DNA of 64,000 bases, taken from the NCBI GenBank assembly GCA_963643505.1, contig CAVIKF010000008.1, positions 2,363 through 66,362 on the forward strand, given 5' to 3'. The notes beneath the pieces were generated by a model. The model had not been told where the DNA came from, ran no database searches, and saw nothing but the letters and a program-made list of their open reading frames with translations. Source of the DNA: Eggerthellaceae bacterium. GTDB taxonomy: Bacteria > Actinomycetota > Coriobacteriia > Coriobacteriales > Eggerthellaceae. Positions 1 through 64,000 of the stretch are shown here, piece after piece (positions within the stretch are counted from its first letter, which is position 1; every line of letters begins with the position of its first letter). The translations under genes were made by a program, and so were the position numbers.

Positions 1-2229
1 ACTTCCCGTACCTTCGAGATAGAGGAGTACAACCCTTGGCCGACGGAGGGTCTTGAGGGATTTGTTGCCCGCCTCTATCGCGACATCCTTGATCGTCAAC
101 CTGAGGCGGCGGGTTACTACTTCCAACTTGCGGCGCTTCGCGCTGGCGCCTCGCCTGCGGAGATCGCGTACAACTATTTCAACTCTGAGGAGTATTTCGC
201 AAAGCATGAAACCCCGCAAAAGACTGTGGAGCGCGTCTACCAGGTTATGTTCGGCCGCGCTCCCGGGAACGGTGAGGAGGCAGGCTGGGTCGAGAAGATG
301 GAAGTCGGCATGTCCGTGCGCTACGTTTTGCAAGGTTTCAGCCAATCGCAAGAATACCGCAACTATTTCGGATCCCTCGGTTTGAGCGCTGACGCGATCG
401 AGTTGTACAACGCCAACGCTGACAAGGCGTGGGATACTGACGGGAACCTGGTCTATGCTGGCGGCAACGACCGCGACCGCAACGAAGGCGCGACCGCTTT
501 TGCAAAACGCATGTACACGATCGTCCTCGGCCGCTCGGATGTGGTGGGGGTTGACGGTGGCATCGATGTGGCCGGCCTCAACGTTCAAGCGGGGGCTATT
601 GTCAACGGCATGGCTTGCTGGCAAATCGCGACGAACTATTTTGACAGCGCCGAGTTCAAGAACAACAATTACGGCAACTACGACGCGGTCGCCATTGCCT
701 ATGAGGCGATCTTGGGCCGTGCGGGCTCCGATTCCGAGATCAGGGGATGGGTCGAGGAGAAGGAGGATAAGTGCTACTCAGTCGCCGACCTTGTGCTCCA
801 TTTCTGCAACTCTAACGAATTCAATGCCATCTGCGAGAGCTATGGCCTGACGAGCGGCATGCGCGGCGAGACCGCGCCGTCTTTGCCGGGCGCCAGCGAA
901 CACACGTGGTCCGGTTCGGTGTGCACGCACTGTGGCAAGGTCGTCCAAGTCGCCCATACCCATGCTTGGGGTGGCTACGCCTACAACAACGACGCGACCT
1001 GCGAGGGCGACGGCACCGAGACCCGCACCTGCGCGTGCGGCGAGTCCGAGACCCGAACCGCCTCCGGCACCGCGTTTGGGCACGACTACTCGAAGAGCTC
1101 CGTGTCAACGCCCGCGACGTGCACAACCGCAGGCGTCCGAACGTACGTGTGCTCCAACGACTCCTCGCACACCTACGTCGAGGCTGTTCCTGCGCTTGGG
1201 CACGACTACGTAAACGGTTTCTGCACGCGATGCGGCGTCCGTGCTCCCATAATTGCCTCCGAAGGTGGTCCCTTTGCCTCCATCGACGGTCTGACCTTCA
1301 CGAACGGCGTTGACTATCCGTGGACCGATGACGGCGACCGCATCGTCTCGAGCAACGTTGGAATCGCTAGCGCACCTTCCACGTTCACTTTGACAGCGAA
1401 CAGGGCTGGTACGCTCTCGTTTGGCTACGAGGTCTCTCCGGGAGTTTCCCAGGGCAGCCTCAACGTGAGCGTCAACGGTGTCGTGCGTGAGGGGTGGAAC
1501 TGCGCCGCGTCCGGCACGTACTCCGTCACTCTTGCGCAAGGCGATGTTGTCGAGATCTCCTATGAGAAGGAGTCTTGCAGCTGTCGTAACTGCGCATGGG
1601 TTGGGTCGGCCTCTTTCGACTCTGTAACCACCAGTCCGTTTGCCAACGCCACGGTGGGAGATGTCGTCTCGTTCGGCTCCTACGAGCAGGACGGCGATAC
1701 GACAAATGGCAGCGAGGCGATTAAGTGGCAGGTGTTGGCAATCGACGGCAACAAAGCACTCGTTACCACTTGCTACGCCATAGAGTGCCTGCCGTTTAAC
1801 GAGTCGGGCGGGGAGTGCGTGTGGGCCGACAGCAGCTTGAGGTCCTGGCTCAATAGCGACTTCCTCTCCTCTACCTTCTCCGTCGAGCAGCGGTCGTTGA
1901 TTCCGGTCTCGGAGCTTCAGAATGGAGCTAACCCTTGGCACGGGACGTCGAGTGGGGGCGCGACCTACGACAGGGTTTTCCTGTTGTCCTACAGCGAGTT
2001 CGCTTCGTACCTCGGTGATGGCTCGACTGGCAAATGCGCCTGCACCGCGTATGCTAGTGCCAAGGGCGCCTACGAGGCCAATGGCTCGACAACTTGGTAT
2101 CTCAGGACCGCCGGCAAGACACAGTCTAGCGCGATGATGATTGACGCATCCGGTTATGCCTATGCGACTGGTGTTGGCGTTGCGAGCACGAACAGGGCAG
2201 TTCGTCCAGCGATGTGGGTGAAGATGTAG
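1..2229 (+). CDS. Large secreted protein, 5' end outside window: DUF4214-type repeats + Cys-rich repeats + DUF6273-like C-terminal domain
   Basis: Frame 1 is open from nt 1 to TAG 2227-2229, so the ORF-track start (GTG 226) is internal. Nt 58-200 already encode a DUF4214-type unit (GFVARLYRDILDRQPEAAGYYFQL...NSEEYF). Further units: RVYQVMFGRAPGNGEEAGWVEKM...SQEYRNYF, FAKRMYTIVLGRS...SAEFKN, IAYEAILGRAGSDSEIRGWVEE...SNEFN. Cys-rich GHDY...ATCTT repeats follow, then IKWQVLAIDGNKALV...RSWLNSDF...WYLRTAG...VRPAMWV, which matches the DUF6273-type pattern as I remember it. Confidence 0.8.
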   Translation, partial: TSRTFEIEEYNPWPTEGLEGFVARLYRDILDRQPEAAGYYFQLAALRAGASPAEIAYNYFNSEEYFAKHETPQKTVERVYQVMFGRAPGNGEEAGWVEKMEVGMSVRYVLQGFSQSQEYRNYFGSLGLSADAIELYNANADKAWDTDGNLVYAGGNDRDRNEGATAFAKRMYTIVLGRSDVVGVDGGIDVAGLNVQAGAIVNGMACWQIATNYFDSAEFKNNNYGNYDAVAIAYEAILGRAGSDSEIRGWVEEKEDKCYSVADLVLHFCNSNEFNAICESYGLTSGMRGETAPSLPGASEHTWSGSVCTHCGKVVQVAHTHAWGGYAYNNDATCEGDGTETRTCACGESETRTASGTAFGHDYSKSSVSTPATCTTAGVRTYVCSNDSSHTYVEAVPALGHDYVNGFCTRCGVRAPIIASEGGPFASIDGLTFTNGVDYPWTDDGDRIVSSNVGIASAPSTFTLTANRAGTLSFGYEVSPGVSQGSLNVSVNGVVREGWNCAASGTYSVTLAQGDVVEISYEKESCSCRNCAWVGSASFDSVTTSPFANATVGDVVSFGSYEQDGDTTNGSEAIKWQVLAIDGNKALVTTCYAIECLPFNESGGECVWADSSLRSWLNSDFLSSTFSVEQRSLIPVSELQNGANPWHGTSSGGATYDRVFLLSYSEFASYLGDGSTGKCACTAYASAKGAYEANGSTTWYLRTAGKTQSSAMMIDASGYAYATGVGVASTNRAVRPAMWVKM

Positions 2230-2237
2230 CCGAAAAA

Positions 2238-2297
2238 CCTGACAGGTGCCTGGTGCCTGTCAGGTATTGTCATGTGACAGGTGTCAGGTGCCTGTCA
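2238..2297. repeat. Two adjacent copies of a palindromic GACAGG-N9/10-CCTGTC element (REP-like, possible terminator) just after the stop of the first gene
   Basis: CCTGACAGG (2238-2246) pairs with CCTGTCAGG (2256-2264). TGACAGG (2275-2281) pairs with CCTGTCA (2291-2297). The core GACAGGTGCCTGGTGCCTGTC is the near-exact reverse complement of the core at 18771-18797. It is flanked by CGAAAAA runs, with no clean T-tract. Confidence 0.7.
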
Positions 2298-2411
2298 GGT
2301 TCGAAAAAATCGAGAAGTCGTTTTCGACCATCGTTTGTCTTTTAAACTATACTGGGATTCCAATAATTTTATTAAAGAATAATGCGAATCTACGGGGTGG
2401 GGACGTTGACG

Positions 2412-5273
2412 ATGCTCAAACGATGGTTGTTGGTAGTGGTCACGCTTTTTGTGCTGGCCATCCCCTTGGGGGCATTCGGTGTCGAGTCGACCCTGCAGGG
2501 CGAACCTGCCTTACAAGGCGGTAGCACCCAGCAAGGAGCGCCTGCCCTGCAAGCAGAGTCAACCTTGCAAGCAGAGCCGACCCCGCAAGGAACCGCAACC
2601 CTACAAGAAAACGACCTCACGCCAAACACGTTCATCGCACTTGGTGAGCCAGGCGCTCCGTCGGGGACTCCTGACGACCCCTTCCTCATTTCGACCGAAG
2701 AGGACCTGGCCGCCTTCGCAACGAGCGTCAATGGCAAGCGTGTGACCAACGGTGTGTGGGAGGACGCGCAATCAGGTGCCCACGACTATGCGGGGCTCAC
2801 GGTACAACTTGCCCAAGACATCACGCTGACCTCGTCATTTACTCCTATCGGTATCGGTATGAACATATCCGGTTCTGTCGCGACCCCGATATGCTTTTCG
2901 GGCATCTTCGATGGCCAAGGCCACACCATCAGCGGACTGTATTTTACAAAAGCTTCGAACCCTCTGATCAATAGCAACTATCACGGGGCGCAATGGTTCA
3001 GCGCGCTGTTTGGAGCAGTGAAGGACGCGAACGTTATCAACCTGGTGGTCCAGTTGTCGCCTAAGGCCACGTTTAGCGTCAACACTCTCTCCTCTGAGGC
3101 AAGCGCCGGGTTGATAGCCCAAGTCGTAGGGGGCGATACAATTGTGACCTGTTGCGGCGTGGTAGGAGACCTTTCGGGCACCTCCTCCCACCTCGGCGGC
3201 ATAGTGGGCCGTGTCGAGGGCGGAACGTTGGACATGTCTTATTGCTACCACCAAGGCAAGCTTGTGACCGCATCTTCCGGTGGCGGCCTGGTGAATTGTT
3301 CATCCGCCACGGTGAAGTTGACCTCTTGCTACCAAGCGGGGCAGGTCTCGTCCACGAACACGAGCACCTACGCGTCTCGGTTCTTCGGCCAATTGGTGGG
3401 TACGGGCTCGGGCTATACGTTGGCGGGGTGTGTCGCGTCCTCAACCGATGACTTGGCAGGCGGAAACGCCAAAAACAAGCAGACAGGGTGTCTGTCCGGG
3501 ATCGAGGTTTGGAACACCACTGCAGTCCAAGGTGCGCTTGGCACCCAATACTTCGGGTACGGAGAGGCCCCGACCACCTTCCCTGAGCTTGTTGCCAAAG
3601 CGCAGCCGAGCTACGTCGTGTCCTTCTCGGTCGGAAGTGACGTGGCTGGGGCGAGACCGTCCTCCTTCAAGGCCGCACCAGGAACATCCATCACCATCCC
3701 TACCAGCACGCTGACGCGCAAGGGCTACGTCTTCTCCGGATGGCGGATCAGCGGGGCGCCGGGGGAGACGGGCTCGTCGGGAGAGGCGCCCGCGCCGGGG
3801 GAGACGGACGCGACGTTGTACAACGCCGGCGACACTCTTTCCATGCCGCGCGGCAATCTTAGCTTTGAGGCGGCGTGGACCCTTGTTGAGGCGGTGGAGA
3901 TCTCCACGGAGGCCGAGCTTCGCACCTTTGCCGAGGGAGTCAACGCAGACACGATAAAGACCGACAACCTGCGCTACGTCTTGACGTGCGATATCCAACT
4001 TACGAGTCCTTGGACGCCCATCGGCAACGACAAACACCCATTCGAGGGGATCTTCGATGGCCAAGGTCATGTCGTTAGCGGCATGCAGGTCACCAACGAC
4101 TCCCTGTCCTCAAGCGACTCCTCTACCGCAAGCACCTATGCCGGATTCTTCGGTTACGTGAGCGGTGCCGATATCACAAGCCTCGGCGTCGAGGGGACCA
4201 TCGACGCGGATTCGGCCACGTGCACAGGCGGGCTCGTCGGTTCCACGACAGGGAGCGCTGCAACGTCAAACAAGCCCGAGGACATGACACACGTGAGCGC
4301 ATGCTACGCGAACGTGACAATAAACGCTGGCGGCTTTGCGGCGGGTTTAGCGGGCCGCTCGACACGCACGAGCTTTGAGGATTGCTATGCCGCCGGATCG
4401 GTCCGCCTTGTCTCGGGCGGCAAGGCGGTAGGCGGCTTGGTGGGATACTACCAATCCGCGTCTTTTTCAGACACGTCCGCCCCGGCAATCCAGCGCTGCT
4501 TCAGCGTCTCGACGGTTGCGTCAGCCGAGGAGGGAGCGTGTGCGGGCAACCTCTTTGGCAAGGTCAGCGAGTACTACGCGAAATGCGACAAGGCCGCATC
4601 GTGGTCGCGCGCGATGGAGGTATACGCCCTTGCGAGCGACCTTTGCGCCTACTACACCGAAAGCAATAACGGGGATACTTCCAAACTCGCAACCGAGTTT
4701 GAGCCCTTGTACGAAAAGTCATCCGCGGACATGAAGGCCGATACCTTCCTTCAAGCCATGGGCTCCGCGTTTGTGGCGGACAGCTCCGACGAGAAGCTCC
4801 AAAAAAACAACGGGTTCCCGATCTTGGCATGGCAACAGGTCTTGGTGGCCCCGATCTCGATCTCAACGACGCCCTTTGCGACCGCGGGGGGCGAGGCGCT
4901 CTACCTGGTCACCTACACAGGTGATGTCGCAGAGGGCAAGATGCCGACCATCAAAGGCGAGGCGTGCTATTGGAACGGGAGTGCATACGTCACGTTGATG
5001 ACGCGCTCCGAGGCGGGTGCCTTGGTGTATGCGGATGTTGCACAGGTTGAGGGTTCGGCGCCCCAAGCGACGTCCTCTGACGTGAATGGGGACGGGAGCT
5101 TGTCCATCATCGACGCCCAAATCGCCTATGACCTGGGCGCGGGACGCTACAACGGATTCGACAAGCTCGATTGCGGCGCCTGGCTCCGTGCCGATGCGAA
5201 TGGGGACGGGGTCCTCGATGCGGCGGACGCTTGGGCGATTCAGCATGCGATACATGAGGGCTTTGATGTTTAA
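2412..5273 (+). CDS. Secreted GLUG-like beta-helix protein with Listeria-Bacteroides-type repeat and C-terminal dockerin-like module (953 aa)
   Basis: The ORF spans 2382-5273. I prefer ATG 2412: GGGGTGGGGA lies 9 nt upstream and the start gives the signal peptide MLKRWLLVVVTLFVLAIPLGAFG. Q/P/T-rich degenerate repeats (STLQGEPALQG...) follow. Two entry modules (ISTEEDLAAFATSVNG...FTPIG...FSGIFDGQGHTISGLY and ISTEAELRTFAEGVN...WTPIGNDKHPFEGIFDGQGHVVSGM) are each followed by GG(I/L)VG turns. One Flg_new-like repeat is present (YVVSF...KGYVFSGWRISG...FEAAWT). Confidence 0.85.
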   Translation: MLKRWLLVVVTLFVLAIPLGAFGVESTLQGEPALQGGSTQQGAPALQAESTLQAEPTPQGTATLQENDLTPNTFIALGEPGAPSGTPDDPFLISTEEDLAAFATSVNGKRVTNGVWEDAQSGAHDYAGLTVQLAQDITLTSSFTPIGIGMNISGSVATPICFSGIFDGQGHTISGLYFTKASNPLINSNYHGAQWFSALFGAVKDANVINLVVQLSPKATFSVNTLSSEASAGLIAQVVGGDTIVTCCGVVGDLSGTSSHLGGIVGRVEGGTLDMSYCYHQGKLVTASSGGGLVNCSSATVKLTSCYQAGQVSSTNTSTYASRFFGQLVGTGSGYTLAGCVASSTDDLAGGNAKNKQTGCLSGIEVWNTTAVQGALGTQYFGYGEAPTTFPELVAKAQPSYVVSFSVGSDVAGARPSSFKAAPGTSITIPTSTLTRKGYVFSGWRISGAPGETGSSGEAPAPGETDATLYNAGDTLSMPRGNLSFEAAWTLVEAVEISTEAELRTFAEGVNADTIKTDNLRYVLTCDIQLTSPWTPIGNDKHPFEGIFDGQGHVVSGMQVTNDSLSSSDSSTASTYAGFFGYVSGADITSLGVEGTIDADSATCTGGLVGSTTGSAATSNKPEDMTHVSACYANVTINAGGFAAGLAGRSTRTSFEDCYAAGSVRLVSGGKAVGGLVGYYQSASFSDTSAPAIQRCFSVSTVASAEEGACAGNLFGKVSEYYAKCDKAASWSRAMEVYALASDLCAYYTESNNGDTSKLATEFEPLYEKSSADMKADTFLQAMGSAFVADSSDEKLQKNNGFPILAWQQVLVAPISISTTPFATAGGEALYLVTYTGDVAEGKMPTIKGEACYWNGSAYVTLMTRSEAGALVYADVAQVEGSAPQATSSDVNGDGSLSIIDAQIAYDLGAGRYNGFDKLDCGAWLRADANGDGVLDAADAWAIQHAIHEGFDV
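5079..5270 (+). other. Dockerin-like C-terminal module (two DxNxDGxxxxxD loop-helix segments)
   Basis: The two segments are DVNGDGSLSIIDAQIAYDLGAG and, ~40 aa later, DANGDGVLDAADAWAIQHAIHEG. This matches the duplicated Ca-binding loop plus helix signature of type-I dockerins. Confidence 0.65.
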
Positions 5274-5274
5274 G

Positions 5275-5404
5275 CGGTGGATTGACCATAAAAGCTGCGG
5301 GCTAGCCGAGCGACGGGCTAGCCATGAAAACGGTGGGTTGACCAAGAAAGCGGCGGGCTAGCCATGAAAACGGTGGGTTGACCAAGAAAGCGGCGGGCTA
5401 GCCA
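5275..5404. repeat. 40-nt tandem direct repeat (about 3.2 copies) in the leader of the 3113-aa gene
   Basis: GGGCTAGCCATGAAAACGGTGGGTTGACCAAGAAAGCGGC occurs at 5315-5354 and identically at 5355-5394. A partial third copy lies at 5395-5404, and a degenerate copy upstream reads GGTGGATTGACCATAAAAGCTGCGGGCTAGCC (5275-5307). Confidence 0.9.
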
Positions 5405-5497
5405 CAAGATCCAACATGCAAGACACGGGGCTTCGGCACCCGAGCTGCGGCTAACCGAGCTGTGGCCTAGCCGCAAGAGAAAGAGAGAAGGGAAAAC

Positions 5498-8400
5498 ATG
5501 AGGAAGATTACGCACCCGAAAGGTGTTGCGGCGGCGCTGTGTGCAGCGGTTTTGTGCATCGGGGTCGGCCTAGGAGTGGCGTCTATTCAAGGGGTACCCG
5601 TTGGCAACGGCTCGGACGACCTTCTTGTCAAGAAGGACACCTCCGCCGCGACGTATCCGCTTGCAGAAAACTACGCGCCGGAATCAGAGGCAAAATTTGC
5701 CCAGGTCATGCACATCGACAACGGTTCTGGCGAGGTCCTTACCTTGGCCGATTTGCCTTCGGGAAGCTACTCGGGCTTCCTTTTTTCCCTCGCTGATACG
5801 GCACAAGGTGCTGGCGAGGTCGCCTCGGTTGCCGAGGAGGCGGCCAAGGAGGGCCTCATCACGCAAGTGCACGGCTCCCTTTATGAGGTGACCTCTCTCG
5901 ATACCTTGGCAGGCCTGTTCTCAGCCGACCAATTGGAATATGTCGAGCCTGACACCAGGGTCTATCTTGTCGGTGACATCGATGACGACGCCCGCGCCAC
6001 AGAGGCGCTCACGACCCGGGGCGGAACCAGCAACAATCCCGCCCCGGCCTACCCGCCAAGCGACCCGTATTATCTGTCGGGAAATCTTTGGAACCTCGAC
6101 ATGCTCAACGTGGAGGGCGCGTGGGCCCAAGGCCTTGATGGCGATCCTTATGTCCACAACAACACGCCGGTGCGCGACACGAAGGTGCGCGTGGCGGTTA
6201 TCGACACAGGTTTGTACGGAACTGGTACCTCCGAGAACAAGCACGAGGATATTGACTATACCCATGTGGTCGACGGGAAAAACTTCGTCACGAGCGACGA
6301 GGGTGAGCCCGACGTCAAGGGACATGGCACTTTTGTCTCTGGCCTTATCGCGGCAAAGGTGAACAACAGCGTCGGCGTGGCGGGTCTAATGCCTGGTGTC
6401 GACATCGTGCCTTGCAAGGTGTTTGACTCCACCACGGCATCAACCTCCGACGTCGTCGATGCGATCTATTACGCTGTGGATGACGCGCATGTGGACGTCA
6501 TCAACATGAGCCTTGGCGGCGAGTACAACGAGACATCGCTCCAACGTGCGTGCGACTATGCCGTTGAGCAGGGCGTTCTCGTCGTGGCTTCAGCCGGCAA
6601 CGACGGCGTTTCCACCCCGAACTATCCTGCGGCATACGACTCCGTCGTCGGCGTCGCGTCCGTCGATTCCTCCCAAGAGCGTTCCACCTGGTCCCAATAC
6701 GGCAAGAGCGTCTTTGTCACCGGCCCGGGAGAGAAAGTCACGAGCACGTACAACGAGTCCGAGACTTCGTACAAGACGGCAAGCGGAACCTCGTTCTCCA
6801 GCCCTGAGGTTGCCGCCCTCGCGGCGATGTGCAGGTCGGTCTATCCGGACATGTCCCAGGATGTGTTCAAGGAGTTCCTCATCGAGACTTCGACCGATCT
6901 CGGCACGAAGGGTTTCGACGACTATTACGGATACGGATTGGTCAACTTCGAGGCTATGGCCCAAGCCGTCTTGGCAAGCCAGACCCTTCCTTGGTACTCC
7001 CTGTCCTTTAACGTGACCGATACCGCGGGCACGTCCATCCAAGGGGCGACCGTGGTCCTCAAGGCAGCCGAGGACATCACGTGGGCCGACGATCCCGATG
7101 AGGGCATCGAGGAGGGAAGCCTCGCCATCGGGGACGTCGTGGAGGCGCAACAAGACGGTACGTTCAAGGTCCATCGCGGCGTCTACTCGTACGAGGTCTC
7201 AGCAAACGGATATTACCTGGGCACGGGCACCCTCAAGACTTACTCTGCCGAGCAAACGGTGGACGTCTCCTTGGAGGAGGCATATGAGGTCGTCATGAAC
7301 GTCAAGAACAGCGCGGGGGACTATCTATCCGGTATCCACCTTGCGGTGTCGTCCTCCACTGGACGTATGGAGACCCCCAAGACAAACGGCGACGGCTCCT
7401 TTGTCTACAACCTCATGAGCGGCGTGTACTCCTTTGAGGCGTCTGCTCCCGTGACCTACGAGAAGGTGAGCGGCCAATTCACGGTCCAACGCGAAAACAA
7501 GCAACTTACCATCACCCTCAACACCGCCGCCGAATTGGCAACCGTCTCTCTTAGCGCCCATGACGCCGAGGAAGAAACGACGCTTACCCAGGTCTCGACG
7601 GCGCTCTACGATGCCCAAGGGATGCTTGTCTCCGCGCGGGAGGACGGGACGTATCGTCTTGCCCGTGGCAAGGAATACAAGGCGATCCTTACCCGTTTGG
7701 GCTATGAGGATGCAATTTCCACCTTCACGGTCGAAGACGCCGAGACCATGTTGCTTGACGTGGCCATGACCGCAGCTGAGTGCTCGATCTCCTTCCGTCC
7801 CGTCACCGAGGACAGCGTTGCGGTCAATGACGCAACGATCGTGGTGAGAGATGCTTCGGGCAAGGTCAAGAGCCCTTCTGCCACCGATCCCCTCCGCTAC
7901 AACCTCAAAGCGGGCACCTACTCCTATACGCTTTCTGCCCCCGGCTATGAGGATGTCGTTGCAAACTTCAGCGTTTCCATCGAGTCGCGTACCCTGACCG
8001 TCGTCATGTCCGGCATCCCCCAAACCGTCTCCTTCTCCATCACGGACGCCAAGACCGGGCAGGCCTTGGAAGGCGCTTCCGTGAAGGTTATGAGCGCGAC
8101 AAACGACGGGGCCATTCGCGCCAACTCGGACGGGACCTATTCGTTAGCTCCTGGAGAGTATCGGTATGGCGCCTATTGCCTGAACTACCAAAGCAAGCGC
8201 GGCTCCTTCATCGTGCATGGCGACACGCTCTCCATCGACATCTCCCTTGATCCCTACTCGGGCTCCACCGAAGGCTTCGCCGGCGGCTCGGGTACGGTTG
8301 ACGACCCCTACCTTATTGCGACGGAGGATCAGCTCCGCTATCTTGCGAACCAGACCGATATCGTGCGCGCGGGACGTACCGATGCCGATACGAACCAAAA

Positions 8401-11400
8401 GCGCAGCGTGGAAGGTTACTACCAACTCGTTGCAGACATCGTGCTTACCGACGCGTGGTTGCCGATCGGAAACTACGAGAACAGCAACAACTACGTCGCC
8501 TTCTCCGGGACCTTCGACGGCGCGGGCCACACCATTTCCGGCTTGAGCACGATCGAGTCCGACTATGACGCCCAAGGCCTGTTCGGCGTGGTGCAAAACG
8601 CCACCATCACAAACCTCACCGTCGAGGGAAACGTGACAGGAGACAGCTATGTTGGAGGCATCGTCGGGTACGTTCGCTTCCTTTACGATTCCGAGGGCTC
8701 CGATTGGAACACGGGCGCGACCCGCATCTCCAATTGCTGCAACCGCGCATCGGTAACAGGGCGTTATGCGGTTGGAGGCATCGCCGGATCGACCTCTGGC
8801 TCCACCTCGTCCAACGAGGATTATGGAACCCTTGTCAGCCAGTGCTGCAACTACGGGGTGATCCATGCCCAACGCAATGGCGACTTTGACAGGCACAGCT
8901 CGGCCGCGGGCGGCGTCGTCGGCTCCGCAGGCAATTGCAAGGTGGAATACAGTTACAACCGCGCAACCGTGGAGGCGGGATATGTCGCAGGCGGCGTAGT
9001 CGGACAATCCCTCGGCCTTGCGGCGGTCTACAACTGCTATAACACCGGGTATGTATATGACCACGTGACGGCTGCGGGGTATGAGGGCAACTCTGGCAGC
9101 ATCGCCGGTCGGCTCGTGAAGTCGGCGCTGTCTGATTGCTACGGTCTTATCCCTGCCGACGAAAACGCGATCTATGCCCCGATCGGTGCCACTGACACGA
9201 GCACCACTGTCGCGAACTACAAAATGCTCGATCGTGCAAGCATGTGGCGCTCCGACGACTTTGTGGCAATGTTGAACCTTGATGCCGTGACAGACACGAT
9301 GACCACCTCATTTGTAGCAGGCGGAAGCTACCCGTTGCTCAAATGGGAGGTGTCCCCAGACGCCATCTTGGCCGAGGATCCCTATATCACGCAAGACCCC
9401 ATCTCGCCTGCGACCTCCTATAAGCAAGATGCTGAAGCCGCAGAGCTCACCGCAGACGTCGATCCGGTAGCGGATGGAGGCGTTTTGTCCTGGCAATGGT
9501 TCGAGTCTGACGGCGAGTCGGGAAGCGAGTGTGTGCCCATCGCGGAGGCGGCGGGTACGGGAACCCATGCTACCTACACGCCTTCAACTGCGACAGCCGG
9601 TACGCGTCACTACTTCGTCGTCTTCAAAAACACCCGTACTGCCGACGACGGACGCGCAGGGTCTGCGACGGCGAAGACCGCCTCTGCTACCGTGATCGTC
9701 CGTTCCGTCATTGACGCACAAGAGCCCAAGGTGACGGCATACAACCCGTCAGCGGCCCAACAATTCAATACGGCGCTCTCGACGAAGATCACCACCGATC
9801 TCATGTTGTCGGTGGAAGCCTCTACAGGAGACGGGGGCACTTTGAGCTACCAATGGTACAAGGGCTCTTCGATGGTCGGCTCCGGCACGCCTATCGAGGG
9901 CGCCACGGACGCGACATACTATCCTGATACCTCCGCCCTTGGCACGCTGTATTACTTCGTCGAGGTCACGAACACCTACGAGCCGGGTAATGTGGCCTCC
10001 GTCAAGACCGATTGGGCAAGCGTCACGATCACCGAGTACACCATCAGCTCTTACGAGGAGCTTATGAGCTTCCGCACGGCAGTCGATTCTGGTGTTACTT
10101 TCGAGGGTCTCGTCGTGACTCTTACCTGCGACTTGGATGTCTCTCGGGCCGACTGGGAGCCAATCGGTTCTGTCGAGCACCCCTTCAAGGGCACGTTTAT
10201 GGGAGGCGTGGGCTATTCGGGCTCCACCGAGATCACGACCCATACCATCAGCGGCATCCACATTGACGGCGCCGCTATAGGTGCTGCTCGTGGGTCTGAG
10301 GTCGAAGGCGCTGACTCTCTTGGTTTCTTTGGCGTCACTGAGGCCGCGACCATTTGCGACCTTGTGGTAGAGGGCTCGATCACGGGCAAGGCCAACCGCT
10401 ATGCGGGTCTGATTGTCGGTTATGCGCTCGCAAACGGCTCATCCGCGACTGTACTTGAGAATTGTGCGACCCAGGCAAGCTCAAGCGTGGAGGGCAAGTA
10501 TTGCATAGGCGGCCTGGTAGGTTATGGATGCGTGTCGATCAAGGACAGCGCAAACCATGGTTCCGTCACGGCGTGGGGCTTCGTTCCCACAAAGGCCGAC
10601 AACTCCTTGGATACCTACTCCTATACCACCAAGGCGGTTGGCGGTGTGGTCGGCTATGCCGCCGCGGGCTCCGTGAGAGGTTGCTACAACACCGGCGACG
10701 TGACGGCGAAATCCATCGACACGACGGCAGGCGAGAAGAGCGTGTACTACGTCGGCGGCGTCGTAGGCTACGGATCCACCACCGCCAGCGTGCTCTCCTG
10801 CTTCGACACGGGCAAGGTGACGGTCGGTACTTGGGCGACGCGCAGTATCACGTTCAAACCTGCAGGTGTTTGCTATGCGGGAGCCGTCGTCGGCTACCAG
10901 GCCTACGACTACTTGTACAACATCCACTATCTTGATGGCGCGGCCGGAGAGGGCGGCGTGGGCACCAACAGCTCCGCTGGCTACGATTATGCCGAGAACC
11001 ATACCCTCGCGTTCATGAAGACCGCGTACTTCTTGGGTCAGATGCAAGACGGCTATGGCTATGGCGCCGCATTCCGCCAATCGACAAACGGCACTCCGCA
11101 CTTGGTGTGGGAGACCGATAAGACCACGGGAAGCAACCTGGCCGACGCGGCAGAGCCGTATCTGTATGACGTCACCATTGACGGTGTGGACGACATCACG
11201 AGCACCTGGTCCACCTACTTCTACCAAGGGGAAAATGCACCGGATGTGGTTGTTTGGGCTGACCAGGTCCAACCTGAGGGCGGCCACTTGACCTATGAGT
11301 GGCAAAGCCGCCCGGTCGGGGGCACCGATGATGATTGGACTGTCGTGGAGGGAGCGTCTGGGGCCTGTGCGGCAACAGGTGACCACTACACCGCCTCACT

Positions 11401-14400
11401 TCCCATCAGCACCGAGACGACTGCGATCGCGGAGTACCGTTGCGTGGTCACCAACACGTTGGACGGCGCCACGGGCTTGGCCACATGTGAAAACACGACC
11501 TCCGCGCTGACCATCGAGATCCGCGAAAACATCGGGACCTTTGCCCTGGCCGACCCCTCCCAGGAAAACAGCGCGAGCAACCCTTGGGTTATCAAAACCC
11601 CTGAGCAATTGCACTTCCTCGCTCTGCTCGTGAACGGCGAAACGAAGATGGTGGGAGTCGACGACAGCTCGTTCTATCAACAATACCTCGTCATCGACGC
11701 CGATCTCGACCTGTCCGGGTATGAACGTTGGGAGCCTATTGGAACAGGCGATTCCAACAACGGTTCTCCTTTTATGGGAATCTTGGACGGACGCGGCCAT
11801 GCCATCACGGGTCTTCAGATCGGGACGCAAAGCGTGCCCGCCGCGGCATCCGATTACCAAGGTCTGTTCGGCAGCGTCTGTTATGGCGCCTTGCGCAACC
11901 TTTGCGTGAGCGGCACCGTCAACATCGCTTCCGGCGGATGGATGACCGGTGGTGTCACCGCCTATGCCTATGGCGCGGCCTTTGAGAACGTCGCCAACCA
12001 TGTAAACGTTACCGGGTCGGTGCGCGTTGGCGGCATCGCCGGCACGATCGGCACGTGTCAATTGAAGGATTGCTTCAACGACGGCACCATAACTGTCGCG
12101 GAGAGCTCAAGCACCTCCCAATACGCGGTCGGCGGCATCGCCGGTTATACGTTCTACGCGCGTGAGGGCGTCGAGGATGCAGGCTTGTTCAATTGCTTCA
12201 ACGCGGGCGACGTCAGCTGCACGCTTGCCTATGGCACCGATCCCCGTTTCGGCGCGCTGATCGGTGATGACAGCACCGACTCGACACCGCTTAGCCATTG
12301 CTACTATGTCTTGGGCACAGCCACCTGCTTAAACGACGGCTCCGCCGGTACGGGCATAGGGAATGCCGATGGGTGTCTTGAGGATGTCGAGGGCTCCTTC
12401 GAGGCGGTTGAGGGCTCGAGTGACCCGCAGGTCGCGTGGATGCTCAACACCGGCAACGGAGAAGCGAAAAACTCCGGACGTTGGGGCGTAATCGCGCAAG
12501 ACGGCACCGGGGAGGGCGGCGCCGGGGATAATGCCGCTGTGCAAGGCGGCACCGGGGAGGAAGACACCACACAAGGCGGCACCGGGGAGGAAGGCACCGC
12601 AGCGCAAGACGGCGCCGTCGCTCTCGCGATTTGCGGGGCTGACCCGGTGTATCGCGTCAACACCGACGCCGATGCCGCCCAAATCACCGTGTCCGCTGCG
12701 TATGTCACGGCGGGTACGGGGGTAACCGTTACCTGGCGGGAGAAGCCGGGATTTTTGGTCAACGATGTCGCTTACGGTTTGGAAGACGCCGACCCGACGA
12801 CCTATACGTCCGTGAAAACGGGCGAAACCTTTACCATGCCGGCGGGGGATGTCGCCTTTGCCATCACCTCCGAGCAGGACAAGAGTTACCGTTACGACCT
12901 GTATGGCCTCGTTGTCGATGAGCAAGGCGTTGCGAGCACTAATGCCACGGTTGCCTTTGACGACCTCGACAATCCGCCCACGGCTCGTGAGGGGGATGCT
13001 GTCAACGTGACGTTGACGGTTGCGCAGGGCTACCAAATCAAGACGGTGAGCGCCGAGGGAGTCTTTGGCGCGAAGGTCTCCGTTGAGTGCGTAGACGGTC
13101 TGCACTACCGTTTCACGATGCCGGCAGACCTCGTGAACTTTACGGTCGTGGTTGAGGCGGAGGGTTCTGCCGCCGCCAAACAGGTGCCCTCTTTGGGCAT
13201 CACCGCCGACAACGTCCATATCTACAACGCCAACGACACATACCATACTGGCAACCTGGTATACGACACGCTCACGCTCTCCGGTACCTCCATGGGAAGC
13301 GACCGAACCCTTACCAGCTACAACTTGGAGACGGCAAGCTCCACCCCGGCGTTGTATGAGCAAACCTATTCCTTTGCCGATGGCGCTTCCCACCGTGTGA
13401 CGGGCGTGAGTATCGTCGCGCTTATCAAGCAATTTGTGGACGACCCGACGACGCTGATCGTGACGACGCCGGTGTTGTTCGAGGCGGGCGACGGTTCGTC
13501 TTACTCTTGCACGTGGGGAGAGCTCACCTCTTTGAGCTACAACGCCTATACCGATACCACCGGGCAACCGACGGTTCGCGCCCTTCCGGCTTTGTTGGCC
13601 TTCGGCCAGGATGGTAAGCCCTATGAGGACAACGCGCTCCACCTCGTCTTTGGTGCCACGAGTGCTACAGACGACAACACGGCTCGTTGTTTGTCGGGGG
13701 TGACCCGCATCGCGATCGGCGAGGACCTCAACTATTCCCAGCATTGCTACAGCACGTATGCAGACCTTTCCAGCGTCGGCGGATCTGACGTGACCGTGAA
13801 CATCTATGAGGGCACGACCCTTGCGGGCACGAAGACCTATTCCGTCAAGGACATCGAGGCGCTTGCCAATGCTGATCGCGGCGGCATCTATCGCGGCCTG
13901 TACTCCACGTTGGTTTATGAGGACAACGAGGAGAGCTATTCGGGTCCCTATTCGGACTATTACGAGGGTTATAGCCTCTACGACGTGTTGCTTGACGCCG
14001 GCTTGCCTGAAAACGCCGCCGCTTCCTCTCCCGAGGCCAAGGTCCAGTTCTACCAACTCGGCGAGTGGACTGAGGCATGGAAGACTGTCAACGTCAGCCT
14101 TGGCTACCTCGCAGGTAACGGTGCGAAGGGCGTTGGGGACTACAGCGGCAACTTCACCATGTATGGCAGGGAGGACGGCTCCGACACCGACGGCATCGCC
14201 ATCCGAGGCATGGCTCCGACCCTCGCGTACGGCAAAAACGATCTGCCGCTTGTCTATGCGAGTGGCTCTACCGGGGTGAGCTCGACGGCGTACAACTACC
14301 GTGGACCCCTGATTGCCATGTTGCCGCAAAATGAGGTTGAGGGCGGATATGTCGCCGACCAGACGGTCTCCGCGTGCTATCTTGGCCAAATCGATGTGTA

Positions 14401-14839
14401 CCTTCCCGCTCCCGAGGAGCCTCTCTTCTCCGTCGCAACATCTGACATAACTGAAGTGAGCGGGTTGCGAATTGTCACCTACACCGGGGACGTCCCTGAA
14501 GGAAGCGTCGTCTCTGTCGCAGGTAAGACCATGCTTGCGCGAGACGGTAACTATGTCTGTTTGCTTCCGAGAGAGCAGGCGGCCTCGCTCACGAATGGCT
14601 CCTTCTCCACGGTTGAGGGGAAAACCACCGTGGTTACGCGAGGAGATGTCAATGAGAGCACGACCATAGACATCATCGATGCCCAGATTGCCTACGATAT
14701 TGCGTGCGGTAAGTACCGTGACCTGTCGGTGATAGGTGAACCAGGTTGGCTTGCCGCGGACTTCAACCTCAACGGCGAGATTGATGCGAGTGACGCGCTC
14801 GCGATCATGCACCAGGTCCACGCGTTGTACAGGTCTTGA
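5498..14839 (+). CDS. Giant (3113 aa) secreted subtilisin-family (S8) protease fused to beta-sandwich repeats, three GLUG-like beta-helix blocks, Ig-like repeats and a C-terminal dockerin-like module
   Basis: This is a single 9342-nt ORF with GAGAAGGGA 5 nt before ATG 5498. The N-terminal hydrophobic signal or anchor is AAALCAAVLCIGVGLGVASI. An I9-like propeptide is present (...SADQLEYVEPDTRVYL), followed by the S8 motifs listed in the next feature. Entry modules are DDPYLIATEDQLRYLANQ, YTISSYEELMSFRTAVDSG and NPWVIKTPEQLHFLALLVNG, each with WxPIG...F.G.F.G.GH.I.G. Repeated motifs of the YQWY, SWQWF and YEWQ type are present. Confidence 0.9.
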   Translation: MRKITHPKGVAAALCAAVLCIGVGLGVASIQGVPVGNGSDDLLVKKDTSAATYPLAENYAPESEAKFAQVMHIDNGSGEVLTLADLPSGSYSGFLFSLADTAQGAGEVASVAEEAAKEGLITQVHGSLYEVTSLDTLAGLFSADQLEYVEPDTRVYLVGDIDDDARATEALTTRGGTSNNPAPAYPPSDPYYLSGNLWNLDMLNVEGAWAQGLDGDPYVHNNTPVRDTKVRVAVIDTGLYGTGTSENKHEDIDYTHVVDGKNFVTSDEGEPDVKGHGTFVSGLIAAKVNNSVGVAGLMPGVDIVPCKVFDSTTASTSDVVDAIYYAVDDAHVDVINMSLGGEYNETSLQRACDYAVEQGVLVVASAGNDGVSTPNYPAAYDSVVGVASVDSSQERSTWSQYGKSVFVTGPGEKVTSTYNESETSYKTASGTSFSSPEVAALAAMCRSVYPDMSQDVFKEFLIETSTDLGTKGFDDYYGYGLVNFEAMAQAVLASQTLPWYSLSFNVTDTAGTSIQGATVVLKAAEDITWADDPDEGIEEGSLAIGDVVEAQQDGTFKVHRGVYSYEVSANGYYLGTGTLKTYSAEQTVDVSLEEAYEVVMNVKNSAGDYLSGIHLAVSSSTGRMETPKTNGDGSFVYNLMSGVYSFEASAPVTYEKVSGQFTVQRENKQLTITLNTAAELATVSLSAHDAEEETTLTQVSTALYDAQGMLVSAREDGTYRLARGKEYKAILTRLGYEDAISTFTVEDAETMLLDVAMTAAECSISFRPVTEDSVAVNDATIVVRDASGKVKSPSATDPLRYNLKAGTYSYTLSAPGYEDVVANFSVSIESRTLTVVMSGIPQTVSFSITDAKTGQALEGASVKVMSATNDGAIRANSDGTYSLAPGEYRYGAYCLNYQSKRGSFIVHGDTLSIDISLDPYSGSTEGFAGGSGTVDDPYLIATEDQLRYLANQTDIVRAGRTDADTNQKRSVEGYYQLVADIVLTDAWLPIGNYENSNNYVAFSGTFDGAGHTISGLSTIESDYDAQGLFGVVQNATITNLTVEGNVTGDSYVGGIVGYVRFLYDSEGSDWNTGATRISNCCNRASVTGRYAVGGIAGSTSGSTSSNEDYGTLVSQCCNYGVIHAQRNGDFDRHSSAAGGVVGSAGNCKVEYSYNRATVEAGYVAGGVVGQSLGLAAVYNCYNTGYVYDHVTAAGYEGNSGSIAGRLVKSALSDCYGLIPADENAIYAPIGATDTSTTVANYKMLDRASMWRSDDFVAMLNLDAVTDTMTTSFVAGGSYPLLKWEVSPDAILAEDPYITQDPISPATSYKQDAEAAELTADVDPVADGGVLSWQWFESDGESGSECVPIAEAAGTGTHATYTPSTATAGTRHYFVVFKNTRTADDGRAGSATAKTASATVIVRSVIDAQEPKVTAYNPSAAQQFNTALSTKITTDLMLSVEASTGDGGTLSYQWYKGSSMVGSGTPIEGATDATYYPDTSALGTLYYFVEVTNTYEPGNVASVKTDWASVTITEYTISSYEELMSFRTAVDSGVTFEGLVVTLTCDLDVSRADWEPIGSVEHPFKGTFMGGVGYSGSTEITTHTISGIHIDGAAIGAARGSEVEGADSLGFFGVTEAATICDLVVEGSITGKANRYAGLIVGYALANGSSATVLENCATQASSSVEGKYCIGGLVGYGCVSIKDSANHGSVTAWGFVPTKADNSLDTYSYTTKAVGGVVGYAAAGSVRGCYNTGDVTAKSIDTTAGEKSVYYVGGVVGYGSTTASVLSCFDTGKVTVGTWATRSITFKPAGVCYAGAVVGYQAYDYLYNIHYLDGAAGEGGVGTNSSAGYDYAENHTLAFMKTAYFLGQMQDGYGYGAAFRQSTNGTPHLVWETDKTTGSNLADAAEPYLYDVTIDGVDDITSTWSTYFYQGENAPDVVVWADQVQPEGGHLTYEWQSRPVGGTDDDWTVVEGASGACAATGDHYTASLPISTETTAIAEYRCVVTNTLDGATGLATCENTTSALTIEIRENIGTFALADPSQENSASNPWVIKTPEQLHFLALLVNGETKMVGVDDSSFYQQYLVIDADLDLSGYERWEPIGTGDSNNGSPFMGILDGRGHAITGLQIGTQSVPAAASDYQGLFGSVCYGALRNLCVSGTVNIASGGWMTGGVTAYAYGAAFENVANHVNVTGSVRVGGIAGTIGTCQLKDCFNDGTITVAESSSTSQYAVGGIAGYTFYAREGVEDAGLFNCFNAGDVSCTLAYGTDPRFGALIGDDSTDSTPLSHCYYVLGTATCLNDGSAGTGIGNADGCLEDVEGSFEAVEGSSDPQVAWMLNTGNGEAKNSGRWGVIAQDGTGEGGAGDNAAVQGGTGEEDTTQGGTGEEGTAAQDGAVALAICGADPVYRVNTDADAAQITVSAAYVTAGTGVTVTWREKPGFLVNDVAYGLEDADPTTYTSVKTGETFTMPAGDVAFAITSEQDKSYRYDLYGLVVDEQGVASTNATVAFDDLDNPPTAREGDAVNVTLTVAQGYQIKTVSAEGVFGAKVSVECVDGLHYRFTMPADLVNFTVVVEAEGSAAAKQVPSLGITADNVHIYNANDTYHTGNLVYDTLTLSGTSMGSDRTLTSYNLETASSTPALYEQTYSFADGASHRVTGVSIVALIKQFVDDPTTLIVTTPVLFEAGDGSSYSCTWGELTSLSYNAYTDTTGQPTVRALPALLAFGQDGKPYEDNALHLVFGATSATDDNTARCLSGVTRIAIGEDLNYSQHCYSTYADLSSVGGSDVTVNIYEGTTLAGTKTYSVKDIEALANADRGGIYRGLYSTLVYEDNEESYSGPYSDYYEGYSLYDVLLDAGLPENAAASSPEAKVQFYQLGEWTEAWKTVNVSLGYLAGNGAKGVGDYSGNFTMYGREDGSDTDGIAIRGMAPTLAYGKNDLPLVYASGSTGVSSTAYNYRGPLIAMLPQNEVEGGYVADQTVSACYLGQIDVYLPAPEEPLFSVATSDITEVSGLRIVTYTGDVPEGSVVSVAGKTMLARDGNYVCLLPREQAASLTNGSFSTVEGKTTVVTRGDVNESTTIDIIDAQIAYDIACGKYRDLSVIGEPGWLAADFNLNGEIDASDALAIMHQVHALYRS
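6100..6970 (+). other. Peptidase S8 catalytic domain of the 3113-aa protein
   Basis: Catalytic residues read directly: D236 in RVAVIDTGL (gac 6203-6205), H276 in VKGHGTFVSG (cat 6323-6325), oxyanion N368 in ASAGNDG (aac 6599-6601) and S432 in ASGTSFSSPEVAALAA (tcg 6791-6793). Confidence 0.9.
7010..8140 (+). other. Five tandem ~75-85 aa beta-sandwich repeats (CarboxypepD_reg/PEGA-like) after the protease domain
   Basis: The units start YSLSFNVTDTAGTSIQGATVVLK, YEVVMNVKNSAGDYLSGIHLAV, ATVSLSAHDAEEE, CSISFRPVTEDSVAVNDATIVVRD and QTVSFSITDAKTGQALEGASVKVM. Each contains a DGT(F/Y)...G.Y.Y...A.GY core. Confidence 0.6.
12497..12601 (+). repeat. Intragenic ~30-nt tandem repeat encoding a QGGTGEE(D/G)T linker
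   Basis: CAAGGCGGCACCGGGGAGGAAGACACCACA (12542-12571) is followed by CAAGGCGGCACCGGGGAGGAAGGCACCGCA (12572-12601). A degenerate copy lies upstream (12497-12541). Confidence 0.85.
14645..14836 (+). other. Dockerin-like C-terminal module (first loop degenerate)
   Basis: Segments are DVNESTTIDIIDAQIAYDIACG and DFNLNGEIDASDALAIMHQVHAL. The spacing and helix pattern match the modules at 5079-5270 and 18524-18754. The preceding VTYTGDVPEG segment is shared with the 953-aa protein (VTYTGDVAEG). Confidence 0.55.
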
Positions 14840-14862
14840 TGCCTGCCGCATTTGGCTTCGGT

Positions 14863-14901
14863 GGCACGCTCGCAATCATGCACCAGATCCACGTGGATTA
14901 G
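14863..14901 (+). pseudogene. Orphan remnant of a dockerin-module 3' end with its own stop codon
   Basis: CGCTCGCAATCATGCACCAGATCCACG (14867-14893) matches CGCTCGCGATCATGCACCAGGTCCACG (14795-14821) at 25 of 27 positions. In frame it reads GTLAIMHQIHVD-stop, against DALAIMHQVHALYRS-stop for the intact gene. Confidence 0.7.
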
Positions 14902-14904
14902 CGC

Positions 14905-14953
14905 GGGGAGGAGGCCGATCTCAAATCCTTGGGGTCAGCCTCCTCCTTTTTTG
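14905..14953 (+). terminator. Rho-independent terminator of the 3113-aa gene
   Basis: GGAGGAGGC (14907-14915) pairs with GCCTCCTCC (14938-14946), followed by TTTTTT (14947-14952). Confidence 0.8.
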
Positions 14954-15086
14954 TCTCGTTTTGCTCTCGTTTCGCTGCGTTAGGTTTTGCAACCTACCTC
15001 GCTGCATTTTGATGCAACCTGACGGGTGTACGCGGGCGTGTGAGTGTTATACTAAAATGGCTATTATTCGAATAGTGGAATAAATA

Positions 15087-15106
15087 GGAAAGGAAAGGAA
15101 AGGAAA
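15087..15106 (+). repeat. (GGAAA)4 pentanucleotide repeat forming the Shine-Dalgarno region of the 1215-aa gene
   Basis: ataGGAAAGGAAAGGAAAGGAAAccaATG: four perfect units ending 3 nt before ATG 15110. Confidence 0.9.
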
Positions 15107-15109
15107 CCA

Positions 15110-18100
15110 ATGCGAAAGTTAGTGAAAGAGCGCTCATTTCGCAAGGCGACAAGCATCGCGTGCTCTTTGACGCTCGTTGCGTCGATGTGCCCCGCTGCAG
15201 GTCTTGCGTGGGCGACTGACGGGGGGTTCTCCTCTGACGACTCTGTGACAATCGGACAAACCGAGGGCGACCTTGACGTCAACGTCCTTGCAACCGACGC
15301 CAATCTTAGCGATTCGACCGGGCTCAAGGAAAACGCCGCCACAGACCAAGGCGCGCTTGGTACCCTCGCATCTGACAGCTGGTACTCGCCGGATGCCAAG
15401 GAGATGACCATCACATCCTATGACGAGATGGTCGAGTTTGCCCAGATCGTCAATGGAACCCATGAGAGCTTTGCCCAGGATTCCTTCCGCGGCAAGACCG
15501 TCACCTTGGCCAACGACATCGACATGGGCGGTGTCCAAGGCGTAGACGGTACATGGACTGGCACCAGTTGGGTCCCCGTCGGAAACGCTACCTATACTTA
15601 TAGCTCGACCGCCACGGATTCCAACTACACCATCACCTCCGGCTATGCTTTCGAGGGAACGTTTGACGGCGCCGGCCACTCCTTCTCCAATCTCTATATC
15701 AGCTCTGACAAGGGCTACCTCGGCATCTTCGGTGCCGTGGGTGGTACCGATACGGTAGGCGCCGCAGGATATGGAACCGTCAAGAACTTCGTAATCGCTT
15801 CCGGTTCGGTCACCTGCACCAACACGACCGCCCAAGCCACCGACTTCGTCGGCGCTGCGGTTGGCAAGCTCAACGCGGGCGGCACCATCGAGGGCATCAC
15901 CAACTATGTCGAGGTGTATGCGCCCTATACCATGTGTGTTGGTGGTATCGTCGGATTCGCGGGCACCTCCGTCCAGTGGGGCTCCAACATGTCCTCCAAC
16001 AACCGCAATATCTATCTGGGCAACCCCTCTGGCGACAACACCTATGTCTTGCGCTGTGCCAACAACGGCGACATCATCGGCTATTACAAAGACGGTGGCA
16101 TCGTCGGAGAGAACGCCGCCAAGGTCCTCTATTGCTACAACACCGCAACCATCGAGCAGGGTATGAGCGGCTCCGGCGGCGGCATCGGAGGCATTGCTGG
16201 CCGTAACGGCGACCGCAATATGAACTACTCCGAAGTTGGCACCATCATGTACTGCTACAACACCGGTACCATCAAGGGCACCAGCCCCATCACCAAGGCT
16301 ACCATTCGAGGCTACGGTGGAATCACGGGATGGTCGAGTCTTAACTGCCTCGTCGCGAACAACTATTCCGCGGGCGTAGTGGAGACAGGCTACTCTGACT
16401 ACCAGGCAATCTGCGGTCGTGGGGACTCTCCCTACACGGGTCTTGAGAACAACTATGCCCTAAACACCTTAAACGACAGATACACTTCCGCCTCTGACGC
16501 TCCCAAGATGGGCATCAAAAAGACCAGTGATGAGTTGAAGACGTGTGCCAACCTGATGAATGTCGGTGCCCGCGCCTTTGTCGCTGACTCTGCAACCGAG
16601 CCCATCAACGATGGTTATCCGATCCTTTATTGGCAATCTTCGACCTACGATCCCAACGCCACCATCACGAACACGGCATGGAGCGGTGAGGACACGGTCA
16701 AGACCAGCTACTCTGCAGGCCAATCCTTCGATACGGCCAGCTTGAGCTTTGTGGCTACCTTCAGCGACGGTACCCAGCAAACAGTCACCGATTTTGACCT
16801 CACGATCGATGGCCAGCCTATCAACGACCCCCTGACCAAGAGCGATAACGACAAGACTGTCGTTGCAAGCACCGTTTTTAACGGCGTGACCTACTCCAAG
16901 GAGTTCAAAATCACGGTCGTTCCCACGACGGTGACGGAAATCGCCGCGAGCTCGAACTCCTATGCATCGCCGTATCGCCTTATCTATAGCGCCGGCGACA
17001 CGTTCAATCCGTACGGTTTGACACTCAAGGTCACTTACTCCAACGGCAAGTATGAGAGGTTCGACTTGAGCACATCTTCTACTTGTGCCACGAAATGGTC
17101 GGAAATGGAGGCAAATGGATGGTCTTGCAACCTCGCCACCATCACTTCTGACGACAACGGCAAGAAGCCGGTCCTTACCTATACTTACGACGACATCGCC
17201 TACACCTACGAGGCGCCGGCGACCATCTCCGTCGTCGCCAAACCCAGCCAAGACGAGCAGGGCAACTATCTCATCACCAACGTTGACGATATGAAATGGG
17301 TTGCAAACGAGGTCGAATTCGGTACCTCCACCTCCATTGGCAACAACTACTACGATTCCAACGTTTCCGCGAAGCTCATGGCTGACATCGATTTGTCCGG
17401 TGTCGAGTACATGCCCATCGGCGGCAAGGTCGGCTACTACACGTATTGCTTCAGCGGTACCTTTGATGGCAACAACCACAAGATCACCTATTCTGACACG
17501 ACCACGTTTACCAGCACCAGCAACTCGTACGCGGGCATCATCGGCTACCTTGGCACTTCCGGTGTCGTCAAGGATCTGACCGTTGAGGGCTCGGTTGCTC
17601 CTACCGTGAACTTTGGCGGAGTCGTATACCAGGTGTATGGCACTAACGCCAAGGTTGAGAACTGCACGAACAACGCCACTATCAACGCGACGTCGAGCGT
17701 TGGTGGCATCACGTACAATGTGGCCGCAAAAGCCACGGGCGCAACCATCACCAATTGCACCAACAACGGCAACATCACCAGCTCCGGCTCCAGCGTCGGC
17801 GGCATCATGGGTGTTGCCAGCCTTAAAGACTACTCGATCACCGATTGCACGAACAACGCTACCGTCAAAGCTGGGTCCAACGCTGCCGGCATCCTCGGTA
17901 ACGGCACGGGCACCATCAAGAGGTGCCTCAACGCCGGCCCCATCATCGCAACGGGCGGCAAAGCAGGTGGCATCATGGGCAATTGCTCAAACACCTCGAC
18001 GACCTACGGCATCTTCGATTGTGCCAACACGGGTGATGTTACCGCGACGGATGCAGCCGGTGGATTGGTTGGTGCAACCTATATGTCCGGATATGCCAAC

Positions 18101-18757
18101 TCCTACAACACCGGCGCAATTACCGTTACCAACGCCTCCACGTCAAATGGTGCCGGCGGACTGATCGGTGTCTATACCTCCAACAAGGCAGGCGCCACCG
18201 TTACGAACTGCTATAACGCAGGTACCGTTACCAGCAACAACAACGGCGGTGCGCTTATCGGATATGACACCAAGGGCGCGACCCTTACCAATTGCTACTT
18301 CGTTGGTGACGAGTCGACCAGCGTATGGAACGGCTCTGCCGCCAAGACGACAGGCTACACGGCTCAGACCGCCGACCAGATGAAGTCCGCCGCGACGGTC
18401 ACCGCCCTCGGCACCGACTTCAAGGCCGACGGGGATGGGACATCCGCGTACTCGATCAACAACGGCTACCCTGTCCTCACGTGGCAAAAGACCGACCCCG
18501 ATAAGCTCGTTGGCCTTGCCGGCGACGTGAACAACAACGGCAAGCTCAACATCGTCGACGCCCAGATCACCTACGACCTCAGCACGAATCGCTACGAGGG
18601 CGACCCCCTCTCCGCCTTGCTCGCGAAGTGGGGCGAGGGAACTCTCCTGGTCCAGCTCCAGAAGTTCGCCGACGTCAACGGCGACGGCACGCTCGATGCC
18701 GCCGACGCACGTGCGATCCAATACGCCATCCACAACGGAGGCGTCTTCGGGGCGTAA
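15110..18757 (+). CDS. Secreted GLUG-like beta-helix protein with Ig-like (Big_3-like) repeats and C-terminal dockerin-like module (1215 aa)
   Basis: The signal peptide is ...SLTLVASMCPAAGLAWA-TDG. Entry modules are MTITSYDEMVEFAQIVNG...WVPVG...FEGTFDGAGHSFSNLYI and YLITNVDDMKWVANEVEFG...YMPIGG...FSGTFDGNNHKITY. Many GGI(V/A/T/M)G turns are present. Two or three Ig-like units occur, such as YSAGQSFDTASLSFVATFSDGTQQTVTDFDLTIDG and YSAGDTFNPYGLTLKVTYSNGKYERF. Confidence 0.85.
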   Translation: MRKLVKERSFRKATSIACSLTLVASMCPAAGLAWATDGGFSSDDSVTIGQTEGDLDVNVLATDANLSDSTGLKENAATDQGALGTLASDSWYSPDAKEMTITSYDEMVEFAQIVNGTHESFAQDSFRGKTVTLANDIDMGGVQGVDGTWTGTSWVPVGNATYTYSSTATDSNYTITSGYAFEGTFDGAGHSFSNLYISSDKGYLGIFGAVGGTDTVGAAGYGTVKNFVIASGSVTCTNTTAQATDFVGAAVGKLNAGGTIEGITNYVEVYAPYTMCVGGIVGFAGTSVQWGSNMSSNNRNIYLGNPSGDNTYVLRCANNGDIIGYYKDGGIVGENAAKVLYCYNTATIEQGMSGSGGGIGGIAGRNGDRNMNYSEVGTIMYCYNTGTIKGTSPITKATIRGYGGITGWSSLNCLVANNYSAGVVETGYSDYQAICGRGDSPYTGLENNYALNTLNDRYTSASDAPKMGIKKTSDELKTCANLMNVGARAFVADSATEPINDGYPILYWQSSTYDPNATITNTAWSGEDTVKTSYSAGQSFDTASLSFVATFSDGTQQTVTDFDLTIDGQPINDPLTKSDNDKTVVASTVFNGVTYSKEFKITVVPTTVTEIAASSNSYASPYRLIYSAGDTFNPYGLTLKVTYSNGKYERFDLSTSSTCATKWSEMEANGWSCNLATITSDDNGKKPVLTYTYDDIAYTYEAPATISVVAKPSQDEQGNYLITNVDDMKWVANEVEFGTSTSIGNNYYDSNVSAKLMADIDLSGVEYMPIGGKVGYYTYCFSGTFDGNNHKITYSDTTTFTSTSNSYAGIIGYLGTSGVVKDLTVEGSVAPTVNFGGVVYQVYGTNAKVENCTNNATINATSSVGGITYNVAAKATGATITNCTNNGNITSSGSSVGGIMGVASLKDYSITDCTNNATVKAGSNAAGILGNGTGTIKRCLNAGPIIATGGKAGGIMGNCSNTSTTYGIFDCANTGDVTATDAAGGLVGATYMSGYANSYNTGAITVTNASTSNGAGGLIGVYTSNKAGATVTNCYNAGTVTSNNNGGALIGYDTKGATLTNCYFVGDESTSVWNGSAAKTTGYTAQTADQMKSAATVTALGTDFKADGDGTSAYSINNGYPVLTWQKTDPDKLVGLAGDVNNNGKLNIVDAQITYDLSTNRYEGDPLSALLAKWGEGTLLVQLQKFADVNGDGTLDAADARAIQYAIHNGGVFGA
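18524..18754 (+). other. Dockerin-like C-terminal module
   Basis: Segments are DVNNNGKLNIVDAQITYDLSTN and DVNGDGTLDAADARAIQYAIHNG. Confidence 0.65.
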
Positions 18758-18770
18758 GTTTTCTGCGCCA

Positions 18771-18797
18771 TGTGACAGGCACCTGGCACCTGTCACA
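18771..18797. repeat. Palindromic GACAGG-N9-CCTGTC element, inverted copy of the one at 2238-2297
   Basis: TGTGACAGG CACCTGGCA CCTGTCACA lies 14 nt after the stop at 18757. The core GACAGGCACCTGGCACCTGTC differs from the reverse complement of the 2241-2261 core only at the central base. Confidence 0.75.
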
Positions 18798-18800
18798 AGA

Positions 18801-18839
18801 GGGCCCGGTTCCCGAGGTTTCGGGGCCGGGCCTTTTCTT
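18801..18839 (+). terminator. Rho-independent terminator of the 1215-aa gene
   Basis: GGCCCGGTTCCCGA / TCGGGGCCGGGCC form an imperfect GC-rich hairpin followed by TTTTCTT. Confidence 0.75.
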
Positions 18840-18914
18840 GCTTGTTTGAGGTTTCGTCGCAGACCAAAGCTTTGAACTGGTAGAATTTTCCCAACTCATA
18901 TGAAAGGAGTTTTC

Positions 18915-19850
18915 ATGCAATCCAACCCTGCAAGCAGCACGGTGCGCGGCATCAGCATCGCCACGATCATTCTGAGCGCCATCGGAATTGCGCTGTCGGT
19001 TCTTTCCCTTGCAAGCATGTCGGTGATCAGGTCCTATGTCTATGACCACGCGGACGAGATCTCCAACATGACCATGGCCGCGATGGAACAAAGCTCGTCT
19101 TCATCGATTACCATCAACGAGCACAATATCAACGTGAGCGACTTGGCTTTGGCCCTCGAAAAGCAAGGAGACGCCGATATCGCTGTTGCAGCTGAGTTTA
19201 TCGATGACCTCTCCAAGGGCAAGCTCACGTCGGCTTTTGATCTTTTGTCCTCCACCGACACAGAAAACATCGTTGCGGCAAAGCGCAAGTTTGCTGCGAT
19301 GACTGATGAACAGATGCTCAAATTGGCTACGGCTGTGCCCGGTGCGACCTCTACCGATATGATTGCCCTGCGTGATGAGGTGGCTGGTATTGATGACGCC
19401 GATCTTGTCGAGATGTGCAACCTCCTCAAGTCCACCACGCCAGAAGAGATGATCTCTGAGACCGTCGAGTTTGGCGTGATATTAATCACCTATTTTGTCG
19501 TTGCCGGTCTCATCTCCGAGTTGATTACCCTCATCGCGGCCATCTTGGCCTTGCGCAACGCTGAGAAGCCAGGCAAGCTCAAGGCGGCCTTCGTCATGTG
19601 CATCATCGGCGCTGTCGCGGCGTTGATGATGGTTTCTATTGTCCGTCTCGTCCTCATGATCGTCGATGCCGTCTATATCCAAAAGGTTCGCCGGACCCCT
19701 ACGGTGCCCCCTGTCTATCCTCAAGGCCCAGGACAGGGCATGCCGGCGGGTTGGCAACAAAATATGCCTCAGGGCGTGCCCGCAAACGGTATGGCTAACG
19801 GCGCGGCTAACCCGAACCAAGCCGCCCCTTACCCTGACGCGCTGAAGTAG
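18915..19850 (+). CDS. Hypothetical membrane protein (1 N-terminal + 2 C-terminal TM segments, Pro/Gln-rich tail)
   Basis: The ORF spans 18900-19850. I prefer ATG 18915 because AAAGGAG lies 5 nt upstream. TM-like stretches are ISIATIILSAIGIALSVLSLA, FGVILITYFVVAGLISELITLIAAILAL and AAFVMCIIGAVAALMMVSIVRLVLMIV. I recognise no family. Confidence 0.6.
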   Translation: MQSNPASSTVRGISIATIILSAIGIALSVLSLASMSVIRSYVYDHADEISNMTMAAMEQSSSSSITINEHNINVSDLALALEKQGDADIAVAAEFIDDLSKGKLTSAFDLLSSTDTENIVAAKRKFAAMTDEQMLKLATAVPGATSTDMIALRDEVAGIDDADLVEMCNLLKSTTPEEMISETVEFGVILITYFVVAGLISELITLIAAILALRNAEKPGKLKAAFVMCIIGAVAALMMVSIVRLVLMIVDAVYIQKVRRTPTVPPVYPQGPGQGMPAGWQQNMPQGVPANGMANGAANPNQAAPYPDALK

Positions 19851-19926
19851 GCCGTTGAAATAGGCCATTCCTTTCTGAAAAGAAGATGAGAGGAGAGGGC
19901 GACGATGGAGATGACGAGGTCCCGCC

Positions 19927-20556
19927 ATGATACCTAAGCCAGACAAGAAGACACGATTCCCCTTTGGCCGCAAGACGGAAGGCGGCGAGTACTGCAAGGC
20001 CGTTCCCCTCAACGAGGAGGGCAATCCTGACGAGGTGACTACCGTAGACAAAGTCAAGGGCGCAGCACAGATGGCGGCAGGAACGGCCATCACGGCCGCC
20101 GGTATACCTATGCTCATTCTTCCTGGTCCCGGTGCGGCTGCAATCATCGGCGGTGGCGCCCTGGCGCTCAAAGGACATCGGACCTTGACCGGTCGAGATC
20201 CCTTGCCCATCGAGCAAACCATTGACGACGCGGCGCAACGTCTCGCCTCGGTTGCCAAGGACGAGGCTTCTGCTATGGGTCGAAAGGTTGCGAACAAGGC
20301 GTCAGATATGGGCGCCAAAATCGCCGAGGAGGGACCTTCTCTTGTGGCCGCGACTGCCAAGCAAGTTCCTGGTGCGGTTGCTTGTGCGGCCTCTCATGCT
20401 TCAAAGGCCGCCTCTGCCGTTGCACAACAGGTACCAGGTGCGGCCGAGGCGGTAGGGCGTGCGGTGGCTCGTGGCTCCAAGATTGTCGTGGGTGTTGGCG
20501 CCGAGGCTGTCCGTCAAGGTTCGAACTTGGTGAAAGAGCGTCGCAACGCTAAATAA
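19927..20556 (+). CDS. Hypothetical membrane protein with PGPGW-like motif and Ala-rich repetitive C-terminal half
   Basis: AAGIPMLILPGPGAAAIIGGGALAL resembles the PGPGW transmembrane motif. The C-terminus repeats AKQVPGAVA / AQQVPGAAEAV. Confidence 0.5.
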   Translation: MIPKPDKKTRFPFGRKTEGGEYCKAVPLNEEGNPDEVTTVDKVKGAAQMAAGTAITAAGIPMLILPGPGAAAIIGGGALALKGHRTLTGRDPLPIEQTIDDAAQRLASVAKDEASAMGRKVANKASDMGAKIAEEGPSLVAATAKQVPGAVACAASHASKAASAVAQQVPGAAEAVGRAVARGSKIVVGVGAEAVRQGSNLVKERRNAK

Positions 20557-20742
20557 CGCGGGTAGGAAGATTGTAGGAAACAGCCCAGGCAAGGCGCCTC
20601 GCTCCTGCTGGTTTCCGCTGGTGTTTTCGTGAACATGCGTCATTGTTGGCGTTGCTTCAGACGGCGGTGGCATACTTTCTTTCATAAATTGCACGGCACG
20701 TCTCTTTACCGCCGCGAACACGATGCAAGAGCTTGAGAGTTA

Positions 20743-22551
20743 TTGATGATTGACAAAGACCAAGAAGATAAGAGCGGGCAGAACGCGTCTCGCTTCGAAC
20801 AGGTGGGCACATTCCGTTCCGAGCAGGCGAACACGTCTCGCTTCGAACAGGCGAACGCGTCCCATGTTGAACAGGCGAGCGCGCGCCGCGACAGGACCGC
20901 ACGCAACGACCGCTCAGACCGAGGCGCCTCCAATCGCGACCGCTCCAAAGGCGGAGCCGCACGCAACGACCGCTCCGACCGCGACAGGACCGTACGCAAA
21001 GGCCGCTCAGACCGCGGTGTCCCCAAAGGTAGCGCGCGTTCCAAGCCTGCGTCGGTGAGTTTTACAGGGGAGGTTGGCCAAACGCGCGGGGTTATCGACC
21101 GCAACACCAAAAAGTCCAAGCCTCACAAGAAAAGCAAGCTTGAGCAATTAGTCGTCCAGTGGTGCAACCGTCTCCTCGATGTTGCACATGACCGTTCCTT
21201 CCATGAGCAGGAAGAGCAATATGAGGCAAATCGTACGACCCGCGACTTTTTGTGGAACAGCATAGGCATGTGCGCATGGGGCGTTGTTTTCCCCGTCCTT
21301 ACCATCGTCGTCACCCAACTTTCAGGTGCCACCAACGCAGGTATGTTCTCCATGGCTTTCGTCATAGCGAGCCTGCTTATGATTGTCGCGAATTTCGGTA
21401 TCCGTACGTTCCAGATCAGTGATGTAAATGAGGAGTTTTCTTTTGCGGACTATCGTATCAACCGCGTTATCACCTGCCTCGCCGCGATTGTCCTAGGTTT
21501 TCTCTATTGCAGCATACGCGGCTATGACGAGGCGATGGGCGTCATGTGTATGGGGCTTATCGTATACAAGGCAGTAGATGGGTGCGCCGATGTCTATGAA
21601 GGCCGTCTGCAACAGATGGACAAGATGTACCTTGCGGGCGTGAGCCAGACGCTACGCTCCCTGGTTGTCTTTGTCGTCTTTTGCATCGCCCTTGTTTTGA
21701 CGGGAAGTCTCCAAGTCGCGAGTGTTGTTATGGCGGTGTTTGCGGTATTGACCTTGGTGTTTATCTCGCTTCCGTTGGCGCACATGGAGACGCCGAAGTC
21801 CGAGCCGGTCAACATCAGACGCGTCATCGAGCTGTTCAAGAAAAGTTGGCCCCTGTTTGCGGCGTTTTTTATGTATGCGCTCATCGACAACATGCCGAAG
21901 TTCGTCATGGAAGGTGCGTTGACCTACGATAACCAACTGTTCTACAACGCGTTGTATTTTCCTGCGATGTTCGTCCTCATGTCTGCCCAAACGATCTATA
22001 AGCCCATGCTTGTGCGCATGGCTAACGTTTGGCATGACCCGTCGAAACGTCGTCGCTTCGACCTCATCATCTTGGCGGTCGTGGCCCTGATCGTCGGCAT
22101 TACGGCGGTTATGACCTTTGTGATGTTGTGGTTTGGCCTTGACCTCATGGCCTTCCTGTACGGTCTTGATTTCCGCCAATTCGAAAAGATCAGCATCATC
22201 ATGCTCATCGCCGGCGGCATCACGGCAGGCATCGACTTCATCTATCAGACGATCACGATTCTCCGCCGCCAAAAGGACGTCATGATGGCTTATGTCGTCG
22301 CATTGATCCTTGCGCTTTTCACGCCAATGCTGCTCATCGATTTTGCCCAGCTCGAAGGTGCGGTTTTAAGCTACCTAATCGTCATGGCTGTGTTGTTCAT
22401 CCTTATGCTTTGGATCTATATTCGCATTCGCTTTACTCGTGACGGCGGCTTGTCTGACCCCGCACCCAAGCCAGCCACGTCCAATGAGGAGCCCGAAGAG
22501 ATTCCTGTTGTTCATGGCCGAGTCGAGATCGAGGGCAAAGGCAAGGCGTAA
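20743..22551 (+). CDS. Polytopic membrane protein, Wzx/MOP-type oligosaccharide flippase-like, with ~150-aa repetitive charged N-terminal tail
   Basis: From residue ~165 I count roughly 12-14 hydrophobic segments, arranged like Polysacc_synt-family flippases. The N-terminus is low complexity (RFEQ...SEQANTSRFEQANASHVEQA; RNDRSDRGASNRDRSKGGAARNDRSDRDRTVRKGRSDRG), encoded by DNA repeats around 20790-21010. The true start may be internal. Confidence 0.5.
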   Translation: MMIDKDQEDKSGQNASRFEQVGTFRSEQANTSRFEQANASHVEQASARRDRTARNDRSDRGASNRDRSKGGAARNDRSDRDRTVRKGRSDRGVPKGSARSKPASVSFTGEVGQTRGVIDRNTKKSKPHKKSKLEQLVVQWCNRLLDVAHDRSFHEQEEQYEANRTTRDFLWNSIGMCAWGVVFPVLTIVVTQLSGATNAGMFSMAFVIASLLMIVANFGIRTFQISDVNEEFSFADYRINRVITCLAAIVLGFLYCSIRGYDEAMGVMCMGLIVYKAVDGCADVYEGRLQQMDKMYLAGVSQTLRSLVVFVVFCIALVLTGSLQVASVVMAVFAVLTLVFISLPLAHMETPKSEPVNIRRVIELFKKSWPLFAAFFMYALIDNMPKFVMEGALTYDNQLFYNALYFPAMFVLMSAQTIYKPMLVRMANVWHDPSKRRRFDLIILAVVALIVGITAVMTFVMLWFGLDLMAFLYGLDFRQFEKISIIMLIAGGITAGIDFIYQTITILRRQKDVMMAYVVALILALFTPMLLIDFAQLEGAVLSYLIVMAVLFILMLWIYIRIRFTRDGGLSDPAPKPATSNEEPEEIPVVHGRVEIEGKGKA

Positions 22552-22818
22552 GCCCGTCGCCCACAAGGCAATAGTCCTCGCCTATTTGGAACACAAAACC
22601 CTTCTTCAGGGACCGGCTACAAGCGATATGGCTATCTATGAAATGTATTTGGCGGAGGAGCTTGCTCAACCTGCTCAATAATTGAAAAAAGTAACCGATA
22701 AACCCCTCATGTCGTCTTTGGGAGCGCCTTTGTCTGGCAAAATAAAGGTGCACGTCTATCCGATTCGGTTGAGACGTTGATGTCGCACCCCGATAGGTCC
22801 CTGCGAATAGGAGGCAAC

Positions 22819-24114
22819 ATGCCCGAATCAACAGCGTATTCATGTCCCCATTGCCACGCGACCCTCAAGTTAGAACCCCATAGCGGCAAGCTCGTCTGCG
22901 AGTATTGCGGCGGGTCATATGATGTCGACCAGATTGAGGCATACGTTGACGAGGTTGGTTATGCCCGTAAACAGGTAAGGGCAGAAGAGGTTGCAGCGGC
23001 CGAGACTAGCGCGGCTGCATCTGGTGCCGGGACCGAAGAACCTGGGGTCGCTGCCGCTGGGGCAGACGTAGCCGCAACAACTGGAACCGAGACGTCTGGC
23101 GCAACCGAGACTAGCGCGGCCGAGACCAAAGCATCCGGTGCTCGTGCGACTGGCGCCGACGCGGTTGCATCCTATTCCCTCGAGGAGTGGGACGCCATGA
23201 TTGCCGAAGGCAAACAGGAACAATTCGACGAGATGGTCGGCTATGTCTGCACGAACTGTGGCGCCCAGGTTGTGACCGACAAGCTCACCGTTGCGACCAG
23301 TTGCCAGTATTGCGGCAGCTCCGTTGTCGTGGATCAGCGTCTGACCGGCGGCATGAAGCCCGGATTCGTTCTCCCCTTCAAAGTGAAGGCCGAGGATCTT
23401 CCCCAAAAGCTCACCGAGTTTTATGCCGAGCGTCCGCTTTTGCCCGACAATTTCTTCTATGACAACCAAGTGGGTGAGGTCCAAGGCATTTATGTCCCAT
23501 TTTGGTTATATGACGGCACGGCCAAGGGGTCGGCACGCTTTGAAGCTACTGACACGCGCGTCTATACAACGGGAAAATACGACGTGACCGAAACAGATTT
23601 CTTCCATTGCGACCGTGCCGGCTCCATGTCTTTTGGCAACGTCCCCGTCGACGCGTCCGAGCGTATCGACGATGACCTGATGGACTCCATCGAGCCTTTT
23701 GACTACAAAAAGATGCAGCCGTTCAAGGCGGGTTTTCTCACCGGATTCGTCGCGGAGCGTTTCGACCAAGGCCCGCGGCAAGTCTACGATCGGGCGTCAT
23801 TGCGCATGAGCAACACTGCGACAGACACCATGCAAACGACCGTCTACCACCAATCCGTCAAGCTCTTGTCGAGTCATGTCGAGGTTGAGAATCTTGCTGT
23901 CAGCTATGTGTTGTTGCCGGTATATCTGTTCAATTGCAAATACGGTGGGAAGCACTATCGGTATGCCGTCAACGGCCAATCGGGGAAAATCGTCGGCGAG
24001 GTACCCATATGCAAAAAGAAAAGCCTCTTCTGCTTTTTGAAAGGCTTTGCGGGGACTACGGTGGTTGCTGCCGTCTCGATAGCGATACTCGCCGCGTTGT
24101 GGATGATTTTGTAA
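22819..24114 (+). CDS. Double zinc-ribbon protein with C-terminal membrane anchor
   Basis: The ORF spans 22777-24114. I prefer ATG 22819 because AGGAGG lies 4-5 nt upstream. CxxC pairs are CPHCHATLK...CEYCGG and CTNCGAQV...CQYCGS. An Ala/Thr/Glu-rich linker separates them. The C-terminal TM segment is FAGTTVVAAVSIAILAALWMIL. Confidence 0.6.
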   Translation: MPESTAYSCPHCHATLKLEPHSGKLVCEYCGGSYDVDQIEAYVDEVGYARKQVRAEEVAAAETSAAASGAGTEEPGVAAAGADVAATTGTETSGATETSAAETKASGARATGADAVASYSLEEWDAMIAEGKQEQFDEMVGYVCTNCGAQVVTDKLTVATSCQYCGSSVVVDQRLTGGMKPGFVLPFKVKAEDLPQKLTEFYAERPLLPDNFFYDNQVGEVQGIYVPFWLYDGTAKGSARFEATDTRVYTTGKYDVTETDFFHCDRAGSMSFGNVPVDASERIDDDLMDSIEPFDYKKMQPFKAGFLTGFVAERFDQGPRQVYDRASLRMSNTATDTMQTTVYHQSVKLLSSHVEVENLAVSYVLLPVYLFNCKYGGKHYRYAVNGQSGKIVGEVPICKKKSLFCFLKGFAGTTVVAAVSIAILAALWMIL

Positions 24115-24132
24115 TAGGAAAGGGGGTTGGTT

Positions 24133-25161
24133 ATGAAATCGGCAAACAAACTTTTTGCTCATGTGCTTACTATCGTACTTGCGGTGACGTGTGTGCATGT
24201 CCCCGTAGGGTTTGCTTGGGCGGATGTCCCTGTTGCAATGGACAAAGGGATGAGCGTTGTCGCATCGGATGTGTCGAACGCGTCGAGCGCGAGTACGGTC
24301 GCGGCAAACGTGTCGAGCGCGAGTACGGTCGCGGCGAGTACGGGTGTGAGCTCATCAAGTACGACTGTTGCTAAGTCTACCAAGACGACCGCGGATCTCG
24401 ATTGGTACCCCAAGGACCCGTCCTCGTTCCAAGACTTCCATAACACCACCGCCTCGCGTGTCATTGACAACGCAGATTTGCTTACCGACGCGGAGGAGGC
24501 AGAGCTTGCGGCCCATATCGCTGACATGACGGCACGTACCGGCCTCGACTTCATCCTTTTGACGGATACGTCTTCCTATGGCTTGACGCGCGATTTGTAC
24601 GCGGCGGATTTCTACCAGTTCAATGGCTATGGGTTGGGCGATAACTATTCGGGCGTCATCTATTTTGTGTGCATGGAGCGCGATAATCGCGGCTTCTATA
24701 CCGCGGCGCGAGGGGATGCGCGTACGTTGCTTACGGAAAACAACGTCAACGCCATGGACGACAAGACCTACGATCTGTTCGTCGACGGTGACTACGCCAA
24801 GGCAATCAGGACCCAATTCGATAGTCTCGACAGTCTTTACACCAACGGCAGCCTCCCGATTGATCGCACGCCATTCCTTATCGCCGGTGTCATCGCGATC
24901 GTTATCGGCCTCATCGGAGGATTCGTAAACTTGAGCAAGAAGCGCAGGCAGATGAAGACCGTGGAGACGGCGACGAATGCGAGCATCTACAGCAATCGCG
25001 GCCTGACCTTGACAAACAACCTCGATGTCAAGTTCAACACCGTGGTCACGCGCACGAAACGCGAGTCGGACGACAACCATGGAGGAGGCGGCTCAAGCTA
25101 CTCGGGCGGATTTTCCAGCAGCGGTGGTGGCTCGTTTAGTGGCGGAGGCCGTAGTTTTTAG
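24133..25161 (+). CDS. TPM-domain (YgcG-like) protein with signal peptide, TM segment and Gly/Ser-rich tail
   Basis: GGAAAGGGGG lies 7 nt before ATG 24133. The signal peptide is LTIVLAVTCVHVPVGFAWA-DV. The TPM-type core is RVIDNADLLTDAEEAELAAHIADMTARTGLDFILLTDTS. The TM segment is FLIAGVIAIVIGLIGGFV, and the tail is GGGGSSYSGGFSSSGGGSFSGGGRSF. Confidence 0.75.
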   Translation: MKSANKLFAHVLTIVLAVTCVHVPVGFAWADVPVAMDKGMSVVASDVSNASSASTVAANVSSASTVAASTGVSSSSTTVAKSTKTTADLDWYPKDPSSFQDFHNTTASRVIDNADLLTDAEEAELAAHIADMTARTGLDFILLTDTSSYGLTRDLYAADFYQFNGYGLGDNYSGVIYFVCMERDNRGFYTAARGDARTLLTENNVNAMDDKTYDLFVDGDYAKAIRTQFDSLDSLYTNGSLPIDRTPFLIAGVIAIVIGLIGGFVNLSKKRRQMKTVETATNASIYSNRGLTLTNNLDVKFNTVVTRTKRESDDNHGGGGSSYSGGFSSSGGGSFSGGGRSF

Positions 25162-25426
25162 CTGCACGGCGTCGCACGAAGTGGCGTTTGGCGGTTCGCG
25201 CATTGAAACCATTGCCCGGGAAATTACCAAATTCACAGCATTGGTAAACGGAGAACTCGGAGTTTGTATCGAAAAGCCCTTTTAGTAACAATGTGGCAGG
25301 TTATTCGCTTAAATCATACTAACTCATGTTAGCGTATGCAGGGGGGGTAACGGAAATGCTGAGGGACGTATGCCCGACGCATGATGGAGCTTCGGTGTGC
25401 TGACAACCGGATGGCCGGGAAGGTCG

Positions 25427-25488
25427 CCTAGAAGACGCCTTAGAATCAAAAACAGATTCTAGGAGGTTATACCCACGTTCGGCACGCT
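25427..25488 (+). repeat. Copy A of a ~62-nt paralogous intergenic element (partner at 36128-36189)
   Basis: GATTCTAGGAGGTTATACCCACGTTCGGCACGCT (25455-25488) matches GATTCTAGGCGATTGCACCAACGTTCGGCACACT (36156-36189) at 28 of 34 positions. The 28 nt upstream, starting CCTAG in both copies, match at 17 of 28 with identical spacing. The element contains the inverted repeat TAGAATC...GATTCTA. Confidence 0.7.
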
Positions 25489-25507
25489 ATTGAGGGGAGA
25501 TCCCCAT

Positions 25508-25873
25508 ATGAATGACCATATGAACGACCTGGGGCAATTTTACGACGCCGTCGGTGCGAATGCCGATGAGGTTATCGGTCGTTTGGGTGGCGATCCGACA
25601 TTGGCGATGCACTTTCTAGCAAAATTTCAGGAGGATAGCAGTTTCCGCGCACTTTGCGCCGCTTTGGATGGTGGCGACGTAGAAACTGCATTCCGTGCGG
25701 CGCACACGCTCAAGGGCGTTTGTGCGAACCTCGGTCTGCAAACGCTCTTTTCCAAGGCGTCAGATGTGACCGAGTTGCTTCGTGCCGGTGAGATGGAGAA
25801 CGCCAAACGTGCCCTGCCTGCCCTTGAGGCGGAGTACAACCACGTTTGCGTCCTGCTCGCAGGGCTGTGTTGA
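25508..25873 (+). CDS. Histidine phosphotransfer (HPt) domain protein
   Basis: The HPt signature is AFRAAHTLKGVCANLGL (HxLKG). It is a small all-helical protein. The ORF-track start is TTG 25490; I prefer ATG 25508 because GAGGGGAGA lies ~8 nt upstream. Confidence 0.8.
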   Translation: MNDHMNDLGQFYDAVGANADEVIGRLGGDPTLAMHFLAKFQEDSSFRALCAALDGGDVETAFRAAHTLKGVCANLGLQTLFSKASDVTELLRAGEMENAKRALPALEAEYNHVCVLLAGLC

Positions 25874-25918
25874 ACAAATCCGACATGCCGAAAAGACTAA
25901 ACCTGTAACGGAGGATAT

Positions 25919-27802
25919 ATGAACAATACGCTATCCAGTTACCTCGTGTGCTCAGCCCTCATGGTCATAATTATGGGTACTCTTGCGGTCCGCTCGTTTT
26001 CGGCGGTTTCGGATAGAAAAAGTCGCGTTCGTACGCAGTTCCTCATCGGTATGACAGCGCTGTACGTTATTGTCGACTTCGTTTTCATCGCCTGTCATCT
26101 TTCGGGGGGACTCACGGTAGATGCTTGGACGGTCGTTGCCTTCGTCTTTTATCTGGTCTACACCTTGCTACCGTTTGGGTGGCACTTATTTGTACGTAAC
26201 TTTGTTGGAAGCACATTCGGATTGATATTCCGCAGGTTGGAGTTGGTCCCGATCGTGGTTTTGCTCGGCATGGTCGTCGCAACGCCATTTACAGGCGCTC
26301 TATACTATTTCGATGACGCCGGTATGTACGCGAGAGGCCCTCTTTACGACGCCTACTCTATACTTAACTATTTCTACTATGCGGAGTGCATACTCGACCT
26401 ACTGATTATCCTCATACGTCAAAAGCAGGGGGACGAGCGCTACGCTTTTCGGACGATGTTGATCTCGCTCATCATGTTGGTTGGCGCGGTTGTCAACAGC
26501 TCGGTCCTCCCGGTAGGGACGATTCTCCCGTTCATGCCGTTTTGCTCGGTAGTGGTCACAATGTTTGCGTTCTATTTCATTGCGGCAAAAGACAGCGATT
26601 TGCTCAAGGAACGTCAGGAGAAGGCGATTCAGACGGCGCTGAAAGAGGCGCGGGAGGCGAATCAGGCGAAGACCATTTTCCTCTCCCGCGTGAGCCACGA
26701 TATCCGTACTCCTATGAATGCCATCATCAATCTGACGGAGTTGGCACGGCAGGAGAACGACCCCGCTCGCGTGCACGAGTATCTGAACAAGATGGCGGTC
26801 TCCGGTAAATTCCTGCTCGTTTTGATCAACGACATTTTGGATATGAGTCGTATCGAAAGCGGCGAGCTGACGCTTCACAGGGAAAGCCTGACCCGCTCTG
26901 AATTTCTCGCCACGGTGGAAACGATCATCTGCCCGCTGATGGAGGAAAAACATATCAACTTCCACAGCGAGTTGAACCCCGGGGAATACACCATTCTCGT
27001 GGACAAGATGCGTTTCAACCAGATATTCTTCAACCTGCTCGCCAACGCCGCAAAATTCACGCCGGAGGGCGGCGATGTCTGGTTTGAGGTTACGAATCTC
27101 GAGGCCGCGGACAACAGGCTCAAGATTAAATTCGTCGTGCGCGACAACGGTATCGGTATGAGCGAGGAATTCCAACAGCACTTGTTCGAGCCGTTTGCGC
27201 AGGAATCCTCTAAGCTCAACGAAAAGAAGCAGGGTACGGGTCTTGGTCTGTCCATCGTCAAAAACCTTGTGGACACGATAGGCGGCACAATCTCTGTCAA
27301 GAGCAAGCTAGGCGAGGGAACGGAATTCGTCGTCATGTTCGAAGTGGACATCCTCGCGCGGGAGGGCGCTTCTTCTTCTTCTTCTTCTTCTTCTGCCGTT
27401 TCCTCGTCGCTGGACGGGTTACGTGTTCTGTTGGTGGAGGACAATGAAACGAACACCTATGTGGCGAAGATTATCCTAGAAAAGGTCGGATGCGTCGTTA
27501 GCACGGCGGAGAACGGGCAGGAGGCAGTGGACGCCTTTTCTGCGAGCGAGCCGAACACATTCGACGCGATTCTGATGGATGTGCGTATGCCCGTGATGGA
27601 CGGGATTGAGGCGACAAAGGCCATCCGCGCTCTCGATCGCCCCGACGCTGCGAGCGTCGCAATCGTTGCCATGACCGCCGACACATTCGACGACGAGCGT
27701 AAAAATATGCTCGAAATCGGCATGAACTATCATCTGCCTAAACCCATTGACGCACAAATGCTTTATGAGATATTGCAAACCTGCTCTCACCGTCCAGATT
27801 GA
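25919..27802 (+). CDS. Hybrid sensor histidine kinase / response regulator (multi-TM sensor, HisKA, HATPase_c, REC)
   Basis: I count about 6-7 N-terminal TM segments. The H-box is FLSRVSHDIRTPMNAI. The N and G boxes are NLLANAAKFTPEGG, DNGIGM and GTGLGLSIV. The receiver reads LRVLLVEDNETN...DAILMDVRMPVMDG...AMTA. Confidence 0.9.
   Translation: MNNTLSSYLVCSALMVIIMGTLAVRSFSAVSDRKSRVRTQFLIGMTALYVIVDFVFIACHLSGGLTVDAWTVVAFVFYLVYTLLPFGWHLFVRNFVGSTFGLIFRRLELVPIVVLLGMVVATPFTGALYYFDDAGMYARGPLYDAYSILNYFYYAECILDLLIILIRQKQGDERYAFRTMLISLIMLVGAVVNSSVLPVGTILPFMPFCSVVVTMFAFYFIAAKDSDLLKERQEKAIQTALKEAREANQAKTIFLSRVSHDIRTPMNAIINLTELARQENDPARVHEYLNKMAVSGKFLLVLINDILDMSRIESGELTLHRESLTRSEFLATVETIICPLMEEKHINFHSELNPGEYTILVDKMRFNQIFFNLLANAAKFTPEGGDVWFEVTNLEAADNRLKIKFVVRDNGIGMSEEFQQHLFEPFAQESSKLNEKKQGTGLGLSIVKNLVDTIGGTISVKSKLGEGTEFVVMFEVDILAREGASSSSSSSSAVSSSLDGLRVLLVEDNETNTYVAKIILEKVGCVVSTAENGQEAVDAFSASEPNTFDAILMDVRMPVMDGIEATKAIRALDRPDAASVAIVAMTADTFDDERKNMLEIGMNYHLPKPIDAQMLYEILQTCSHRPD
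27371..27394 (+). repeat. (TCT)8 in-frame trinucleotide repeat (Ser8) in the kinase-receiver linker
   Basis: tcttcttcttcttcttcttcttct starts on a codon boundary (27371 - 25919 = 1452) and encodes ASSSSSSSSAVSSS. Confidence 0.95.
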
Positions 27803-27813
27803 GTGGATGAAAC

Positions 27814-29046
27814 ATGCAAACAGGTTTGACAGCAGGCTACTATGCAGAAATTGATATTCTGTGTGTGCTCATTTTGGGACTTTTGGCCGTCAAGACGATA
27901 GGCTCTAGTTTTATCAGTGAGCAAAAGCGGAGTTATACCGTTGTGTTGCTGTGTCACATTGTTTTTGCCATAAGTGATCTGGTCTGGATATTCAACAACG
28001 GTTTTCTTCCGCTTTTGGGGGTTTTCCCGAAATACGGGGTCGCCCTCAGTTATCTGGCCAACTCTCTGAACGTGATTGCTTCCGGTGTGACCGGGTTTGC
28101 ATGGCTGGCTTTTTCAGAGATCATTCAGAAGCACAACATCTTGAAGGATCGGAAAAAGTTGGCACTGTATTTGTTGCCGCTCGTTATCCTTGTGCTTTTG
28201 ACCGCAACGACATGGTTCACGCACATCATGTTTTCCGTTTCCGAACAGGGCGAGTTTTCCCGCGGCGTAGGCTATGTCATACAGGTGATCGTATCCATGG
28301 GATACATTGTTCTTGCAACGGTTCGTTCTTTGCGACGCACGAGGCAAAAAATCACCATGAAAGAGCGACAAGAGGCACGCGCTGTTGCGGCGTTTATTAA
28401 GCTGCCGCTTTGTGGCATTTTGTTGCAGCTGTTGTTCCCTGAGATGCAGATGTTGTTTCTTGGCACCGTTGCGGCGTTGGTGGAGGTTTTCATCGCCCTT
28501 CAGCATACGCAGGTGCTTATAGACCCGCTTACGGGCCTGAACAACCGTATGATCCTTGACCAAAAGGCAGAGGAGGCCATCCGTGCTTGGAACGGTGAGC
28601 AGGAGGAGTTGTATCTGTTGCTCATCGATGCGAATGACTTTAAGCAAATCAACGACAAATACGGTCATGTGACCGGAGACCTTGTATTGAAGATGATAGC
28701 CGGCGTGCTTCAAAAGCTTTGTGGTGACAAGGACTACCTATGTCGTTACGGTGGTGATGAGTTCGTAGTTTTGCTTCATATGCCGAGCGGTGAGGGTTGC
28801 ACGCAGATCGCTCATAGGATTGATGAGGACCTCGCGGCCCTCGATGCTCCGTGTCGGATATCCGTTTCTGTGGGTGCTTGTCGATACACACCGGATATAG
28901 AGGGCTTGGAAGAGTTCATTAAAAGAGCGGATGAGGATATGTACCGCATAAAAGCCGCTAAGAAGTCGGCCGCTAAGAAGTCGGCTGACATGCGCGAAAA
29001 GGATAATGGCGAAAGAGACGCAAGCAAAAAGATAGATAGAAGGTAG
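27814..29046 (+). CDS. Membrane-bound diguanylate cyclase (multi-TM N-terminus + GGDEF domain)
   Basis: The N-terminal half is hydrophobic (~6 TM segments). GGDEF-domain motifs are DPLTGLNNR, LLLIDANDFKQINDKYGHVTGD and RYGGDEFVVLL. No RxxD I-site is seen 5 residues upstream of GGDEF (the sequence there is GDKDYLC). Confidence 0.9.
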   Translation: MQTGLTAGYYAEIDILCVLILGLLAVKTIGSSFISEQKRSYTVVLLCHIVFAISDLVWIFNNGFLPLLGVFPKYGVALSYLANSLNVIASGVTGFAWLAFSEIIQKHNILKDRKKLALYLLPLVILVLLTATTWFTHIMFSVSEQGEFSRGVGYVIQVIVSMGYIVLATVRSLRRTRQKITMKERQEARAVAAFIKLPLCGILLQLLFPEMQMLFLGTVAALVEVFIALQHTQVLIDPLTGLNNRMILDQKAEEAIRAWNGEQEELYLLLIDANDFKQINDKYGHVTGDLVLKMIAGVLQKLCGDKDYLCRYGGDEFVVLLHMPSGEGCTQIAHRIDEDLAALDAPCRISVSVGACRYTPDIEGLEEFIKRADEDMYRIKAAKKSAAKKSADMREKDNGERDASKKIDRR

Positions 29047-29077
29047 ATGGCAAAACTTCCCTGAGAGGACGAATGAT

Positions 29078-30574
29078 TTGGAAAAAAGCAGAATCCTGAT
29101 TGCTGATGACGCTGAACTGAATCGTGAGATGCTCAGCCAAATGTTGGGCGAGCAGTATGACTTTGCATACGCTTGCAACGGCGTGGAGGCTGTAGAGCTG
29201 CTCGGTAGCGGCGCATCGATTGACCTTGTCCTGTTGGACGTGAATATGCCGGAGATGGACGGCTTTGAAGTGTTGCGCGTTATGAACGAGCGGCACTGGA
29301 TCGAGGAGTTTCCCGTCATCATCATCTCAGCGGAACACGGGGTAGATTTCATCACGCAGGCCTATCAGCTCGGTGCGGTGGACTATATCAGTCGTCCTTT
29401 CCATGCTGTCGTGGTGCAACGACGAGTGGAAAACACCCTGCTCGTGTACTCCAACCAAAAACGGCTGATTCGCCTGGTCGGAAACCAGGTGTACGAGCGG
29501 GAAAATGTTAACAACGCGATGATCAACATATTCAGCAACATCATCGAGCTGCGTAACCACGAATCCGGCAGCCATACGCTAAACGTGCAGACAATCACCG
29601 ATTTGTTGCTGCATAGGCTGATCGAGCTGACGGACCGCTACGGGCTGACAAAGGCGGACATTTCCCTCATCTCGTCGTTGTCCGCGCTACACGACATCGG
29701 CAAGATCAAGATCCCCGAGGAAATCCTTAACAAGCCGGGCAAGCTTACCGCCGAGGAACAGGCTCTGATGAAAACCCACACCATCGAGGGCGACCGTATC
29801 TTGAGTAACTCCGAATTGGATCAGAGCAGCCAGTTCGTCCGCACGGCGCGTGACATATGCCGTTGGCACCACGAGAAGTATGATGGAGGCGGCTATCCTG
29901 ACGGTTTGGTGGGCGACGATATCCCCATCTCCGCGCAGGTTGTGTCGATGGCGGACATCTACGACGCATTGACCAGCGAGCGGTGCTACAAGTCAGCCAT
30001 CCCGCATGAGAGGGCGATGGAGATGCTCACCGGTGGCGAGTGCGGTGCGTTCAACCCCCTGTTGTTGCAATGCCTGACCGACGTCTCCGCCTCGCTCAAG
30101 GAGCTTAAGGAAAGCAGCGGGCGCTACGACTACCAAAGCAGCGCGGCCTACGTCGCGGACGAGCTTCTCGCGGATGATAGTTTGCCGCAGGATAATGCGC
30201 TGCGTCGCATGCTTGACAACGAGCGCATGAAGAAGGACTTCTTTATGGGTTGCAGCGGCGGTGTTCTTTTCGAGTATGACCGGCCCTTGCACAAGGTCAC
30301 CTTCATCAATCAATTGGGAGACAATGCGGGAAAGCGCAGGGTGATCTATGCCTCGCGAGACGGCGTGGACAAGATTATGCCCGTGGAGCATTGGAACGAA
30401 CTGAAGGAGAAGTTGCAACACACCACGCATGATGAGCCGGACATCACAACGGATGTCGTTCTCCAATTGGACGGGGATCGCCGCTCTTACCGCGCCAAGG
30501 CGATGGCGATTTGGCCCGAGCGTGGCACGGAGTATATCAGCGTGGTGGGGCAGCTCCTGCCAACCTCAATGTAG
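29078..30574 (+). CDS. Response regulator with HD-GYP c-di-GMP phosphodiesterase domain and an extra ~150-aa C-terminal domain
   Basis: The start is TTG. The REC domain reads RILIADDAELNRE...DLVLLDVNMPEMDG...SAE. The HD-GYP domain reads HESGSHTLNV...ALHDIGKIKIPEEILNKPGKLT...HHEKYDGGGYPDGL...MADIYDALTSERCYK. I do not recognise residues ~345-498. Confidence 0.88.
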   Translation: MEKSRILIADDAELNREMLSQMLGEQYDFAYACNGVEAVELLGSGASIDLVLLDVNMPEMDGFEVLRVMNERHWIEEFPVIIISAEHGVDFITQAYQLGAVDYISRPFHAVVVQRRVENTLLVYSNQKRLIRLVGNQVYERENVNNAMINIFSNIIELRNHESGSHTLNVQTITDLLLHRLIELTDRYGLTKADISLISSLSALHDIGKIKIPEEILNKPGKLTAEEQALMKTHTIEGDRILSNSELDQSSQFVRTARDICRWHHEKYDGGGYPDGLVGDDIPISAQVVSMADIYDALTSERCYKSAIPHERAMEMLTGGECGAFNPLLLQCLTDVSASLKELKESSGRYDYQSSAAYVADELLADDSLPQDNALRRMLDNERMKKDFFMGCSGGVLFEYDRPLHKVTFINQLGDNAGKRRVIYASRDGVDKIMPVEHWNELKEKLQHTTHDEPDITTDVVLQLDGDRRSYRAKAMAIWPERGTEYISVVGQLLPTSM

Positions 30575-30621
30575 AAACGCCAACATAACGCAGCAAAGTG
30601 AAAGGGAACGCACCGAGGCGA

Positions 30622-30656
30622 AAGCAGTCAAAATCCGCAAAGGGAAGCAGTCAAAA
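30622..30656 (+). promoter_or_regulatory. Direct repeat AAGCAGTCAAAA x2 (23-nt period) upstream of the lipoprotein gene; candidate operator
   Basis: Perfect 12-mers lie at 30622-30633 and 30645-30656. The second ends 22 nt before ATG 30679. Confidence 0.35.
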
Positions 30657-30678
30657 CTCGTAGAGAGGAGAAAGCAGA

Positions 30679-32514
30679 ATGAAACGACGGAGAAGAATCG
30701 CACTACTATTGGTAATGGCATGCGTCGCATTTCTGCTGATTGGCTGCAGCGGGAATACGACGGAGAACGGGTCCGCCAAAACGGGCGAACACGAGCCGAT
30801 TACCATCATGGATGCGCAACGGGATTACACCAAGTTGATCGAGCTTGTGCACGAGAAATATCCCGAGATCAATATCGAGGTCGTCCCCTACCGAGGACGC
30901 AACATGTCGGCGTATTGCAAACAACAGCTTGAAACGGGGATCATGCCCGACATCTACTCCACCACGCAGGCTTGGGACGCCGATCTGCAAAAGGAAAACC
31001 TCATCGACCTTAGCCAGTATGCTGTCTGCGAGCTTTACAACACGGCGCGGTTGGAGGAATGCGTTGTGGACGGCGGTGTGTATTTGCTGCCTTTTGACTA
31101 CAGCATCACAGGGTTCTTGTGCAACAAGTCCTTGCTTGAGCGCAACGGCATCGCTATTCCGACGAGCTTCGCGCAAATGCGTGATGAAACGGCTCCCGCG
31201 CTGCAAGAAAAGGGCATCAAGGTTGCTGATTGCCTGTTGGATTTGCCGGGTTCTGCGTTCAACTACTTCTTCAACGTCAATGCCAGCAAATACATGAACA
31301 CCGTTTCCGGCAGACAGTGGCGGGCCGCGTTCACCGATATGGACAACGATACGTGGGCTAGCGGCAATAAGAAGATGTCGGAGTGTTTGGATTATTTCCA
31401 ACAGTGGATCGACTGCGGCTTGATTGTCAACGACGAGCGCAGCGGAGAATACTCTTCATGCTTGAATGACTTTACCAGTGGCAACGCGGCCTTCCTGGTC
31501 GGTACGGTAAAGCGGTTCACGCAAAATGACGACGGCACGGGTGACCAGTATGTGCTGATGCCTTGGCTTTCCGAGAACGGGGAGGACAATACCTATATCA
31601 CGAGTCCGTCGCGTTTTTACGGTTTGAGCAAGGAGTTGGCGGAGAAAGGCAACGAGCAGAAGTTGGAGGATGCCCTGCATGTGCTCGAGGTGCTCTCCAC
31701 TAACGAGGGTTACCTCGCCATCAACGGTGAAGATTCCACCAACATGTGCTCTATCAAGGATTTTGAGGTTGCTGAGGATTCGCCCTATGCCGAGGCGATA
31801 AAGCAGGTGAGTCTCGGTCATGCGATGAGTCTGATCTACACCGGTTGGGACAGCTACCTCGTTCCCTTCGGTGAGGCGACGGTGAGTTGGATCAGCGGCG
31901 AGAGTACCGGTGATGCGGCACTTGCCGCGCTCGATGAGGCGAAGCGTTCCGTGCAAGGGCAGGGCGGCGCCACCGTCTACGCCACGGTGACAGAGGAGTT
32001 GGATACCGTGCAGGCTGCCCAGTTGAGCGGGCAGATGTTCATGGAGGCGACCGGCGCGGATGCTGCGCTCATCTCCTACAACGTCTATAATCCCGAGATC
32101 CACGCCCTGATGGAAAACAGCCTCGGTGCGAATGGCCATATCCTGCCGGGCAAGATGACCGAGGAATACATCACCGTCTTCTTGCCTACCGGATGGTATG
32201 ACACGTTGGTGACGATAAAGCGGACCGGCAGCGAGATTGAGGAGATGGCCAAGGCGGGCGCGGACACGCGTGGCACAGGCTACAAGTACCCCTATGTGTT
32301 CATGACGGCCAACGGTCAGCCTCTTGAGGCCGACAAGACCTACACCGTGGTGGTGTGCGGATACAACAAGGATGAGAAGGAGACGCTCGGACTTACGGAT
32401 ACCGGTATCGTGGGTCTCGATGCTGCCAAGAAGTACCTGCAGAAAGCGGGCGAGGTGTCCGCGGCGACGCTGGACGAGTCGCTCGTGAAGTTCGTGGGTA
32501 CGGCAGCAAAGTAG
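30679..32514 (+). CDS. Lipoprotein: extracellular solute-binding-protein-like domain fused to a C-terminal domain resembling 5'-nucleotidase_C
   Basis: The lipobox is LLLVMACVAFLLIG-C. The N-terminal ~400 aa have SBP family-1-like features (ITIMDAQRDYTKLIELVHEKYPEINIEVV...). The C-terminal ~190 aa (ATVYATVTEELDTVQAAQ...ADAALISYNVYNPE...TIKRTGSEIEEM...) resemble the substrate-binding domain of 5'-nucleotidases; that part of the call is tentative. Confidence 0.6.
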   Translation: MKRRRRIALLLVMACVAFLLIGCSGNTTENGSAKTGEHEPITIMDAQRDYTKLIELVHEKYPEINIEVVPYRGRNMSAYCKQQLETGIMPDIYSTTQAWDADLQKENLIDLSQYAVCELYNTARLEECVVDGGVYLLPFDYSITGFLCNKSLLERNGIAIPTSFAQMRDETAPALQEKGIKVADCLLDLPGSAFNYFFNVNASKYMNTVSGRQWRAAFTDMDNDTWASGNKKMSECLDYFQQWIDCGLIVNDERSGEYSSCLNDFTSGNAAFLVGTVKRFTQNDDGTGDQYVLMPWLSENGEDNTYITSPSRFYGLSKELAEKGNEQKLEDALHVLEVLSTNEGYLAINGEDSTNMCSIKDFEVAEDSPYAEAIKQVSLGHAMSLIYTGWDSYLVPFGEATVSWISGESTGDAALAALDEAKRSVQGQGGATVYATVTEELDTVQAAQLSGQMFMEATGADAALISYNVYNPEIHALMENSLGANGHILPGKMTEEYITVFLPTGWYDTLVTIKRTGSEIEEMAKAGADTRGTGYKYPYVFMTANGQPLEADKTYTVVVCGYNKDEKETLGLTDTGIVGLDAAKKYLQKAGEVSAATLDESLVKFVGTAAK

Positions 32515-32645
32515 GATTGTACGGAAAGCGGCGTTTTCGGGTCGGGAAGGGCCCGCAGGCGCCGCAGCACGATTGTGCCGCACTGCCGGGAAGTACGAGT
32601 CTGTTGGCATCGCAACACGGTAGGATTGCACACGATAGGATTGCA
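32512..32645 (+). promoter_or_regulatory. Three copies of TAGGATTG(C/T)A in the leader of the second kinase gene
   Basis: TAGGATTGTA lies at 32512-32521 and overlaps the stop of the lipoprotein gene. TAGGATTGCA lies at 32621-30 and 32636-45. The last copy abuts ATG 32645. Confidence 0.35.
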
Positions 32646-35260
32646 TGGAACAAAAGCTGGAAAAATCTGTCTCTCGACGGCGATGGCTCATCCCCGCATT
32701 GGTTGTCGCCTTGATTGCCACGCTGTGCATCGCAGGAGTGTTTCTCTATCGCTATGCCTTTGAGCAGCTGCATGAGGAGTCCGTTTCCCAGCTCGAGGAG
32801 CTAAGCCAACAACTCTTTGAGAAGCTTGACGTTCAAATTGAAAACCAGTGGTCCTACCTAGAAAAACTAAGGGCTTCGCTTGCGGAGATGGGCGACATGA
32901 CGCGGGATGAGTTGGCGGAGCAGCTTGCGCATGGCGAGGAGGACTTCGGTCCATACGGAAAGCAGATCTACTTCCGTGCAATTGATGAGGACGGCTATTA
33001 CTACACAAATACCGGCAGACAGGGGTTTTGGTCGGGGCTCGACCGATTGTCCGGAGCGGAGCGGCAATGCTTCACGATTGCCGACTGGTTGGACAATGAA
33101 AGCTATATGGTGTTCGCCGTCAAGGTGACGGAGACGTTGGAGGTGGACGGTCACAGGATAGAGTATTTGGTTCTTCTGCGCTCCATGATGGATATGCAAC
33201 CGTATTTCCGCTCCAGCGCTTTCGGGAACCAAAACATGGTCTATATCATCAACTACGAAGGTTTCGTCATGGCATCGGACGGCGATTTGCCGGAAATCGA
33301 CTTTGAGGGAAATAACGTTTTTTACCGCATGAAGGAGCAGACTTATCCCCACATGGACGGTTTTGATGCCGTGTTGGAACGGGGAAACACGTCCGGGACA
33401 GTCTGCACTGATGTGATCATCGGAGGGAAGAAATACTATCTGGTCTACGACCGCTTGCCTAACTATGACTGGTCGGTGTTTTTGTTGATGTCCGGCGAGG
33501 ATGTGGCCGTCAGTGCGACCGAGATGGTTAACTCGATGTTGCGGGTGTTTCTTCTGCTTGCCGGCGTGCTCGTGGCGGCGGGGACGGCAATCTTTGCTTT
33601 TGTCCTGCGTATCCAAAGAGATAAGAGGTTGATGGCGGTTAGGGAGCAAAGCGAGAAGGCACTTCAAGAGGCGAATAGGGAGCTCCAAAAACTGCAGGAT
33701 GAAACGGATAAGGCACGTCTCGCCGCGGAAAAGGCGACCACGGCAAAGAGCCAGTTCCTTGCCAATATGTCCCACGATATTCGTACGCCGATGAACGCCA
33801 TCATGGGTGTGACGCATCTGATGGAGCACGAGACGGATAATCCCGCGCGATTGCGCTACTACATCAGGAAGCTCCAATCCTCCGGTCGGCATATGCTGGG
33901 CCTGATCAATGATATTTTGGATATGAGCAAAATTGAGACAGGCGAGGTGCAGCTTAATTGCGAACCTATCAAGTTGGCGGAACAGGTGGGGCAAGTCGAG
34001 AGCATCATCCGTCCCCAGAGCAATGAGAAGGGGCAGGCGCTCACGATTCGCGTTTATGAGGTGACACACGAATACCTGATAGGCGACAGTATCCGAATCC
34101 GCCAGATATTCCTGAATCTTTTGACAAATGCGGTGAAGTATACGCCAAGCGGCGGCTCGATCCTCTTTGAGATCAGGGAGTTGCCTTGTGAGGAGCCAAA
34201 CTGCGCCACGTTGCGCACTTCTGTCATCGACAATGGCCACGGTATGTCGGCAGACTTTTTGACACACATTTTCGAGCCGTTCACTCGCGAAACGAGCACC
34301 CTTACCAACAAGGTGCAGGGCACGGGTCTTGGCATGAGCATCACCAAGAGCCTAGTGGATTTGATGGGTGGAACCATCGCGGTGGAAAGTGAGTTGGAGA
34401 AGGGCAGCCACTTCGATGTGACGTTGACGCTTCCTATCGACACGGAGGCGATGCGTGCTCCTCATATCCAAAGCGTACTTCTGATTGCTGACGAGAAGAC
34501 GTTGGTGACGAACGTGAAGGCCTCGCTGCGTGAGACCTCCGTGGGGTTGCGCGTCGCCGCTTCATTGGACGAGGCGATAGCGTTGCTTCGCGAGGAACCG
34601 GCGGATGCAATTCTTTTGTCCGGTTATCTTGCCACAGAGGGGTTGGCGGACACGGTGCGTCTGTTGCGTTCTGCAGCGCGTGGCGAGGTGTTGGTATTCT
34701 GTTGCGACTATGCGCACAGGGCGAGCGTGCGCGACGTGCTGATCGACAGCGACGTAGACGGACTGATTGCGCGCCCGTTCTTCTTTGAGAACTTGGTGCT
34801 CGCGGTTAAACATTCGCGCGAAGAGGGAACGAGTTCCGAACGCGAGGGACGTTTATCCGCATTGAACGGGAGACGTTTCCTTTGCGCCGAGGACAACGCG
34901 CTCAACGCCGAGATCCTTGAGGCGATGCTTGCCTTACACGGTGCTTCCTGCACGATTTATCCGGACGGCGCGGCGCTTGTGGATGCTTTTGCCTCGGTGA
35001 AGCCGGGGGATTACGACGCGATTCTGATGGATATGCAGATGCCGAACATGAACGGTGTGGAGGCGACGCGCGTTCTCCGCAGCGGAGAGAATCCGCTCGG
35101 CAAGACGATCCCCATCATTGCCATGACCGCCAACGCTTTTATTTCGGATGTGGAGGAGTGTCTTGATGCGGGCATGGATGCGCATCTGGCAAAGCCGCTT
35201 GACATCAACGCGATGGAGCGTGTCTTGCAAGAGCTTTTGGGCGGAAGTGTTGCGGAGTAG
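32645..35260 (+). CDS. Hybrid sensor histidine kinase (extracytoplasmic Cache-like domain, HisKA, HATPase_c, degenerate receiver, canonical receiver)
   Basis: TM1 is LIPALVVALIATLCIAGVFL. A ~270-aa extracytoplasmic region follows, then TM2 (VFLLLAGVLVAAGTAIFAFVL) and a coiled coil. The H-box is FLANMSHDIRTPMNAI, and the G-box is GTGLGMSI. The first receiver-like region lacks the acceptor Asp context (DAILLSGYL). The second receiver is canonical (RFLCAEDNALN...DAILMDMQMPNMNG...AMTA). Confidence 0.9.
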   Translation: MEQKLEKSVSRRRWLIPALVVALIATLCIAGVFLYRYAFEQLHEESVSQLEELSQQLFEKLDVQIENQWSYLEKLRASLAEMGDMTRDELAEQLAHGEEDFGPYGKQIYFRAIDEDGYYYTNTGRQGFWSGLDRLSGAERQCFTIADWLDNESYMVFAVKVTETLEVDGHRIEYLVLLRSMMDMQPYFRSSAFGNQNMVYIINYEGFVMASDGDLPEIDFEGNNVFYRMKEQTYPHMDGFDAVLERGNTSGTVCTDVIIGGKKYYLVYDRLPNYDWSVFLLMSGEDVAVSATEMVNSMLRVFLLLAGVLVAAGTAIFAFVLRIQRDKRLMAVREQSEKALQEANRELQKLQDETDKARLAAEKATTAKSQFLANMSHDIRTPMNAIMGVTHLMEHETDNPARLRYYIRKLQSSGRHMLGLINDILDMSKIETGEVQLNCEPIKLAEQVGQVESIIRPQSNEKGQALTIRVYEVTHEYLIGDSIRIRQIFLNLLTNAVKYTPSGGSILFEIRELPCEEPNCATLRTSVIDNGHGMSADFLTHIFEPFTRETSTLTNKVQGTGLGMSITKSLVDLMGGTIAVESELEKGSHFDVTLTLPIDTEAMRAPHIQSVLLIADEKTLVTNVKASLRETSVGLRVAASLDEAIALLREEPADAILLSGYLATEGLADTVRLLRSAARGEVLVFCCDYAHRASVRDVLIDSDVDGLIARPFFFENLVLAVKHSREEGTSSEREGRLSALNGRRFLCAEDNALNAEILEAMLALHGASCTIYPDGAALVDAFASVKPGDYDAILMDMQMPNMNGVEATRVLRSGENPLGKTIPIIAMTANAFISDVEECLDAGMDAHLAKPLDINAMERVLQELLGGSVAE

Positions 35261-35314
35261 TGGGGACCCTTGTTCAGGGTGCTAGACTAGTGTCATGCTC
35301 GAGAAAGGAATGAC

Positions 35315-35860
35315 ATGAAGCTTGTCATAGCATCCGATATCCATGGCTCCGCGGCGGCCGCCCACCAATTGGTTGAGCGCATCGAGGAGCTCCAACCTGA
35401 TCGCCTTGTCTTTTTGGGGGACCTGTTGTATCACGGCCCGCGAAATGATTTGCCGACAGAGTATGACACGAAGGCGGTCTATGAGCTGATTGGTGCGTTG
35501 CCGTATCCCAAGACGGCGGTGCGTGGCAATTGCGATGCCGAGGTTGACCAATGGATGTTCGATTTCGATATCCTTGCGGACTACCGACAAATCGAGGTCG
35601 ATGGGCGCGTGTTCGCCATGACCCATGGTCACCTGTATGGTCAGGGGGTCTTGCCTCCTGGGTGCGAGGATGCGGCGGTGCTCATGAACGGCCACACCCA
35701 CGTTAAGGTTCTCGAGCGCAAAGATGGGCTTGTCTTGCTCAACCCGGGTTCCACGTCGATTCCGAAGGATGGGTTGGCGAGCTACGCCACGTACGACAAC
35801 GGTGTCTTCGCTTTGCGTGCGCTTGACGGCGGCGAGGTCGTCAAGGAGTTGGCGATATAG
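35315..35860 (+). CDS. yfcE: YfcE-family metallophosphoesterase
   Basis: The calcineurin-like motifs appear in order: ASDIHGS, FLGDLLYHGPRN, VRGNCD, MTHGH, NGHTH and LNPGS. At 181 aa the length is typical of YfcE/MJ0936-type phosphodiesterases. Confidence 0.8.
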   Translation: MKLVIASDIHGSAAAAHQLVERIEELQPDRLVFLGDLLYHGPRNDLPTEYDTKAVYELIGALPYPKTAVRGNCDAEVDQWMFDFDILADYRQIEVDGRVFAMTHGHLYGQGVLPPGCEDAAVLMNGHTHVKVLERKDGLVLLNPGSTSIPKDGLASYATYDNGVFALRALDGGEVVKELAI

Positions 35861-35900
35861 GAGCCGCGTCTGCCGTTTTGGGGCTTGGGGGTGTCGCTGG

Positions 35901-35988
35901 GACTACGTCCGACAACCCCATGACGAATTGGCTACGTTGGCAGCCCGCACTGGAGAGCGGCGAGGTTGTCAAGGAGTTGGCTGCGTAA
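35901..35988 (+). pseudogene. Decayed duplicate of the last ~25 codons of yfcE, with its own stop codon
   Basis: GCGGCGAGGTTGTCAAGGAGTTGGC (35957-35981) matches 35829-35853 at 24 of 25 positions. In frame it reads ...SGEVVKELAA-stop, against ...GGEVVKELAI-stop for the intact gene. Weaker similarity extends upstream (CTACG..CGACAAC). Confidence 0.7.
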
Positions 35989-36075
35989 GATATTGCGATA
36001 GGTGTCTAGCGTGCTTCCGCCCAAATTGACTCAAACGAGCTTATGTGGGCGTAATCGATTGCGCAAAGGGAGGGC

Positions 36076-36094
36076 TATACCCCTAGGGGGTATA
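36076..36094. repeat. 19-nt perfect palindrome TATACCCC-TAG-GGGGTATA
   Basis: Read directly from the sequence. It lies between convergent genes and has no T-tract. Confidence 0.8.
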
Positions 36095-36127
36095 ACTTGT
36101 GCTTGCGAATTAGACGTGAATCGGTAC

Positions 36128-36189
36128 CCTAGGAAATGGGTTAGAAAGGCAAGCGGATTCTAGGCGATTGCACCAACGTTCGGCACACT
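36128..36189 (+). repeat. Copy B of the ~62-nt paralogous intergenic element (partner at 25427-25488)
   Basis: The alignment is given under copy A. Both copies have the same orientation and lie 10,701 nt apart. Confidence 0.7.
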
Positions 36190-36238
36190 GCCAGCTATGC
36201 GCTAGTTTTAGCGCTTGCATCAGGGAAGCACTACCAAA

Positions 36239-39200
36239 TTATTGCTCGGTAGGTTCTTCCGCGTCGGCAGATAGGACGGCTTTCGCGGTTACGCCGGCAG
36301 CGGTTGCCGCCACCGCAGCGGCTGCTACCATTGCTGACGACATGCCATCGCCCGTGGAAGGAGCGGTCTTGCCGCTGCCCGAACCGCCGCTACCACCGTC
36401 ACCGGAACCGTCACCCTTCTTGTCGCCCTCAACCTCGTAGACGGCAGGCAACGCGGAAAAGTTACTGGCCACACCAGAGGTGTCCTGCGCAGTGAAGGCG
36501 AGCGGGCGGCGACGTGGGTCGACGATTTGCTGCACACCGGCACCGAACAGCGACTCGGAGAACTCGTCGGCGTCGAGCCACGACAGATGGTCGGCACCAG
36601 CGCGCAGCGTCGAAGCGTCGCTTGCGTTGCCCGCCTCGGCCTCAGCAGCAAGTGACTTTTTCGCGGCGTCCACCTGAGAGAACACGGTTTTTGCCGAGGC
36701 GTTGTTTGCGTACGGGTTTGATCTGGGATTGCTCAACTGCACGTGGAATTCGGTCGCACCTTCATAATCCTCGGGCATCGTGAAGGTGAACAGGTACGAA
36801 CGGATGAAGCCTGGCCACAGGATGCCCGATTGGTCGCGAATATCTTCGACGAACTCCGTCTTCGGCGAACCGTCTTCATTTTTGGCAAGGGTGCCGTCGA
36901 CTTCGCGCACCGAATGATAGTTCTCAGCCGACGGGCGCAGATAATCGCGCAGGTCGGAATACGCTTGCTCGAAGACGGTCTTGCCGCCGTCGTCGGTCAC
37001 AGTGACGGTGAAGCCGGTGATGAGCGCATTGCCGACGTTCGAAACGGTTAGAACGAACGGCACGATATCGCCCGGCGCCGCATACGGTGTCTCGGGCTGG
37101 GCGCTCTCACACTGTATGGCCAACACGTCGGGCACCGTCACCTGATACACGTCGCACTTGGCGGCTTCAACGTCGGTGACGTCAGTCATCACGAAGTCGC
37201 GTCGGCCGTCGCCGCAGGTGAGCACCGCCATGCTATTGGGCGGGAAAGCAAGACGCGCGATAGGATAGAACTCATGAAATGCGCCGAGCGATTCGATCCA
37301 ACGCGACTCGAACAGTTGATACACCGGTTCGGCGACGGTGTTGGTGTACGAGGATCCGCCGAAGTTCGCACCCGTCTTCGAGTTGTAATGCGTCGAGCTG
37401 AGCACCTCGGCTCCTTTGTTGATTAGCTCGAGCGTGTCATTGTCAACGATGCTCGATGCGCCGTCATTGATATGGATGGTGTACATGCGCTTGCCGTCGG
37501 CCGTAACGACGCAGTGCGAATCGGTGGAGTAGCCGTCCACCTCACTGGCGGAAAGCTTGCCCGTGCCAGCATCATATTGCACCACATGGTTTTTCTTTTC
37601 AGTCATATACAAGCTGCGCTCGAAGTATACGTAAGCAGTGTCAACCTCGGTACCGCTCGGGACCTGGTCGTAGCCGGTGAACTCATGCTTGCGCCGCGAG
37701 AACGCCGTCGCCTCAGGCAACAGCAGCTGGCCGTCGGCTATGGCTCCGTCAGCGTTGAAGCGCACCGATTCCACGAAACTTGCGGCAACGCCACTAACCG
37801 ATCCGGTCCACGCGATCAGGCTATGGAAGCGGTTGTCGAACGACCCAGTTTCACCTTTTGCCTGATCAAACTTGTTGTCACGGTGATTGGTCACGTCGAA
37901 CGTGCCGTTGATGATATCGCGCTCGGATCCTGTAAAGCCGGATACCGAAGACAGGTTCAGCGGCACCTCAAACAGGAACCTCTGAGTCAGCAGATTGAAC
38001 GCGTACGCATAAACGCCACAGTTCACAACGTTATCCGGATCGCTCTTGAAGCAGTAGAAGCATATGTTGAAGTTCTCGATGCCATACTGGGGAATTCGCG
38101 TCTGTAGCAGAGTTCGAGGATGGTAGCTGGCGATGCCGTTTTCCTTCAGGTCAGAATACAGCGATTTCGCCGCCATACACATGCCAGTCGAAACGTTCCA
38201 GTCGACCAGGGTGACAAACTGATTGGCGATGGCCTCATCGTAGGGCATCTCTTTGTCGCCGTCGACGACCAAGCTGGTGATGGCGGCGATCACGTGCAAG
38301 TGAGGCATGGCGTTGGGGTACGCGTCCATCATTACCTCGAAGTCGTAATCGACGTCGTGGCGGTTGACGGGCAAGACGCCGTCAACATTGAAATCGATGA
38401 CCTGTTCTTCGTCGAAGGCATGCTTGGTGGCATCCCAGCGACGGATGCATACACGGCTGCGGGCGTAGGTCACATTGCCATCCGCGACGGTCGAGGTGAC
38501 CAGGCGCGCCGTGATGGTGTTGGCTTCGGGGTCGGCGCCGTACAGGGTGCTACACGCCACGGTGCGCAAACGTGTGTTGCTGTAAACGTCCTTGTAGAGC
38601 ATCTCTTGGCCTGTAGGCACCAAGCCCAGACGCGGGTTATAGGTTTTCACCTGGGAGAAGTCGGCTTGTGTGCCCGTCTTGGCAAGGTCGCTTGTGCCCG
38701 TGAAGCCGGACATGAGGAGGCCCGTGCCGCTATCCAACCCAGCATAAGGGCTTGCAAAACCCTTGGCAGACACCGGACCGGGGGAAACAAGCCCCGCACC
38801 GGATCCTTCGGGGACGACGCGCAGCTTCCTACGCTTGTAGGTTGCGGGAGAACCAGGTATGAAGCCTTCGGTCGAGCCCTCCTCGGGCGAGTCGGAAGCG
38901 GAATCGAAAGCAAAATCGGAGCTGGGGCCTTCTCCGTCAACCGCGGAGGTGGCAACGGAGGCCGCAGTCACACTTGCAGAGCCTAAACCGGAGGTGTTTT
39001 CGTCAACAGTGCCTTCGAATTCCGCAGCGCTAGTCATGTCATCCTGCGTAAACATCTTTGCATCGGATAAGTCCAGGTCATAAGGCCTGCCTGCCACAAA
39101 GGAAGCGCCATCAGATGCGAGCGATTTGGGCGGGTTCCAAGTGTCGAGGTTGAAGATCTCCCACCCCTTGTCGAAAATCTGAATGGTATGCGAGTAGATG

Positions 39201-41083
39201 CATGATTGGATAACGAATTCCAAGCTACCGGTGCCCACCAACTGTCCACGATAGAAATGCTCGGATGAGCTGCGGTCGAAGGTGCTCTTGTCCATGATCC
39301 TCAAGTAGCCCCTGACACCGACACCGAAGATACCGCGGATGCCGGCGGCAACAGTCAGGCCGCCTTCGACCGTTACAAGGAATATGACCTGAGGCATGAA
39401 GCTGCCATCGTAATGGTGGCCCCACTGAATGTTCTCGTGCCAATTCTTATACGCAATGCCAAGAGCTATCTTAAGCTGGAAAAATACCTTGAAATCGATA
39501 TTCAGGTACAGCGGAATACACACAAGCGAGAATTGGCAACCAGAGCTTACGTTCAGGGAGAAGTCCGCGGCGAAAGCCAAATCGGCAGTGCTTGTGGTCT
39601 CGTAAACCGGCGTGGTGGAAACTATGGAGGAAGTGCCATAGAGCATGACGGTCACATCGAAGGCAGCCGAGACCGTGGTGGTAAGGGGCGACTTTCCGCA
39701 AAAGAGGTTTTTCTTGCTGAGGCCGGAATATGCCTGCTCGACAGCCTTCCAACTATCGGAAACGGCGCTCTTCCACGATGTGAAGCCTTCCTTTCCCGCC
39801 TTGCCGTTGAACCATTTGAACTTCTCTCCGGGCTTAAGCTTATCCTCACCGTTTTTCTCTTTGAGCAGGGTGTATGAAAAGATGGTTATCGATCCGCCGA
39901 AATTTCCGTTGACGTCGCTCCAGAAGTCCATCGGACAGCCTGGAATGCCAAAGAGGAACGATTCCTTTTGGCCGAACAGCCAGTCAAACTGCCAGGCAGG
40001 ACGAGGGTCGCGATGACCATCCGGGTCGTAGGCGATGGAGAGCGTCTGATTGGCCTGGCCGTCCTGCAGCACCACGACGGCCTGCTTGAATTCGAGCGGC
40101 AGCGTTGCCGAAATTACGGAGTCGCTTCCCACTTGGAATTTGATTTTCGCCTTTTGGCCAGGGGTGATGTTCTTCAAGTAGTTGTCGATAAACGTTGCGT
40201 TGGCGAGTTTGGGATTGCTGGCGGAACGCGTTGCGGTCTTTTTCCCGGCAGATTGGCCGTCTATCAACAGCTCGACGTTCACGGTGGCTGATGTATCCGG
40301 CGCGCATACCTGCACGTCGAAGGTGTGGTCGACGTCGCTGTAATCTCCCACATACGCAGGCTCATCACTGTGCAGGACGTCAATCTCGTCAAGTGTGACA
40401 TAGCGCAAGTACGGCGACCCATCATCGGCTTCAATGGGAAGTTCGATGACATTCGGGCGCGCTCCGTCCTCGTTTGCCGTCACGCCCGAAATGATATATT
40501 CGGTTGGGAAGTAGATTTCGCGACAGCCTTCCTTTTGGGCCAGCACTTCGCCGTAGAACGAGTAGCGTGGCGCATCGTCCTCGTCGCATTCGAAGGAGAG
40601 CGGGCGGATGTTGACAACCGCAAACCCGTCGTTGCCGGTGGTGACATTCAGCTGTTTTTGATTGAAGCTCGAAGTGATGGTGACGTTCACGCCGCCGACG
40701 CCAACCTTGTCGGAAACGGTTTGGCGCATGGCCATAATGGGCACTTCGTAGCGGCTGAGCACGTAAACAGTGAAATGCGTGCCTCCTTCCTCGTCGGCGT
40801 ATGCGTTCACAACGGTGCCGTCGTGGAAAGCGACTGAGCCCAAGAAAGTAAGCGCACCTGCAATCGCCGAGACGCTTATAAACGAACGGCGGGAAAACAT
40901 CGGGTTGGCCATAAGCGCACCCGTTGCAGCGTTAAGGTTGTCAAGTACCGGGTCGCAGTCGCGGTCGCGCTCGAGATTGTCGCCGAGGTTGCGGTCATGG
41001 TCGCCGGCGCGCTCGAGATCGCCGCCGCGGTTGCAAGAGGGTTTTTTCGCCCCGCCCTGTATGTTTCCGAAATTGAGCCCCAT
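36239..41083 (-). CDS. Giant (up to 1614 aa) Tat-signal extracytoplasmic protein of unknown function with CARDB-like domain and C-terminal hydrophobic anchor
   Basis: The twin-arginine motif is FSRRSFISVSAIAGALTFLGSVAF...NAYA-DEE. It is preceded by a 57-aa charged region if translation starts at 41083 (GGGAAAGGGA lies 6 nt upstream); alternative ATGs are at 40912 and 40900. A CARDB-like segment reads PGDIVPFVLTVSNVGNALITGFTVTVTDDGGKTV. The C-terminus reads GDGSGDGGSGGSGSGKTAPSTGDG followed by MVAAAAVAATAAGVTA. I did not recognise most of the protein. Confidence 0.8.
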   Translation of the reverse strand: MGLNFGNIQGGAKKPSCNRGGDLERAGDHDRNLGDNLERDRDCDPVLDNLNAATGALMANPMFSRRSFISVSAIAGALTFLGSVAFHDGTVVNAYADEEGGTHFTVYVLSRYEVPIMAMRQTVSDKVGVGGVNVTITSSFNQKQLNVTTGNDGFAVVNIRPLSFECDEDDAPRYSFYGEVLAQKEGCREIYFPTEYIISGVTANEDGARPNVIELPIEADDGSPYLRYVTLDEIDVLHSDEPAYVGDYSDVDHTFDVQVCAPDTSATVNVELLIDGQSAGKKTATRSASNPKLANATFIDNYLKNITPGQKAKIKFQVGSDSVISATLPLEFKQAVVVLQDGQANQTLSIAYDPDGHRDPRPAWQFDWLFGQKESFLFGIPGCPMDFWSDVNGNFGGSITIFSYTLLKEKNGEDKLKPGEKFKWFNGKAGKEGFTSWKSAVSDSWKAVEQAYSGLSKKNLFCGKSPLTTTVSAAFDVTVMLYGTSSIVSTTPVYETTSTADLAFAADFSLNVSSGCQFSLVCIPLYLNIDFKVFFQLKIALGIAYKNWHENIQWGHHYDGSFMPQVIFLVTVEGGLTVAAGIRGIFGVGVRGYLRIMDKSTFDRSSSEHFYRGQLVGTGSLEFVIQSCIYSHTIQIFDKGWEIFNLDTWNPPKSLASDGASFVAGRPYDLDLSDAKMFTQDDMTSAAEFEGTVDENTSGLGSASVTAASVATSAVDGEGPSSDFAFDSASDSPEEGSTEGFIPGSPATYKRRKLRVVPEGSGAGLVSPGPVSAKGFASPYAGLDSGTGLLMSGFTGTSDLAKTGTQADFSQVKTYNPRLGLVPTGQEMLYKDVYSNTRLRTVACSTLYGADPEANTITARLVTSTVADGNVTYARSRVCIRRWDATKHAFDEEQVIDFNVDGVLPVNRHDVDYDFEVMMDAYPNAMPHLHVIAAITSLVVDGDKEMPYDEAIANQFVTLVDWNVSTGMCMAAKSLYSDLKENGIASYHPRTLLQTRIPQYGIENFNICFYCFKSDPDNVVNCGVYAYAFNLLTQRFLFEVPLNLSSVSGFTGSERDIINGTFDVTNHRDNKFDQAKGETGSFDNRFHSLIAWTGSVSGVAASFVESVRFNADGAIADGQLLLPEATAFSRRKHEFTGYDQVPSGTEVDTAYVYFERSLYMTEKKNHVVQYDAGTGKLSASEVDGYSTDSHCVVTADGKRMYTIHINDGASSIVDNDTLELINKGAEVLSSTHYNSKTGANFGGSSYTNTVAEPVYQLFESRWIESLGAFHEFYPIARLAFPPNSMAVLTCGDGRRDFVMTDVTDVEAAKCDVYQVTVPDVLAIQCESAQPETPYAAPGDIVPFVLTVSNVGNALITGFTVTVTDDGGKTVFEQAYSDLRDYLRPSAENYHSVREVDGTLAKNEDGSPKTEFVEDIRDQSGILWPGFIRSYLFTFTMPEDYEGATEFHVQLSNPRSNPYANNASAKTVFSQVDAAKKSLAAEAEAGNASDASTLRAGADHLSWLDADEFSESLFGAGVQQIVDPRRRPLAFTAQDTSGVASNFSALPAVYEVEGDKKGDGSGDGGSGGSGSGKTAPSTGDGMSSAMVAAAAVAATAAGVTAKAVLSADAEEPTEQ

Positions 41084-41270
41084 AACGAATCCCTTTCCCG
41101 CGAAAAAATACAGATTGAAAAAACGCAGTTTGGAACACTATACCACCGGAAATAATAGGAAGGCTCACCACCTACTTGCGGTCTTTGACACCAATACTGG
41201 CTTTTTGTCGTTCTTGCAACGATCAAGCCTTACAATGCGGCAAAAGCGGTCATCAAGGAAGGAAAAAATC

Positions 41271-41864
41271 ATGCCTTACATTCCCGTCGCACAGAAAACC
41301 CCTTGGCAGCAATCCGACGAGATTGACCTGGCCAAGACTGCGATTTTGGTCATCGACGCTCTGGGTGGCGAAAGTGGTGTGATGCCGGGCTTGGAGGAGT
41401 TTGCGCGAAACTGCATCTCCATCGTGAAGGCGGCTCGTACCAAGGGCGTGCCGGTGGTGTTCACCAATGATGCGCATATTCCCGGCCTTGATCGCGAGCT
41501 CGAGCTTTGGGGTGAGCACGGTATCGTGGGCACTGACGCGGCGCAACCGCTGGTTGGCTTTGAAGTGCAGGAGGGCGACTATATCGTGCCCAAGCGCCGC
41601 TACGACGGGTTTTTCCAGACCGATTTGGACTTGACCTTGCGTGAGCTGGGTGTCGACACCCTCATCGTTGTCGGATGTGACACCAACATCTGCGTGCTTC
41701 AAACCTTGGCAGGCGCCTATTTTAGGGGTTACAAGAGCGTTGTCGCTGCGGATGCCACCGCCACGTTTTTGATTGGAACCCAAGAGGCTGGTCTTGAGTA
41801 TTTCACCCGCTGTTACGATTCGCGTGTAGTTCCCACGTCCAAAGTTTTGGAGAATTTAGCGTAG
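41271..41864 (+). CDS. Isochorismatase-family cysteine hydrolase
   Basis: ATG 41271 follows AAGGAAGGAAAAAATC. The ORF-track start at 40770 overlaps the divergent gene and its extension is low-complexity. Motifs are TAILVIDALGG, VVFTNDAH, KRRYDGFFQTDLDLTLRELGVDTLIVVGCDTNICV (catalytic Cys) and the AADA context. Confidence 0.8.
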   Translation: MPYIPVAQKTPWQQSDEIDLAKTAILVIDALGGESGVMPGLEEFARNCISIVKAARTKGVPVVFTNDAHIPGLDRELELWGEHGIVGTDAAQPLVGFEVQEGDYIVPKRRYDGFFQTDLDLTLRELGVDTLIVVGCDTNICVLQTLAGAYFRGYKSVVAADATATFLIGTQEAGLEYFTRCYDSRVVPTSKVLENLA

Positions 41865-41925
41865 AAGTTTTAGCCGATAGGAGGCGCAATTCCTTAACGG
41901 GCGCCGAGTTGACCTGCTGCCCGGT

Positions 41926-41988
41926 CGACTCGGGCGCCGAACCGATCCGAACCGATCGCCGGGCCGACTCGGGCGCCGAACCGATCCG
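41926..41988. repeat. 24-nt perfect direct repeat (period 39) plus GAACCGGTTC palindrome between convergent genes
   Basis: CGACTCGGGCGCCGAACCGATCCG lies at 41926-41949 and 41965-41988. GAACCGGTTC lies at 41997-42006. Confidence 0.85.
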
Positions 41989-42015
41989 CCTGGCCCGAAC
42001 CGGTTCCGAAGCTGC

Positions 42016-42951
42016 CTACTCTCCGGCAAACAGGTCGGTGCTGAAATAGCGTTCAGCGGTGTCGGGCAGGATGGTGACGACGGTTTTTCCAGGGCCAAGC
42101 TTTTTGGCCAAGCGCACCGCGGCGGTTACGTTGGTTCCCGACGAAATGCCGCACATCAGGCCCTCTTCCCGCGCCAAGCGACGTGCCATGGCGATTGCCT
42201 CCGCATCGGTGACGACAGTGATGGCGTTGTAAATATCAGTATCGAGGATGTGGGGAATGACGCCGTCGCCAATACCCATCTGCAGGTGGGACCCCACGAT
42301 TCCGCCTGATAGGATCGCGGCGTGCTCGGGTTCGACGGCCCATATCTCCATTTCAGGAAACTTTTTGCGTAGCGCGGTTCCGATGCCGGTGATAGTGCCG
42401 CCTGTGCCGATCCCGGAGCAAAAGCCGTGAATCTCGCCGTCGTATTGCTCAAGGATTTCGCGTGCGGTTTGACTTTCGTGCGCTATAACGTTGTCATAGT
42501 TCTCGAACTGTTGGGGAACAAACACGTTGGGGTCTTCGGCGGCCATGCGGTTGGCCAAGTCGATGCACTCCGTGATGCATTTTCCGATATCTCCCTCGTC
42601 GTGCACGATCACGGCTTCGGCGCCGTAGTGGTTCACAAGTTTGCGGCGTTCGACAGAAACGCTGTCGGGCATGATGATGCGCGCGCGATATCCCAGCACG
42701 GCACATACAAGCGCCAACCCGATTCCCTGGTTTCCGCTCGTGGGTTCGACGATGATGGAGCGAGCGGGGTCGATTTTGCCGGCTTGTTCCGCAGCGATGA
42801 GCATTTGGTAGGCTGTGCGCGTCTTCACAGAGCCGCCGACATTGACGGCTTCGAATTTCACAAGGATTTGCGCGCTGTCAGGGTCGCAGACGTTGTTTAA
42901 TCGTATGAGCGGCGTGTTGCCAAGCGCGTCTAACACATTGTCAAAAACCAT
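42016..42951 (-). CDS. cysK: Cysteine synthase A (O-acetylserine sulfhydrylase), PLP-dependent
   Basis: Motifs are GNTPLIRLN, FEAVNVGGSVKTRTAYQMI (PLP Lys), VEPTSGNQGIGLALV, GIGTGGTITG and GISSG. A start at ATG 42951 (MVFDNVLDALGNTP) gives 311 aa; the ORF-track start is 42993. Confidence 0.88.
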   Translation of the reverse strand: MVFDNVLDALGNTPLIRLNNVCDPDSAQILVKFEAVNVGGSVKTRTAYQMLIAAEQAGKIDPARSIIVEPTSGNQGIGLALVCAVLGYRARIIMPDSVSVERRKLVNHYGAEAVIVHDEGDIGKCITECIDLANRMAAEDPNVFVPQQFENYDNVIAHESQTAREILEQYDGEIHGFCSGIGTGGTITGIGTALRKKFPEMEIWAVEPEHAAILSGGIVGSHLQMGIGDGVIPHILDTDIYNAITVVTDAEAIAMARRLAREEGLMCGISSGTNVTAAVRLAKKLGPGKTVVTILPDTAERYFSTDLFAGE

Positions 42952-43171
42952 GCCTAAACCTTTCCGGCATAGAGACACAAAAAACGAAACCATTCTAATT
43001 CAGCTCGATGACGTTTTCCATTTAAATATGGTAATTAGATTTATTGTCTTGGGACGATTGAGTCTATTGCCGGGATTGCGCCGCGCGTTCCCTTATCAAG
43101 GCGTAGACTTACTGCCAAGCGAGCCGCACAGTCCTATGTGCCGTTATGTGCCAATCGTGCAATGGACTTGC

Positions 43172-43243
43172 CCGCGAAGATGGGGCCGCGAAGATGGGGC
43201 CGCGAAGGCGGAGTCCACGGAGGTGGGTCCGCGGAGATGGGGG
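43172..43243 (+). repeat. 14-15-nt tandem repeat x5 (CCGCGRAGRTGGGG) ending 4 nt before the N-acetyltransferase start codon
   Basis: CCGCGAAGATGGGG occurs at 43172-85 and 43186-99 (both perfect). Degenerate copies follow: CCGCGAAGGCGGAGT, CCACGGAGGTGGGT and CCGCGGAGATGGGGG (43229-43). Confidence 0.85.
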
Positions 43244-43247
43244 TTTT

Positions 43248-44123
43248 ATGTTGAACGAGAGCCAAGTTCGTGCCTACCTCGAACGCATCGGGTGGTTTGA
43301 GAGCCACGCTCAATTGCCGATGTGCACTGCGGAGGACCTGGATGTTCTCATCTGGCTGCATCAGACCCATGTCCCTTTCGAGAATATTGACGCCCACATC
43401 CTCCATAAGCCGGCGTCGCTGGGTATCGACGACTTGTTTCGCAAGATCGTGATCGACAGGCGTGGTGGTATTTGTTACGAGCTCAACGCGGCTTTTCATG
43501 CGTTGCTGGTCGGTTTGGGCTTCGATGTGTCTCCCGTTTTCGCGCGCAACGTCCGCAACATCCCCGAAGGCGAGCCGGCGCCCATTTCCCATCGCAGTGA
43601 GATTGTGCGTATTGACGAGGGGTTGCGCTACGTTGATGTGGGTTACGGTGGCCCTATGGCAGGATGCTCCCTGCCTGTTTTTGAGGGCTCCAAGACGCTT
43701 AGCGCTGGCCGCTGGTTCCAAATCGAGCGGGGGAGCGAGGAGGGTTGGTTCCAGCTCTCTTATGCTTCCTCGGGTTGTTCTATTGGGGCTGCGGACTTCG
43801 GAGGTGCGAGCACGCCTGCTACTTCGAGTTGTTCTATTGGGGCTGCGAGCACGCCGGTCGACGAGGCGTTCAAGCCGGTTTTGCTCTTTCATGATCGGCC
43901 TGCCCGCGAGGAGGACTTTGTCCCATATTGTTGGTATACCACCATGTGTCCAGAGTCCGTTTTCGTCCGCTTGATGTTTATGAATGTGCGCACAGACACG
44001 GGCAATATCAGCGTCCGAGGCGATGTCTACTCCACCGTTGAGGGGGCCGAGCGTCGTTCGGTGACGATTCGCGAGGAGGAGATACCGCGTCTTGCCGAGA
44101 ACGTTTTCGGCTTGTCTTGGTAG
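43248..44123 (+). CDS. nat: Arylamine N-acetyltransferase
   Basis: Motifs are YLERIG, VPFENID and RRGGICYELN (catalytic Cys), followed by HRSEIVRIDE...YVDVGYGG. A start at ATG 43248 gives 291 aa. The ORF-track extension back to 43146 would translate the tandem repeat. Confidence 0.8.
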   Translation: MLNESQVRAYLERIGWFESHAQLPMCTAEDLDVLIWLHQTHVPFENIDAHILHKPASLGIDDLFRKIVIDRRGGICYELNAAFHALLVGLGFDVSPVFARNVRNIPEGEPAPISHRSEIVRIDEGLRYVDVGYGGPMAGCSLPVFEGSKTLSAGRWFQIERGSEEGWFQLSYASSGCSIGAADFGGASTPATSSCSIGAASTPVDEAFKPVLLFHDRPAREEDFVPYCWYTTMCPESVFVRLMFMNVRTDTGNISVRGDVYSTVEGAERRSVTIREEEIPRLAENVFGLSW

Positions 44124-44150
44124 TGCTGATCTAGGGGGTTGCCGCGCTTC

Positions 44151-44183
44151 CCTGCGCGTCGAAGCGGTCGACCTTCGCGCAGG
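44151..44183. terminator. GC-rich hairpin between convergent nat and gltD (candidate bidirectional terminator, no T-tract)
   Basis: CCTGCGCG(tc)GAAG ... CTTCGCGCAGG. Confidence 0.4.
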
Positions 44184-44267
44184 TCGGCTAGTCGTCTTGG
44201 TGGGCGGCTCCCGCGCAACCTATCCCCCAACCAGCGCGTAACCGACCCACCTACCTCCCAGCTAGCG

Positions 44268-45611
44268 TCAAATGATGCCGGAGTAGCCCATAAGGTACGC
44301 ATCCACATCGCGGGCGACCTTGCGGGCGTCTGCCATGGCGCGAACCACCAAGGATGCGCCGATCGACATATCACCAGCACGAAAGACGTTTTCGCAGGCA
44401 GCAAAATCAACACCTTCCGTGGCGTACGTCTCTGGGCCGCTGAACCCCGAGGCGATAACAAGCATGTCGGCCGCCACGGTGACGTTTCCCTCGGGCGTGT
44501 CCAAAGTGAGTTGCACAAGGCGGCCCGACTCGTTTGCCTGAACGGATGCGACCGTGGACTGGAAACGGCGAATGTCATGGTTTAACAGGGCCGCCGCTTC
44601 TTCGTGGGCATAGTCGGTCATGGGGCCATAGTCGGCAGCGGGACGACGAATGAGTTGGATGACATCCTTTGCGCCCTGGCGAATTGCGGTGGCGATGCAG
44701 TCGTTAGCGGAGTCGCCCGCGCCGACGACGGCGATGACCTTGCCAGAAGCGTTAAATTTCGCGGGAAGGTCGGCTTCCCCAAGTTGGTCGGCGGCGACCG
44801 CGCTCAGGTAGTCAAGCGCGAAACACACGCCCTCGGCTTTGCCCTCGAAGGGGACCTCGCGCGGATTTTGGGACCCGATGGCCAAGACCACGGCGTCAAA
44901 ACTCTCGCTGAGCTCGTCTATGGCGGCGTCAACGCCGATATCCACGCCACACTTGAAGGTGATTCCCTCGGCCTCCATAAGTTCGACGCGGCGGGAAACC
45001 ACACGCTTGGGGAGCTTCATGGACGGGATGCCGTAGACAAGCAAGCCGCCAGGTGTGAGGTTGCGCTCGTAGATCGTCACCTTGTGTCCGCGATGGTTCA
45101 GCAGGTTCGCCACAGTAAGACCAGCAGGGCCGGAGCCGACAATCGCGACGGTCAACCCGCTGCGGCCCTTGGGGGGATTCGGCCTCATGAGTCCATCCGC
45201 GAATGCCTCCTCGATGATGTAGCGCTCGTTGTCGTTGATGGTCACCGGGGCGCCCACCTTGCCTGCCGAACAGGACGCCTCACAAGGGGCAGGGCACACA
45301 TACCCCGTGAACTCAGGGAAACAGTTCGTGCGAAGCAAGCGCTCCAACGCCATGGAGAGGTTCTCGTTCCAAAGCTGGTCGTTCCACTCGGGAATCAGGT
45401 TGCGCAAGGGGCACCCGACGAGCTTGCGACCCATAGTGATTCCGGCTTGGCAAAACGGCACGCCGCAATTCATGCATCGGCCGGCTTGTTCACGTCGGGC
45501 GTTGCAATCCAGGTCGGTGTGGAACCATTCGGAGTTGTTCACGCGTTGGTCGGCCGAGATGCTGGGGGTCTCTTTGCGTGGGTAGTCGATGAATCCTGTC
45601 GGTTTTCCCAT
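44268..45611 (-). CDS. gltD: Glutamate synthase (NADPH) small subunit
   Basis: The N-terminus MGKPTGFIDYPRKE...RCMNCGVPFCQ has the Fe-S Cys pattern. Two dinucleotide-binding sites are present (VAIVGSGPAGL and IAVVGAGDSANDC). The start lies 1 nt after the gltB stop. Confidence 0.92.
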   Translation of the reverse strand: MGKPTGFIDYPRKETPSISADQRVNNSEWFHTDLDCNARREQAGRCMNCGVPFCQAGITMGRKLVGCPLRNLIPEWNDQLWNENLSMALERLLRTNCFPEFTGYVCPAPCEASCSAGKVGAPVTINDNERYIIEEAFADGLMRPNPPKGRSGLTVAIVGSGPAGLTVANLLNHRGHKVTIYERNLTPGGLLVYGIPSMKLPKRVVSRRVELMEAEGITFKCGVDIGVDAAIDELSESFDAVVLAIGSQNPREVPFEGKAEGVCFALDYLSAVAADQLGEADLPAKFNASGKVIAVVGAGDSANDCIATAIRQGAKDVIQLIRRPAADYGPMTDYAHEEAAALLNHDIRRFQSTVASVQANESGRLVQLTLDTPEGNVTVAADMLVIASGFSGPETYATEGVDFAACENVFRAGDMSIGASLVVRAMADARKVARDVDAYLMGYSGII

Positions 45612-45612
45612 G

Positions 45613-48600
45613 TTACTCGTCCCTTTCCAGGAATGCCTTGGTGGCAGCTTCGCTTGGGCTCATGCCTTGGCGGAGATTATCGTTTATCGCGGCGGTCATC
45701 TTGCGATAGGCGTGTGGGATGACCTTCTTGAAGTCTGCGATCCGCTCGTCGAAGTTGGCAAGCATCTCGGCGGCGATGGCGGAGCCGGTAAGGCGGGCGT
45801 GCTCATCGATGAGTTGCCAAACTTGGAGGATGTCCTCGGAGGCGCTAAGTTGCTCGATCGCGACAAGCTCCTTGTTGGTGCGGCGGTACAGGTCGTGGTT
45901 GGCATCGTAGACAAACGCAACGCCGCCGCTCATGCCCGCGGCAAAATTCCGTCCGGTGGTCCCAAGGATGACGACCACGCCGCCTGTCATGTATTCGCAC
46001 CCGTGGTCCCCTACGCCCTCGACCACAGCGCAGGCCCCGGAGTTGCGTACGCAGAAGCGCTCACCGGCGCGGCCAGAAATGAACGCGCGGCCGCTGGTGG
46101 CGCCGTAGAGGGCGACGTTGCCGATGATGACGTTCTCCTCGCTGCGACGTGCACAGCCGCTGCGGGGGTAGGTGATGAGCTCGCCTCCAGAGAGGCCCTT
46201 TCCGAAATAGTCGTTGGAGTCTCCCTCAAGCTCGAGGGTGACGCCCTTCGGGATAAAGGCGCCAAAACTTTGACCAGCGCCGCCGACGAATTTGAAACGG
46301 AAGGTGTCAGGGGCGAGGCTTGTGCCAAAGCGCCGGGTGACCTCAGCGCCAAAAAGGGTGCCGGCAGCGCGGTCTGTCGAGCTGATCGGGAATTCGGGGG
46401 TCTTGTTGCCCGTGCCGTTCTTTGTCTTGCGCGCGTCAAGGACGGGAAGCAGGCAACGGGAATCGAGCGTCTCGTTGAGTTTGAAGTCGTAGACATCCTC
46501 CGCGTTGTAGAGGACAGGAAGCCCTGGGTGTGTTGCGAGGATGCGGCTCATGTCGATCATGTCTGTGCGCTCGCTGGCGAGGTCGCCCGTACGCTCGGGG
46601 GCGACGCTGGTGCCACGGGCGACGCGGAGCAAGGAGGTGTTGCCGACAAGTTCGTCGAGGGTATGCAGGCCAAGTCGGGCCAAGATCTCTCGGAGCTCCT
46701 CGGCGATGAAGCGCATGAAGTTTTCCACGTACTCAGGCTTGCCGATGAAGTTCTTGCGCAGCTCAGGATTTTGGGTCGCAATGCCCATGGGGCACGTGTC
46801 GAGGTTGCACACGCGCATCATGTCGCAGCCCATGGCGACCAAAGGGGCGGTGGCGAAACCGAATTCCTCGGCGCCCAAGGCGGCGGCGATGGCGACATCG
46901 CGGCCGGTCATGAGCTTTCCATCCGCCTCGATGCGGACGTGGCTGCGCAAGCCGTTTTGGATGAGGGTTTGGTGGACCTCGGCGACTCCGAGTTCCCAAG
47001 GCAGGCCTGCGCCGGAGATGGAGCTGCGCGGAGCGGCGCCGGTGCCCCCGTCGTAGCCGCTGACCAACACCGTTTCGGCACCGGCCTTGGCGACACCGGC
47101 GGCGATGGTGCCGACGCCGGCCTCGCTGACGAGTTTGACGGCGATGGTGGCGTCCTTGTTGGCGTTCTTGAGGTCGTAGATGAGCTCGGCTAGGTCCTCG
47201 ATGGAGTAGATGTCATGGTGGGGAGGGGGAGAGATCAACGACACGCCGGGGGTTGAATAACGGGTCTTGGCGATCCAGGGCCACACCTTTTTCCCAGGCA
47301 GGTGGCCGCCTTCGCCCGGTTTTGCGCCCTGGGCCATCTTGATTTGGATCTCCTTGGCGCTGACGAGGTACTCGCTTGTAACGCCGAACCGACCGGAAGC
47401 AACCTGTTTGATGGCGCTGCCGCGCTCGGTCCCGAGGCGCTCAGGCGACTCACCGCCCTCTCCGGAGTTGCTCTTGCCGCCGAGACGGTTCATCGCGATG
47501 GCGAGGCACTCATGGGCCTCCTGGCTTATGGAGCCATAGGACATGGCGCCGGTCTTGAACCGCTTGACGATGTTCTCGGCGGGCTCGACCTCATCTATTG
47601 GAATCGGCACGCGCTCGTCGAAAGTAAACTCCATGAGGCTGCGCAGGTTGTGGGGTTGGGCGTTGTTGTCGAGGATGTCGGAGTATTCGCGGAACTTTTC
47701 GTAGTCACCCTCTCGTGCCGCAGCTTGCAGGTACAAGATGGTACGCGCGTTGAACAGGTGGCTTTCGGCTGTGTCTGAGCTGCGCATCTTGTGGGCGCCG
47801 AAGCTGGAAAGCGAGAGGTCCTCGCCAAGGCCCATGGGATCGAAGGCTGCGGTGTGGCGTTGGCTCACGAGCTCGGCGATCTGGGTGAGCCCGATGCCGC
47901 CGATGCGGCTTACCGTGTTGGTGAAATACGACTTGACCACGTCTTCGGCAAGGCCAAGGATCTCAAAGATCTGGGCGGATTGGTAGGACTGCAACGCCGA
48001 GATGCCCATTTTCGCGGCGATCTTGACGACCCCTTGGAGCACGGCGTTGTTGTAGGCATTGACGGCGACATAGCGGTCGCAATCGAGACTGTCGCTCTCG
48101 ATGAGGTCGCGGATGCACTGGTGGGCAAGGTAGGGGCAAACTGCGCGGGCGCCATAACCGAGCAATGTTGCGAAATGATGGACGCTGGTGGGTTCGGCGC
48201 TTTCGAGCACGACCGAGACCGCGGTGCGCTTCTTTGTGCGGATGAGGTATTGCTCAACCGCGCTGACGGCGAGCAGACTTGGGAGCGCCACGTGGTTTTC
48301 GTCCACGCCGCGGTCGGAGAGGATGATGATGTTGGCTTCGTTGTGGTACGCCTTTTCGATGTTGAGGAACAAACGGTCAAGGACCACGTCAAGAGGCGTG
48401 TTCTCGAAATAGAGCATGCTGATGACTTGGGACTTGAGCTTGGGCGTGTCAAGGGCCTTGATCTTTTCCAACTCCAACTCGGTAAGGATCGGCGAGTCGA
48501 TTTGGAGCAGGCTGCAATTATCCGCGCGGTCCTCGAGGAGGTTGCCGTCGCTGCCGACATAGACGGTGGTGTCCGTGACGATTTGTTCGCGGGTGGAGTC

Positions 48601-50190
48601 GATGGGTGGGTTCGTGACCTGGGCAAACATTTGCTTGAAGTAGTCAAACAACGGCCGGCGTTTCGTGTCGAGCACCGCGAGGGGTGTGTCGACCCCCATG
48701 GCCGCGGTGGGCTCTACCCCGGTGGTCGCCATGGGCAAGATGACCTCGTAGATATCTTCATAGGTGTAGCCGAACGCGCGGTAGAGGCGTTTGAGCTCGT
48801 CGTGGTTGTAGTGACTCACGCGCTTTTTCGGCGTGGGGAGGGCGTCGAGTTTGACAAGCTCACAGTCTAGCCATTCGCCGTAGGGGTGTTGGGCAGCGTA
48901 GTCGCCCTTGACGGTGGCGTCGTCCTTGAGCTCGCCTGTGCGGGTGTCGACCACCAACATGCGGCCGGGTTCGAGGCGCGACTTGGTGACTATGGTCTCA
49001 TCGGGGATGTCTAGGACGCCTACCTCGGAGGAGAGGATAAGGCGGTCGTCGTCGGTGACGTAGTAGCGGCAGGGGCGTAAGCCATTGCGGTCAAGAGCGG
49101 CGCCCATGACCTCGCCGTCGGTGAACAGCAAGGCGGCGGGGCCGTCCCAAGGCTCCATCATGGATGCGTAGTAGTGGTACATGTCGCGCACATCGGATGG
49201 GGTGTTGGTGTTCTTGCTCCAAGGCTCGGGGACAAGCATCATAACGGCATTGGGCAACTCGATACCGGAGAACATAAGGAACTCCAGCGTGTTGTCGAGC
49301 ATGGCGGAGTCGGACCCGTTGGCGTTGACCACCGGCATGACGCAATCCATGTCATTAGCGAAATACGGCGTGGACATGGTCTCCTCGCGGGCGTTCATGC
49401 GATCAAGGTTGCCGCGAATCGTGTTGATCTCGCCGTTGTGGAGCAGGACGCGGTTGGGGTGTGCCCGCTCCCAGCTGGGGTTCGTGTTGGTCGAGAAGCG
49501 GGAGTGGACCATGGCGATGGCACTTTCGCAACGCTCATCTTGCAGGTCGAGGTAGAACTTGCGCAACTGATCCACGAGGAACATGCCCTTGTAGACGACG
49601 GTGCGACTGGAAAAGGAGGCAACGTAGGTGTCGTCGGCGGATTGCTCAAACTCGCGGCGAATCAGGTAAAGCACACGGTCAAAAGCGATTCCGGGCTCCA
49701 ATGCGGACGGGCGCGCCACGATGGCTTGCCATATGGAAGGCATGGCATCGAGGGCCTTTTGCCCCAAGACGCTCGGGTCGGTAGGGACCTCTCGCCAGGT
49801 GAGGAACTCCACGCCGCGCTTGGCGACGATGACCTCGAGGGCGCGCATGCGCAAACGGCGCGTCATCCTGTCTTGGGGGAAGAAGAACATGCCGATACCG
49901 AAATCGCCGTCGGCGCCGAGGGGCTCGGGTCCCCGGTCGTCTTCGATGAGCCCCTCCTCGATCACTACCGCGTTCATCAGCTTGGTCGGTACCTGTATGA
50001 TGATGCCGACGCCGTCGCCGGTTTGCCCGGAGGCGTCCTTGCCGGCGCGGTGCTCGAGCTTCTCGACGATGCTCAAGGCGTCGCTGACGCAGTCGTGGCT
50101 TTTTATGCCCTTGATTTGCACGACGCCGCCGATGCCGCAGGAATCATGCTCAAAGGCCGGGTCGTATAGCGTCGCGTTGTTCTTTTCCAT
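45613..50190 (-). CDS. gltB: Glutamate synthase large subunit
   Basis: The N-terminal amidotransferase motif is HDSCGIGGV. The central and FMN domains include GAMSYGSIS, KSNSGEGGE and GEGGHLPG...ISPPPHHDIYSIEDL. The C-terminal GXGXG domain includes AGQSFGAF and GDHGCEYMTGG. I prefer ATG 50190 because GGAGGAG lies upstream; the ORF-track start is 50205. Confidence 0.95.
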   Translation of the reverse strand: MEKNNATLYDPAFEHDSCGIGGVVQIKGIKSHDCVSDALSIVEKLEHRAGKDASGQTGDGVGIIIQVPTKLMNAVVIEEGLIEDDRGPEPLGADGDFGIGMFFFPQDRMTRRLRMRALEVIVAKRGVEFLTWREVPTDPSVLGQKALDAMPSIWQAIVARPSALEPGIAFDRVLYLIRREFEQSADDTYVASFSSRTVVYKGMFLVDQLRKFYLDLQDERCESAIAMVHSRFSTNTNPSWERAHPNRVLLHNGEINTIRGNLDRMNAREETMSTPYFANDMDCVMPVVNANGSDSAMLDNTLEFLMFSGIELPNAVMMLVPEPWSKNTNTPSDVRDMYHYYASMMEPWDGPAALLFTDGEVMGAALDRNGLRPCRYYVTDDDRLILSSEVGVLDIPDETIVTKSRLEPGRMLVVDTRTGELKDDATVKGDYAAQHPYGEWLDCELVKLDALPTPKKRVSHYNHDELKRLYRAFGYTYEDIYEVILPMATTGVEPTAAMGVDTPLAVLDTKRRPLFDYFKQMFAQVTNPPIDSTREQIVTDTTVYVGSDGNLLEDRADNCSLLQIDSPILTELELEKIKALDTPKLKSQVISMLYFENTPLDVVLDRLFLNIEKAYHNEANIIILSDRGVDENHVALPSLLAVSAVEQYLIRTKKRTAVSVVLESAEPTSVHHFATLLGYGARAVCPYLAHQCIRDLIESDSLDCDRYVAVNAYNNAVLQGVVKIAAKMGISALQSYQSAQIFEILGLAEDVVKSYFTNTVSRIGGIGLTQIAELVSQRHTAAFDPMGLGEDLSLSSFGAHKMRSSDTAESHLFNARTILYLQAAAREGDYEKFREYSDILDNNAQPHNLRSLMEFTFDERVPIPIDEVEPAENIVKRFKTGAMSYGSISQEAHECLAIAMNRLGGKSNSGEGGESPERLGTERGSAIKQVASGRFGVTSEYLVSAKEIQIKMAQGAKPGEGGHLPGKKVWPWIAKTRYSTPGVSLISPPPHHDIYSIEDLAELIYDLKNANKDATIAVKLVSEAGVGTIAAGVAKAGAETVLVSGYDGGTGAAPRSSISGAGLPWELGVAEVHQTLIQNGLRSHVRIEADGKLMTGRDVAIAAALGAEEFGFATAPLVAMGCDMMRVCNLDTCPMGIATQNPELRKNFIGKPEYVENFMRFIAEELREILARLGLHTLDELVGNTSLLRVARGTSVAPERTGDLASERTDMIDMSRILATHPGLPVLYNAEDVYDFKLNETLDSRCLLPVLDARKTKNGTGNKTPEFPISSTDRAAGTLFGAEVTRRFGTSLAPDTFRFKFVGGAGQSFGAFIPKGVTLELEGDSNDYFGKGLSGGELITYPRSGCARRSEENVIIGNVALYGATSGRAFISGRAGERFCVRNSGACAVVEGVGDHGCEYMTGGVVVILGTTGRNFAAGMSGGVAFVYDANHDLYRRTNKELVAIEQLSASEDILQVWQLIDEHARLTGSAIAAEMLANFDERIADFKKVIPHAYRKMTAAINDNLRQGMSPSEAATKAFLERDE

Positions 50191-50292
50191 AGTGCGCTCC
50201 TCCATAGATAGACGAATCTAGGCTACGTGAGGACGTTTGCGCGTGTATTAAGCGATTATTACAAGGTTGTTTCGCGCAAAATTGCGGTAATA

Positions 50293-50319
50293 GGCGGAAG
50301 GGGATGTGTCCCTCCCGCC
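50293..50319 (-). terminator. Imperfect GC-rich hairpin downstream of moeA and upstream of gltB (weak terminator candidate)
   Basis: GGCGGAAGGGGA-TGTG-TCCCTCCCGCC. On the minus strand it is followed by TATTACCGCAATTTTG. Confidence 0.35.
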
Positions 50320-50340
50320 TTGATGAAACCACCGATGCGC

Positions 50341-50482
50341 GTCGCCGCGGCTAGGATAGTGCAGCTAGATGAGCTAGGGTGTTGCGACCAGGGCGGCACG
50401 ACCAGGGCGGCGCGACCAGGGTGTTGCGACCAGGGTGTCGCAGCTAGACGTCGCGGCTGGGATAGTGCGGCTAGATGAGCTC
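50341..50482. repeat. Composite repeat: ~32-nt direct repeat flanking five ~12-nt GCGACCAGGG-type units
   Basis: GTCGCCGCGGCTAGGATAGTGCAGCTAGATGAGCT (50341-75) resembles GTCGCGGCTGGGATAGTGCGGCTAGATGAGCT (50451-82). The second copy includes the moeA stop codon. The units between them read (G)TTGCGACCAGGG / CGGCACGACCAGGG / CGGCGCGACCAGGG and so on. Confidence 0.85.
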
Positions 50483-51733
50483 TACCTCGATCTCGTCGCC
50501 GGGCTTCGGGGCGTTCGTCCTGTCGACAATGGCGAGCGCATCACATTGCATCATGCCAGCGCCCATGCTGCCGGGATTAGCAACGTAGTGGCCGTCTTCA
50601 ACGGACAACGTGAAGAAGCGCATGAACTCCTCGTTGGGATGACGATCGGCGCCCTTAGGCCCTTTGGGGCCCTTGCCGTCCTTTGGGTTGTTGGGTTTGG
50701 GGCCCATCGGCTGCTTCGACTCGGCAAGCACTGCCTTGACCTTGGTGCGCGCAAACGCGGGCTTGCCCTGGAGTTTTGCAATCGCATAGCGGACGAGCCA
50801 TTGCCACACGACGAATGCGGCCATCGTCGGTCCGGGGAGGTTTACGTGGGGCGTGCCGTCGATGACGCTCGCTGCGGCGACGCGCGCGGGGCGCAACAAC
50901 ACGCCGTGTTGGTAGAACGTTGCCCCTTCAGCGAGCAGTGCTGCGTTGAAGTCCTCGGAGCCCTTGGAGCTGCCGCCGTTGATGAGCACAAGGTCGGCGG
51001 CCTCGCGGGCACGCGCAAGCGCATCCACGAGCGCTGGCTTCGAGTCGCTCACGATAGGGAACATGATCGGGTCCGCGCCGGCATCGATGATGAGCTGGCG
51101 AATCATGAAGGAGTTGCTGTCGGCGATCTTGCCGCGTTGAAGTACCTCGCCTGCGGAGACGAGCTCATTGCCTGTGGGGATGAACGCGATGCGAATCTTG
51201 CGGCGGACGGGAATGACGGTGTGACCGACGCTTGCGAGAAGGGCCATCGTGCGCGCCGTAAGGACGGTGCCTGCAGGGAGGACGGGGTCGCCTACCTGCA
51301 TGGTGCTGCCGGGTTGCTTGATCTTGTCGGGGCCCATGATTGAGGGCGGGTCGTCGACGAGTCGGATGCCGCCGTTTCCGAGGAACTCGACCCCCTCGAC
51401 GTGGGTCGTACAGTTGAATTCGTCGGGAAAATCGTCGCCCATGTCGGCGCGGACCCAGTCGACGCCTTCGACCCATGTTGCGGTCACCTCGTCGCTCGGC
51501 ATGCCGTTTGCGAACGCCTCATAGAGCATAGCAACCGAATCGCCTTGGGCGGATTTGCCCGAGGGGAGTTGGTAGCGGGAGACCATGTCGCGCGCCAACA
51601 CGCGTCCCGCGCATTCTTGGAGAGGAAGGATCTCCTCACCCTCGATCGCTTCGATGGCGCCGAGGAATTTCTCGACGAACTCGGTGCGGGGTATCGGACC
51701 CAGCCCGATGCCGGCGTCGGTGACAAGTGCCAT
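50471..51733 (-). CDS. moeA: Molybdopterin molybdenumtransferase (MoeA family)
   Basis: Motifs are LPLQECAGRVLARDMVS (typical of the MoeA N-domain), IAFIPTGNELV, GKIADSNSFMI and LVLINGGSSKGSEDF. A Lys/Pro/Gly-rich insert (PKPNNPKDGKGPKGPKG) lies near the C-terminal domain. Confidence 0.82.
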   Translation of the reverse strand: MALVTDAGIGLGPIPRTEFVEKFLGAIEAIEGEEILPLQECAGRVLARDMVSRYQLPSGKSAQGDSVAMLYEAFANGMPSDEVTATWVEGVDWVRADMGDDFPDEFNCTTHVEGVEFLGNGGIRLVDDPPSIMGPDKIKQPGSTMQVGDPVLPAGTVLTARTMALLASVGHTVIPVRRKIRIAFIPTGNELVSAGEVLQRGKIADSNSFMIRQLIIDAGADPIMFPIVSDSKPALVDALARAREAADLVLINGGSSKGSEDFNAALLAEGATFYQHGVLLRPARVAAASVIDGTPHVNLPGPTMAAFVVWQWLVRYAIAKLQGKPAFARTKVKAVLAESKQPMGPKPNNPKDGKGPKGPKGADRHPNEEFMRFFTLSVEDGHYVANPGSMGAGMMQCDALAIVDRTNAPKPGDEIEVELI

Positions 51734-51830
51734 GGGTACCTCCTAGGAGAAATGAGTGTATGCGTACATTATTGTATCCTTAAATAATTAATGTTAATTA
51801 ACTATAATTCCTACTAAGGATAATTTGGCA

Positions 51831-51904
51831 TCTGAGGGTTACAAGGACTCTGAGGTTTACAAGGACTTTGAGGTTGTTTGGCATCTGAGGTTGGCAAGGA
51901 CTTT
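51831..51904 (+). repeat. Three ~19-nt direct repeats TGAGG(G)TTNNCAAGGACTYT in the leader of the 1907-aa gene
   Basis: Copies lie at about 51831-51850, 51851-51869 and 51885-51904. TTTGGCATCTGAGG is also duplicated (51824-37 and 51877-90). A very AT-rich stretch with TTAATTAA lies immediately upstream (51769-51826). Confidence 0.8.
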
Positions 51905-51924
51905 GGACGTAAGGGAGAAAAGTC

Positions 51925-54900
51925 TTGGTTGAGACCAAGCCCACCGGGCAACATAGCCTTTTGGAGCGCACGTGCGTGAAGGATGTTGCGGCTAAGATTC
52001 TCCGTGCCGGGCTTGCCGTTCCTTTGAGCGTGTGCCTTGTCCCTACCGCAGCACTCGCCCAGGACAGCGCAACCCAATCGGATTCGTTGCCGTCCGCCTC
52101 CCTCGAGGAGACATCTGCCCAGACGTCGTCCGCATCGTTGTCTGTATTCTCACCTATATCCGAGACCGCATCGGACGCGGCCACCGGGTCTTCCCAACGC
52201 TCCCACGTATCGTCTTCGACATGCGATGCCGCGGCGGCCGAGGAGGGCGGCGCGCTTCCCGCGGAGATCGGGGCCATCGACCAAGGCGCGCTCTCCACGA
52301 CGACCGAGGCCATCGACCTCAGCGCTCTCATCGTGGGGCAACAGGCAAGCTCTTCGACCACTATCGTGCTGACCGAGGGAGGTACGTACCGCTTGACCAG
52401 CGACATCACGACGAGCAAGCGTCTTGAGATCAAAGCACCAGACGCCGATGTCACCATCGACCTCTCGTCGTTCTCGCTGACGTTCGATACGCCGCGTCAA
52501 GAGATGTCGACCTTGGCGCAGGGACTTGTGGTCCGAGCGGCAAAATCCGTCAACGTCACAGGCTCGCTCGACACGCTCGAGTCGGACCAGATTATCTTGA
52601 CGAGCTCGAGCAAAACGCAGGGACTTGGATCCGCCGTCACCGCGGTGGCTGCAGGATGTGACGTCTCGCTCGGCAATGTCGGAATCCGCGTTTCCGGTGT
52701 TGACGAGGGCGCGCAGCTTCGCACGCTGAACGCGGAGGGCATCCGCGCCACCAAGGGCTCGCTTGAACTCGACGGGGTTGCGGTCACGGTCGATCTGAGC
52801 AACCAGACCGAGGTCAACAATACGGTCAATGCGATGAAGGGTGCCCCTGTCGGCGTCTATGTCGGCGCAAGCGTTAAGGCGGCGCGCCTCGGTGACTCTG
52901 CCATTGTTGTGCATGGTACGCCAAACGTCGCGGTCGATACGCTCTCGCGCGACCTTCAACCTGGTAGCGCCACCGGCATCTACTCCCTCATGAGCGACTC
53001 GGCGATCGAGGTGTCTTCAACCTCTTTTGACGTTGACGCGCCGATTGGATTGGCGACGGGCATCAACGCTGTCAAGATGGCGCTTGGGGGCAGCGAGGCG
53101 ACGAGCGACAACGGGGGCAGCGAGAAAAACGGCCTCAGCGAGGCGACGGGTGGCAGCAAGGAGAACCGCCTCAGCAAGGTGATGGGCATCAGCGTCAACG
53201 TGAACGCGAAGCAGCGCGCTATAGCGGTCCAAGCGAGCGGCGGTGTGTCTTCCGCGGCGCTGAACTGCGAGCTTGCGGTGACGTACAAGGGCGCGAGCGT
53301 CCCTTCCGTTGCCTGTGCGCTTTACAATGCGACCGAGAGCGCCTTTGTGTTGGGGAAGGAGTTTGGCGGCGCGGGCCTCGGGGTCGTCGTCGGTGCTTTC
53401 GGCGGGTCCCAAAATGCCGATGGGGCGTATTTCGCCTCCTTCTCTGACGAGATTGCGACAAGCGATTGGGATCGCTTTGCAGGCATGTTTATCAACGGGC
53501 TGTCCTCGGGCGCACCGTGTGCGGTCGACGCCAACGAACGGGGCCTCTTCTTCCGGTTTGACGCTGCAAGCGCGCGGGCGATCGTTGAGACGGCGGAAGG
53601 GGAGACGCTGTACTGTTCCTCGGCCCAAGAGGCGCTCGACAAGGCGACTACCGGCTCGACGGTGCGGTTGATGGCGGATTCGGATGCAGTTGCGTTCGCG
53701 GGGGACGCACAAGAGGGCGACGAGTTTGCGCTCGATTTGTGCGGACATGCGCTCGCGGGGCTTTCTACCTCCTCACGCGGGACACTTTTTGTCAAGGACT
53801 CTTTGGGGACAGGCTCGATTATCGGCACGGTAACTGCAGGAGATGCGGGGTCGTTGATCCTCAACTCCATCGAGGTGACCGTCATCGACCATGTGCAAGC
53901 CGCAATTGGTGTGCGCGTTGGCGCCCATGCGCATTTCGAGGCGCACAACTGCGCGATCTCTGTGAGCTCGTACACTTCCCAAGTGTGTGCAATCACAGCC
54001 GAGAGCGCGGGCGATGCAACGACTATCCTCGACGGATGTACCGTTAACGCCACGACCTATGCGGGCAGCGAAGCGGCTTTCGGCATCGTCAGCCGCGCAG
54101 AGCAGGGCGCTCTCAAGGTGTATGGATGCACGGTGGTCGTGCGCTCCATGAAAGGAACCTGTGGGGGCATCGACGCGGTTACTGGCGTCGAGGTCTCCTC
54201 CACGCACATCGGCGTCACGGCCGCGTGCGATGCGCAAAGCGCTTGGGGCATCAAGCTGTCGGGAGACGGGGCTTGGGGCCGTATCATGGAGAGCGCGATC
54301 AGCGTCTTGTCAGAGGATGCGAGCCTTTCGGGAGAGTACTGGTGTCTTCAGGCCGACTCGACGTTAAGCCCTAGCAACGAAGTGGCTTGGACATTTGACG
54401 GTGCGTGCTCTTTTATAAGCGCGAGGAACACCGTTTTGAGTCTGAGCGGTGCGCCCGTTGTGTTGGGGGCGGGGTTTGCTGCGGAAAGCGGGAGCATCTT
54501 CCTTCGCGATAGCGGGCTTGCCAACAACACCATTGCGACGGCGCGCGACGCTGCCCAAGATCTTGCCGCCGTTGCCGGTTCCTTTGCCTCGATTGCGGGC
54601 GATGTCCGAGAGGGATGGCTTGTCGTTCCCTCAGACGAGGGGTCAAGCCTGCGTTGGACGCGCACGCCGGCGGTGTCGAATCCCGTGCGGGGAGAGTCGT
54701 ATTCCTCTCTCAAGGAGGCAATTGCCGCCTCAACTTCGGGTGACACCCTTGTGTTGCTTGCTGACTGTACCGAGCATGCGATGGAGATAGACCACGGCGT
54801 CGAGATTGACCTGGCGGGGCATGTGCTCACGCTTGCCGCCTATGATGACGCATCGCGTGAGAGAGCAGGCGCCGCGCTTGTGTACAACGGGCAGGACACA

Positions 54901-57648
54901 CTTGTGTTTCGAGATTCCAGTGCCGAACATGTCGGCGCCGTTCGCGCCCTTGTCGGTGCGCGTCATGAGGCATCAGCAAGCGCGACCACCTATGTTGGCT
55001 TTTCCATTGCGGCGGGCGGCACGCTTGTCTTCGACCGATGCGAGGCGGAGGTGGGATATGCTGGAGTTGGCGAGGCGACGGCCTTGTCGCTCATAGGGGT
55101 TGCGGTCGATGACGGCTCGCTCTCCCTTGTCAATGGAACAACCCTGCACGCCCTTCTCGACGGCACTACCTATGCCCTCGCGATGACGGGCATCGAGGTC
55201 GCCCAGTCAGGAAAAGTGTCGGGGGAGGTCCCTTGTGTATCAATCTCTGCGGACAGCGCCTGCACGGTCGACAACTCCGCACCGTCTGCGCTCAGGGGCG
55301 CCGTGGCGACCGTTGCCCGCACGAGCACGAACACGGCGGTTGCGAGCCGCAACGCGAACCTCGTGCGCTTCTACCCCGCGCAAGGTAGCGATTTGTACGA
55401 GGAGATCCAGGAGAAGTTCAGGGCCCAGGCGAAATACGACGGCACCTACCCGGCCAACGTGGCCGATGCCGATGACGTCGTGTACGGCACCCGGGTCTAC
55501 TACGCGGCCCAGCTCGCGCTCGACAACGGCCTGCTTGTTTGGGCGTATTCCGACCCGGTGGGCGCGGACGAGGTGGGTCCGATTGAAAACGTCGTCGCGA
55601 CGTCGTTTTTCACCTCCTCGAAATACAACCTCGTTCCCACCGCATGCGCCATCCGTTCTTCCTCCTCCTTCGAGGGGTCCTTGATCGTCGAAGGCAAGGT
55701 TGCAGCGACGTGCGATGCCGGAGACGCGACCGGCATCGACTGTCCCTCACAGGCACGTTGTGAGATTGGCGAGACGGCGCAGGTCACGGCGCAGGCGGGG
55801 GACAAACCGGTGTACCGCCTCGGAGGGTTGTTCGACCTGCGCGACCATATCGCTCTCGGCGGCGAGGAGGGCGAGGTCGTCCAATATCCGGAAAACGACA
55901 AGGAGCACCTCGTCACGTACGAGTATCCGTCAGCGCGCGCCCTTTCCGAGGAGATGGTGCAGACGGGATCTGCGACCAAGATCAACTCGGCAGCAACGCT
56001 TTCTGAGCGTGCGGGCAGAGACGAGCCGGCCCTCTTGACGCAGCTGCCCGATTTCGCCAGTGCAGACGTTGCGGTGACGCTTACGGGTGTGCGCACGTCT
56101 TCGGGGGAGTTGGGCGCGGACGTGAGCGCGACGGTTGGACGGGACGACTCTCTTGCGTCCATCGCCTCGATGATCTCCGATACGCCCGACTACACTGAGG
56201 GCGGTCTGCGCTTCCATTTCGTGGGATGGCGTGTGCGCGGGGCATCGAGCACGCTTGTGTACAGTGCCTGCGCGATCGCGAGCGGGGAGGTTGTCGCATC
56301 CGCTCTTCCGGGATCCTCTGACGGCGCGGTGACACTTGACGCGTGCTACGTCGCGGCGGGTGCGGGGCAGCACGTCATCACGTTCCTTGTTGATTCTTAT
56401 GCCTATAGTTACGCGTCCCAAGCGGGTGCGACCCCGAGCTTTTCCCTCGTCCAAGCGGGGCGGGGCACAGAGACGCCTCCCAAGGTCAATGTCGAGGAGA
56501 ACACCGACTATGCCTTCAGCGGATGGACGGGAGCGAGCGGAGAGGTCTATCGCAGCTCTCTTCCTGCGGTTGTAAGTGATGCAACCTACATCGCAAACTT
56601 CGACTGCACGCCGGCCTCCCTGTCTTTGACGTTTTCCTATTGGGGTCAAGCCGACGGCAGGCTCGTTCGCAAAACGACGACCGAGGCCGTCCCCTTCGGC
56701 AGCGACCCCTCTTCGGTTGCCGCAAAGCTGATGGAGGGCGTTGAGTCATTCGTCGTCGACGGCGACCAAGAGTACCGCTTCGTCGGATGGGCGCCTCGCG
56801 GGTGCGATGACGAGGCATTGTTTGGCTTGCAGCTTCCAACGGTGGAGGCCTCTGATACCTACTACGCTGTTTACGAGAGCTCCTCCTTGCGTTACTCGGT
56901 GTCGTTTATCGTCGACGGCGTGGTCCATGCGGTGGCACAAAGCGTCTCTCCGCTGCTCACAATTGACCAGGTCATGACGCAATTTGGTATAGAGAGCCCC
57001 CTCGGCCAAGACGGGGCGACCTTCCGCGGGTGGGGCCTATCTCCCGACGCGACATCCATCGTTCGCACGAGCCTTCAGACGGTGTACGACCTCGCGGAGG
57101 CGGGGGTGGCATCGCTTGGCTTGTATGCGCTGTTCAATGTGCCGACACCAAGCGAAGATCCGGATACTTCCAAGGACGAAGATGGGTCGGGCGACGACTC
57201 GTCGAAGACGCCCGTCGATCCCGCTGTCGAGGACGACGACGAGGCGAACATCATCGTCACCCCTGCGATTACGCGCCAAGACGCCCCCGACGCGGTTGTG
57301 GTTTCGGAGGGCGGTTCCCCGTCGAGTTCGAGTGCCCTGGCTCGCTCAGCGTCCGGTTCCTCTGGCGTCTCGGCGGTGGCGGGAACCCTCGAGTCTGCCG
57401 CGGTCGCGTCATCGAGCACGGACGGCGCCGCCTCGGTACGCGAGGTTGTTGAGGGCGACGTATCAACCGACCTCGTCTTAGACAGCTCCGACCCCGCCAA
57501 CGTCTTCGCGTTTGCTGCGGCGGTGCTCGCCGCCCTCCTCGCTGCTGCGGCGGCGACCTGGCGTTCCCTTCGCAACGGTGCGCTTGACCGCGCATCCGAC
57601 GAGAGCGACAAGAGCGAACCGGCCTCCACGAGAAACATCGAGTTCTGA
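51925..57648 (+). CDS. Giant (1907 aa) cell-surface protein: signal peptide, long beta-helix-like Ala/Gly/Ser/Val-rich region, Listeria-Bacteroides-type repeats, C-terminal TM anchor
   Basis: The TTG start follows AAGGGAGAA 5 nt upstream. The signal peptide is ...LAVPLSVCLVPTAALA-QDS. Flg_new-like units are HFVGWRVRG, YAFSGWTGASGEVY...ATYIANF, YRFVGWAPRG...TYYAVY and ATFRGWGLSPD...LYALF. An acidic Ser/Asp-rich stalk follows. The TM segment FAFAAAVLAALLAAAAATW is followed by a charged tail. No LPXTG motif is seen. Confidence 0.8.
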   Translation: MVETKPTGQHSLLERTCVKDVAAKILRAGLAVPLSVCLVPTAALAQDSATQSDSLPSASLEETSAQTSSASLSVFSPISETASDAATGSSQRSHVSSSTCDAAAAEEGGALPAEIGAIDQGALSTTTEAIDLSALIVGQQASSSTTIVLTEGGTYRLTSDITTSKRLEIKAPDADVTIDLSSFSLTFDTPRQEMSTLAQGLVVRAAKSVNVTGSLDTLESDQIILTSSSKTQGLGSAVTAVAAGCDVSLGNVGIRVSGVDEGAQLRTLNAEGIRATKGSLELDGVAVTVDLSNQTEVNNTVNAMKGAPVGVYVGASVKAARLGDSAIVVHGTPNVAVDTLSRDLQPGSATGIYSLMSDSAIEVSSTSFDVDAPIGLATGINAVKMALGGSEATSDNGGSEKNGLSEATGGSKENRLSKVMGISVNVNAKQRAIAVQASGGVSSAALNCELAVTYKGASVPSVACALYNATESAFVLGKEFGGAGLGVVVGAFGGSQNADGAYFASFSDEIATSDWDRFAGMFINGLSSGAPCAVDANERGLFFRFDAASARAIVETAEGETLYCSSAQEALDKATTGSTVRLMADSDAVAFAGDAQEGDEFALDLCGHALAGLSTSSRGTLFVKDSLGTGSIIGTVTAGDAGSLILNSIEVTVIDHVQAAIGVRVGAHAHFEAHNCAISVSSYTSQVCAITAESAGDATTILDGCTVNATTYAGSEAAFGIVSRAEQGALKVYGCTVVVRSMKGTCGGIDAVTGVEVSSTHIGVTAACDAQSAWGIKLSGDGAWGRIMESAISVLSEDASLSGEYWCLQADSTLSPSNEVAWTFDGACSFISARNTVLSLSGAPVVLGAGFAAESGSIFLRDSGLANNTIATARDAAQDLAAVAGSFASIAGDVREGWLVVPSDEGSSLRWTRTPAVSNPVRGESYSSLKEAIAASTSGDTLVLLADCTEHAMEIDHGVEIDLAGHVLTLAAYDDASRERAGAALVYNGQDTLVFRDSSAEHVGAVRALVGARHEASASATTYVGFSIAAGGTLVFDRCEAEVGYAGVGEATALSLIGVAVDDGSLSLVNGTTLHALLDGTTYALAMTGIEVAQSGKVSGEVPCVSISADSACTVDNSAPSALRGAVATVARTSTNTAVASRNANLVRFYPAQGSDLYEEIQEKFRAQAKYDGTYPANVADADDVVYGTRVYYAAQLALDNGLLVWAYSDPVGADEVGPIENVVATSFFTSSKYNLVPTACAIRSSSSFEGSLIVEGKVAATCDAGDATGIDCPSQARCEIGETAQVTAQAGDKPVYRLGGLFDLRDHIALGGEEGEVVQYPENDKEHLVTYEYPSARALSEEMVQTGSATKINSAATLSERAGRDEPALLTQLPDFASADVAVTLTGVRTSSGELGADVSATVGRDDSLASIASMISDTPDYTEGGLRFHFVGWRVRGASSTLVYSACAIASGEVVASALPGSSDGAVTLDACYVAAGAGQHVITFLVDSYAYSYASQAGATPSFSLVQAGRGTETPPKVNVEENTDYAFSGWTGASGEVYRSSLPAVVSDATYIANFDCTPASLSLTFSYWGQADGRLVRKTTTEAVPFGSDPSSVAAKLMEGVESFVVDGDQEYRFVGWAPRGCDDEALFGLQLPTVEASDTYYAVYESSSLRYSVSFIVDGVVHAVAQSVSPLLTIDQVMTQFGIESPLGQDGATFRGWGLSPDATSIVRTSLQTVYDLAEAGVASLGLYALFNVPTPSEDPDTSKDEDGSGDDSSKTPVDPAVEDDDEANIIVTPAITRQDAPDAVVVSEGGSPSSSSALARSASGSSGVSAVAGTLESAAVASSSTDGAASVREVVEGDVSTDLVLDSSDPANVFAFAAAVLAALLAAAAATWRSLRNGALDRASDESDKSEPASTRNIEF

Positions 57649-58916
57649 TGGCCGGGTTGCGTGGGTTGAAACGTCGGGCGGATACGCTGGTGGCACGCGA
57701 TATCGCCTTCAGCGATGACGGCGACAACGACTACGCCGATCAGGTGAGGATCGGCCACGGCGTCGACCCCCGCACGCGCGTGATCATCGTTTTGGGTGTC
57801 GTACTTGTCGTGCTGTACGTCTTCGGGCTCATCGTGCCCAAAAACATCATCAACACGGGCTTGAACGAGTCGGGAATCAACAAGGGCTACACGCTCAGCT
57901 GGTTTGTTGAAGCGCTCATGACGAACATGAACGACCTCGTCGCCGTTGTGTGTGGCAACGGCTCTGTCGAGCAGGCGGTCCCATTGTGTACGCTTGTCAT
58001 CGTCGCGCTCACGGGCGCGGGGATGGCGATGTGTGGCTCGGTATACCAGGGAACGTTCAAAAACGCGCTTGTGTCTCCCTCGACGCTCGGCGTTATGAGC
58101 GGCGCGAGCCTTGGCATGACGCTTTGGGTCCTCCTGTTTGTCGCGGATGACGCGTTTGAGGAGCCATGGACGTTGGCTCATATCGAATCGCAGGGTCCGT
58201 TTTCCTACCTTTGGGATATGTACGGGCTTGCCATCTGCTCCTTTGTCGGATGTATTCTTGTGGTCTTTCTCGTTGTCGCGAGCATTCGCATCGTCGGCGG
58301 CGGTCGCACGTCGGGCATCATGATGATCGTCACCGGTCAGGTGCTCGGCGCGGTCATGGGTGCGCTGACCAACACGGCGCGCTACTACTATGTCGAGACC
58401 AATCCCGAGGGGCTCAAGGCACAGTTGCTCCAAGAGTTGCAAATCGCCTCGTTCTACCGCTCGTTCACGATAGTCGACATCCTCGCGGTTGGCATTCCGC
58501 TTCTCCTCACGTTCTTGCTGATTATGCGCTTGCGGCAAAAGATGATGGCGCTTTCCTTCGATGAGGCGGAGGCGCGCACGATGGGTGTCGACGTGAAACT
58601 CATCCGCTATGGCATCATCGCGCTTTGCACACTGACGACCGCCATCGTCGTGAGCTTTTGCGGCCACGTCGGTTTCGTTGGCTTCCTCGTACCCCATATG
58701 GCGCGTCGTCTCGTTGGCCCGAACTTCAGGTATCTGCTTCCTGCGGCGACACTGCTCGGCGCGGTTTTCGTATTGGCTGCCTACCTCGTCATCGCGATTA
58801 CGCTCGGACCTGATTACGAGACGATGACCGGCATGTTCATCAGCATCTTGGGCGCGACGATCTTTCTTATCACGGCGCTTAGTGGGAAGGGGGGTGCCCA
58901 AGGTGAGTTCCGATAG
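57648..58916 (+). CDS. FecCD-family ABC permease (iron-siderophore/heme/B12 type)
   Basis: ATG overlaps the upstream stop (TGATG). The typical FecCD core is GAGMAMCGSVYQGTFKNALVSPSTLGVMSGASLG...GHVGFVGFLVPHMARRLVG. A ~40-aa N-terminal cytoplasmic extension is present. Confidence 0.88.
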   Translation: MAGLRGLKRRADTLVARDIAFSDDGDNDYADQVRIGHGVDPRTRVIIVLGVVLVVLYVFGLIVPKNIINTGLNESGINKGYTLSWFVEALMTNMNDLVAVVCGNGSVEQAVPLCTLVIVALTGAGMAMCGSVYQGTFKNALVSPSTLGVMSGASLGMTLWVLLFVADDAFEEPWTLAHIESQGPFSYLWDMYGLAICSFVGCILVVFLVVASIRIVGGGRTSGIMMIVTGQVLGAVMGALTNTARYYYVETNPEGLKAQLLQELQIASFYRSFTIVDILAVGIPLLLTFLLIMRLRQKMMALSFDEAEARTMGVDVKLIRYGIIALCTLTTAIVVSFCGHVGFVGFLVPHMARRLVGPNFRYLLPAATLLGAVFVLAAYLVIAITLGPDYETMTGMFISILGATIFLITALSGKGGAQGEFR

Positions 58917-60180
58917 GCACGTGCCCCGTTTTGCGGGCAACGCCACCGCGATCGAGATTGCGCGCCTCCAAAACGGTGAGGAATTGCCTTCGCCGTCGTC
59001 TCCCGTAACCGGCGCAGACCGCCCTGTGAGCCAGGCGCAGACGAACAGGCGCCTACGTTTTGAGCGTGCAGATACGCGGAACAAGGTCGTGGTGTGTGTG
59101 GCGGTGCTCGCCGTGCTCGTGTTTTTCAGCCTTTGTCTCACCGGCGCCGCGGGCCAATACTACTTGGGGAGCTACGGGTACGCCACCTACTCGCCGTTTC
59201 AGGTCGCCTACGTGCTCTATCTGCATGCGTATAATGCAATCGGCTCCCTGACCCATTGGTTTGACCCGTATTCGAACCAATGGCTCCTCGAGAACGCGGA
59301 GGGGTATTGGGCGATATTCAACCGACTCGGCGTCATCGTCATCACGATGCTTTGTGCGGTTCTGCTTTCCATCTCGGGTATGTTGTACCAAAACGTGTTC
59401 AAGAACCCCATCGCCGGACCGGGCATGCTCGGGGTTTCGAGTGGCGTGACACTTGGCATGATGATCCTCGTCGCCGTGTGGGGGACGGGCGCAACCTCGA
59501 TGCTCCAAGAGCGATACCTTTTGTGCTACGGGCTCGGCGCACTCATCTTGGTGTTCGTGATATTTGCAGGATGGAAGCTCTCGGGGCGGGGTCGCCCGTT
59601 CGACGTCGTCACGATGTTGCTCATAGGCTCGATCCTAGCCCAACTCATCGGCTTCGTGGTCAGTTTCGTGACGCTGTTCGTCATGGACGATACCTCCTAC
59701 GACATCTATTTCGAGCTCTCGCAGATGCTCACCGTAGATACCTCGGAGCTGAGCTGGGCGTGTCTTTCCATCGCCGTTCTTGCGTCGTTTGTACCGGTGT
59801 ATTTGCTGCGCTTCCACATGAACGCGCTCGGGCTCGACGAGACCGAGATGCGCATTTTGGGATTGTCGGGGGTGCGCCTGCGCGGCGTCGCGCTCGTGTG
59901 TGGCGCGATCATGATCTTGGCGGCTCAAATCCATGTCGGCATGGTTGGTCTCGTCAGTCTGGTCGTCCCCCTTGTCGCCCGGCGTCTGTTCGGGTGCGAG
60001 TTCAGAAAGCAGATGGTAGGGTGTGCGTGTTTGAGCACGATCTTGCTTGTCGTGTGCCGCGACATTGCCGATCTCATCCCATTCGTGGGTGACGGGATCG
60101 CAATCGGCTCTGTCGTCGGCGTGGCGATGGTGCCCCTGTTCCTTTTGATTGTCGCAAGACAGACGAGGAGGGACGCGTAG
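58903..60180 (+). CDS. FecCD-family ABC permease, second subunit
   Basis: The core is SISGMLYQNVFKNPIAGPGMLGVSSGVTLG...VGMVGLVSLVVPLVARRLFG. I prefer GTG 58903 because GGGAAGGGGGG lies 8 nt upstream; this gives a 14-nt overlap with the upstream gene. The ORF-track start is 58882. A ~70-aa N-terminal extension is present. Confidence 0.85.
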   Translation: MSSDRHVPRFAGNATAIEIARLQNGEELPSPSSPVTGADRPVSQAQTNRRLRFERADTRNKVVVCVAVLAVLVFFSLCLTGAAGQYYLGSYGYATYSPFQVAYVLYLHAYNAIGSLTHWFDPYSNQWLLENAEGYWAIFNRLGVIVITMLCAVLLSISGMLYQNVFKNPIAGPGMLGVSSGVTLGMMILVAVWGTGATSMLQERYLLCYGLGALILVFVIFAGWKLSGRGRPFDVVTMLLIGSILAQLIGFVVSFVTLFVMDDTSYDIYFELSQMLTVDTSELSWACLSIAVLASFVPVYLLRFHMNALGLDETEMRILGLSGVRLRGVALVCGAIMILAAQIHVGMVGLVSLVVPLVARRLFGCEFRKQMVGCACLSTILLVVCRDIADLIPFVGDGIAIGSVVGVAMVPLFLLIVARQTRRDA

Positions 60181-61002
60181 ATGGAGCTGGTAGTGCGCGA
60201 CGCCGCGGTTGGCTATGACGCCGATGCCCCGCTGCAGGAGTTTGTGAACTTCGCGGTAAGGAGCGGCGAGGTATGTTGCATCCTTGGACCCAACGGATGC
60301 GGCAAGACGACGCTTGTGCGCACGATGCTCGGCGCGCTTCCCCTGCTCCAAGGCTCGATTTTGCTTGACGGGCGCGATATGTGCGCCATGAGCGCCCGCG
60401 CGATCTCGCGCAAAGTCGCCTATGTCGAGCAACGCCAAGCGTCGAGCCTGCCGCGCAGCGTGCGTGAGACGGTTCTTCTCGGGCGCGTCAACCGCGTGAG
60501 CGGTCTGGGAGGGAGTCCGTCGCGCCGCGACTACAATGCCGTCGACAACGCGCTTGCCGTCCTTGACATCCTGGATTTGGCCGACCGCTCGGTCGATGTG
60601 CTCTCTGGTGGAGAGCTCCAGCTGACGATGTTTGCGCGGGCGATCGCCCAAGAGCCGAAGCTTTTGATCTTGGATGAACCGACGGCTGCGCTCGACTTCG
60701 GAAACGCGGTGGCGGTTATCGAGAAGATCCGCGAGTTTGCGGATATGGGACTAGGCGTGCTGATGATTACCCACAACCCCGATCACGCGTTCATGACGAG
60801 GGCAAACGTCGCGCTGTTCAAAAGGAACGCGCCGATGGTGTTCGGCACGGCGTTCGAGACGATCACGCGCCAAAACATCCAAGAAGCCTACGGAATCGGC
60901 GTGCGCCTCGTCGAGTTTGCCCATGACAACAGCGAGATCATGCGAATGTGCGCACCCCAATTCCACTCGACCGAACAGGGGGTGTGCGATGGAGACCTCT
61001 GA
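60181..61002 (+). CDS. ABC transporter ATP-binding protein (FepC/FecE-like)
   Basis: Walker A is GPNGCGKTT. The signature motif is LSGGELQ. Walker B is LLILDEPTAALD. The H-loop is ITHNPD. ATG immediately follows the upstream TAG. Confidence 0.9.
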   Translation: MELVVRDAAVGYDADAPLQEFVNFAVRSGEVCCILGPNGCGKTTLVRTMLGALPLLQGSILLDGRDMCAMSARAISRKVAYVEQRQASSLPRSVRETVLLGRVNRVSGLGGSPSRRDYNAVDNALAVLDILDLADRSVDVLSGGELQLTMFARAIAQEPKLLILDEPTAALDFGNAVAVIEKIREFADMGLGVLMITHNPDHAFMTRANVALFKRNAPMVFGTAFETITRQNIQEAYGIGVRLVEFAHDNSEIMRMCAPQFHSTEQGVCDGDL

Positions 61003-61969
61003 TTGGACATACGCCTCGCGCCTCGCGCACCTGATTGTCGACAATGTCGAGAGGGCGGTGCTTGGCAAGCGCATTCAGGTCGAGCTCGTAGTCATGGCGC
61101 TCATCGCGGGCGGGCATGTGCTCATTGACGATGTTCCCGGCACGGGGAAGACAAGCCTTGTGTCCGCGCTCGCGCGCTCGATCGATTGCGGGTTTAGCCG
61201 CATCCAGTTCACGCCGGACGTCTTGCCCTCCGATGTCGTCGGGTATTCACTCTACAACCAAAAGGAGCGCGAGTTCGAGTTTCGTGCAGGTGCGGTCATG
61301 AGTAACCTCGTCCTTGTCGACGAGATTAACCGCGCGAGCGCCCGCACCCAGGCAGCGTTGCTCGAGGCGATGGCCGAGCGCCAGGTGACGGTGGATGGGA
61401 CGACCTATCGCTTGGACGAGCCGTTCATGGTGCTCGCGACGCAAAACCCTGTCGACCAGCAGGGGGTCTACGCGCTTCCCGAGGCCCAGCTCGACCGTTT
61501 CATCATCAAGCTCTCGATGGGATATCCCGCCATCGAGGAGGAGATCAGTGTTGCGCTCGGCCAGATCGAGCGGACACAACTTCACGATGTGGCATCAAAA
61601 GACGACATCCTTTTCCTGCGTGACGTTGCCGCGAATACCCATGTCAGTGAGCCGGTGGCACGCTATGCGGTCGAGCTCGTGAACGCGACGCGCGATGCGC
61701 GCGAGCTTGCAGTCGGTGCCTCGCCGCGCGCGTCGATCGGACTTGTCGATATGGCGTGCGCAAACGCGGTCATGCGTGGGCGATCCTACGTGTTGCCCGA
61801 CGACATCAAATATCTCGCTCCCTATGTGCTCGGCCATCGCATCGCGCTGACGCACGAGGCCTCCTCCCTCGGGAGAACCGCGGAGGGTGCCATCACCGCC
61901 CTCATGCGCGAGGTTTCTTCGCCGGCTCTTTCTTCCGTGAAGATCGGGGGGCGCCATGGCCGTGTCTAG
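60989..61969 (+). CDS. MoxR-family AAA+ ATPase
   Basis: Motifs are HVLIDDVPGTGKTSLVSALA (Walker A), LVLVDEINRASARTQAALLEAMAERQVTVDG and VLATQNPVDQQGVYALPEAQLDRF. ATG 60989 (METSDW) overlaps the ATPase gene by 14 nt. The ORF-track start is 60917. Confidence 0.9.
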   Translation: METSDWTYASRLAHLIVDNVERAVLGKRIQVELVVMALIAGGHVLIDDVPGTGKTSLVSALARSIDCGFSRIQFTPDVLPSDVVGYSLYNQKEREFEFRAGAVMSNLVLVDEINRASARTQAALLEAMAERQVTVDGTTYRLDEPFMVLATQNPVDQQGVYALPEAQLDRFIIKLSMGYPAIEEEISVALGQIERTQLHDVASKDDILFLRDVAANTHVSEPVARYAVELVNATRDARELAVGASPRASIGLVDMACANAVMRGRSYVLPDDIKYLAPYVLGHRIALTHEASSLGRTAEGAITALMREVSSPALSSVKIGGRHGRV

Positions 61970-63257
61970 TCGCAAGGCTCCTCTGACCCGCGCGCAGCGG
62001 GATGCGCGCTCTCGCCGCCGCTCCCGCCTTGTCCATGTTCTCGCGGCGGTGCTCATGTTCACCCTCGCTCTAGCGTTTGCCCTCGTTGTGGGAACAAAGG
62101 ACTACCATGCGAGTGCAATCGGATGGATGCCCCTCATTGCTGGCGTGACGATAGTTATCGCCTCCTTGGTCTATCAACGCATCCTCGCGCGAAGCCTCAA
62201 GATTTCCGACCGTTCAGACATCGGACAATGCGAGCGTGGCGAGAGCGTGGCGTTTTGCGCTACGTTCTCGAACGTCTTGCCCTTGCCATGTTTTCGCATC
62301 GACGCGTACTTTTGCGTCAGCGAGCGCGGCGGGCATCGTTTGCGCGAGATTCCCACAACGCTCATGCTCGCTCCGTTTGAGACCTACGAGATGGAGCTGA
62401 CCTGCGACTTCAGTCACGTCGGTACGTATTGGGCAGGCCTTGACCGCGTGGTCGTCCACGACTTTCTCGGCCTGTTCTCTTCGACGGTTATGAGTCCCGC
62501 ACGCCAATCGGTTCAGGTGGTGCCATGCGTCCGCACCATTCGCGAGCTTCCGCTCTCCACCGATTCGGTTACCGAATCCGCGACGGCGGCGAAGGCGACG
62601 CTTGCTGACTCGCTCGATTACGCCCATGTTCGCGAGTATGCCTCCGGCGACCCGCTCAAAACGGTGCACTGGAAGCTTTCAGCGCGCGGGAATGGTCTGT
62701 ATACGCGCCTGTTCGAGGTGTATAGCAATCCGTCGGTCGCCGTGTTCATGCACTTCCATGCTTCCGCAGAGGATTCTGAGGGGCTTTTGGGGATTTACGA
62801 CACCGTCGTCGAGTGTGCGCTTTCGACGCTGCGCTACGCCGTGCGTGTGGGCATAGATGCACAGGTATGTTTCGTTGACCGCTTTGGGCAGGAATGCAAG
62901 AGGAGCGCTGCGGAGGCCTTCCTTGTGCCGGAGCTATTGGCGGGCCTCCCTCTTGCCGGGTTCGACCGCGTGCGTGCGCGCGCCGAGGAGGACCAACTGC
63001 GCCGGGAGGGCGAGTCGATATACGGCAAGTCAAACCTTGTGGTGTGCACCGCCAATCTCGACGAGGGGCTCATCGGCGCGCTGCTTGATGCCCGCGCCCA
63101 CCGCCGGGCCCCGTATCTGTTTGCGGTGGTTCCGAAGGGGCTGGTCGGACGCGAGCTTGAGGAGCGTTGCGCGCTGCTCTCCCGTCTTGACAGCGCGGGC
63201 ATAGGCTACCTCGTGCTCAGCGATTCGAGCGATCTTGAGGGGGCGGATCTCTCATGA
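61956..63257 (+). CDS. DUF58-domain protein (MoxR partner)
   Basis: The N-terminal TM pair is followed by the DUF58 signature DSLDYAHVREYASGDPLKTVHWKLSARGNGLYTRLFE. It overlaps moxR by 14 nt. Confidence 0.85.
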   Translation: MAVSSRKAPLTRAQRDARSRRRSRLVHVLAAVLMFTLALAFALVVGTKDYHASAIGWMPLIAGVTIVIASLVYQRILARSLKISDRSDIGQCERGESVAFCATFSNVLPLPCFRIDAYFCVSERGGHRLREIPTTLMLAPFETYEMELTCDFSHVGTYWAGLDRVVVHDFLGLFSSTVMSPARQSVQVVPCVRTIRELPLSTDSVTESATAAKATLADSLDYAHVREYASGDPLKTVHWKLSARGNGLYTRLFEVYSNPSVAVFMHFHASAEDSEGLLGIYDTVVECALSTLRYAVRVGIDAQVCFVDRFGQECKRSAAEAFLVPELLAGLPLAGFDRVRARAEEDQLRREGESIYGKSNLVVCTANLDEGLIGALLDARAHRRAPYLFAVVPKGLVGRELEERCALLSRLDSAGIGYLVLSDSSDLEGADLS

Positions 63258-64000
63258 CGGTGCGCTCCCGACCCAAGGTGTTTCTTCAGGCGACTCTCGC
63301 GGACTTCGTGCTCGTGTTGGTGGTGTGTGCGACGCTGACGTTCACGGTGTCGTACGGGTTCAACGCGGTCCCCTGGGTTCGTGGCAATATCGTGCTCGAT
63401 GGTTTGGCCTGCGTTCCGATGCTGGTCGCGCTCTATATCGGCGGGTGGTCCAAGCGCTCAGTGTGGGTTTCTGTCGGCGTCTCTGTCTTGGTTGCTGCAG
63501 CGATTCTTGCTGCGGGCGCCGCCCTCATGCCTGCGGGTGTGCCGTTGTTTGTCGACGGCGTCATCAACGATGTTCCGGAAAACTACGTCGAGTTCGGCTT
63601 CGTGGTGATAGCGGTCCCCGTTGCCGTCTATCTGCTCTCACGCCGTCCCGCACTTTGTCTTGTTCTTATTGTGGCGGTTGCGTTGAGTTGTGGGTGTGTG
63701 CAATTCCTCTATCGCGATTGGGCTGACGGGCTCTATGGCTTGCCGGTGTTCTTCGTGGCTCTCTCGGGATCTTTTGCCCTGCTCGTGTTCCAACGGTTCC
63801 GCTCCAACGCGCGTCTCGTAGACCGCGCGCGGCGATTCTCGTTTGGCGGCGCTGCGGCCACATCCGCCCTCGTGGGTGTCGTGTGCAGCGCGGTGGGCTT
63901 GGTGCTTTTCCTGCTTATCGTCAACCCCATCGGGTTGGAGACGCCGCATCTCAAGTTGTTCCAGGAGACGTATAAGCCACCGGTGGTGGAGTACACCGGC
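63254..64000 (+). CDS. Polytopic membrane protein, 3' end outside window (position expected for the transglutaminase-like partner of MoxR/DUF58)
   Basis: This gene is absent from the ORF track because it has no stop in the window. ATG 63254 overlaps the DUF58 stop (ATGA). The frame stays open for 249 codons to nt 64000 and reads MTVRSRPKVFLQATLADFVLVLVVCATLTF... with at least 6 hydrophobic segments. The transglutaminase assignment rests on operon convention only. Confidence 0.65.
   Translation, partial: MTVRSRPKVFLQATLADFVLVLVVCATLTFTVSYGFNAVPWVRGNIVLDGLACVPMLVALYIGGWSKRSVWVSVGVSVLVAAAILAAGAALMPAGVPLFVDGVINDVPENYVEFGFVVIAVPVAVYLLSRRPALCLVLIVAVALSCGCVQFLYRDWADGLYGLPVFFVALSGSFALLVFQRFRSNARLVDRARRFSFGGAAATSALVGVVCSAVGLVLFLLIVNPIGLETPHLKLFQETYKPPVVEYTG

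Follow-up and report, generated by a model that had tools for sequence, protein, structure and literature searches.

Three consecutive genes in the 64-kb stretch of DNA analysed here (the window) encode large secreted proteins that share a C-terminal module, which raises the question of what this module is and to what it would dock. The initial annotation described three same-strand large secreted ORFs in an actinobacterial-type genome, each with a signal peptide and a shared entry module, with protease and adhesin-like beta-helix cargo and a duplicated loop-helix module of the type I dockerin kind at the C-terminus, no wall anchor (in contrast to TM-anchored large proteins elsewhere in the window) and no cohesin gene within 64 kb. 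All of these points were borne out. We consider it probable that genes 1 to 3 encode Sec-exported cargo of a non-cellulosomal cohesin-dockerin system in uncultured gut Eggerthellaceae (Actinomycetota), that is, a cellulosome-style assembly put to a use other than fibre digestion, with docking itself inferred.

ORF calling and translation place gene 1 at 2382..5273 (963 aa; the earlier length of 953 aa reflects a start at M11, ATG nt 2412), gene 2 at 5498..14839 (3113 aa) and gene 3 at 15110..18757 (1215 aa), these and all features below being on the + strand. Read from sequence, each N-terminus starts with basic residues and continues as a hydrophobic stretch with small residues at its end, and MLKRWLLVVVTLFVLAIPLGAFG (gene 1, 2412..2480), MRKITHPKGVAAALCAAVLCIGVGLGVASIQG (gene 2, 5498..5593) and MRKLVKERSFRKATSIACSLTLVASMCPAAGLAWA (gene 3, 15110..15214) are putative signal peptides. 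Protein 1 continues with two GLUG-type beta-helix modules, one weak Listeria-Bacteroides repeat, a pre-dockerin module and the dockerin (Pfam Flg_new 1.1e-3). Protein 2 comprises an S8 subtilase (Peptidase_S8 4.8e-52; catalytic domain aa 228-480, 6179..6937, Pfam 177.5 bits), CarboxypepD_reg-like repeats (CarboxypepD_reg 1.3e-13), three GLUG-type modules, a pre-dockerin module and the dockerin, while protein 3 has a GLUG-type module, Big_3-like Ig domains (Big_3 2.1e-3) and a second GLUG-type module, the cargo end GYPVLTWQ being fused straight to the dockerin. None of this cargo is of the CAZyme type. The entry motif W-x-P-I-G ... F-x-G-x-F-D-G-x-G-H-x-I is present in seven copies (two, three and two), located by regex in gene 1 at aa 153-183 (FTPIG...FSGIFDGQGHTI; 2838..2930) and aa 544-565 (WTPIG...FEGIFDGQGHVV; 4011..4076), in gene 2 at aa 987-1013 (8456..8536), 1553-1584 (10154..10249) and 2078-2103 (11729..11806), and in gene 3 at aa 154-192 (15569..15685) and 767-792 (17408..17485). 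GG[ILV][VAT]G turns number 3, 9 and 5 in proteins 1, 2 and 3. Of the three, protein 2 alone has a significant Pfam Glug match (4e-9); P0004, a homolog 43% identical to protein 3 over 87% of its length, scores 1.8e-20 for the same family. Orthologs of genes 1 and 2 on locus L001 (74% and 86% amino acid identity) and of gene 3 on locus L022 (81%), with gene order conserved on an uncultured Eggerthellaceae-labelled MAG, support the actinobacterial assignment.

The C-terminal modules occupy aa 899-963 of protein 1 (5076..5270; Ca loops DVNGDGSLSIID and DANGDGVLDAAD), aa 3049-3113 of protein 2 (14642..14836; DVNESTTIDIID and DFNLNGEIDASD) and aa 1137-1215 of protein 3 (18518..18754; DVNNNGKLNIVD and DVNGDGTLDAAD), the last with a long inter-loop insert of about 37 aa. 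All six loops are canonical 12-residue loops matching D-x-[ND]-x-[DNS]-x6-D, each with a helix behind it. Pfam Dockerin_1 (PF00404) matched all three C-termini, gene 3 (6.8e-6, 26.6 bits) above the curated cut-off of 22.9 bits and genes 1 (7.9e-4, 20.0 bits) and 2 (5.9e-4, 20.4 bits) below it. A family dockerin HMM built from more than 70 related modules, with the sequences of the window and their orthologs left out, found genes 1, 2 and 3 at 2.5e-25, 1.3e-23 and 7.5e-25 when run on the whole 64 kb translated in six frames, with no other match at E <= 1. A profile search of the PDB with nine such modules returned almost exclusively dockerins (best 8ajy_B, 1.6e-5; also 5m2s_B, 3.8e-4, 1daq and 2mte). 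An AF2 model of one isolated dockerin from the window was of low confidence (pLDDT 61.5) and gave no significant Foldseek matches (E >= 0.3); the P0004 dockerin, 50% identical to that of gene 3, was modelled as loop-helix ... loop-helix at pLDDT 85-94. The first repeat reads GDVNxNGxxNIVDAQxxYD and the second ADVNxDxxxDAxDAFAIQ, indicative of a divergent, asymmetric dockerin. Judged from sequence, the C-terminal modules of genes 1 to 3 are real but divergent dockerins.

A conserved module of ~75 aa precedes the dockerin of genes 1 and 2 (aa 824-899, 4851..5078, and aa 2975-3049, 14420..14644). An HMM seeded from these two copies found it in 27 proteins, the two of the window included, always directly upstream of a dockerin, suggesting an X-Doc-like arrangement. 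Typical X modules, at about 100 aa, are longer. The likeness to the type II/III X-module-dockerin dyads (C. thermocellum CipA XDoc-SdbA, PDB 2B59/5K39; A. cellulolyticus, 4U3S) is one of position, immediately N-terminal to an asymmetric dockerin, and unlike in those dyads the module is missing from gene 3.

A large family of paralogs, found mostly in Eggerthellaceae-labelled MAGs, bears this dockerin as a tag, strictly at the C-terminus. Of 94 ORFs from 78 loci and the window, 93 have the IVDAQxxYD motif 45-72 aa before their end (51-72 aa in complete ORFs), and 48 of the 58 complete ORFs have an N-terminal hydrophobic segment. The linker between the repeats measures 20-45 aa. One MAG carries at least 17 dockerin-tagged genes and others at least 12, 11, 11 and 8, all of these counts being lower bounds. 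The cargo of these dozens of paralogs is of adhesin, LRR and protease types, with one GH25 as the only glycoside hydrolase and no amylases or other polysaccharide-degrading cargo. Between paralogs of one MAG the dockerin is the best conserved part (52-92% identity, versus 23-57% for cargo in partial alignments), a pattern consistent with a shared partner.

Genes 1 to 3 have no sortase anchor and no LPXTG-like motif near their C-termini. They likewise lack a C-terminal TM segment, the dockerin helix being the last element of each protein, in contrast to two other proteins of the window (1614 and 1907 aa), which terminate in hydrophobic segments. In other lineages, the dockerin's place at the end of gene 3 homologs is taken by SLH or CWB2 repeats. 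Another member of the family has a paralog with the same N-terminal domain but no dockerin, which terminates in a TM segment and basic tail. The tail of these proteins is therefore a slot for attachment.

No cohesin was detected in the window, either by Pfam among its 23 ORFs, by a clade-specific cohesin HMM in the six-frame 64-kb translation (best E 0.8) or by hhalign against its large proteins lacking Pfam matches. This would fit a genome without any cohesin, in which the dockerins have a ligand of another kind (a different protein fold, a glycan from host or diet, or a secondary polymer of the cell wall) or only stabilise the C-terminus. Dockerins in cohesin-less genomes are widespread, a point reportedly also made by Peer et al. 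(2009, FEMS Microbiol Lett 291:1). A cohesin of the kind found in their homologs is absent from genes 1 to 3 and from the L001, L022 and L082 orthologs. We nevertheless regard this explanation as unlikely. The dockerin conservation noted above suggests a proteinaceous, co-evolving partner, and in 39 of 90 family members (43%) a cohesin is fused directly upstream of the dockerin, so that the earlier view of a system with no visible docking partner and an unknown receptor is probably wrong at the level of the lineage. Iteration of the clade HMM yielded 41 proteins with a cohesin, of which 39 also bear a dockerin, and the clade profile matches solved cohesins (2vn5_A, 9e-7; 1g1k; NagJ 2jh2, 7e-5). 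Pfam Cohesin was found in six of 30 dereplicated family members; four individually examined cohesins scored 27.9-33 bits against a curated cut-off of 24.1, with a dockerin immediately downstream. The non-orthologous homologs closest to gene 3 (P0003, P0004, P0009 and P0013) all have a cohesin-dockerin cassette, and the AF2 model of the P0004 cassette (pLDDT 80.9, pTM 0.73) has cohesins as its top Foldseek matches (2jh2_A, 1.3e-7; 6kge_A; 2xdh). A matching-lineage cohesin is also present in the closest sampled genome, CAZOGL01, the MAG with the 74-86% orthologs (L044, aa 796-906; clade HMM 1.7e-14, hhalign 98.1%, E 1.3e-13), in only one of its four sampled dockerin genes, while L079, a high-GC relative contig, has cohesins in three of four. 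As Pfam misses the cohesin type of the nearest relatives, which the clade HMM, hhalign (98%) and AlphaFold with Foldseek (1e-7) detect, the genome scan with PF00963 suggested in the initial annotation would probably give a false negative.

Less probable again is that the cassette dockerin binds its own cohesin in cis to form a closed cap, genes 1 to 3 being relicts of cohesin loss whose dockerins keep little or no docking role. The short cohesin-dockerin linker (about 5-20 aa), the defined relative arrangement of both modules in the two-domain AF2 model and the presence of a cohesin in homologs of gene 3 but not in gene 3 itself are compatible with such a clasp. However, the dockerins of genes 1 to 3 retain all Ca ligands and helix signatures and are conserved in orthologs, so that selection acts on them with no cohesin in cis, and many dockerin-only paralogs occur beside cassette proteins in the same MAGs, as docking in trans predicts. 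That the module is a sorting or secretion tag read by a dedicated machine and perhaps cleaved, like a T9SS CTD or PEP-CTERM/exosortase signal, is very improbable: its strict C-terminal placement, its expansion across unrelated cargo and the conserved 316-aa multi-TM and 209-aa proteins encoded immediately downstream both in the window and in L022 and L082 would suit a tag, but the proteins have ordinary, if putative, Sec signal peptides, the module matches the dockerin family by sequence and is fused to cohesins, a homolog of the downstream TM protein was found only at the orthologous L022 and at none of the other fetched dockerin loci, and no candidate sorting enzyme is common to the loci.

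In the cohesin-dockerin system that we favour, the exported proteins would be a multi-domain protease of the S8 type and two adhesin-like proteins built on GLUG beta-helices, and their Ca2+-folded dockerins would then bind cohesins, presumably with some specificity. Because the same dockerin subfamily stands directly behind cohesins in relatives, the expected receptor is a cohesin that the source genome would encode outside the window. The lineage's cohesins reside mainly in C-terminal cohesin-dockerin cassettes on other paralogs, each of which could accept one dockerin and donate one, so that the dockerin-only genes 1 to 3 may be terminal units on chains or meshes of surface proteins. The assembly may in turn be attached to the cell, although no cohesin-only anchoring scaffoldin was seen among the Eggerthellaceae-labelled loci sampled, an absence that is weak evidence because the loci were picked by dockerin motif. 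Two cohesin-only proteins were found in all, both on one contig of 43% GC from a Lachnospiraceae bin, and the one fully scanned is SP-cohesin-SLH.

A first comparison is with the type I dockerins known from the cellulosomes of clostridia and ruminococci (PF00404; PDB 1OHZ/2CCL; R. flavefaciens ScaH dockerin, 8AJY). The likeness, at the level of sequence matches, lies in a C-terminal module of 65-80 aa with two Ca-binding loops of 12 residues and a helix after each, carried in many copies per genome by Sec-secreted multi-domain proteins. The repeats here are not near-identical (IVDAQxxYD versus DAxDAFAIQ), which makes a symmetric dual-binding mode unlikely; the inter-repeat linker is longer, two of the three modules fall below the Pfam cut-off, the host belongs to the Actinomycetota and not the Bacillota, and the cargo is non-CAZyme. 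The novelty proposed in the initial annotation holds in that no cohesin-dockerin system is described for the Eggerthellaceae lineage in the searchable literature, but not as regards the principle, as non-cellulosomal systems that carry peptidases and LRR proteins have precedents, for example in Ruminococcus bromii and R. flavefaciens (PMC4611034, PMC2930009). The amylosome of the gut bacterium R. bromii has 26 dockerin proteins, peptidase and LRR proteins among them, and few cohesins; its Amy4 carries a mutually recognising cohesin and dockerin, suggesting multimerisation, and Sca2-4 serve as dedicated scaffoldins, one being anchored by sortase (Ze et al., 2015, PMC4611034). Many dockerin proteins, peptidase and LRR cargo and the combination of cohesin and dockerin on one protein are thus common to both. 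However, that combination is the exception in R. bromii and the dominant cohesin carrier here (39/41), and neither an anchoring scaffoldin nor amylases were seen in the Eggerthellaceae loci sampled. For organisms with many dockerins and few cohesins, such as Ruminococcus albus, the proposed picture is that one or a few cohesins hold the dockerin proteins individually at the cell surface, without a large scaffold (Hungate1000, PMC6118326); there the cargo is fibre-degrading enzymes and the cohesins are not fused beside dockerins. A further comparison is with the NagJ/NagH glycosidase-toxin pairs of Clostridium perfringens (cohesins 2JH2, 2OZN and 2W1N), in which, as proposed here, a non-cellulosomal cohesin-dockerin linkage joins large secreted virulence or colonisation proteins. 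Searches with the clade profile and with the AF2 cassette model both place the C. perfringens cohesins first or nearly so, but C. perfringens has a handful of modules on GH enzymes, as against dozens of paralogs and a fused cassette here.

Genes 1, 2 and 3, which follow one another on the + strand of the window at 2382..5273, 5498..14839 and 15110..18757, encode proteins of 963 aa (953 aa if started at the ATG at 2412), 3113 aa and 1215 aa, each opening with a basic and then a hydrophobic segment that reads as signal-peptide-like. The entry module, a unit resembling GLUG-type beta-helices with the motif W-x-P-I-G ... F-x-G-x-F-D-G-x-G-H-x-I, is present in 2, 3 and 2 copies in genes 1, 2 and 3, respectively, and is followed by GG[ILV][VAT]G turns. 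The cargo of gene 2 includes a full-length subtilase domain (Peptidase_S8, PF00082, aa 228-480; 4.8e-52), assigned from an alignment that spans positions 2-288 of the 288-position profile at 177.5 bits, together with CarboxypepD_reg repeats and a Glug match (4e-9). Outside the dockerin, genes 1 and 3 gave weak Pfam matches to Flg_new and Big_3, respectively, and none to Glug (PF07581) at E <= 0.1; P0004, a database homolog of gene 3, matches Glug at 1.8e-20, and PF07581 is precomputed on many homologs. No LPXTG-like motif, which in sortase substrates precedes a hydrophobic segment and a basic tail, was found near the C-termini of the three proteins, and none has a C-terminal transmembrane (TM) segment, each stopping right after the dockerin helix. 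The coordinates, N-terminal segments, motif copies and C-termini thus bear out the initial annotation, which had reported three same-strand ORFs with signal peptides, a shared entry module with GG turns, and neither an LPXTG nor a C-terminal TM anchor. The window has a G+C content of 52-63%. A promoter and terminator scan of the 2-21 kb interval returned fewer promoter-like sites than shuffled sequences and no more terminator-like sites, and Rfam and tRNA scans gave no match.

By sequence, the C-terminal modules of genes 1-3 are dockerins. All six of their Ca loops conform to D-x-[ND]-x-[DNS]-x6-D, and the modules have the dockerin layout of two 12-residue F-hand Ca loops with helices within ~60-80 aa. 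The search against Dockerin_1 (PF00404) proposed by the initial annotation matched all three (E 7.9e-4, 5.9e-4 and 6.8e-6 for genes 1, 2 and 3), but only gene 3 (26.6 bits) exceeds the gathering threshold of 22.9, genes 1 and 2 falling below it at 20.0 and 20.4 bits. As a chance control, an HMM of >70 related modules, with the window sequences and their orthologs left out, was run on the six-frame translation of the window; its sole matches (E 1e-23 to 2.5e-25, nothing else at E <= 1) were the three C-termini at which a duplicated Ca-loop-helix had been annotated. When every PDB sequence was searched with a profile built from nine modules, the 18 matches listed were dockerins nearly exclusively, four of which had E <= 0.01 (best 8ajy_B at 1.6e-5; also 5m2s_B, 1daq and 2mte). 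The isolated gene 1 module, modelled by AF2 from a 9-sequence alignment, has helices after both loops at low confidence (pLDDT 61.5), and Foldseek ranks dockerins first for this model at non-significant values (E >= 0.3); the dockerin of P0004, ~50% identical to that of gene 3, is predicted as loop-helix ... loop-helix with pLDDT 85-94.

An alignment of 80 distinct family modules indicates a common GDVNxNGxxNIVDAQxxYD, a 20-45-aa linker and W..ADVNxDxxxDAxDAFAIQ. The invariant residues differ between helix 1 (IVDAQ[IV]xYD) and helix 3 (DAxDAFAIQ), making the module asymmetric, unlike classical type I dockerins, and the near-identical duplicated segments associated with the dual binding mode of the latter were not found across the 80 modules. 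Just ahead of the dockerin, a conserved module of ~75 aa is shared by gene 1 (aa 824-899) and gene 2 (aa 2975-3049) and absent from gene 3. An HMM of this module identified 27 proteins in total, all dockerin-bearing, with the module always beside the dockerin and sometimes between cohesin and dockerin. Its placement is similar to that in the X-module-dockerin dyads of type II/III systems.

We scanned one genome per GTDB species for the best-conserved peptide of the module, [IV][VIT]DAQ[IV][ATV]YD, obtaining 102 confirmed places, with 78 loci kept. Approximately four fifths of these loci belong to metagenome-assembled genomes (MAGs) labelled uncultured Eggerthellaceae or Eggerthellales, from Hadza gut, chicken and other samples, placing the window organism in the Actinomycetota, class Coriobacteriia. 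In the closest MAG, CAZOGL01, genes 1, 2 and 3 have orthologs (74, 86 and 81% amino acid identity) whose order is unchanged and which precede orthologs of a 316-aa membrane protein and a polysaccharide-synthesis protein, and an ENA contig has a matching arrangement. Bins labelled Hallerella, Lachnospiraceae or Bacteroidaceae contribute a small number of loci (42-50% G+C); these could reflect mis-binning or a real presence in other lineages. Cargo in 30 dereplicated relatives comprises BspA-type LRRs (LRR_5, 10/30), DUF285, Cadherin-like, DUF4430, S8, Glug, CAP and one GH25, with no cellulase or hemicellulase among the 25 of 26 matched Pfam families listed. Five MAGs hold at least 17, 12, 11, 11 and 8 family members. 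Gene 3 homologs of other lineages end in SLH or CWB2 repeats instead of a dockerin, and a different family member has a paralog that lacks the dockerin, has the N-terminal domain in common with it and terminates in a TM segment with a basic tail, indicating that the C-terminal position behaves as an interchangeable attachment slot.

The window itself contains no recognizable cohesin, in agreement with the initial annotation: Pfam found none among 23 ORFs, a clade-specific HMM none in the six-frame translation (best E 0.8), and hhalign of the cohesin profile against the Pfam-blank 1614-aa, 1907-aa and 316-aa proteins gave probabilities <1%. The accompanying claim that no docking partner is visible is not supported as it stands once the relatives are considered. 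Pfam Cohesin is present in 6 of the 30 dereplicated dockerin proteins from related MAGs (best 5.3e-10), those examined scoring 27.9-33 bits against a curated cut-off of 24.1 and lying immediately upstream of the dockerin (for example aa 1127-1232 before a dockerin at aa 1254-1320 in L057). An iterated clade HMM applied to the 733 genes of the loci recovered 41 cohesin proteins, 39 of them dockerin-ended, and the minimal family members (313-322 aa) consist of a signal peptide, a cohesin-like domain, a ~65-aa module and a dockerin. The cohesins of this family are physically linked to its dockerins, mainly in a C-terminal cassette. Against solved cohesins, the clade profile matched CipC (2vn5_A, 9e-7), 1g1k and C. 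perfringens NagJ (2jh2, 7e-5).

Four gene 3 homologs have the cassette, namely P0004 and P0003, the two nearest non-orthologous ones, and P0009 and P0013. P0004 is 43% identical to gene 3 over 87% of its length, and its cohesin is inserted exactly at the cargo-dockerin junction of gene 3; gene 3 and its 82% ortholog P0002 are without a cohesin, the dockerin starting straight after the cargo end GYP[IV]L[AT]WQ. In the AF2 model of the P0004 cassette (pLDDT 80.9, pTM 0.73) a beta-sandwich (residues 15-144) precedes the dockerin, and Foldseek against the PDB placed cohesins on top (2jh2_A at 1.3e-7, 6kge_A, 2xdh; probability 1.00). Three of the four dockerin genes on the P0004 contig (61% G+C) encode a cohesin. 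In CAZOGL01, the 1002-aa dockerin protein L044 has a P0004-type cohesin at aa 796-906 (clade HMM 1.7e-14; hhalign 98.1%, E 1.3e-13, 42% identity), which together with the gene 3 homologs indicates that the partner type is present in immediate relatives. PF00963 gave no match at E <= 0.05 to P0004 aa 1186-1300, P0151, P0164 or L044 aa 796-906, the cohesin domains of all four being detected by the clade HMM. The PF00963 scan that the initial annotation proposed would probably miss the cohesin type of the relatives, and 'dockerins without cohesins' in genome surveys can consequently be a detection artefact; such surveys may under-detect the P0004/L044-type subfamily.

The cohesin profile, run exhaustively with HMMER over 1.84 billion representative proteins, returned 938 clusters at E <= 1e-3. 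All single-cohesin matches among the top 12 have the cohesin 80-220 residues from the C-terminus, indicative of cassettes. Multi-cohesin matches (e.g. P0139) were not accepted as the scaffoldin of this lineage, having classic Bacillota-style features and modest per-domain scores. Used in a word-indexed search of proteins, the clade cohesin profile recovered 5 fragments only, and among the 25 of 54 Pfam families listed for 28 secreted or unknown neighbour proteins there was no cohesin. A metagenome scan for wall-anchored cohesins with the divergent small-protein cohesin type found one short orthologous contig only. The sole two of the 41 cohesin proteins without a dockerin are adjacent on L011, a 43%-GC contig binned as Lachnospiraceae, where they follow a cohesin-dockerin protein of the same dockerin subfamily, all three within 8303-15585; the one of 394 aa has the classical anchoring architecture of signal peptide, cohesin and SLH repeats. 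Considered along with the 11 family loci of a 'Hallerella' bin of 50% GC, L011 suggests either that the module family has spread horizontally between gut lineages or that contigs were mis-binned.

We consider it fairly probable that genes 1-3 are dockerin-only cargo and that their receptors are cohesins on further members of the family, with genes at other places in the genome. The proteins would first be exported via Sec, after which their Ca2+-folded dockerins would bind, presumably with some specificity, to cohesins carried by other family members, at least one of which this genome is expected to encode. Cassette proteins should be able to accept one dockerin and donate another, so that the resulting assemblies, held on the cell by a putative anchor, may be chains or meshes, not a scaffoldin with enzymes. 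What the initial annotation observed is confirmed, and its interpretation as a dockerin-mediated display system is supported in part. A more ambitious reading, which we hold to be doubtful, is a coat in which cassette proteins polymerise into chains or a mesh without any scaffoldin and genes 1-3 plug in as terminal units. In this clade of gut Eggerthellaceae, dozens of surface proteins around the cell would each bind the next through the C-terminal cassette, and the dockerin-only giants (protease, beta-helix adhesins) would be terminal, exchangeable units of an 'adhesosome' made of cellulosome parts lacking a dedicated scaffoldin, with some putative link to the actinobacterial wall. No multi-cohesin scaffoldin or SLH- or sortase-anchored cohesin was found in the window or in Eggerthellaceae-labelled loci, a sample biased toward dockerin loci.

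It is unlikely that these are orphan dockerins recognising a ligand other than a cohesin; the cohesin-free window would suit such a ligand, and the cohesin of L044 in the closest MAG argues for the conventional partner, as does the identity of paralog dockerins within one MAG, 52-92% as against 23-57% over partial alignments for the cargo. More improbable is a clasp formed in cis within the cassette proteins, of which genes 1-3 would be relicts. That the module serves as a sorting tag is scarcely credible: a terminal location, the motif lying 45-72 residues before the ORF end in 93 of 94 ORFs from the fetched loci (proteins of ~300 to 3176 aa), is compatible with it, and the modules match dockerins of solved structure.

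Cohesin-dockerin assembly is usually seen as a Bacillota device for the digestion of fibre or starch, and Peer et al. reportedly surveyed cohesin and dockerin modules across all three domains of life in 2009. Non-cellulosomal cohesin-dockerin systems are already established. C. perfringens glycosidases use cohesin-dockerin pairs, structures of which are among those matched by our clade profile and P0004 model; the 26 dockerin proteins of R. bromii extend to peptidase and LRR cargo, and the cohesin of its Amy4 binds Amy4's own dockerin (PMC4611034); and many of the 222 dockerin proteins of R. flavefaciens are peptidases, LRRs or unknowns (PMC2930009). A 2018 review of Gram-positive surface display placed cellulosomes only in Lachnospiraceae and Clostridiaceae (PMC5817068), and in a survey of rumen metagenomes ~3% of the cohesins and dockerins were attributed to Actinobacteria, with no further detail (PMC6487960). 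The dockerin literature searched has incidental co-mentions only, and none of the papers found describes such proteins from Eggerthellaceae or Coriobacteriia. Cellulosomes sensu stricto have dockerins mainly on plant-cell-wall CAZymes, whereas the cargo in the window is S8 protease, GLUG, Big_3 and Flg_new; they also combine a multi-cohesin scaffoldin with an SLH- or sortase-anchored cohesin, neither of which was seen in the dockerin-biased sample of Eggerthellaceae-labelled loci. Compared with known systems, the one described here belongs to another phylum, has adhesin and protease cargo, is dominated by the fused cassette, has, for both modules, sequence signatures that lie at the Pfam threshold or under it, and has so far yielded no dedicated scaffoldin or anchor. 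It is a lineage-specific, unreported system built from known parts, and it comes with a testable self-assembly hypothesis.

In the uncultured gut Eggerthellaceae of Hadza (hunter-gatherer) and chicken microbiomes, cohesins and dockerins of divergent form make up a large family specific to the lineage, with proteases, LRR/BspA-type and beta-helix adhesin-like proteins as cargo. If the modules bind as predicted, a poorly known group of gut Actinomycetota would have part of its cell surface organised in this way, protein engineering would gain a new, orthogonal pair of cohesin and dockerin, and the C-terminal cassette would represent a natural case of self-assembling surface proteins.

Several neighbouring features were also recorded. 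The gene directly upstream of gene 1 (1-2229, +), which is cut by the window start, encodes a protein that looks secreted and combines DUF4214 repeats and Cys-rich stretches with CxxC motifs with a DUF6273 domain at its C-terminus. Directly after gene 3 are genes for the 316-aa multi-TM protein with a Pro/Gln-rich tail (18900-19850, +) and a 209-aa Ala-rich protein (19927-20556, +), neither with a significant Pfam match or cohesin similarity; their position is kept in the related loci L022 and L082, the 316-aa protein being 71% identical in L022. The pair was discounted as receptor or sorting machinery, since the sole homolog of the TM protein among the fetched loci is at the orthologous locus, and the 316-aa protein was discarded as a cohesin, having no similarity by hhalign. 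Further along, what looks like a c-di-GMP module between surface-protein genes (25919-35260, +) has two hybrid kinases, one a histidine kinase whose N-terminal region is 7TM and the other equipped with two receiver domains, along with a 7TM-GGDEF diguanylate cyclase, an HD_5 response regulator and a 611-aa protein that is secreted. The giant 1614-aa (36239-41083, -) and 1907-aa (51925-57648, +) proteins are hydrophobic at both ends, with a segment at the N-terminus and an anchor at the C-terminus, preceded in the former by APSTGD, and have no Pfam match at E <= 0.01.

A small 'protein' family downstream of the relatives' dockerin genes proved to be a non-coding dispersed repeat, the 33-bp palindrome TTGTTGACAAATTACCCCACCTTTTGTCAACAA. 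This palindrome matches nothing in Rfam and is absent from the window even when 3 mismatches are allowed; it is present in 47 exact copies in 27 loci of Hadza Eggerthellaceae MAGs, often as inverted pairs with a spacing of ~125 bp, shortly after the end of cohesin-dockerin genes (e.g. L054 4713-4745 and 4839-4871; L037 3908-3940; L050 9067-9099); it looks like a REP/MITE-like or operator-like element. Adjoining cohesin-dockerin genes in Hadza MAGs is a cluster (L013 4799-13829, conserved also in L018, L019, L035 and L045) encoding a Pfam-blank 580-806-aa repeat protein ending in PPLAVGG, a TM segment and RKREQH, a Pfam-blank ~420-aa protein, a MotA/ExbB-family protein, a 313-aa protein with signal peptide, cohesin, X-like module and dockerin, and two related proteins with LytR_cpsA_psr (wall-polymer ligase) and CWB2 domains.

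Follow-up and report, generated by a model that had tools for sequence, protein, structure and literature searches.

Two repeats around a signalling block

Within a 64,000-nucleotide stretch of an Eggerthellaceae genome (the window), a signalling block that begins with an HPt gene is bracketed by two similar sequences, and the question raised by this locus is what these sequences are and whether they delimit the block. The first-pass annotation had reported a 62-nt element at 25427-25488 and again at 36128-36189, on one strand and 10,701 nt apart. These positions were borne out, and our recount agreed with the reported match between the copies of 45/62 (17/28 plus 28/34, zero indels). The repeat pair is genuine and its chance expectation is none: a 31-nt degenerate core pattern gave these two matches only and 0 in 100 shuffles.

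Several details of the description required revision. The repeat itself stood, but its length did not, as the right end of each copy (L, left; R, right) lies 3-4 nt further on (Table 1). An inverted repeat is present in both copies, with TTAGAA(T)...(A)TTCTAG as the conserved form, whereas CCTAGAA, the first box, complements it in L only. Similarly, the count of two copies holds for the window but not for the genome, where a third copy was found on contig C17 (18868-18932) and further fragments of the same element on contigs C2, C4 and C28. The exact core ACGTTCGGCAC, searched genome-wide, gave three extra matches, all in unrelated contexts.

Table 1. Coordinates of the two repeats, which are, with high confidence, right ends of an insertion sequence (IS) of the IS256 family, and of neighbouring features
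Feature	Position in window	Strand	Basis or remark
Relic L, 3'-terminal ~143 nt of IS256-family IS	25349..25491	+	IS positions ~1313-1451 of 1455
L: transposase gene remnant, last ~27 codons and TAG stop (25429-25431)	25349..25431	+	Translations, DNA alignment
L: subterminal hairpin/palindrome of IS right end, CTTAGAATC-N7-GATTCTAGG	25439..25463	+	Alignment pairing, MFE fold
L: right terminal inverted repeat (IRR) and IS terminus (...ACGTTCGGCACGCTATT)	25462..25491	+	IRL/IRR pair of G005, exact termini of G094
GAGGGGAG ribosome-binding site and HPt ATG (25508)	25492..25510	+	Sequence; Pfam Hpt match
Decayed yfcE 3'-end duplicate, not IS	35905..35988	+	Direct repeats; tblastn match 35947-35982
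Perfect palindrome TATACCCC-TAG-GGGGTATA	36076..36094	+	Terminator-like, just upstream of R
Relic R, last ~66 nt of same IS family	36127..36192	+	IS positions ~1389-1455; nhmmer; covariance model
R: stop TAG	36130-36132		
R: hairpin arms	36141-36146, 36156-36164		
R: IRR	36163-36192		

Origin of the repeats in an IS256-family element

We conclude with high confidence that each copy is the decayed right end, standing alone, of an IS that belongs to the IS256 family and measures ~1455 bp when intact. The family prototype, IS256, comes from Staphylococcus/Enterococcus, and the transposase is of the Mutator-type DDE class. Another Eggerthellaceae genome (G094) carries four 100%-identical, intact 1455-bp copies, each flanked by a perfect 8-bp duplication of the target (AGCGCAGC, AAGCGTGA, TTGAATAT and GACAGCAA), and the right ends of these copies align with the window element. 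The encoded transposase scored 326.9 bits on NF033543 ("IS256 family transposase", cutoff 150); its ORF stops at nt 1395, and the final 60 nt together with the stop codon match the 62-nt element. In a further genome (G005), a homologue of the element lies directly 3' of an IS256-family transposase gene (PF00872, E 1.1e-93), and this right end has its inverted-repeat partner, 26 nt long, 1.4 kb upstream (IRL/IRR arms at 117-142 and 1536-1561 of its locus, 85% complementary). More distant IS copies showed IR-only matches at both ends. As a result, a 1455-bp IS256-family element, apparently active in Eggerthellaceae, is now defined with exact ends and 8-bp duplications.

A profile was built from three full IS copies and run against the window's own genome. 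With nhmmer, L matched this profile at IS positions 1313-1451 (E 3.3e-14) and R at positions 1389-1452 (E 3.9e-8); R additionally scored 79.2 bits with the covariance model. Local alignments of L to the IS copies gave 70-74% identity over 92-122 nt, and R is 77-79% identical over 66 nt to the intact copies of G094 and G005 (82-86% was also obtained), as against 68% to L over the same 66 nt (68-73% between L and R overall, the upper figure being 45/62). The transposase C-terminal codons in L are in frame with the TAG, the remnant reading ...RRMMELRCADNRMAGKVA and the G005 copy ...ARRIIDVVIADNPIGRKAA. The window had been described as free of integrase and transposase, which is correct in that no intact transposase gene is present but overlooks the last ~27 codons and stop that L retains.

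The element has a fixed order, from the transposase stop (TAG in "CCTAG") through a subterminal TTAGAAT/ATTCTAG hairpin to a ~30-nt terminal inverted repeat, and a six-sequence alignment of right ends had a mean column identity of 81%. A covariance-model survey of 151 Eggerthellaceae genomes detected it in only 8, either at the ends of IS copies or as relics of 53-305 nt truncated at varying points. In keeping with the IS256 family, the intact relatives share one transposase of ~425 aa with matches to NF033543 and PF00872, the 1455-bp length, imperfect ~26-30-nt terminal inverted repeats and 8-bp target duplications, whereas the window has truncated right ends only (143 and 66 nt), without transposase and without a left end. 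The palindrome between stop codon and IRR is a conserved trait of this IS subgroup and, to our knowledge, no described feature of IS256 proper. It is probably part of the region recognized by the transposase, because the GCCTAGAATC motif also occurs inside the IS left end.

Relics elsewhere in the genome and in related species

No intact transposase of this IS was found in the window's genome, and within the window the full-IS profile detected no left-end or transposase homology beyond the C-terminal codons of L. Elsewhere in the genome, the same profile matched a left-end fragment on C28 (IS positions 1-427, E 2.5e-43) and, more weakly, left ends on C2 and C4. Besides right ends, the relics thus comprise a lone left end, a mini-element of 70 nt (IRL+IRR; C4:143326-143395) and a copy of ~600 nt with an internal deletion (C28:1266-1862). 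The right end on C17 was matched only weakly by the full-IS profile (E 0.23) but clearly by element-only models (E 1e-5; 72.9 bits with the covariance model); it ends 45 nt before a co-oriented SBP-hybrid-kinase (phosphorelay) operon. L, R and the C17 relic have all lost their left ends and target duplications. In their variable length, with one or both termini kept and the body lost, these remnants resemble solo IS ends and MITE-like derivatives; unlike the latter, they give no sign of amplification, being few, each diverged, and none with a recent target duplication. The family is extinct in this genome, where relics alone remain.

A genome of the same genus (G002) carries the same signalling block and, at the same site before HPt, a more decayed L relic, whose identity to L, 59%, falls below the 81-88% of the neighbouring spacer and coding sequence. 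Taking the orthologous L and C17 relics together, identity between the two genomes is 58-59%, against 79-88% for adjacent spacers and coding sequence. Directly left of L, the genomes differ by a 7.9-kb indel. The G002 contig stops ~180 nt past kinase 2, so that the comparison covers the block and L, short of the R junction. In another genome (G001), too divergent for this comparison, the flanking gene is represented just by a 35%-identical paralogue.

Possible regulatory use of the relics

The retention of L and C17 relics at orthologous sites in G002 would fit a scenario in which IS ends were exapted and kept as promoter, operator or 5' leader of the phosphorelay operons that follow them (HPt for L, the SBP-hybrid kinase for C17). 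The terminus of L directly abuts the HPt ribosome-binding site and leaves 16 nt to the ATG, and the C17 relic lies 45 nt from its co-oriented operon; homologues of kinase 1 and of the 1375-aa kinase on C17 are adjacent in another organism. A precedent is documented for the two-component operon walKR, where IS256 has inserted upstream, at -59 in one case, with a potential hybrid promoter (PMC6702299). The L relic is likewise directly upstream of a two-component/phosphorelay operon, but a consensus scan revealed no sigma-70-like promoter facing outward from either L or C17. The relics are moreover far less conserved in G002 (58-59%) than the spacers just downstream of them (79-81%), and their hairpin arms are mostly lost there. 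R, for its part, points toward a convergent gene from that gene's 3' side and lies downstream of the terminator-like palindrome. Finally, four of eight relics lie upstream of a co-oriented gene, which is about what chance predicts (~50%, a rough estimate for random intergenic insertion). We therefore consider such exaptation unlikely. A more specific version, in which the L and C17 relics serve as promoter/operator modules shared by two phosphorelay operons of horizontal origin and subject both to one common control, would, if true, account for the persistence of the relics at orthologous positions in the two species; it appears improbable as well.

Two further readings of the motifs were rejected. 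Sigma-54, ECF and sigma-70 promoter assignments of the ACGTTCGGCAC core had inconsistent spacing by eye and no outward promoter in consensus scans; the core proved to be the IS terminal repeat. A response-regulator operator made of direct repeats (CCTAGAA/TTAGAA boxes) was dropped, since the boxes fall on the stop codon of the transposase and on the subterminal motif of the IS.

Evaluation of the block as a mobile unit

The enclosed genes had been described as AT-richer than the rest of the window, and the block had been proposed to be acquired or exchanged as a unit. The spot counts behind the first statement (26, 32 and 38 G+C) are exact, and the block is indeed AT-richer than the window flanks (58.6% and 61.0% GC), but not conspicuously so relative to the genome (block 54.1%, genome 56.2%): it falls at the 12th percentile of the genome's 10.6-kb windows, 0.9 SD under the mean. 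The zone of reduced GC extends from ~21 kb to ~43 kb, without an edge at either copy. The unusual part is the window flanks, which are GC-rich, rather than the block.

An IS-based form of the proposal would be a composite transposon or IS-flanked island, in which two IS256-family copies in the same direction moved the HPt...yfcE segment and were later deleted down to their right ends; Tn4001 is an example of an IS256-flanked composite transposon. The shared orientation of L and R fits the IS-cargo-IS geometry. HPt and kinase 1 have homologues with 63-69% amino acid identity in low-GC MAGs assigned to other phyla, indicating that these genes travel, and the 7.9-kb indel beside L also accords with movement. 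A duplicated yfcE 3' end, whose existence was confirmed (35947-35981 is 86% identical to 35819-35853), records a recombination event near R. This duplicate, however, sits between the intact yfcE and R, which places R outside any segment recombined in via yfcE. In addition, the intact IS copies of other genera come closer to R than L does, and a right-hand IS body would overlap the present coding sequence of kinase 2 and yfcE. The ordinary GC of the block and the extension of the lower-GC zone well past both copies argue in the same direction, as do the presence of L and the block in the congener and of a third relic at an unrelated locus; an empty site was found in no genome compared. Although the IS family is common to this locus and Tn4001-type composites, the latter have complete flanking IS copies and a unit-level target duplication, whereas only right ends are found here, with no left-end relic in the window. 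Taken together, a composite transposon is distinctly unlikely, and the idea that the segment between the copies was acquired in one piece is not supported. The repeats therefore give no ground for annotating the signalling block as a bounded mobile island.

Structured RNA and att-site readings

The copies had alternatively been suggested to be members of a family of structured RNAs or operators. In the RNA version, the 62-nt unit would itself be a functional small RNA or riboswitch-like leader. A 7-bp hairpin is possible in 97.6% of cells across six sequences, and L folds better than its shuffles (z = -2.2). The other three sequences folded, R, C17 and an intact IS end, do no better than shuffles (z +1.15, +0.41 and +0.46), and the six-sequence alignment contains no pair changed on both sides. 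Rfam gave no match in the window at the gathering threshold or around the copies at E <= 1, apart from a chance lncRNA (E 0.83). The unit always maps to an IS end, and the sister species has not kept the hairpin in its orthologous relics. The structured-RNA reading is thus largely refuted and highly improbable, and an operator family finds no support either. The suggestion of recombination scars or att-like sites was right insofar as the copies are scars of mobile DNA, namely IS256-family right ends, but not as regards att-like or block-bounding sites: attL/attR repeats of an island integrated by site-specific recombination, to which direct repeats in one orientation ~10.7 kb apart would conform, are exceedingly improbable given 73% identity without the identical core typical of att sites, no integrase among the block ORFs or nearby, no tRNA/tmRNA target in the whole window (Rfam) and the ordinary GC, and are ruled out by the IS-terminus identity. 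Accordingly, the repeats are not worth pursuing as a new RNA or att site.

Proposed history of the insertions

Under the preferred reading of L and R as decayed IS256-family right ends, their shared strand and similar sequence are attributable to common descent from one IS family rather than to the delimitation of a unit, and the two insertions are old and probably separate. The remaining ends place one IS256-family insertion upstream of HPt, at a distance of 16 nt from the start codon, one at 36.2 kb where the yfcE-like gene and a 1614-aa gene converge at their 3' ends, and a third upstream of the second phosphorelay operon, on C17. The IS bodies would later have been lost by deletion while the remaining ends drifted, and the L and C17 insertions would predate the split from G002.

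L and R are most likely non-functional relics today. With the HPt ribosome-binding site abutting the IS terminus, L necessarily belongs to the 5' portion of the HPt operon, to whose promoter it may or may not contribute. That an IS once landed upstream at only 16 nt from the lead gene of a c-di-GMP/phosphorelay operon is in any case relevant to mapping the operon's promoter.

Two of the three relics, L and C17, are located directly upstream of co-oriented phosphorelay operons, a placement that might point to a function still in use or to a common history.

Identity of the repeated element

Two same-strand copies of a 62-nt element, reported by the first-pass annotation at 25427-25488 (L) and 36128-36189 (R), 10,701 nt apart, flank a block of signalling genes (HPt, kinases 1 and 2, ending in yfcE). 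Recounting reproduced these positions, the identity of 45/62 without indels (17/28 and 28/34 in its two parts) and the spot G+C counts. The repeat is real, because a degenerate 31-nt core pattern matched only the two copies in the window and nothing in 100 dinucleotide-preserving shuffles. Using an nhmmer profile of L and R on the genome contigs (2.07 Mb, 31 contigs; the window is C8:2363-66362), we identified a third copy of the same polarity at C17:18866-18928 (E 1e-5). It terminates 45 nt 5′ of the ATG that starts a lipoprotein/SBP_bac_3 gene, downstream of which lie two hybrid histidine kinases.

A degenerate pattern from the three copies, searched in 60 relatives, matched one further genome (G005), where the element lies immediately 3′ of an IS256-family transposase gene (PF00872, E 1e-93) whose stop codon is contained in the element's opening bases, C(C/T)TAG. 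There, a sequence 1.4 kb upstream, ahead of the transposase start, is 85% complementary to the element's last 26 nt, and the two make up an inverted repeat with arms at 117-142 and 1536-1561. A protein search of 151 genomes of the Eggerthellaceae, the family to which the closest public relative assigns the window's genome, found the transposase in 38. Another genome, G094, carries four insertion sequence (IS) copies of 1455 bp, 100% identical and each bordered by a perfect 8-bp target duplication (AGCGCAGC, AAGCGTGA, TTGAATAT, GACAGCAA); these duplications set the exact termini, GATCGTGTGCC... and ...GGCACACTACC. The G094 transposase ORF spans nt 118 to nt 1395 of the copy and scores 326.9 bits against NF033543, "IS256 family transposase" (cutoff 150). 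Intact, recently active copies occur in other genera. L, R and the C17 copy align with the final 66 nt of the copies in G094, G005 and a third genome, G127, at 81% mean column identity, which identifies the 62-nt element as the right, non-coding end of an insertion sequence of the IS256 family. This end consists, in order, of the transposase stop codon, a TTAGAAT-N9-ATTCTAG subterminal palindrome and the terminal inverted repeat, and the IS terminus proper falls at 25491 and 36192, 3 nt to the right of the copies as first delimited. The palindrome probably belongs to the signals that the IS itself uses for end recognition or expression, since a GCCTAGAATC motif sits within the left end too.

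Relics in the genome and its relatives

Three complete IS copies were made into a profile for a search of the whole genome; the relics that it found are listed below. The copies in the window are truncated and diverged. L, read in the frame of its TAG, translates as ...RRMMELRCADNRMAGKVA-stop, and the G005 copy as ...ARRIIDVVIADNPIGRKAA-stop. On C28, the left 427 nt, including a transposase N-terminus (52% aa identity), are joined to the right end in an internally deleted copy of ~600 nt. The 70-nt mini-element on C4, made out from the left-end match and an adjacent match to the right terminal repeat, comprises only the left and right terminal inverted repeats (GATCGTGTCCCTAATGTTGACGTAGAGGTCG...TTTGCACCAACGCTCGACACACTACC) and is MITE-like or an extreme internal deletion of the IS; the sequences that flank it, GAGGACGA and GAGGGCAC, may represent an 8-bp duplication that has decayed. 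No intact transposase was found in the assembly by tblastn, the C28 N-terminal fragment being the sole match; the family is therefore extinct in this genome or hidden in assembly gaps, leaving relics only.

Positions of IS relics (with matching IS positions and E-values) and of other features
Feature	Position	IS positions	E-value
L	window 25349-25489	1313-1451	3e-14
R	window 36128-36191	1389-1452	4e-8
C17 right end	C17:18868-18930	1389-1451	0.23
C28 left-end fragment	C28:1266-1694	1-427	2.5e-43
C28 weak right end	C28:1764-1862	1377-1453	0.4
C28 internally deleted copy	C28:1266-1862		
C2 solo left end	C2:68322-68359 (elsewhere to 68361)	3-40	0.018
C4 left-end match	C4:143326-143361	1-36	0.075
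C4 mini-element (outside window)	C4:143326-143395		
TPM gene-relic interval	window 25162-25348; L037 (G002:C11) 1385-9300		
HPt and 7TM hybrid kinase	window 25508-27802		
yfcE 3′-end duplicate	window 35905-35988		
Perfect palindrome	window 36076-36094		
Second phosphorelay operon	C17:18960-26160 (locus L102 6962-14162)		
Stretch past kinase 2 in G002	L037 (G002:C11) 19316-19496		
TGACAGGTGCCTGGTGCCTGTCA-type elements	window 2236-2301 and 18773-18800		
Tandem repeats	window 5272-5408		
Repeats at ORF start	window 20781-21026		

Of 151 Eggerthellaceae genomes searched with a covariance model, only 8 contained the 66-nt end. The surveyed occurrences were ends of IS copies or relics of 53, 80, 94, at least 206 and 305 nt, cut at various points; this fits random decay and not a discrete functional unit. 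The congeneric sister species (G002, contig CAZOGL010000011, locus L037) has the same block from HPt to kinase 2 at ~84-87% nucleotide identity, with a more decayed relic at L's site that terminates at the HPt ribosome-binding site, so the L insertion is older than the species split. The C17 relic, likewise common to the sister species at the orthologous site, is ancient. Between the two genomes, identity is 58-59% in the relics versus 79-81% in the short spacers before the start codons and 80-88% in the first codons, and in G002 little is left of the hairpin arms. We propose that the IS would have inserted at these loci in separate events, that its bodies would have been lost through deletion and that the leftover ends would be drifting neutrally.

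Alternative explanations

There is a small probability that the relics were exapted or share a history with the signalling genes. Two of the three copies in this genome precede phosphorelay operons, and in a low-GC MAG a kinase 1 homologue (69%) adjoins a homologue (70%) of the 1375-aa kinase of C17; these two observations speak for such a reading. IS256 insertions upstream of the walKR operon, with a potential hybrid promoter, provide a documented analogue (PMC6702299). However, 4 of 8 relics examined precede a co-oriented gene, about chance level by our own rough estimate. Consensus scans of L and C17 detected no sigma-70-like promoter facing outward, and R lies downstream of a terminator-like perfect palindrome, facing the 3′ end of a convergent gene.

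Several results argue against acquisition or exchange of the block as a unit between the copies, and an origin as a composite transposon is unlikely. The block is indeed AT-richer than the outer parts of the window, but these are unusually GC-rich (58.6% and 61.0%); its own GC is ordinary for the genome (54.1% vs 56.2%, 0.9 SD under the mean, 12th percentile of 1,797 overlapping 10.6-kb windows), and the lower-GC zone, from ~21 kb to ~43 kb, extends far past both copies. Nor are L and R paired by identity: over the 66-nt end, R matches the intact copies of G094 and G005 at 77-79% but L at only 68%, and L matches the intact copies at 68-71%, values that fit independent decay from the IS consensus rather than a matched pair. 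G002 carries the block with the more decayed relic at L's site, the left flank varies between the two genomes, and the antiquity of the C17 relic also tells against such an origin. The yfcE 3′ end was confirmed to have a decayed duplicate (35947-35981 vs 35819-35853, 86%); if a segment was recombined in via yfcE, the position of this remnant between intact yfcE and R would place R outside it. On the R side, comparison is limited by the G002 contig, which stops ~180 nt past kinase 2, and by another genome, G001, whose sole counterpart to the neighbouring gene is a 35% paralogue; this leaves the composite transposon a small probability. The supposed att-like scars are mobile-element relics of a known kind, neither island boundaries nor a new RNA: the observation is real and its explanation ordinary.

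The suggested structured RNA or operator family found no support in Rfam (no match for the element), in the covariation test (no pair changed on both sides, an outcome indistinguishable from shuffles; the 7-bp hairpin is pairable in 97.6% of cells) or in folding, where only L was better than shuffles (z -2.2; R +1.15, C17 +0.41, intact IS end +0.46). The low identity of the relics between the two genomes and the loss of most of the hairpin arms in G002 likewise count against it.

Neighbouring genes and other repeats

Between the TPM gene, the left neighbour of L, and the relic, G002 has an extra 7.9 kb with a LysR regulator, a Na+/H+ antiporter-family protein, a nucleotidyltransferase, an ATPase_2/DUF234 protein and a DUF4418 protein; this interval is an indel hotspot beside an old IS insertion. 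The ~150 nt past the kinase 2 stop in G002, after which its contig ends, are absent from the window and include a duplicated GCCCGGGACGTGCGACGGGCTTG unit. No yfcE homologue was detected at the nucleotide level in G002, an 85%-complete assembly.

Homologues of HPt and the 7TM hybrid kinase, with 63-69% aa identity, lie at three loci (L038, L039, L040), on contigs from MAGs of low GC (43-51%) that are labelled Spirochaetaceae, Anaerovoracaceae and Sphaerochaetaceae; in L039 and L040 the gene that follows is homologous (70% and 50%) to the 1375-aa hybrid kinase of C17. This arrangement suggests that the phosphorelay genes were horizontally transferred and rearranged, or that the MAGs are mis-binned. 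The C17 operon encodes an SBP_bac_3 lipoprotein, a 740-aa hybrid kinase and the 1375-aa hybrid kinase with two receiver domains, and is directly followed by a DmsABC-like molybdopterin oxidoreductase operon.

The yfcE duplicate lies 45 nt past the intact gene and is followed by the perfect palindrome, which has an 8-bp stem (TATACCCC-TAG-GGGGTATA). Near-identical palindromic TGACAGGTGCCTGGTGCCTGTCA-type elements, 93-96% complementary, stand at either end of a region with three giant secreted-protein genes. The tandem repeats have 20-nt units (AAGCGG[TC]GGG[CT]T[AG][GA]CCA...), and units of 24-48 nt are repeated at the start of a 602-aa ORF.

Follow-up and report, generated by a model that had tools for sequence, protein, structure and literature searches.

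A candidate two-unit phosphorelay cassette connecting hybrid kinases, through a single HPt protein, to c-di-GMP hydrolysis in a gut actinobacterium

Within a 64,000-nt stretch of genomic DNA (the window, meaning the whole stretch that was analysed), six contiguous genes on the + strand encode a small HPt protein, two hybrid histidine kinases (HK1 and HK2), a membrane diguanylate cyclase (DGC), a REC-HD-GYP response regulator (RR) and a lipoprotein. The host is an uncultured gut actinobacterium with a genome of 2.07 Mb. How are these six proteins wired, and do their genes form one pathway? We propose, with a probability of roughly 0.6, that the locus forms a phosphorelay cassette of two units in which hybrid kinases would signal through HPt to the REC-HD-GYP protein, with c-di-GMP hydrolysis as the output. 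Judged from the sequences, this is the most likely and best-supported wiring, and each of its phosphotransfer steps is a prediction. The proposal is based on domains, motifs, a genome census and conserved neighbourhoods; the sign of regulation, the contact between lipoprotein and kinase, and the ligands are what we infer beyond these.

The initial annotation had described a stand-alone HPt protein with an HTLKG motif, a hybrid kinase with a multi-transmembrane sensor, an intact GGDEF protein lacking an RxxD I-site, a REC-HD-GYP protein with intact HD and GYP motifs, an SBP-like lipoprotein, and a second hybrid kinase with a Cache-like sensor, a pseudo-receiver and a true receiver. Pfam scans and motif reading recovered all of these domains and motifs at their coordinates, and modelling supported the SBP fold and the Cache-type sensor. 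The spacing of 11-45 nt given for the first four genes also agreed with measurement; the gaps across all six genes are, in order, 45, 11, 31, 104, and 130 nt.

The HPt gene (25508..25873, + strand) encodes 121 aa from its ATG, in a frame that is open from a TTG at 25490, and the orthologue from the same genus is also 121 aa long. The match to Pfam Hpt (PF01627; E=2.5e-12, 47.3 bits against a cut-off of 24.6) leaves no further domain in the protein. The phospho-His lies within HTLKG, a motif of the HxxKG type with Gly at H+4. A PF01627 search of the complete genome gave exactly one match, the HPt of the window, and neither HK1 nor HK2 contains an HPt domain. The same census counted six hybrid kinases and one remnant. 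Five DNA-binding response regulators adjoin classical kinases, and only two response regulators have no adjacent kinase: the REC-HD-GYP protein and one LytTR regulator (G000:C2:193042-193773), which lies on a different contig with housekeeping neighbours. It had been suggested that two sensory inputs converge through one HPt. The single HPt stands, but with six hybrid kinases in the genome the inputs converging on it probably number more than two. No paralogues of the lipoprotein, of the HK1 and HK2 sensors or of the C-terminal domain of RR were found in the genome.

Which of the two orphan regulators is the acceptor? Among 40 GTDB relatives an RR orthologue was present in 12, and 11 of these 12 also had HPt (Fisher p=2.4e-4). 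Where the RR orthologue was strong (E<1e-110), HPt was adjacent or in the same locus in all nine relatives, and among these nine the linkage persists even at an HPt identity of 33-42%. Identity to the window also co-varies between HPt and HD-GYP proteins (rho 0.82). Seven relatives carry an HPt homologue and no RR orthologue, which indicates that such HPt proteins can serve other acceptors. The LytTR regulator could also be a target, and the HPt hub might feed mainly this protein, with gene expression as the output and the REC-HD-GYP protein as a side branch, phosphate sink or competitor. Branched HPt pathways of this kind are known, e.g. that of HptB in P. aeruginosa. Against this reading, the conserved linkage and co-variation are with the REC-HD-GYP protein, and the LytTR gene sits among housekeeping genes on another contig. 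We consider it unlikely, and retain RR as the predicted acceptor.

RR (29078..30574, + strand) belongs to the RpfG family by its REC-HD-GYP architecture. Its receiver has the acidic pair D10/D11, the acceptor D54 and S84 (Pfam Response_reg E=1.2e-23), and the HD-GYP domain (Pfam HD_5 E=3.2e-25) carries the full metal-binding set and signature: E162/H166 in NHESGSH, HD205-206, K209, H234, HH264-265, GYP272-274, and D293. The match to the NosR-type RR-PDE model of NCBIfam (1.9e-38) fell under the model cut-off. Two features depart from a simple RpfG-like regulator. Orthologue alignments revealed Arg105, in an SRPF motif, at the receiver position normally held by Lys, and this Arg is kept in every orthologue examined. 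In addition, the protein does not have a two-domain architecture ending at HD-GYP: a conserved domain of ~150 aa (residues ~345-498) follows, for which no Pfam match and nothing significant in a sequence-profile search of PDB was obtained. Other genera of the family encode this regulator with a GGDEF domain fused C-terminally, after the extra domain.

The phosphorylation-gated c-di-GMP degradation proposed by the initial annotation is therefore upheld in part: D54 and the acidic pair are present, but Arg105 leaves simple gating unassured. In CheY the K109R variant is phosphorylated yet does not signal, and by this comparison the coupling of phosphorylation to activity in RR may be unusual. RpfG-family activity depends on REC phosphorylation, and HD-GYP domains are typically C-terminal in RpfG-type proteins (bioRxiv 10.1101/2021.11.05.467447), so that the conserved domain after HD-GYP is atypical of the family. 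RpfG has moreover been reported to bind GGDEF proteins via its GYP motif (PMC3749722). Together with the conserved Arg105 and the GGDEF fusions, these points would fit a receiver that is no conventional switch and instead mediates docking or dimerisation or acts as a slow phosphate sink, with control exerted mainly by the C-terminal domain or by contact with a GGDEF protein. The receiver nevertheless has a strong Pfam match and all of D10/D11, D54 and Ser84, its Arg would still be able to contact the phosphoryl group, and the tight, conserved linkage to HPt is hard to explain if no phosphotransfer takes place. We judge a non-switching receiver to be as unlikely as the LytTR route, and phosphotransfer from HPt to D54 remains our preferred reading.

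Between the HPt and RR genes lie those for HK1 and DGC. HK1 (25919..27802, + strand) consists of a HisKA_7TM-like N-terminus, HisKA (H260), HATPase_c and a C-terminal REC (D554), and ends just past the receiver; when scanned alone, the N-terminus matched HisKA_7TM (PF16927) with 30.5 bits against a cut-off of 28.6. The N-terminus of DGC (27814..29046, + strand) gave 27.9 bits with the same model, just under the cut-off, and both matches span nearly the full model. A common sensor in the two proteins was considered and rejected: they have no pairwise similarity and are linked only by these weak Pfam 7TM matches. The GGDEF domain of DGC (Pfam GGDEF E=7.8e-39) has an intact active site, with RYGGDEF at 311-317 (the GGDEF motif itself at residues 313-317), NDKYGH at 280, and DPLTGLNNR at 237. 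Five residues upstream of GGDEF the RxxD I-site is absent and the sequence reads GDKD, so that no I-site-mediated product inhibition is expected. DGC thereby shares the GG(D/E)EF active site of the feedback-inhibited cyclases of the PleD/WspR type, and differs from them by the missing RxxD.

The remaining two genes encode the lipoprotein, a candidate co-sensor (30679..32514, + strand; lipobox LIGC), and HK2 (32645..35260, + strand). Residues ~36-430 of the lipoprotein adopt a sugar-type SBP fold of family 1 in the AlphaFold model (AF2 pLDDT 91), and the top Foldseek matches were family-1 sugar SBPs such as RafE and chitin-oligosaccharide SBPs. Residues ~432-611 resemble the C-terminal domain of 5'-nucleotidases (Pfam 5_nucleotid_C 26.6 bits when scanned alone; PDB profile matches 3ivd at 8e-10, 2z1a, NadN, and UshA). 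This domain presumably keeps the two ring-stacking aromatics of UshA and has lost the phosphate-binding Arg. An identity as a 5'-nucleotidase of the UshA/CD73 type was rejected: only the C-terminal substrate-binding domain is there, the N-terminal 400 aa being an SBP fold, and since the metallophosphatase catalytic domain is absent the lipoprotein is not a nucleotidase. The signalling block contains no ABC transporter permease or ATPase genes.

HK2 is built, in order, of TM1, an extracytoplasmic dCache domain, TM2, HisKA (H377), HATPase_c, a pseudo-receiver (24 bits, Ser replacing the acceptor Asp) and a true receiver (D796), just past which it ends. The 270-aa sensor between the two TM segments was modelled with a pLDDT of 86.6 (AF2) and matched dCache ligand-binding domains in Foldseek (McpH, PctA, DctB, and HK1S-Z16; E=6e-9 to 1e-6). 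At the sequence level the sensor gave nothing significant in a profile search against PDB, and its Pfam dCache_1 match is faint; the counterpart kinase in genome G024 matched dCache_1 at 1.2e-8 with 35.2 bits, under the 45-bit cut-off.

Do the six genes then form a single operon? The initial annotation had treated them as one locus. The genes are indeed contiguous, but the locus probably comprises two units, HPt-HK1-DGC-RR and lipoprotein-HK2, and not one operon: their relative placement varies among other genomes, which makes a single operon improbable. The 104- and 130-nt gaps speak in the same direction, as does a tandem 23-nt direct repeat (12 nt exact; 30622..30667, + strand) found by repeat search ahead of the lipoprotein gene, within the 104-nt gap. 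From its position this repeat may be a regulator site, or may belong to the promoter region of a separate lipoprotein-HK2 transcription unit. A promoter scan of the locus performed no better than on shuffled sequence, no convincing terminator was found in the intergenic gaps, and an Rfam scan of the window yielded no RNA elements. Looking for public sequencing runs that contain the sequence gave none. A genome-wide search for c-di-GMP-I riboswitches failed, as did its controls. The repeat search also identified 67-nt direct repeats on either side of the signalling block (left copy 25422..25488, right copy 36123..36189, both + strand); the copies are 72% identical, and short-query blastn against the genome returned each of them at its own position only. 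The block was rejected as a compositional island (GC 54.0% vs 56.2% for the genome, the 12th percentile of 10-kb windows, and so not distinct), and the flanking TPM, zinc-ribbon and YfcE-like phosphoesterase genes were rejected as cassette parts, their neighbourhood not being conserved.

The six-gene order recurs in another species of the genus (~84% nucleotide identity). More widely, the lipoprotein gene was followed directly by a gene for a dCache kinase of the HK2 type in 73 of 73 testable cases among 80 related loci, and identity to the window co-varies between the lipoprotein and the HK2 sensor (rho 0.90). The family of lipoproteins combining SBP and 5'-nucleotidase-C domains has at least 500 members and is found in strict pairing with dCache hybrid kinases. 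Each of the 15 lipoprotein-HK2 genomes tested encoded one or more HPt domains, mostly as one small stand-alone protein. Well-covered flanks in the closer clade contained HPt in 11 of 15 loci, REC-HD-GYP in 10 of 15 and HK1 in 11 of 15, in at least five arrangements; in relatives the HPt-(HK1/DGC)-RR and lipoprotein-HK2 sub-units thus occur in several orders and orientations. A complete genome from another genus has, in order, HPt, a REC-HD-GYP-X-GGDEF fusion, a 5_nucleotid_C lipoprotein and a dCache hybrid kinase. NCBI taxon labels of CAV* 'cleanbin' MAGs were excluded as evidence; one contig labelled Bacteroidaceae comes from a genome assigned by GTDB to the same order as the window. Coupling of this kind in one locus had been called uncommon, a view that does not hold for this gene family: the cassette recurs in dozens of species, and the principle is known from RpfC/RpfG (PMC3749722).

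That the two units stand side by side through shuffling or horizontal acquisition and serve two separate pathways is the least probable of the alternatives: the more distant lipoprotein-HK2 clade has HPt and RR nearby in only one of 11 well-covered loci, identity to the window does not co-vary between lipoprotein and HPt (rho 0.04, from which the histories of the two units appear partly separate), few genomes of the window's order carry the lipoprotein family (5 of 401), the 67-nt repeats bracket the block and its upstream flank differs from that of the sister species, but HK2, having no HPt of its own in a genome with one, either uses that HPt or is a dead end, and HPt lies <10 kb from lipoprotein-HK2 in 11 of 15 well-covered close loci, some with HPt directly after HK2 (L030-L037) and some directly before the lipoprotein gene.

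How does the proposed cassette compare with known systems? Stand-alone HPt proteins of the same Pfam family include LuxU, HptB and Ypd1. In P. aeruginosa several hybrid kinases signal through HptB to HsbR, a pathway that intersects with the cyclase HsbD; the targets of HptB are a REC-PP2C regulator and a partner-switch, and its effect on c-di-GMP is indirect. The single stand-alone HPt for several hybrid kinases and the tie to c-di-GMP metabolism are shared with that hub, while the predicted acceptor here is the phosphodiesterase itself. The nearest precedent for the output is RpfC/RpfG, the DSF-sensing system of Xanthomonas campestris, in which the phosphorelay activates the HD-GYP phosphodiesterase (PMC3749722). 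The genes are clustered in both. A His-Asp-His-Asp relay from membrane hybrid kinase to REC-HD-GYP, control of c-di-GMP hydrolysis by phosphorylation, and a functional tie between HD-GYP and GGDEF proteins would, on our prediction, also be common to both. In RpfC, however, HPt is fused to the kinase, whereas here it is separate and predicted to be common to several kinases. The sensors here are 7TM-like and dCache plus SBP, RR has the extra C-terminal domain and an Arg at the receiver Lys position, and the host genome is of actinobacterial, Gram-positive type. For the input side, SBP-stimulated kinases with dCache-like domains (LuxPQ, HptAS) are usually encoded beside their SBP (PMC8050422, PMC11113362). 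The orphan SBP gene beside a hybrid kinase with a dCache-like domain recalls LuxP/LuxQ-LuxU-LuxO of Vibrio, TorT/TorS, and HptA/HptS (PMC8050422), and the small HPt would, like LuxU, receive phosphate from more than one hybrid kinase. Among NCBIfam models, LuxQ and TorS were best or second-best for HK1 and HK2, far under their cut-offs. Unlike the Vibrio system, the output here would be a c-di-GMP phosphodiesterase and not a transcription factor, and the SBP differs from those of the LuxP type in being a lipoprotein with family-1 SBP fused to a 5'-nucleotidase C-terminal domain, a fusion not found in the literature searched.

We envisage the following sequence of events. The lipid-anchored lipoprotein would bind an extracellular ligand and dock, as LuxP does with LuxQ, onto the HK2 dCache domain, setting the kinase/phosphatase balance of HK2, while the 7TM-like domain of HK1 would sense a second, membrane-associated cue. 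The kinases would autophosphorylate at H377 (HK2) and H260 (HK1) and pass phosphate to their own receivers (D796 and D554), from there to the HPt His in HTLKG, and on to D54 of RR. The four other hybrid kinases, encoded elsewhere and having no HPt of their own, probably feed the same HPt. Phosphorylation of the receiver would alter HD-GYP phosphodiesterase activity, by analogy with RpfG activating it and lowering c-di-GMP. DGC, which lacks an I-site and should thus escape product inhibition, would supply c-di-GMP and is probably a local partner of the phosphodiesterase. A bolder version holds that the lipoprotein is a new kind of extracellular co-receptor, which, if its 5'-nucleotidase-type domain does keep the aromatics and lack the Arg, may sense a nucleoside- or glycoside-like gut metabolite and signal by way of the dCache kinase and the one HPt straight into c-di-GMP degradation. 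With a diffusible second messenger as output, the cassette would need no host-specific promoter and would be portable between unrelated gut anaerobes. We rate this version as improbable, slightly more so than the LytTR route.

The cassette is a variation on a known design, and the principles of two-component and c-di-GMP signalling are unchanged. Full-text literature searches turned up no study of c-di-GMP signalling in Eggerthellaceae. The circuit is tractable: its putative sensors, single relay protein and enzyme as output could be reassembled in a laboratory strain that carries a c-di-GMP reporter. With one HPt for six hybrid kinases, this 2 Mb genome would offer a compact natural many-to-one phosphorelay, and the ligand of the lipoproteins with SBP and 5'-nucleotidase-C domains would reveal a cue monitored by many gut anaerobes.

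The six genes of the signalling block lie on the plus strand, separated by gaps of 45, 11, 31, 104, and 130 nt. The initial annotation, made from the sequence alone, had described a stand-alone HPt, a hybrid kinase with a multi-TM sensor, an intact GGDEF cyclase lacking an RxxD I-site, a REC-HD-GYP protein with intact motifs, and a second hybrid kinase with a pseudo-receiver and a true receiver, the first four genes being 11–45 nt apart. These descriptions were borne out by Pfam searches, in which all the named domains were found, and by motif reading. HPt (25508-25873; Pfam Hpt, E = 2.5e-12) carries HTLKG with Gly at H+4. In HK1 (25919-27802), HisKA (SHDIRTP), HATPase_c, and Response_reg (receiver D554) follow a multi-TM N-terminus that, scanned alone, scored 30.5 bits against Pfam HisKA_7TM, above the cut-off. 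The cyclase DGC (27814-29046; Pfam GGDEF, E = 7.8e-39) has the motif RYGGDEF, with GDKD at the I-site position, and its 7TM-like N-terminus, similar to that of HK1, scored 27.9 bits, slightly under the same cut-off. RR (29078-30574) combines Response_reg with HD_5/HD, and D54, HD205, HH264-265, GYP272, and the remaining HD-GYP metal ligands are all present. A lipoprotein gene (30679-32514; lipobox LIGC) follows, for which a faint 5_nucleotid_C was the sole Pfam match of the whole protein. HK2 (32645-35260) contains HisKA (SHDIRTP), HATPase_c, and one strong and one weak receiver; the acceptor Asp is replaced by Ser in the pseudo-receiver, whereas the true receiver has D796.

Two features set the REC-HD-GYP regulator apart. 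Within its receiver (residues 1-125; 29078-29452), Arg105, in the motif DYISRPF, occupies the position of the conserved Lys, a residue that is near-universal in receivers. Arg105 was common to 18/18 distinct orthologues examined, down to 47% identity, and is therefore a family trait; it may alter the readout of RR phosphorylation. The pseudo-receiver of HK2 likewise reads ARPF. The second feature is a conserved domain of ~150 aa after HD-GYP (30110-30571), with the motifs ERxKKDFFM, FEYD, and AIWP, for which no Pfam or PDB sequence match was found; it may provide a second input. Other Eggerthellaceae genera have the same domain within a single regulator of 703 aa, where it is preceded by HD-GYP and followed by a C-terminal GGDEF (related locus L018:4636-6747).

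The lipoprotein had been called SBP-like, and an AlphaFold model built from 45 homologues (pLDDT 91) agrees: residues 1-400 resemble sugar-binding proteins of family 1, among them RafE and binders of chitin oligosaccharides, and PDB and NCBIfam sequence matches concur with this fold. The last 180 residues, scanned alone, cleared the Pfam 5_nucleotid_C threshold, and a profile of this C-terminal part matched 5'-nucleotidase C-terminal domains (3ivd at 8e-10, then 2z1a, NadN, and UshA). No metallophosphatase catalytic domain was found in the lipoprotein, which is therefore a predicted binding protein rather than an enzyme. The nucleotidase 'GGIR' stretch aligns with 'YGANG', the Arg being absent, and what we take to be the base-stacking aromatic positions of UshA are apparently retained, one as Trp and the other as Tyr; such a mapping of residues is a hint about the ligand only. 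The 'Cache-like' label given to the HK2 sensor was correct, since its model (pLDDT 86.6) matches the double-Cache ligand-binding domains of McpH, PctA, DctB, and HK1S-Z16 (E about 1e-8). At five related loci (L063, L065, L088, L090, and L102) the lipoprotein gene occurs in tandem duplicate before an HK2-type kinase, which suggests that a single kinase can have more than one protein presenting ligands to it.

The window's assembly (2.07 Mb, 100% complete) contains exactly one HPt domain, that of this locus, together with 16 receiver domains and 17 HATPase_c matches. Six hybrid kinases were identified by ORF reading: HK1, HK2, two on contig C17, one on C11, and one truncated by the end of C29. 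None has its own HPt, and all therefore depend on the single one. Five classical kinase-regulator pairs are present, and two regulators lack an adjoining kinase, namely the REC-HD-GYP protein and a LytTR regulator (C2:193042-193773). The latter could be an alternative or additional target of HPt; the HPt gene itself sits three genes from RR. A receiver fragment of the hybrid-kinase type (107-131 aa; G000:C6:78437-78832), with the first strand and the upstream kinase absent, is probably what is left of a seventh hybrid kinase. Genome totals were five GGDEF proteins, four HD-GYP proteins, and one PilZ protein. At G000:C3:78721-82744 the PilZ gene immediately precedes three genes whose products are secreted proteins; their N-termini, judged by eye, resemble SipW/TasA-type signal peptides (e.g. 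...ASTFAWF...), and they could form a surface-fibre output under c-di-GMP control.

The six genes also occur, in unchanged order, in a second species of the genus (nucleotide identity about 84%), where the upstream flank does not match. The lipoprotein family has at least 500 members, and a scan with one genome per species yielded 80 loci, which were mapped by tblastn with domain-level queries. In 73/73 loci with enough downstream sequence, the gene directly 3' of the lipoprotein gene encodes an HK2-type kinase whose sensor is homologous. Among the 15 loci of the closer clade (lipoprotein identity at least 54%) with well-covered flanks, HPt was found in 11, HK1 in 11, REC-HD-GYP in 10, and the 7TM cyclase in 4. 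Gene order was as in the window (L040-L042, L048), with lipoprotein-HK2 convergent with HPt-HK1-RR (L024, L059, L056) or with HPt-DGC-RR (L023), as lipoprotein-HK2-HPt (L030-L037), or with HPt divergent from the lipoprotein gene (L029, L044, L047); two of these arrangements were independently borne out by called genes and precomputed Pfam matches. The lipoprotein-HK2 pair of the distant clade (35-53% identity) is mostly on its own. At least one HPt domain, mostly one small stand-alone protein, was present in 15/15 tested genomes with a lipoprotein-HK2 pair. Across 40 GTDB relatives, an HPt homologue was detected in 18, an RR orthologue in 12, and both in 11 (Fisher p = 2.4e-4), and where the RR match was strong, HPt was adjoining or in the same locus in 9/9, at HPt identities down to 33-42%. 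In another genus, a complete genome encodes, in order, HPt, a REC-HD-GYP-X-GGDEF fusion, a lipoprotein (strong 5_nucleotid_C match, 2e-36), and a dCache hybrid kinase.

Identity to the window co-varied within units (lipoprotein/HK2 sensor, rho 0.90; HPt/HD-GYP, rho 0.82) and not between them (lipoprotein/HPt, rho 0.04), a crude measure that fits two sub-modules recurrently brought together and reshuffled. Two transcription units, HPt-HK1-DGC-RR and lipoprotein-HK2, are suggested by this shuffling between genomes, by the wider gaps of 104 and 130 nt, and by a tandem 23-nt repeat that precedes the lipoprotein gene; a search for sequencing runs containing the locus found none. Within the window's order few genomes carry the lipoprotein family (5/401 sampled, with high identity in two only), copies at least 54% identical occur in about 40 species of the genome collection at a local GC of 30% to 60%, and a 67-nt direct repeat (25422-25488 and 36123-36189, 72% identity) brackets the signalling block and a YfcE-like gene. 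Because of this rarity, GC range, and bracketing repeat, we consider an old horizontal spread of the cassette compatible with the data. Short-query blastn of each repeat copy against the genome matched its own position only. Cassette GC equals that of the flanks everywhere, the block here not being compositionally distinct, and its recent acquisition is unproven. At its 3' end, the YfcE-like phosphoesterase gene contains a 35-nt sequence (35819-35853) that recurs 128 nt downstream (35947-35981, 86% identity), which may be a recombination scar. For many loci from CAV* 'cleanbin' MAGs, NCBI organism labels (Bacteroidaceae, Sphaerochaetaceae, Flexilinea, and others) clash with GTDB placement; the 'Bacteroidaceae' contig of L014/L056 (G027:C74) belongs to a genome in the window's own GTDB order. 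These labels were left out of the evidence and should not be used for inferring cross-phylum transfer.

The best reading of the locus is a many-to-one phosphorelay, in which the ligands, every phosphotransfer, and the direction of control are inferred. HK1 and HK2, the latter with the lipoprotein as a LuxP-like co-sensor, would hand phosphate via their own receivers to the single HPt, which the four other hybrid kinases probably also feed. HPt would pass it to D54 of the REC-HD-GYP regulator, altering c-di-GMP hydrolysis; this wiring, proposed in the initial annotation, is the most likely one. The I-site-less 7TM cyclase would provide the opposing activity, probably locally, in keeping with the GGDEF that other genera have fused to this regulator. 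Published work offers precedents for these steps. Among HD-GYP proteins the REC-HD-GYP architecture is the most frequent, and its activity depends on REC phosphorylation (bioRxiv 10.1101/2021.11.05.467447). The RpfC to RpfG phosphorelay switches on an HD-GYP phosphodiesterase, and GGDEF proteins are contacted by RpfG (PMC3749722). SBP-stimulated kinases with dCache-like sensors (LuxPQ, HptAS) usually adjoin their SBP gene (PMC8050422, PMC11113362), as in lipoprotein-HK2. The design principle of the cassette is already known, and its novelty lies in how the parts are combined: the hub is the only HPt and a stand-alone protein; the lipoprotein, obligate partner of a dCache hybrid kinase, joins an SBP to a 5'-nucleotidase C-terminal domain; the RpfG-type regulator carries an extra domain and has Arg in place of the receiver Lys; and the host comes from a little-studied gut lineage.
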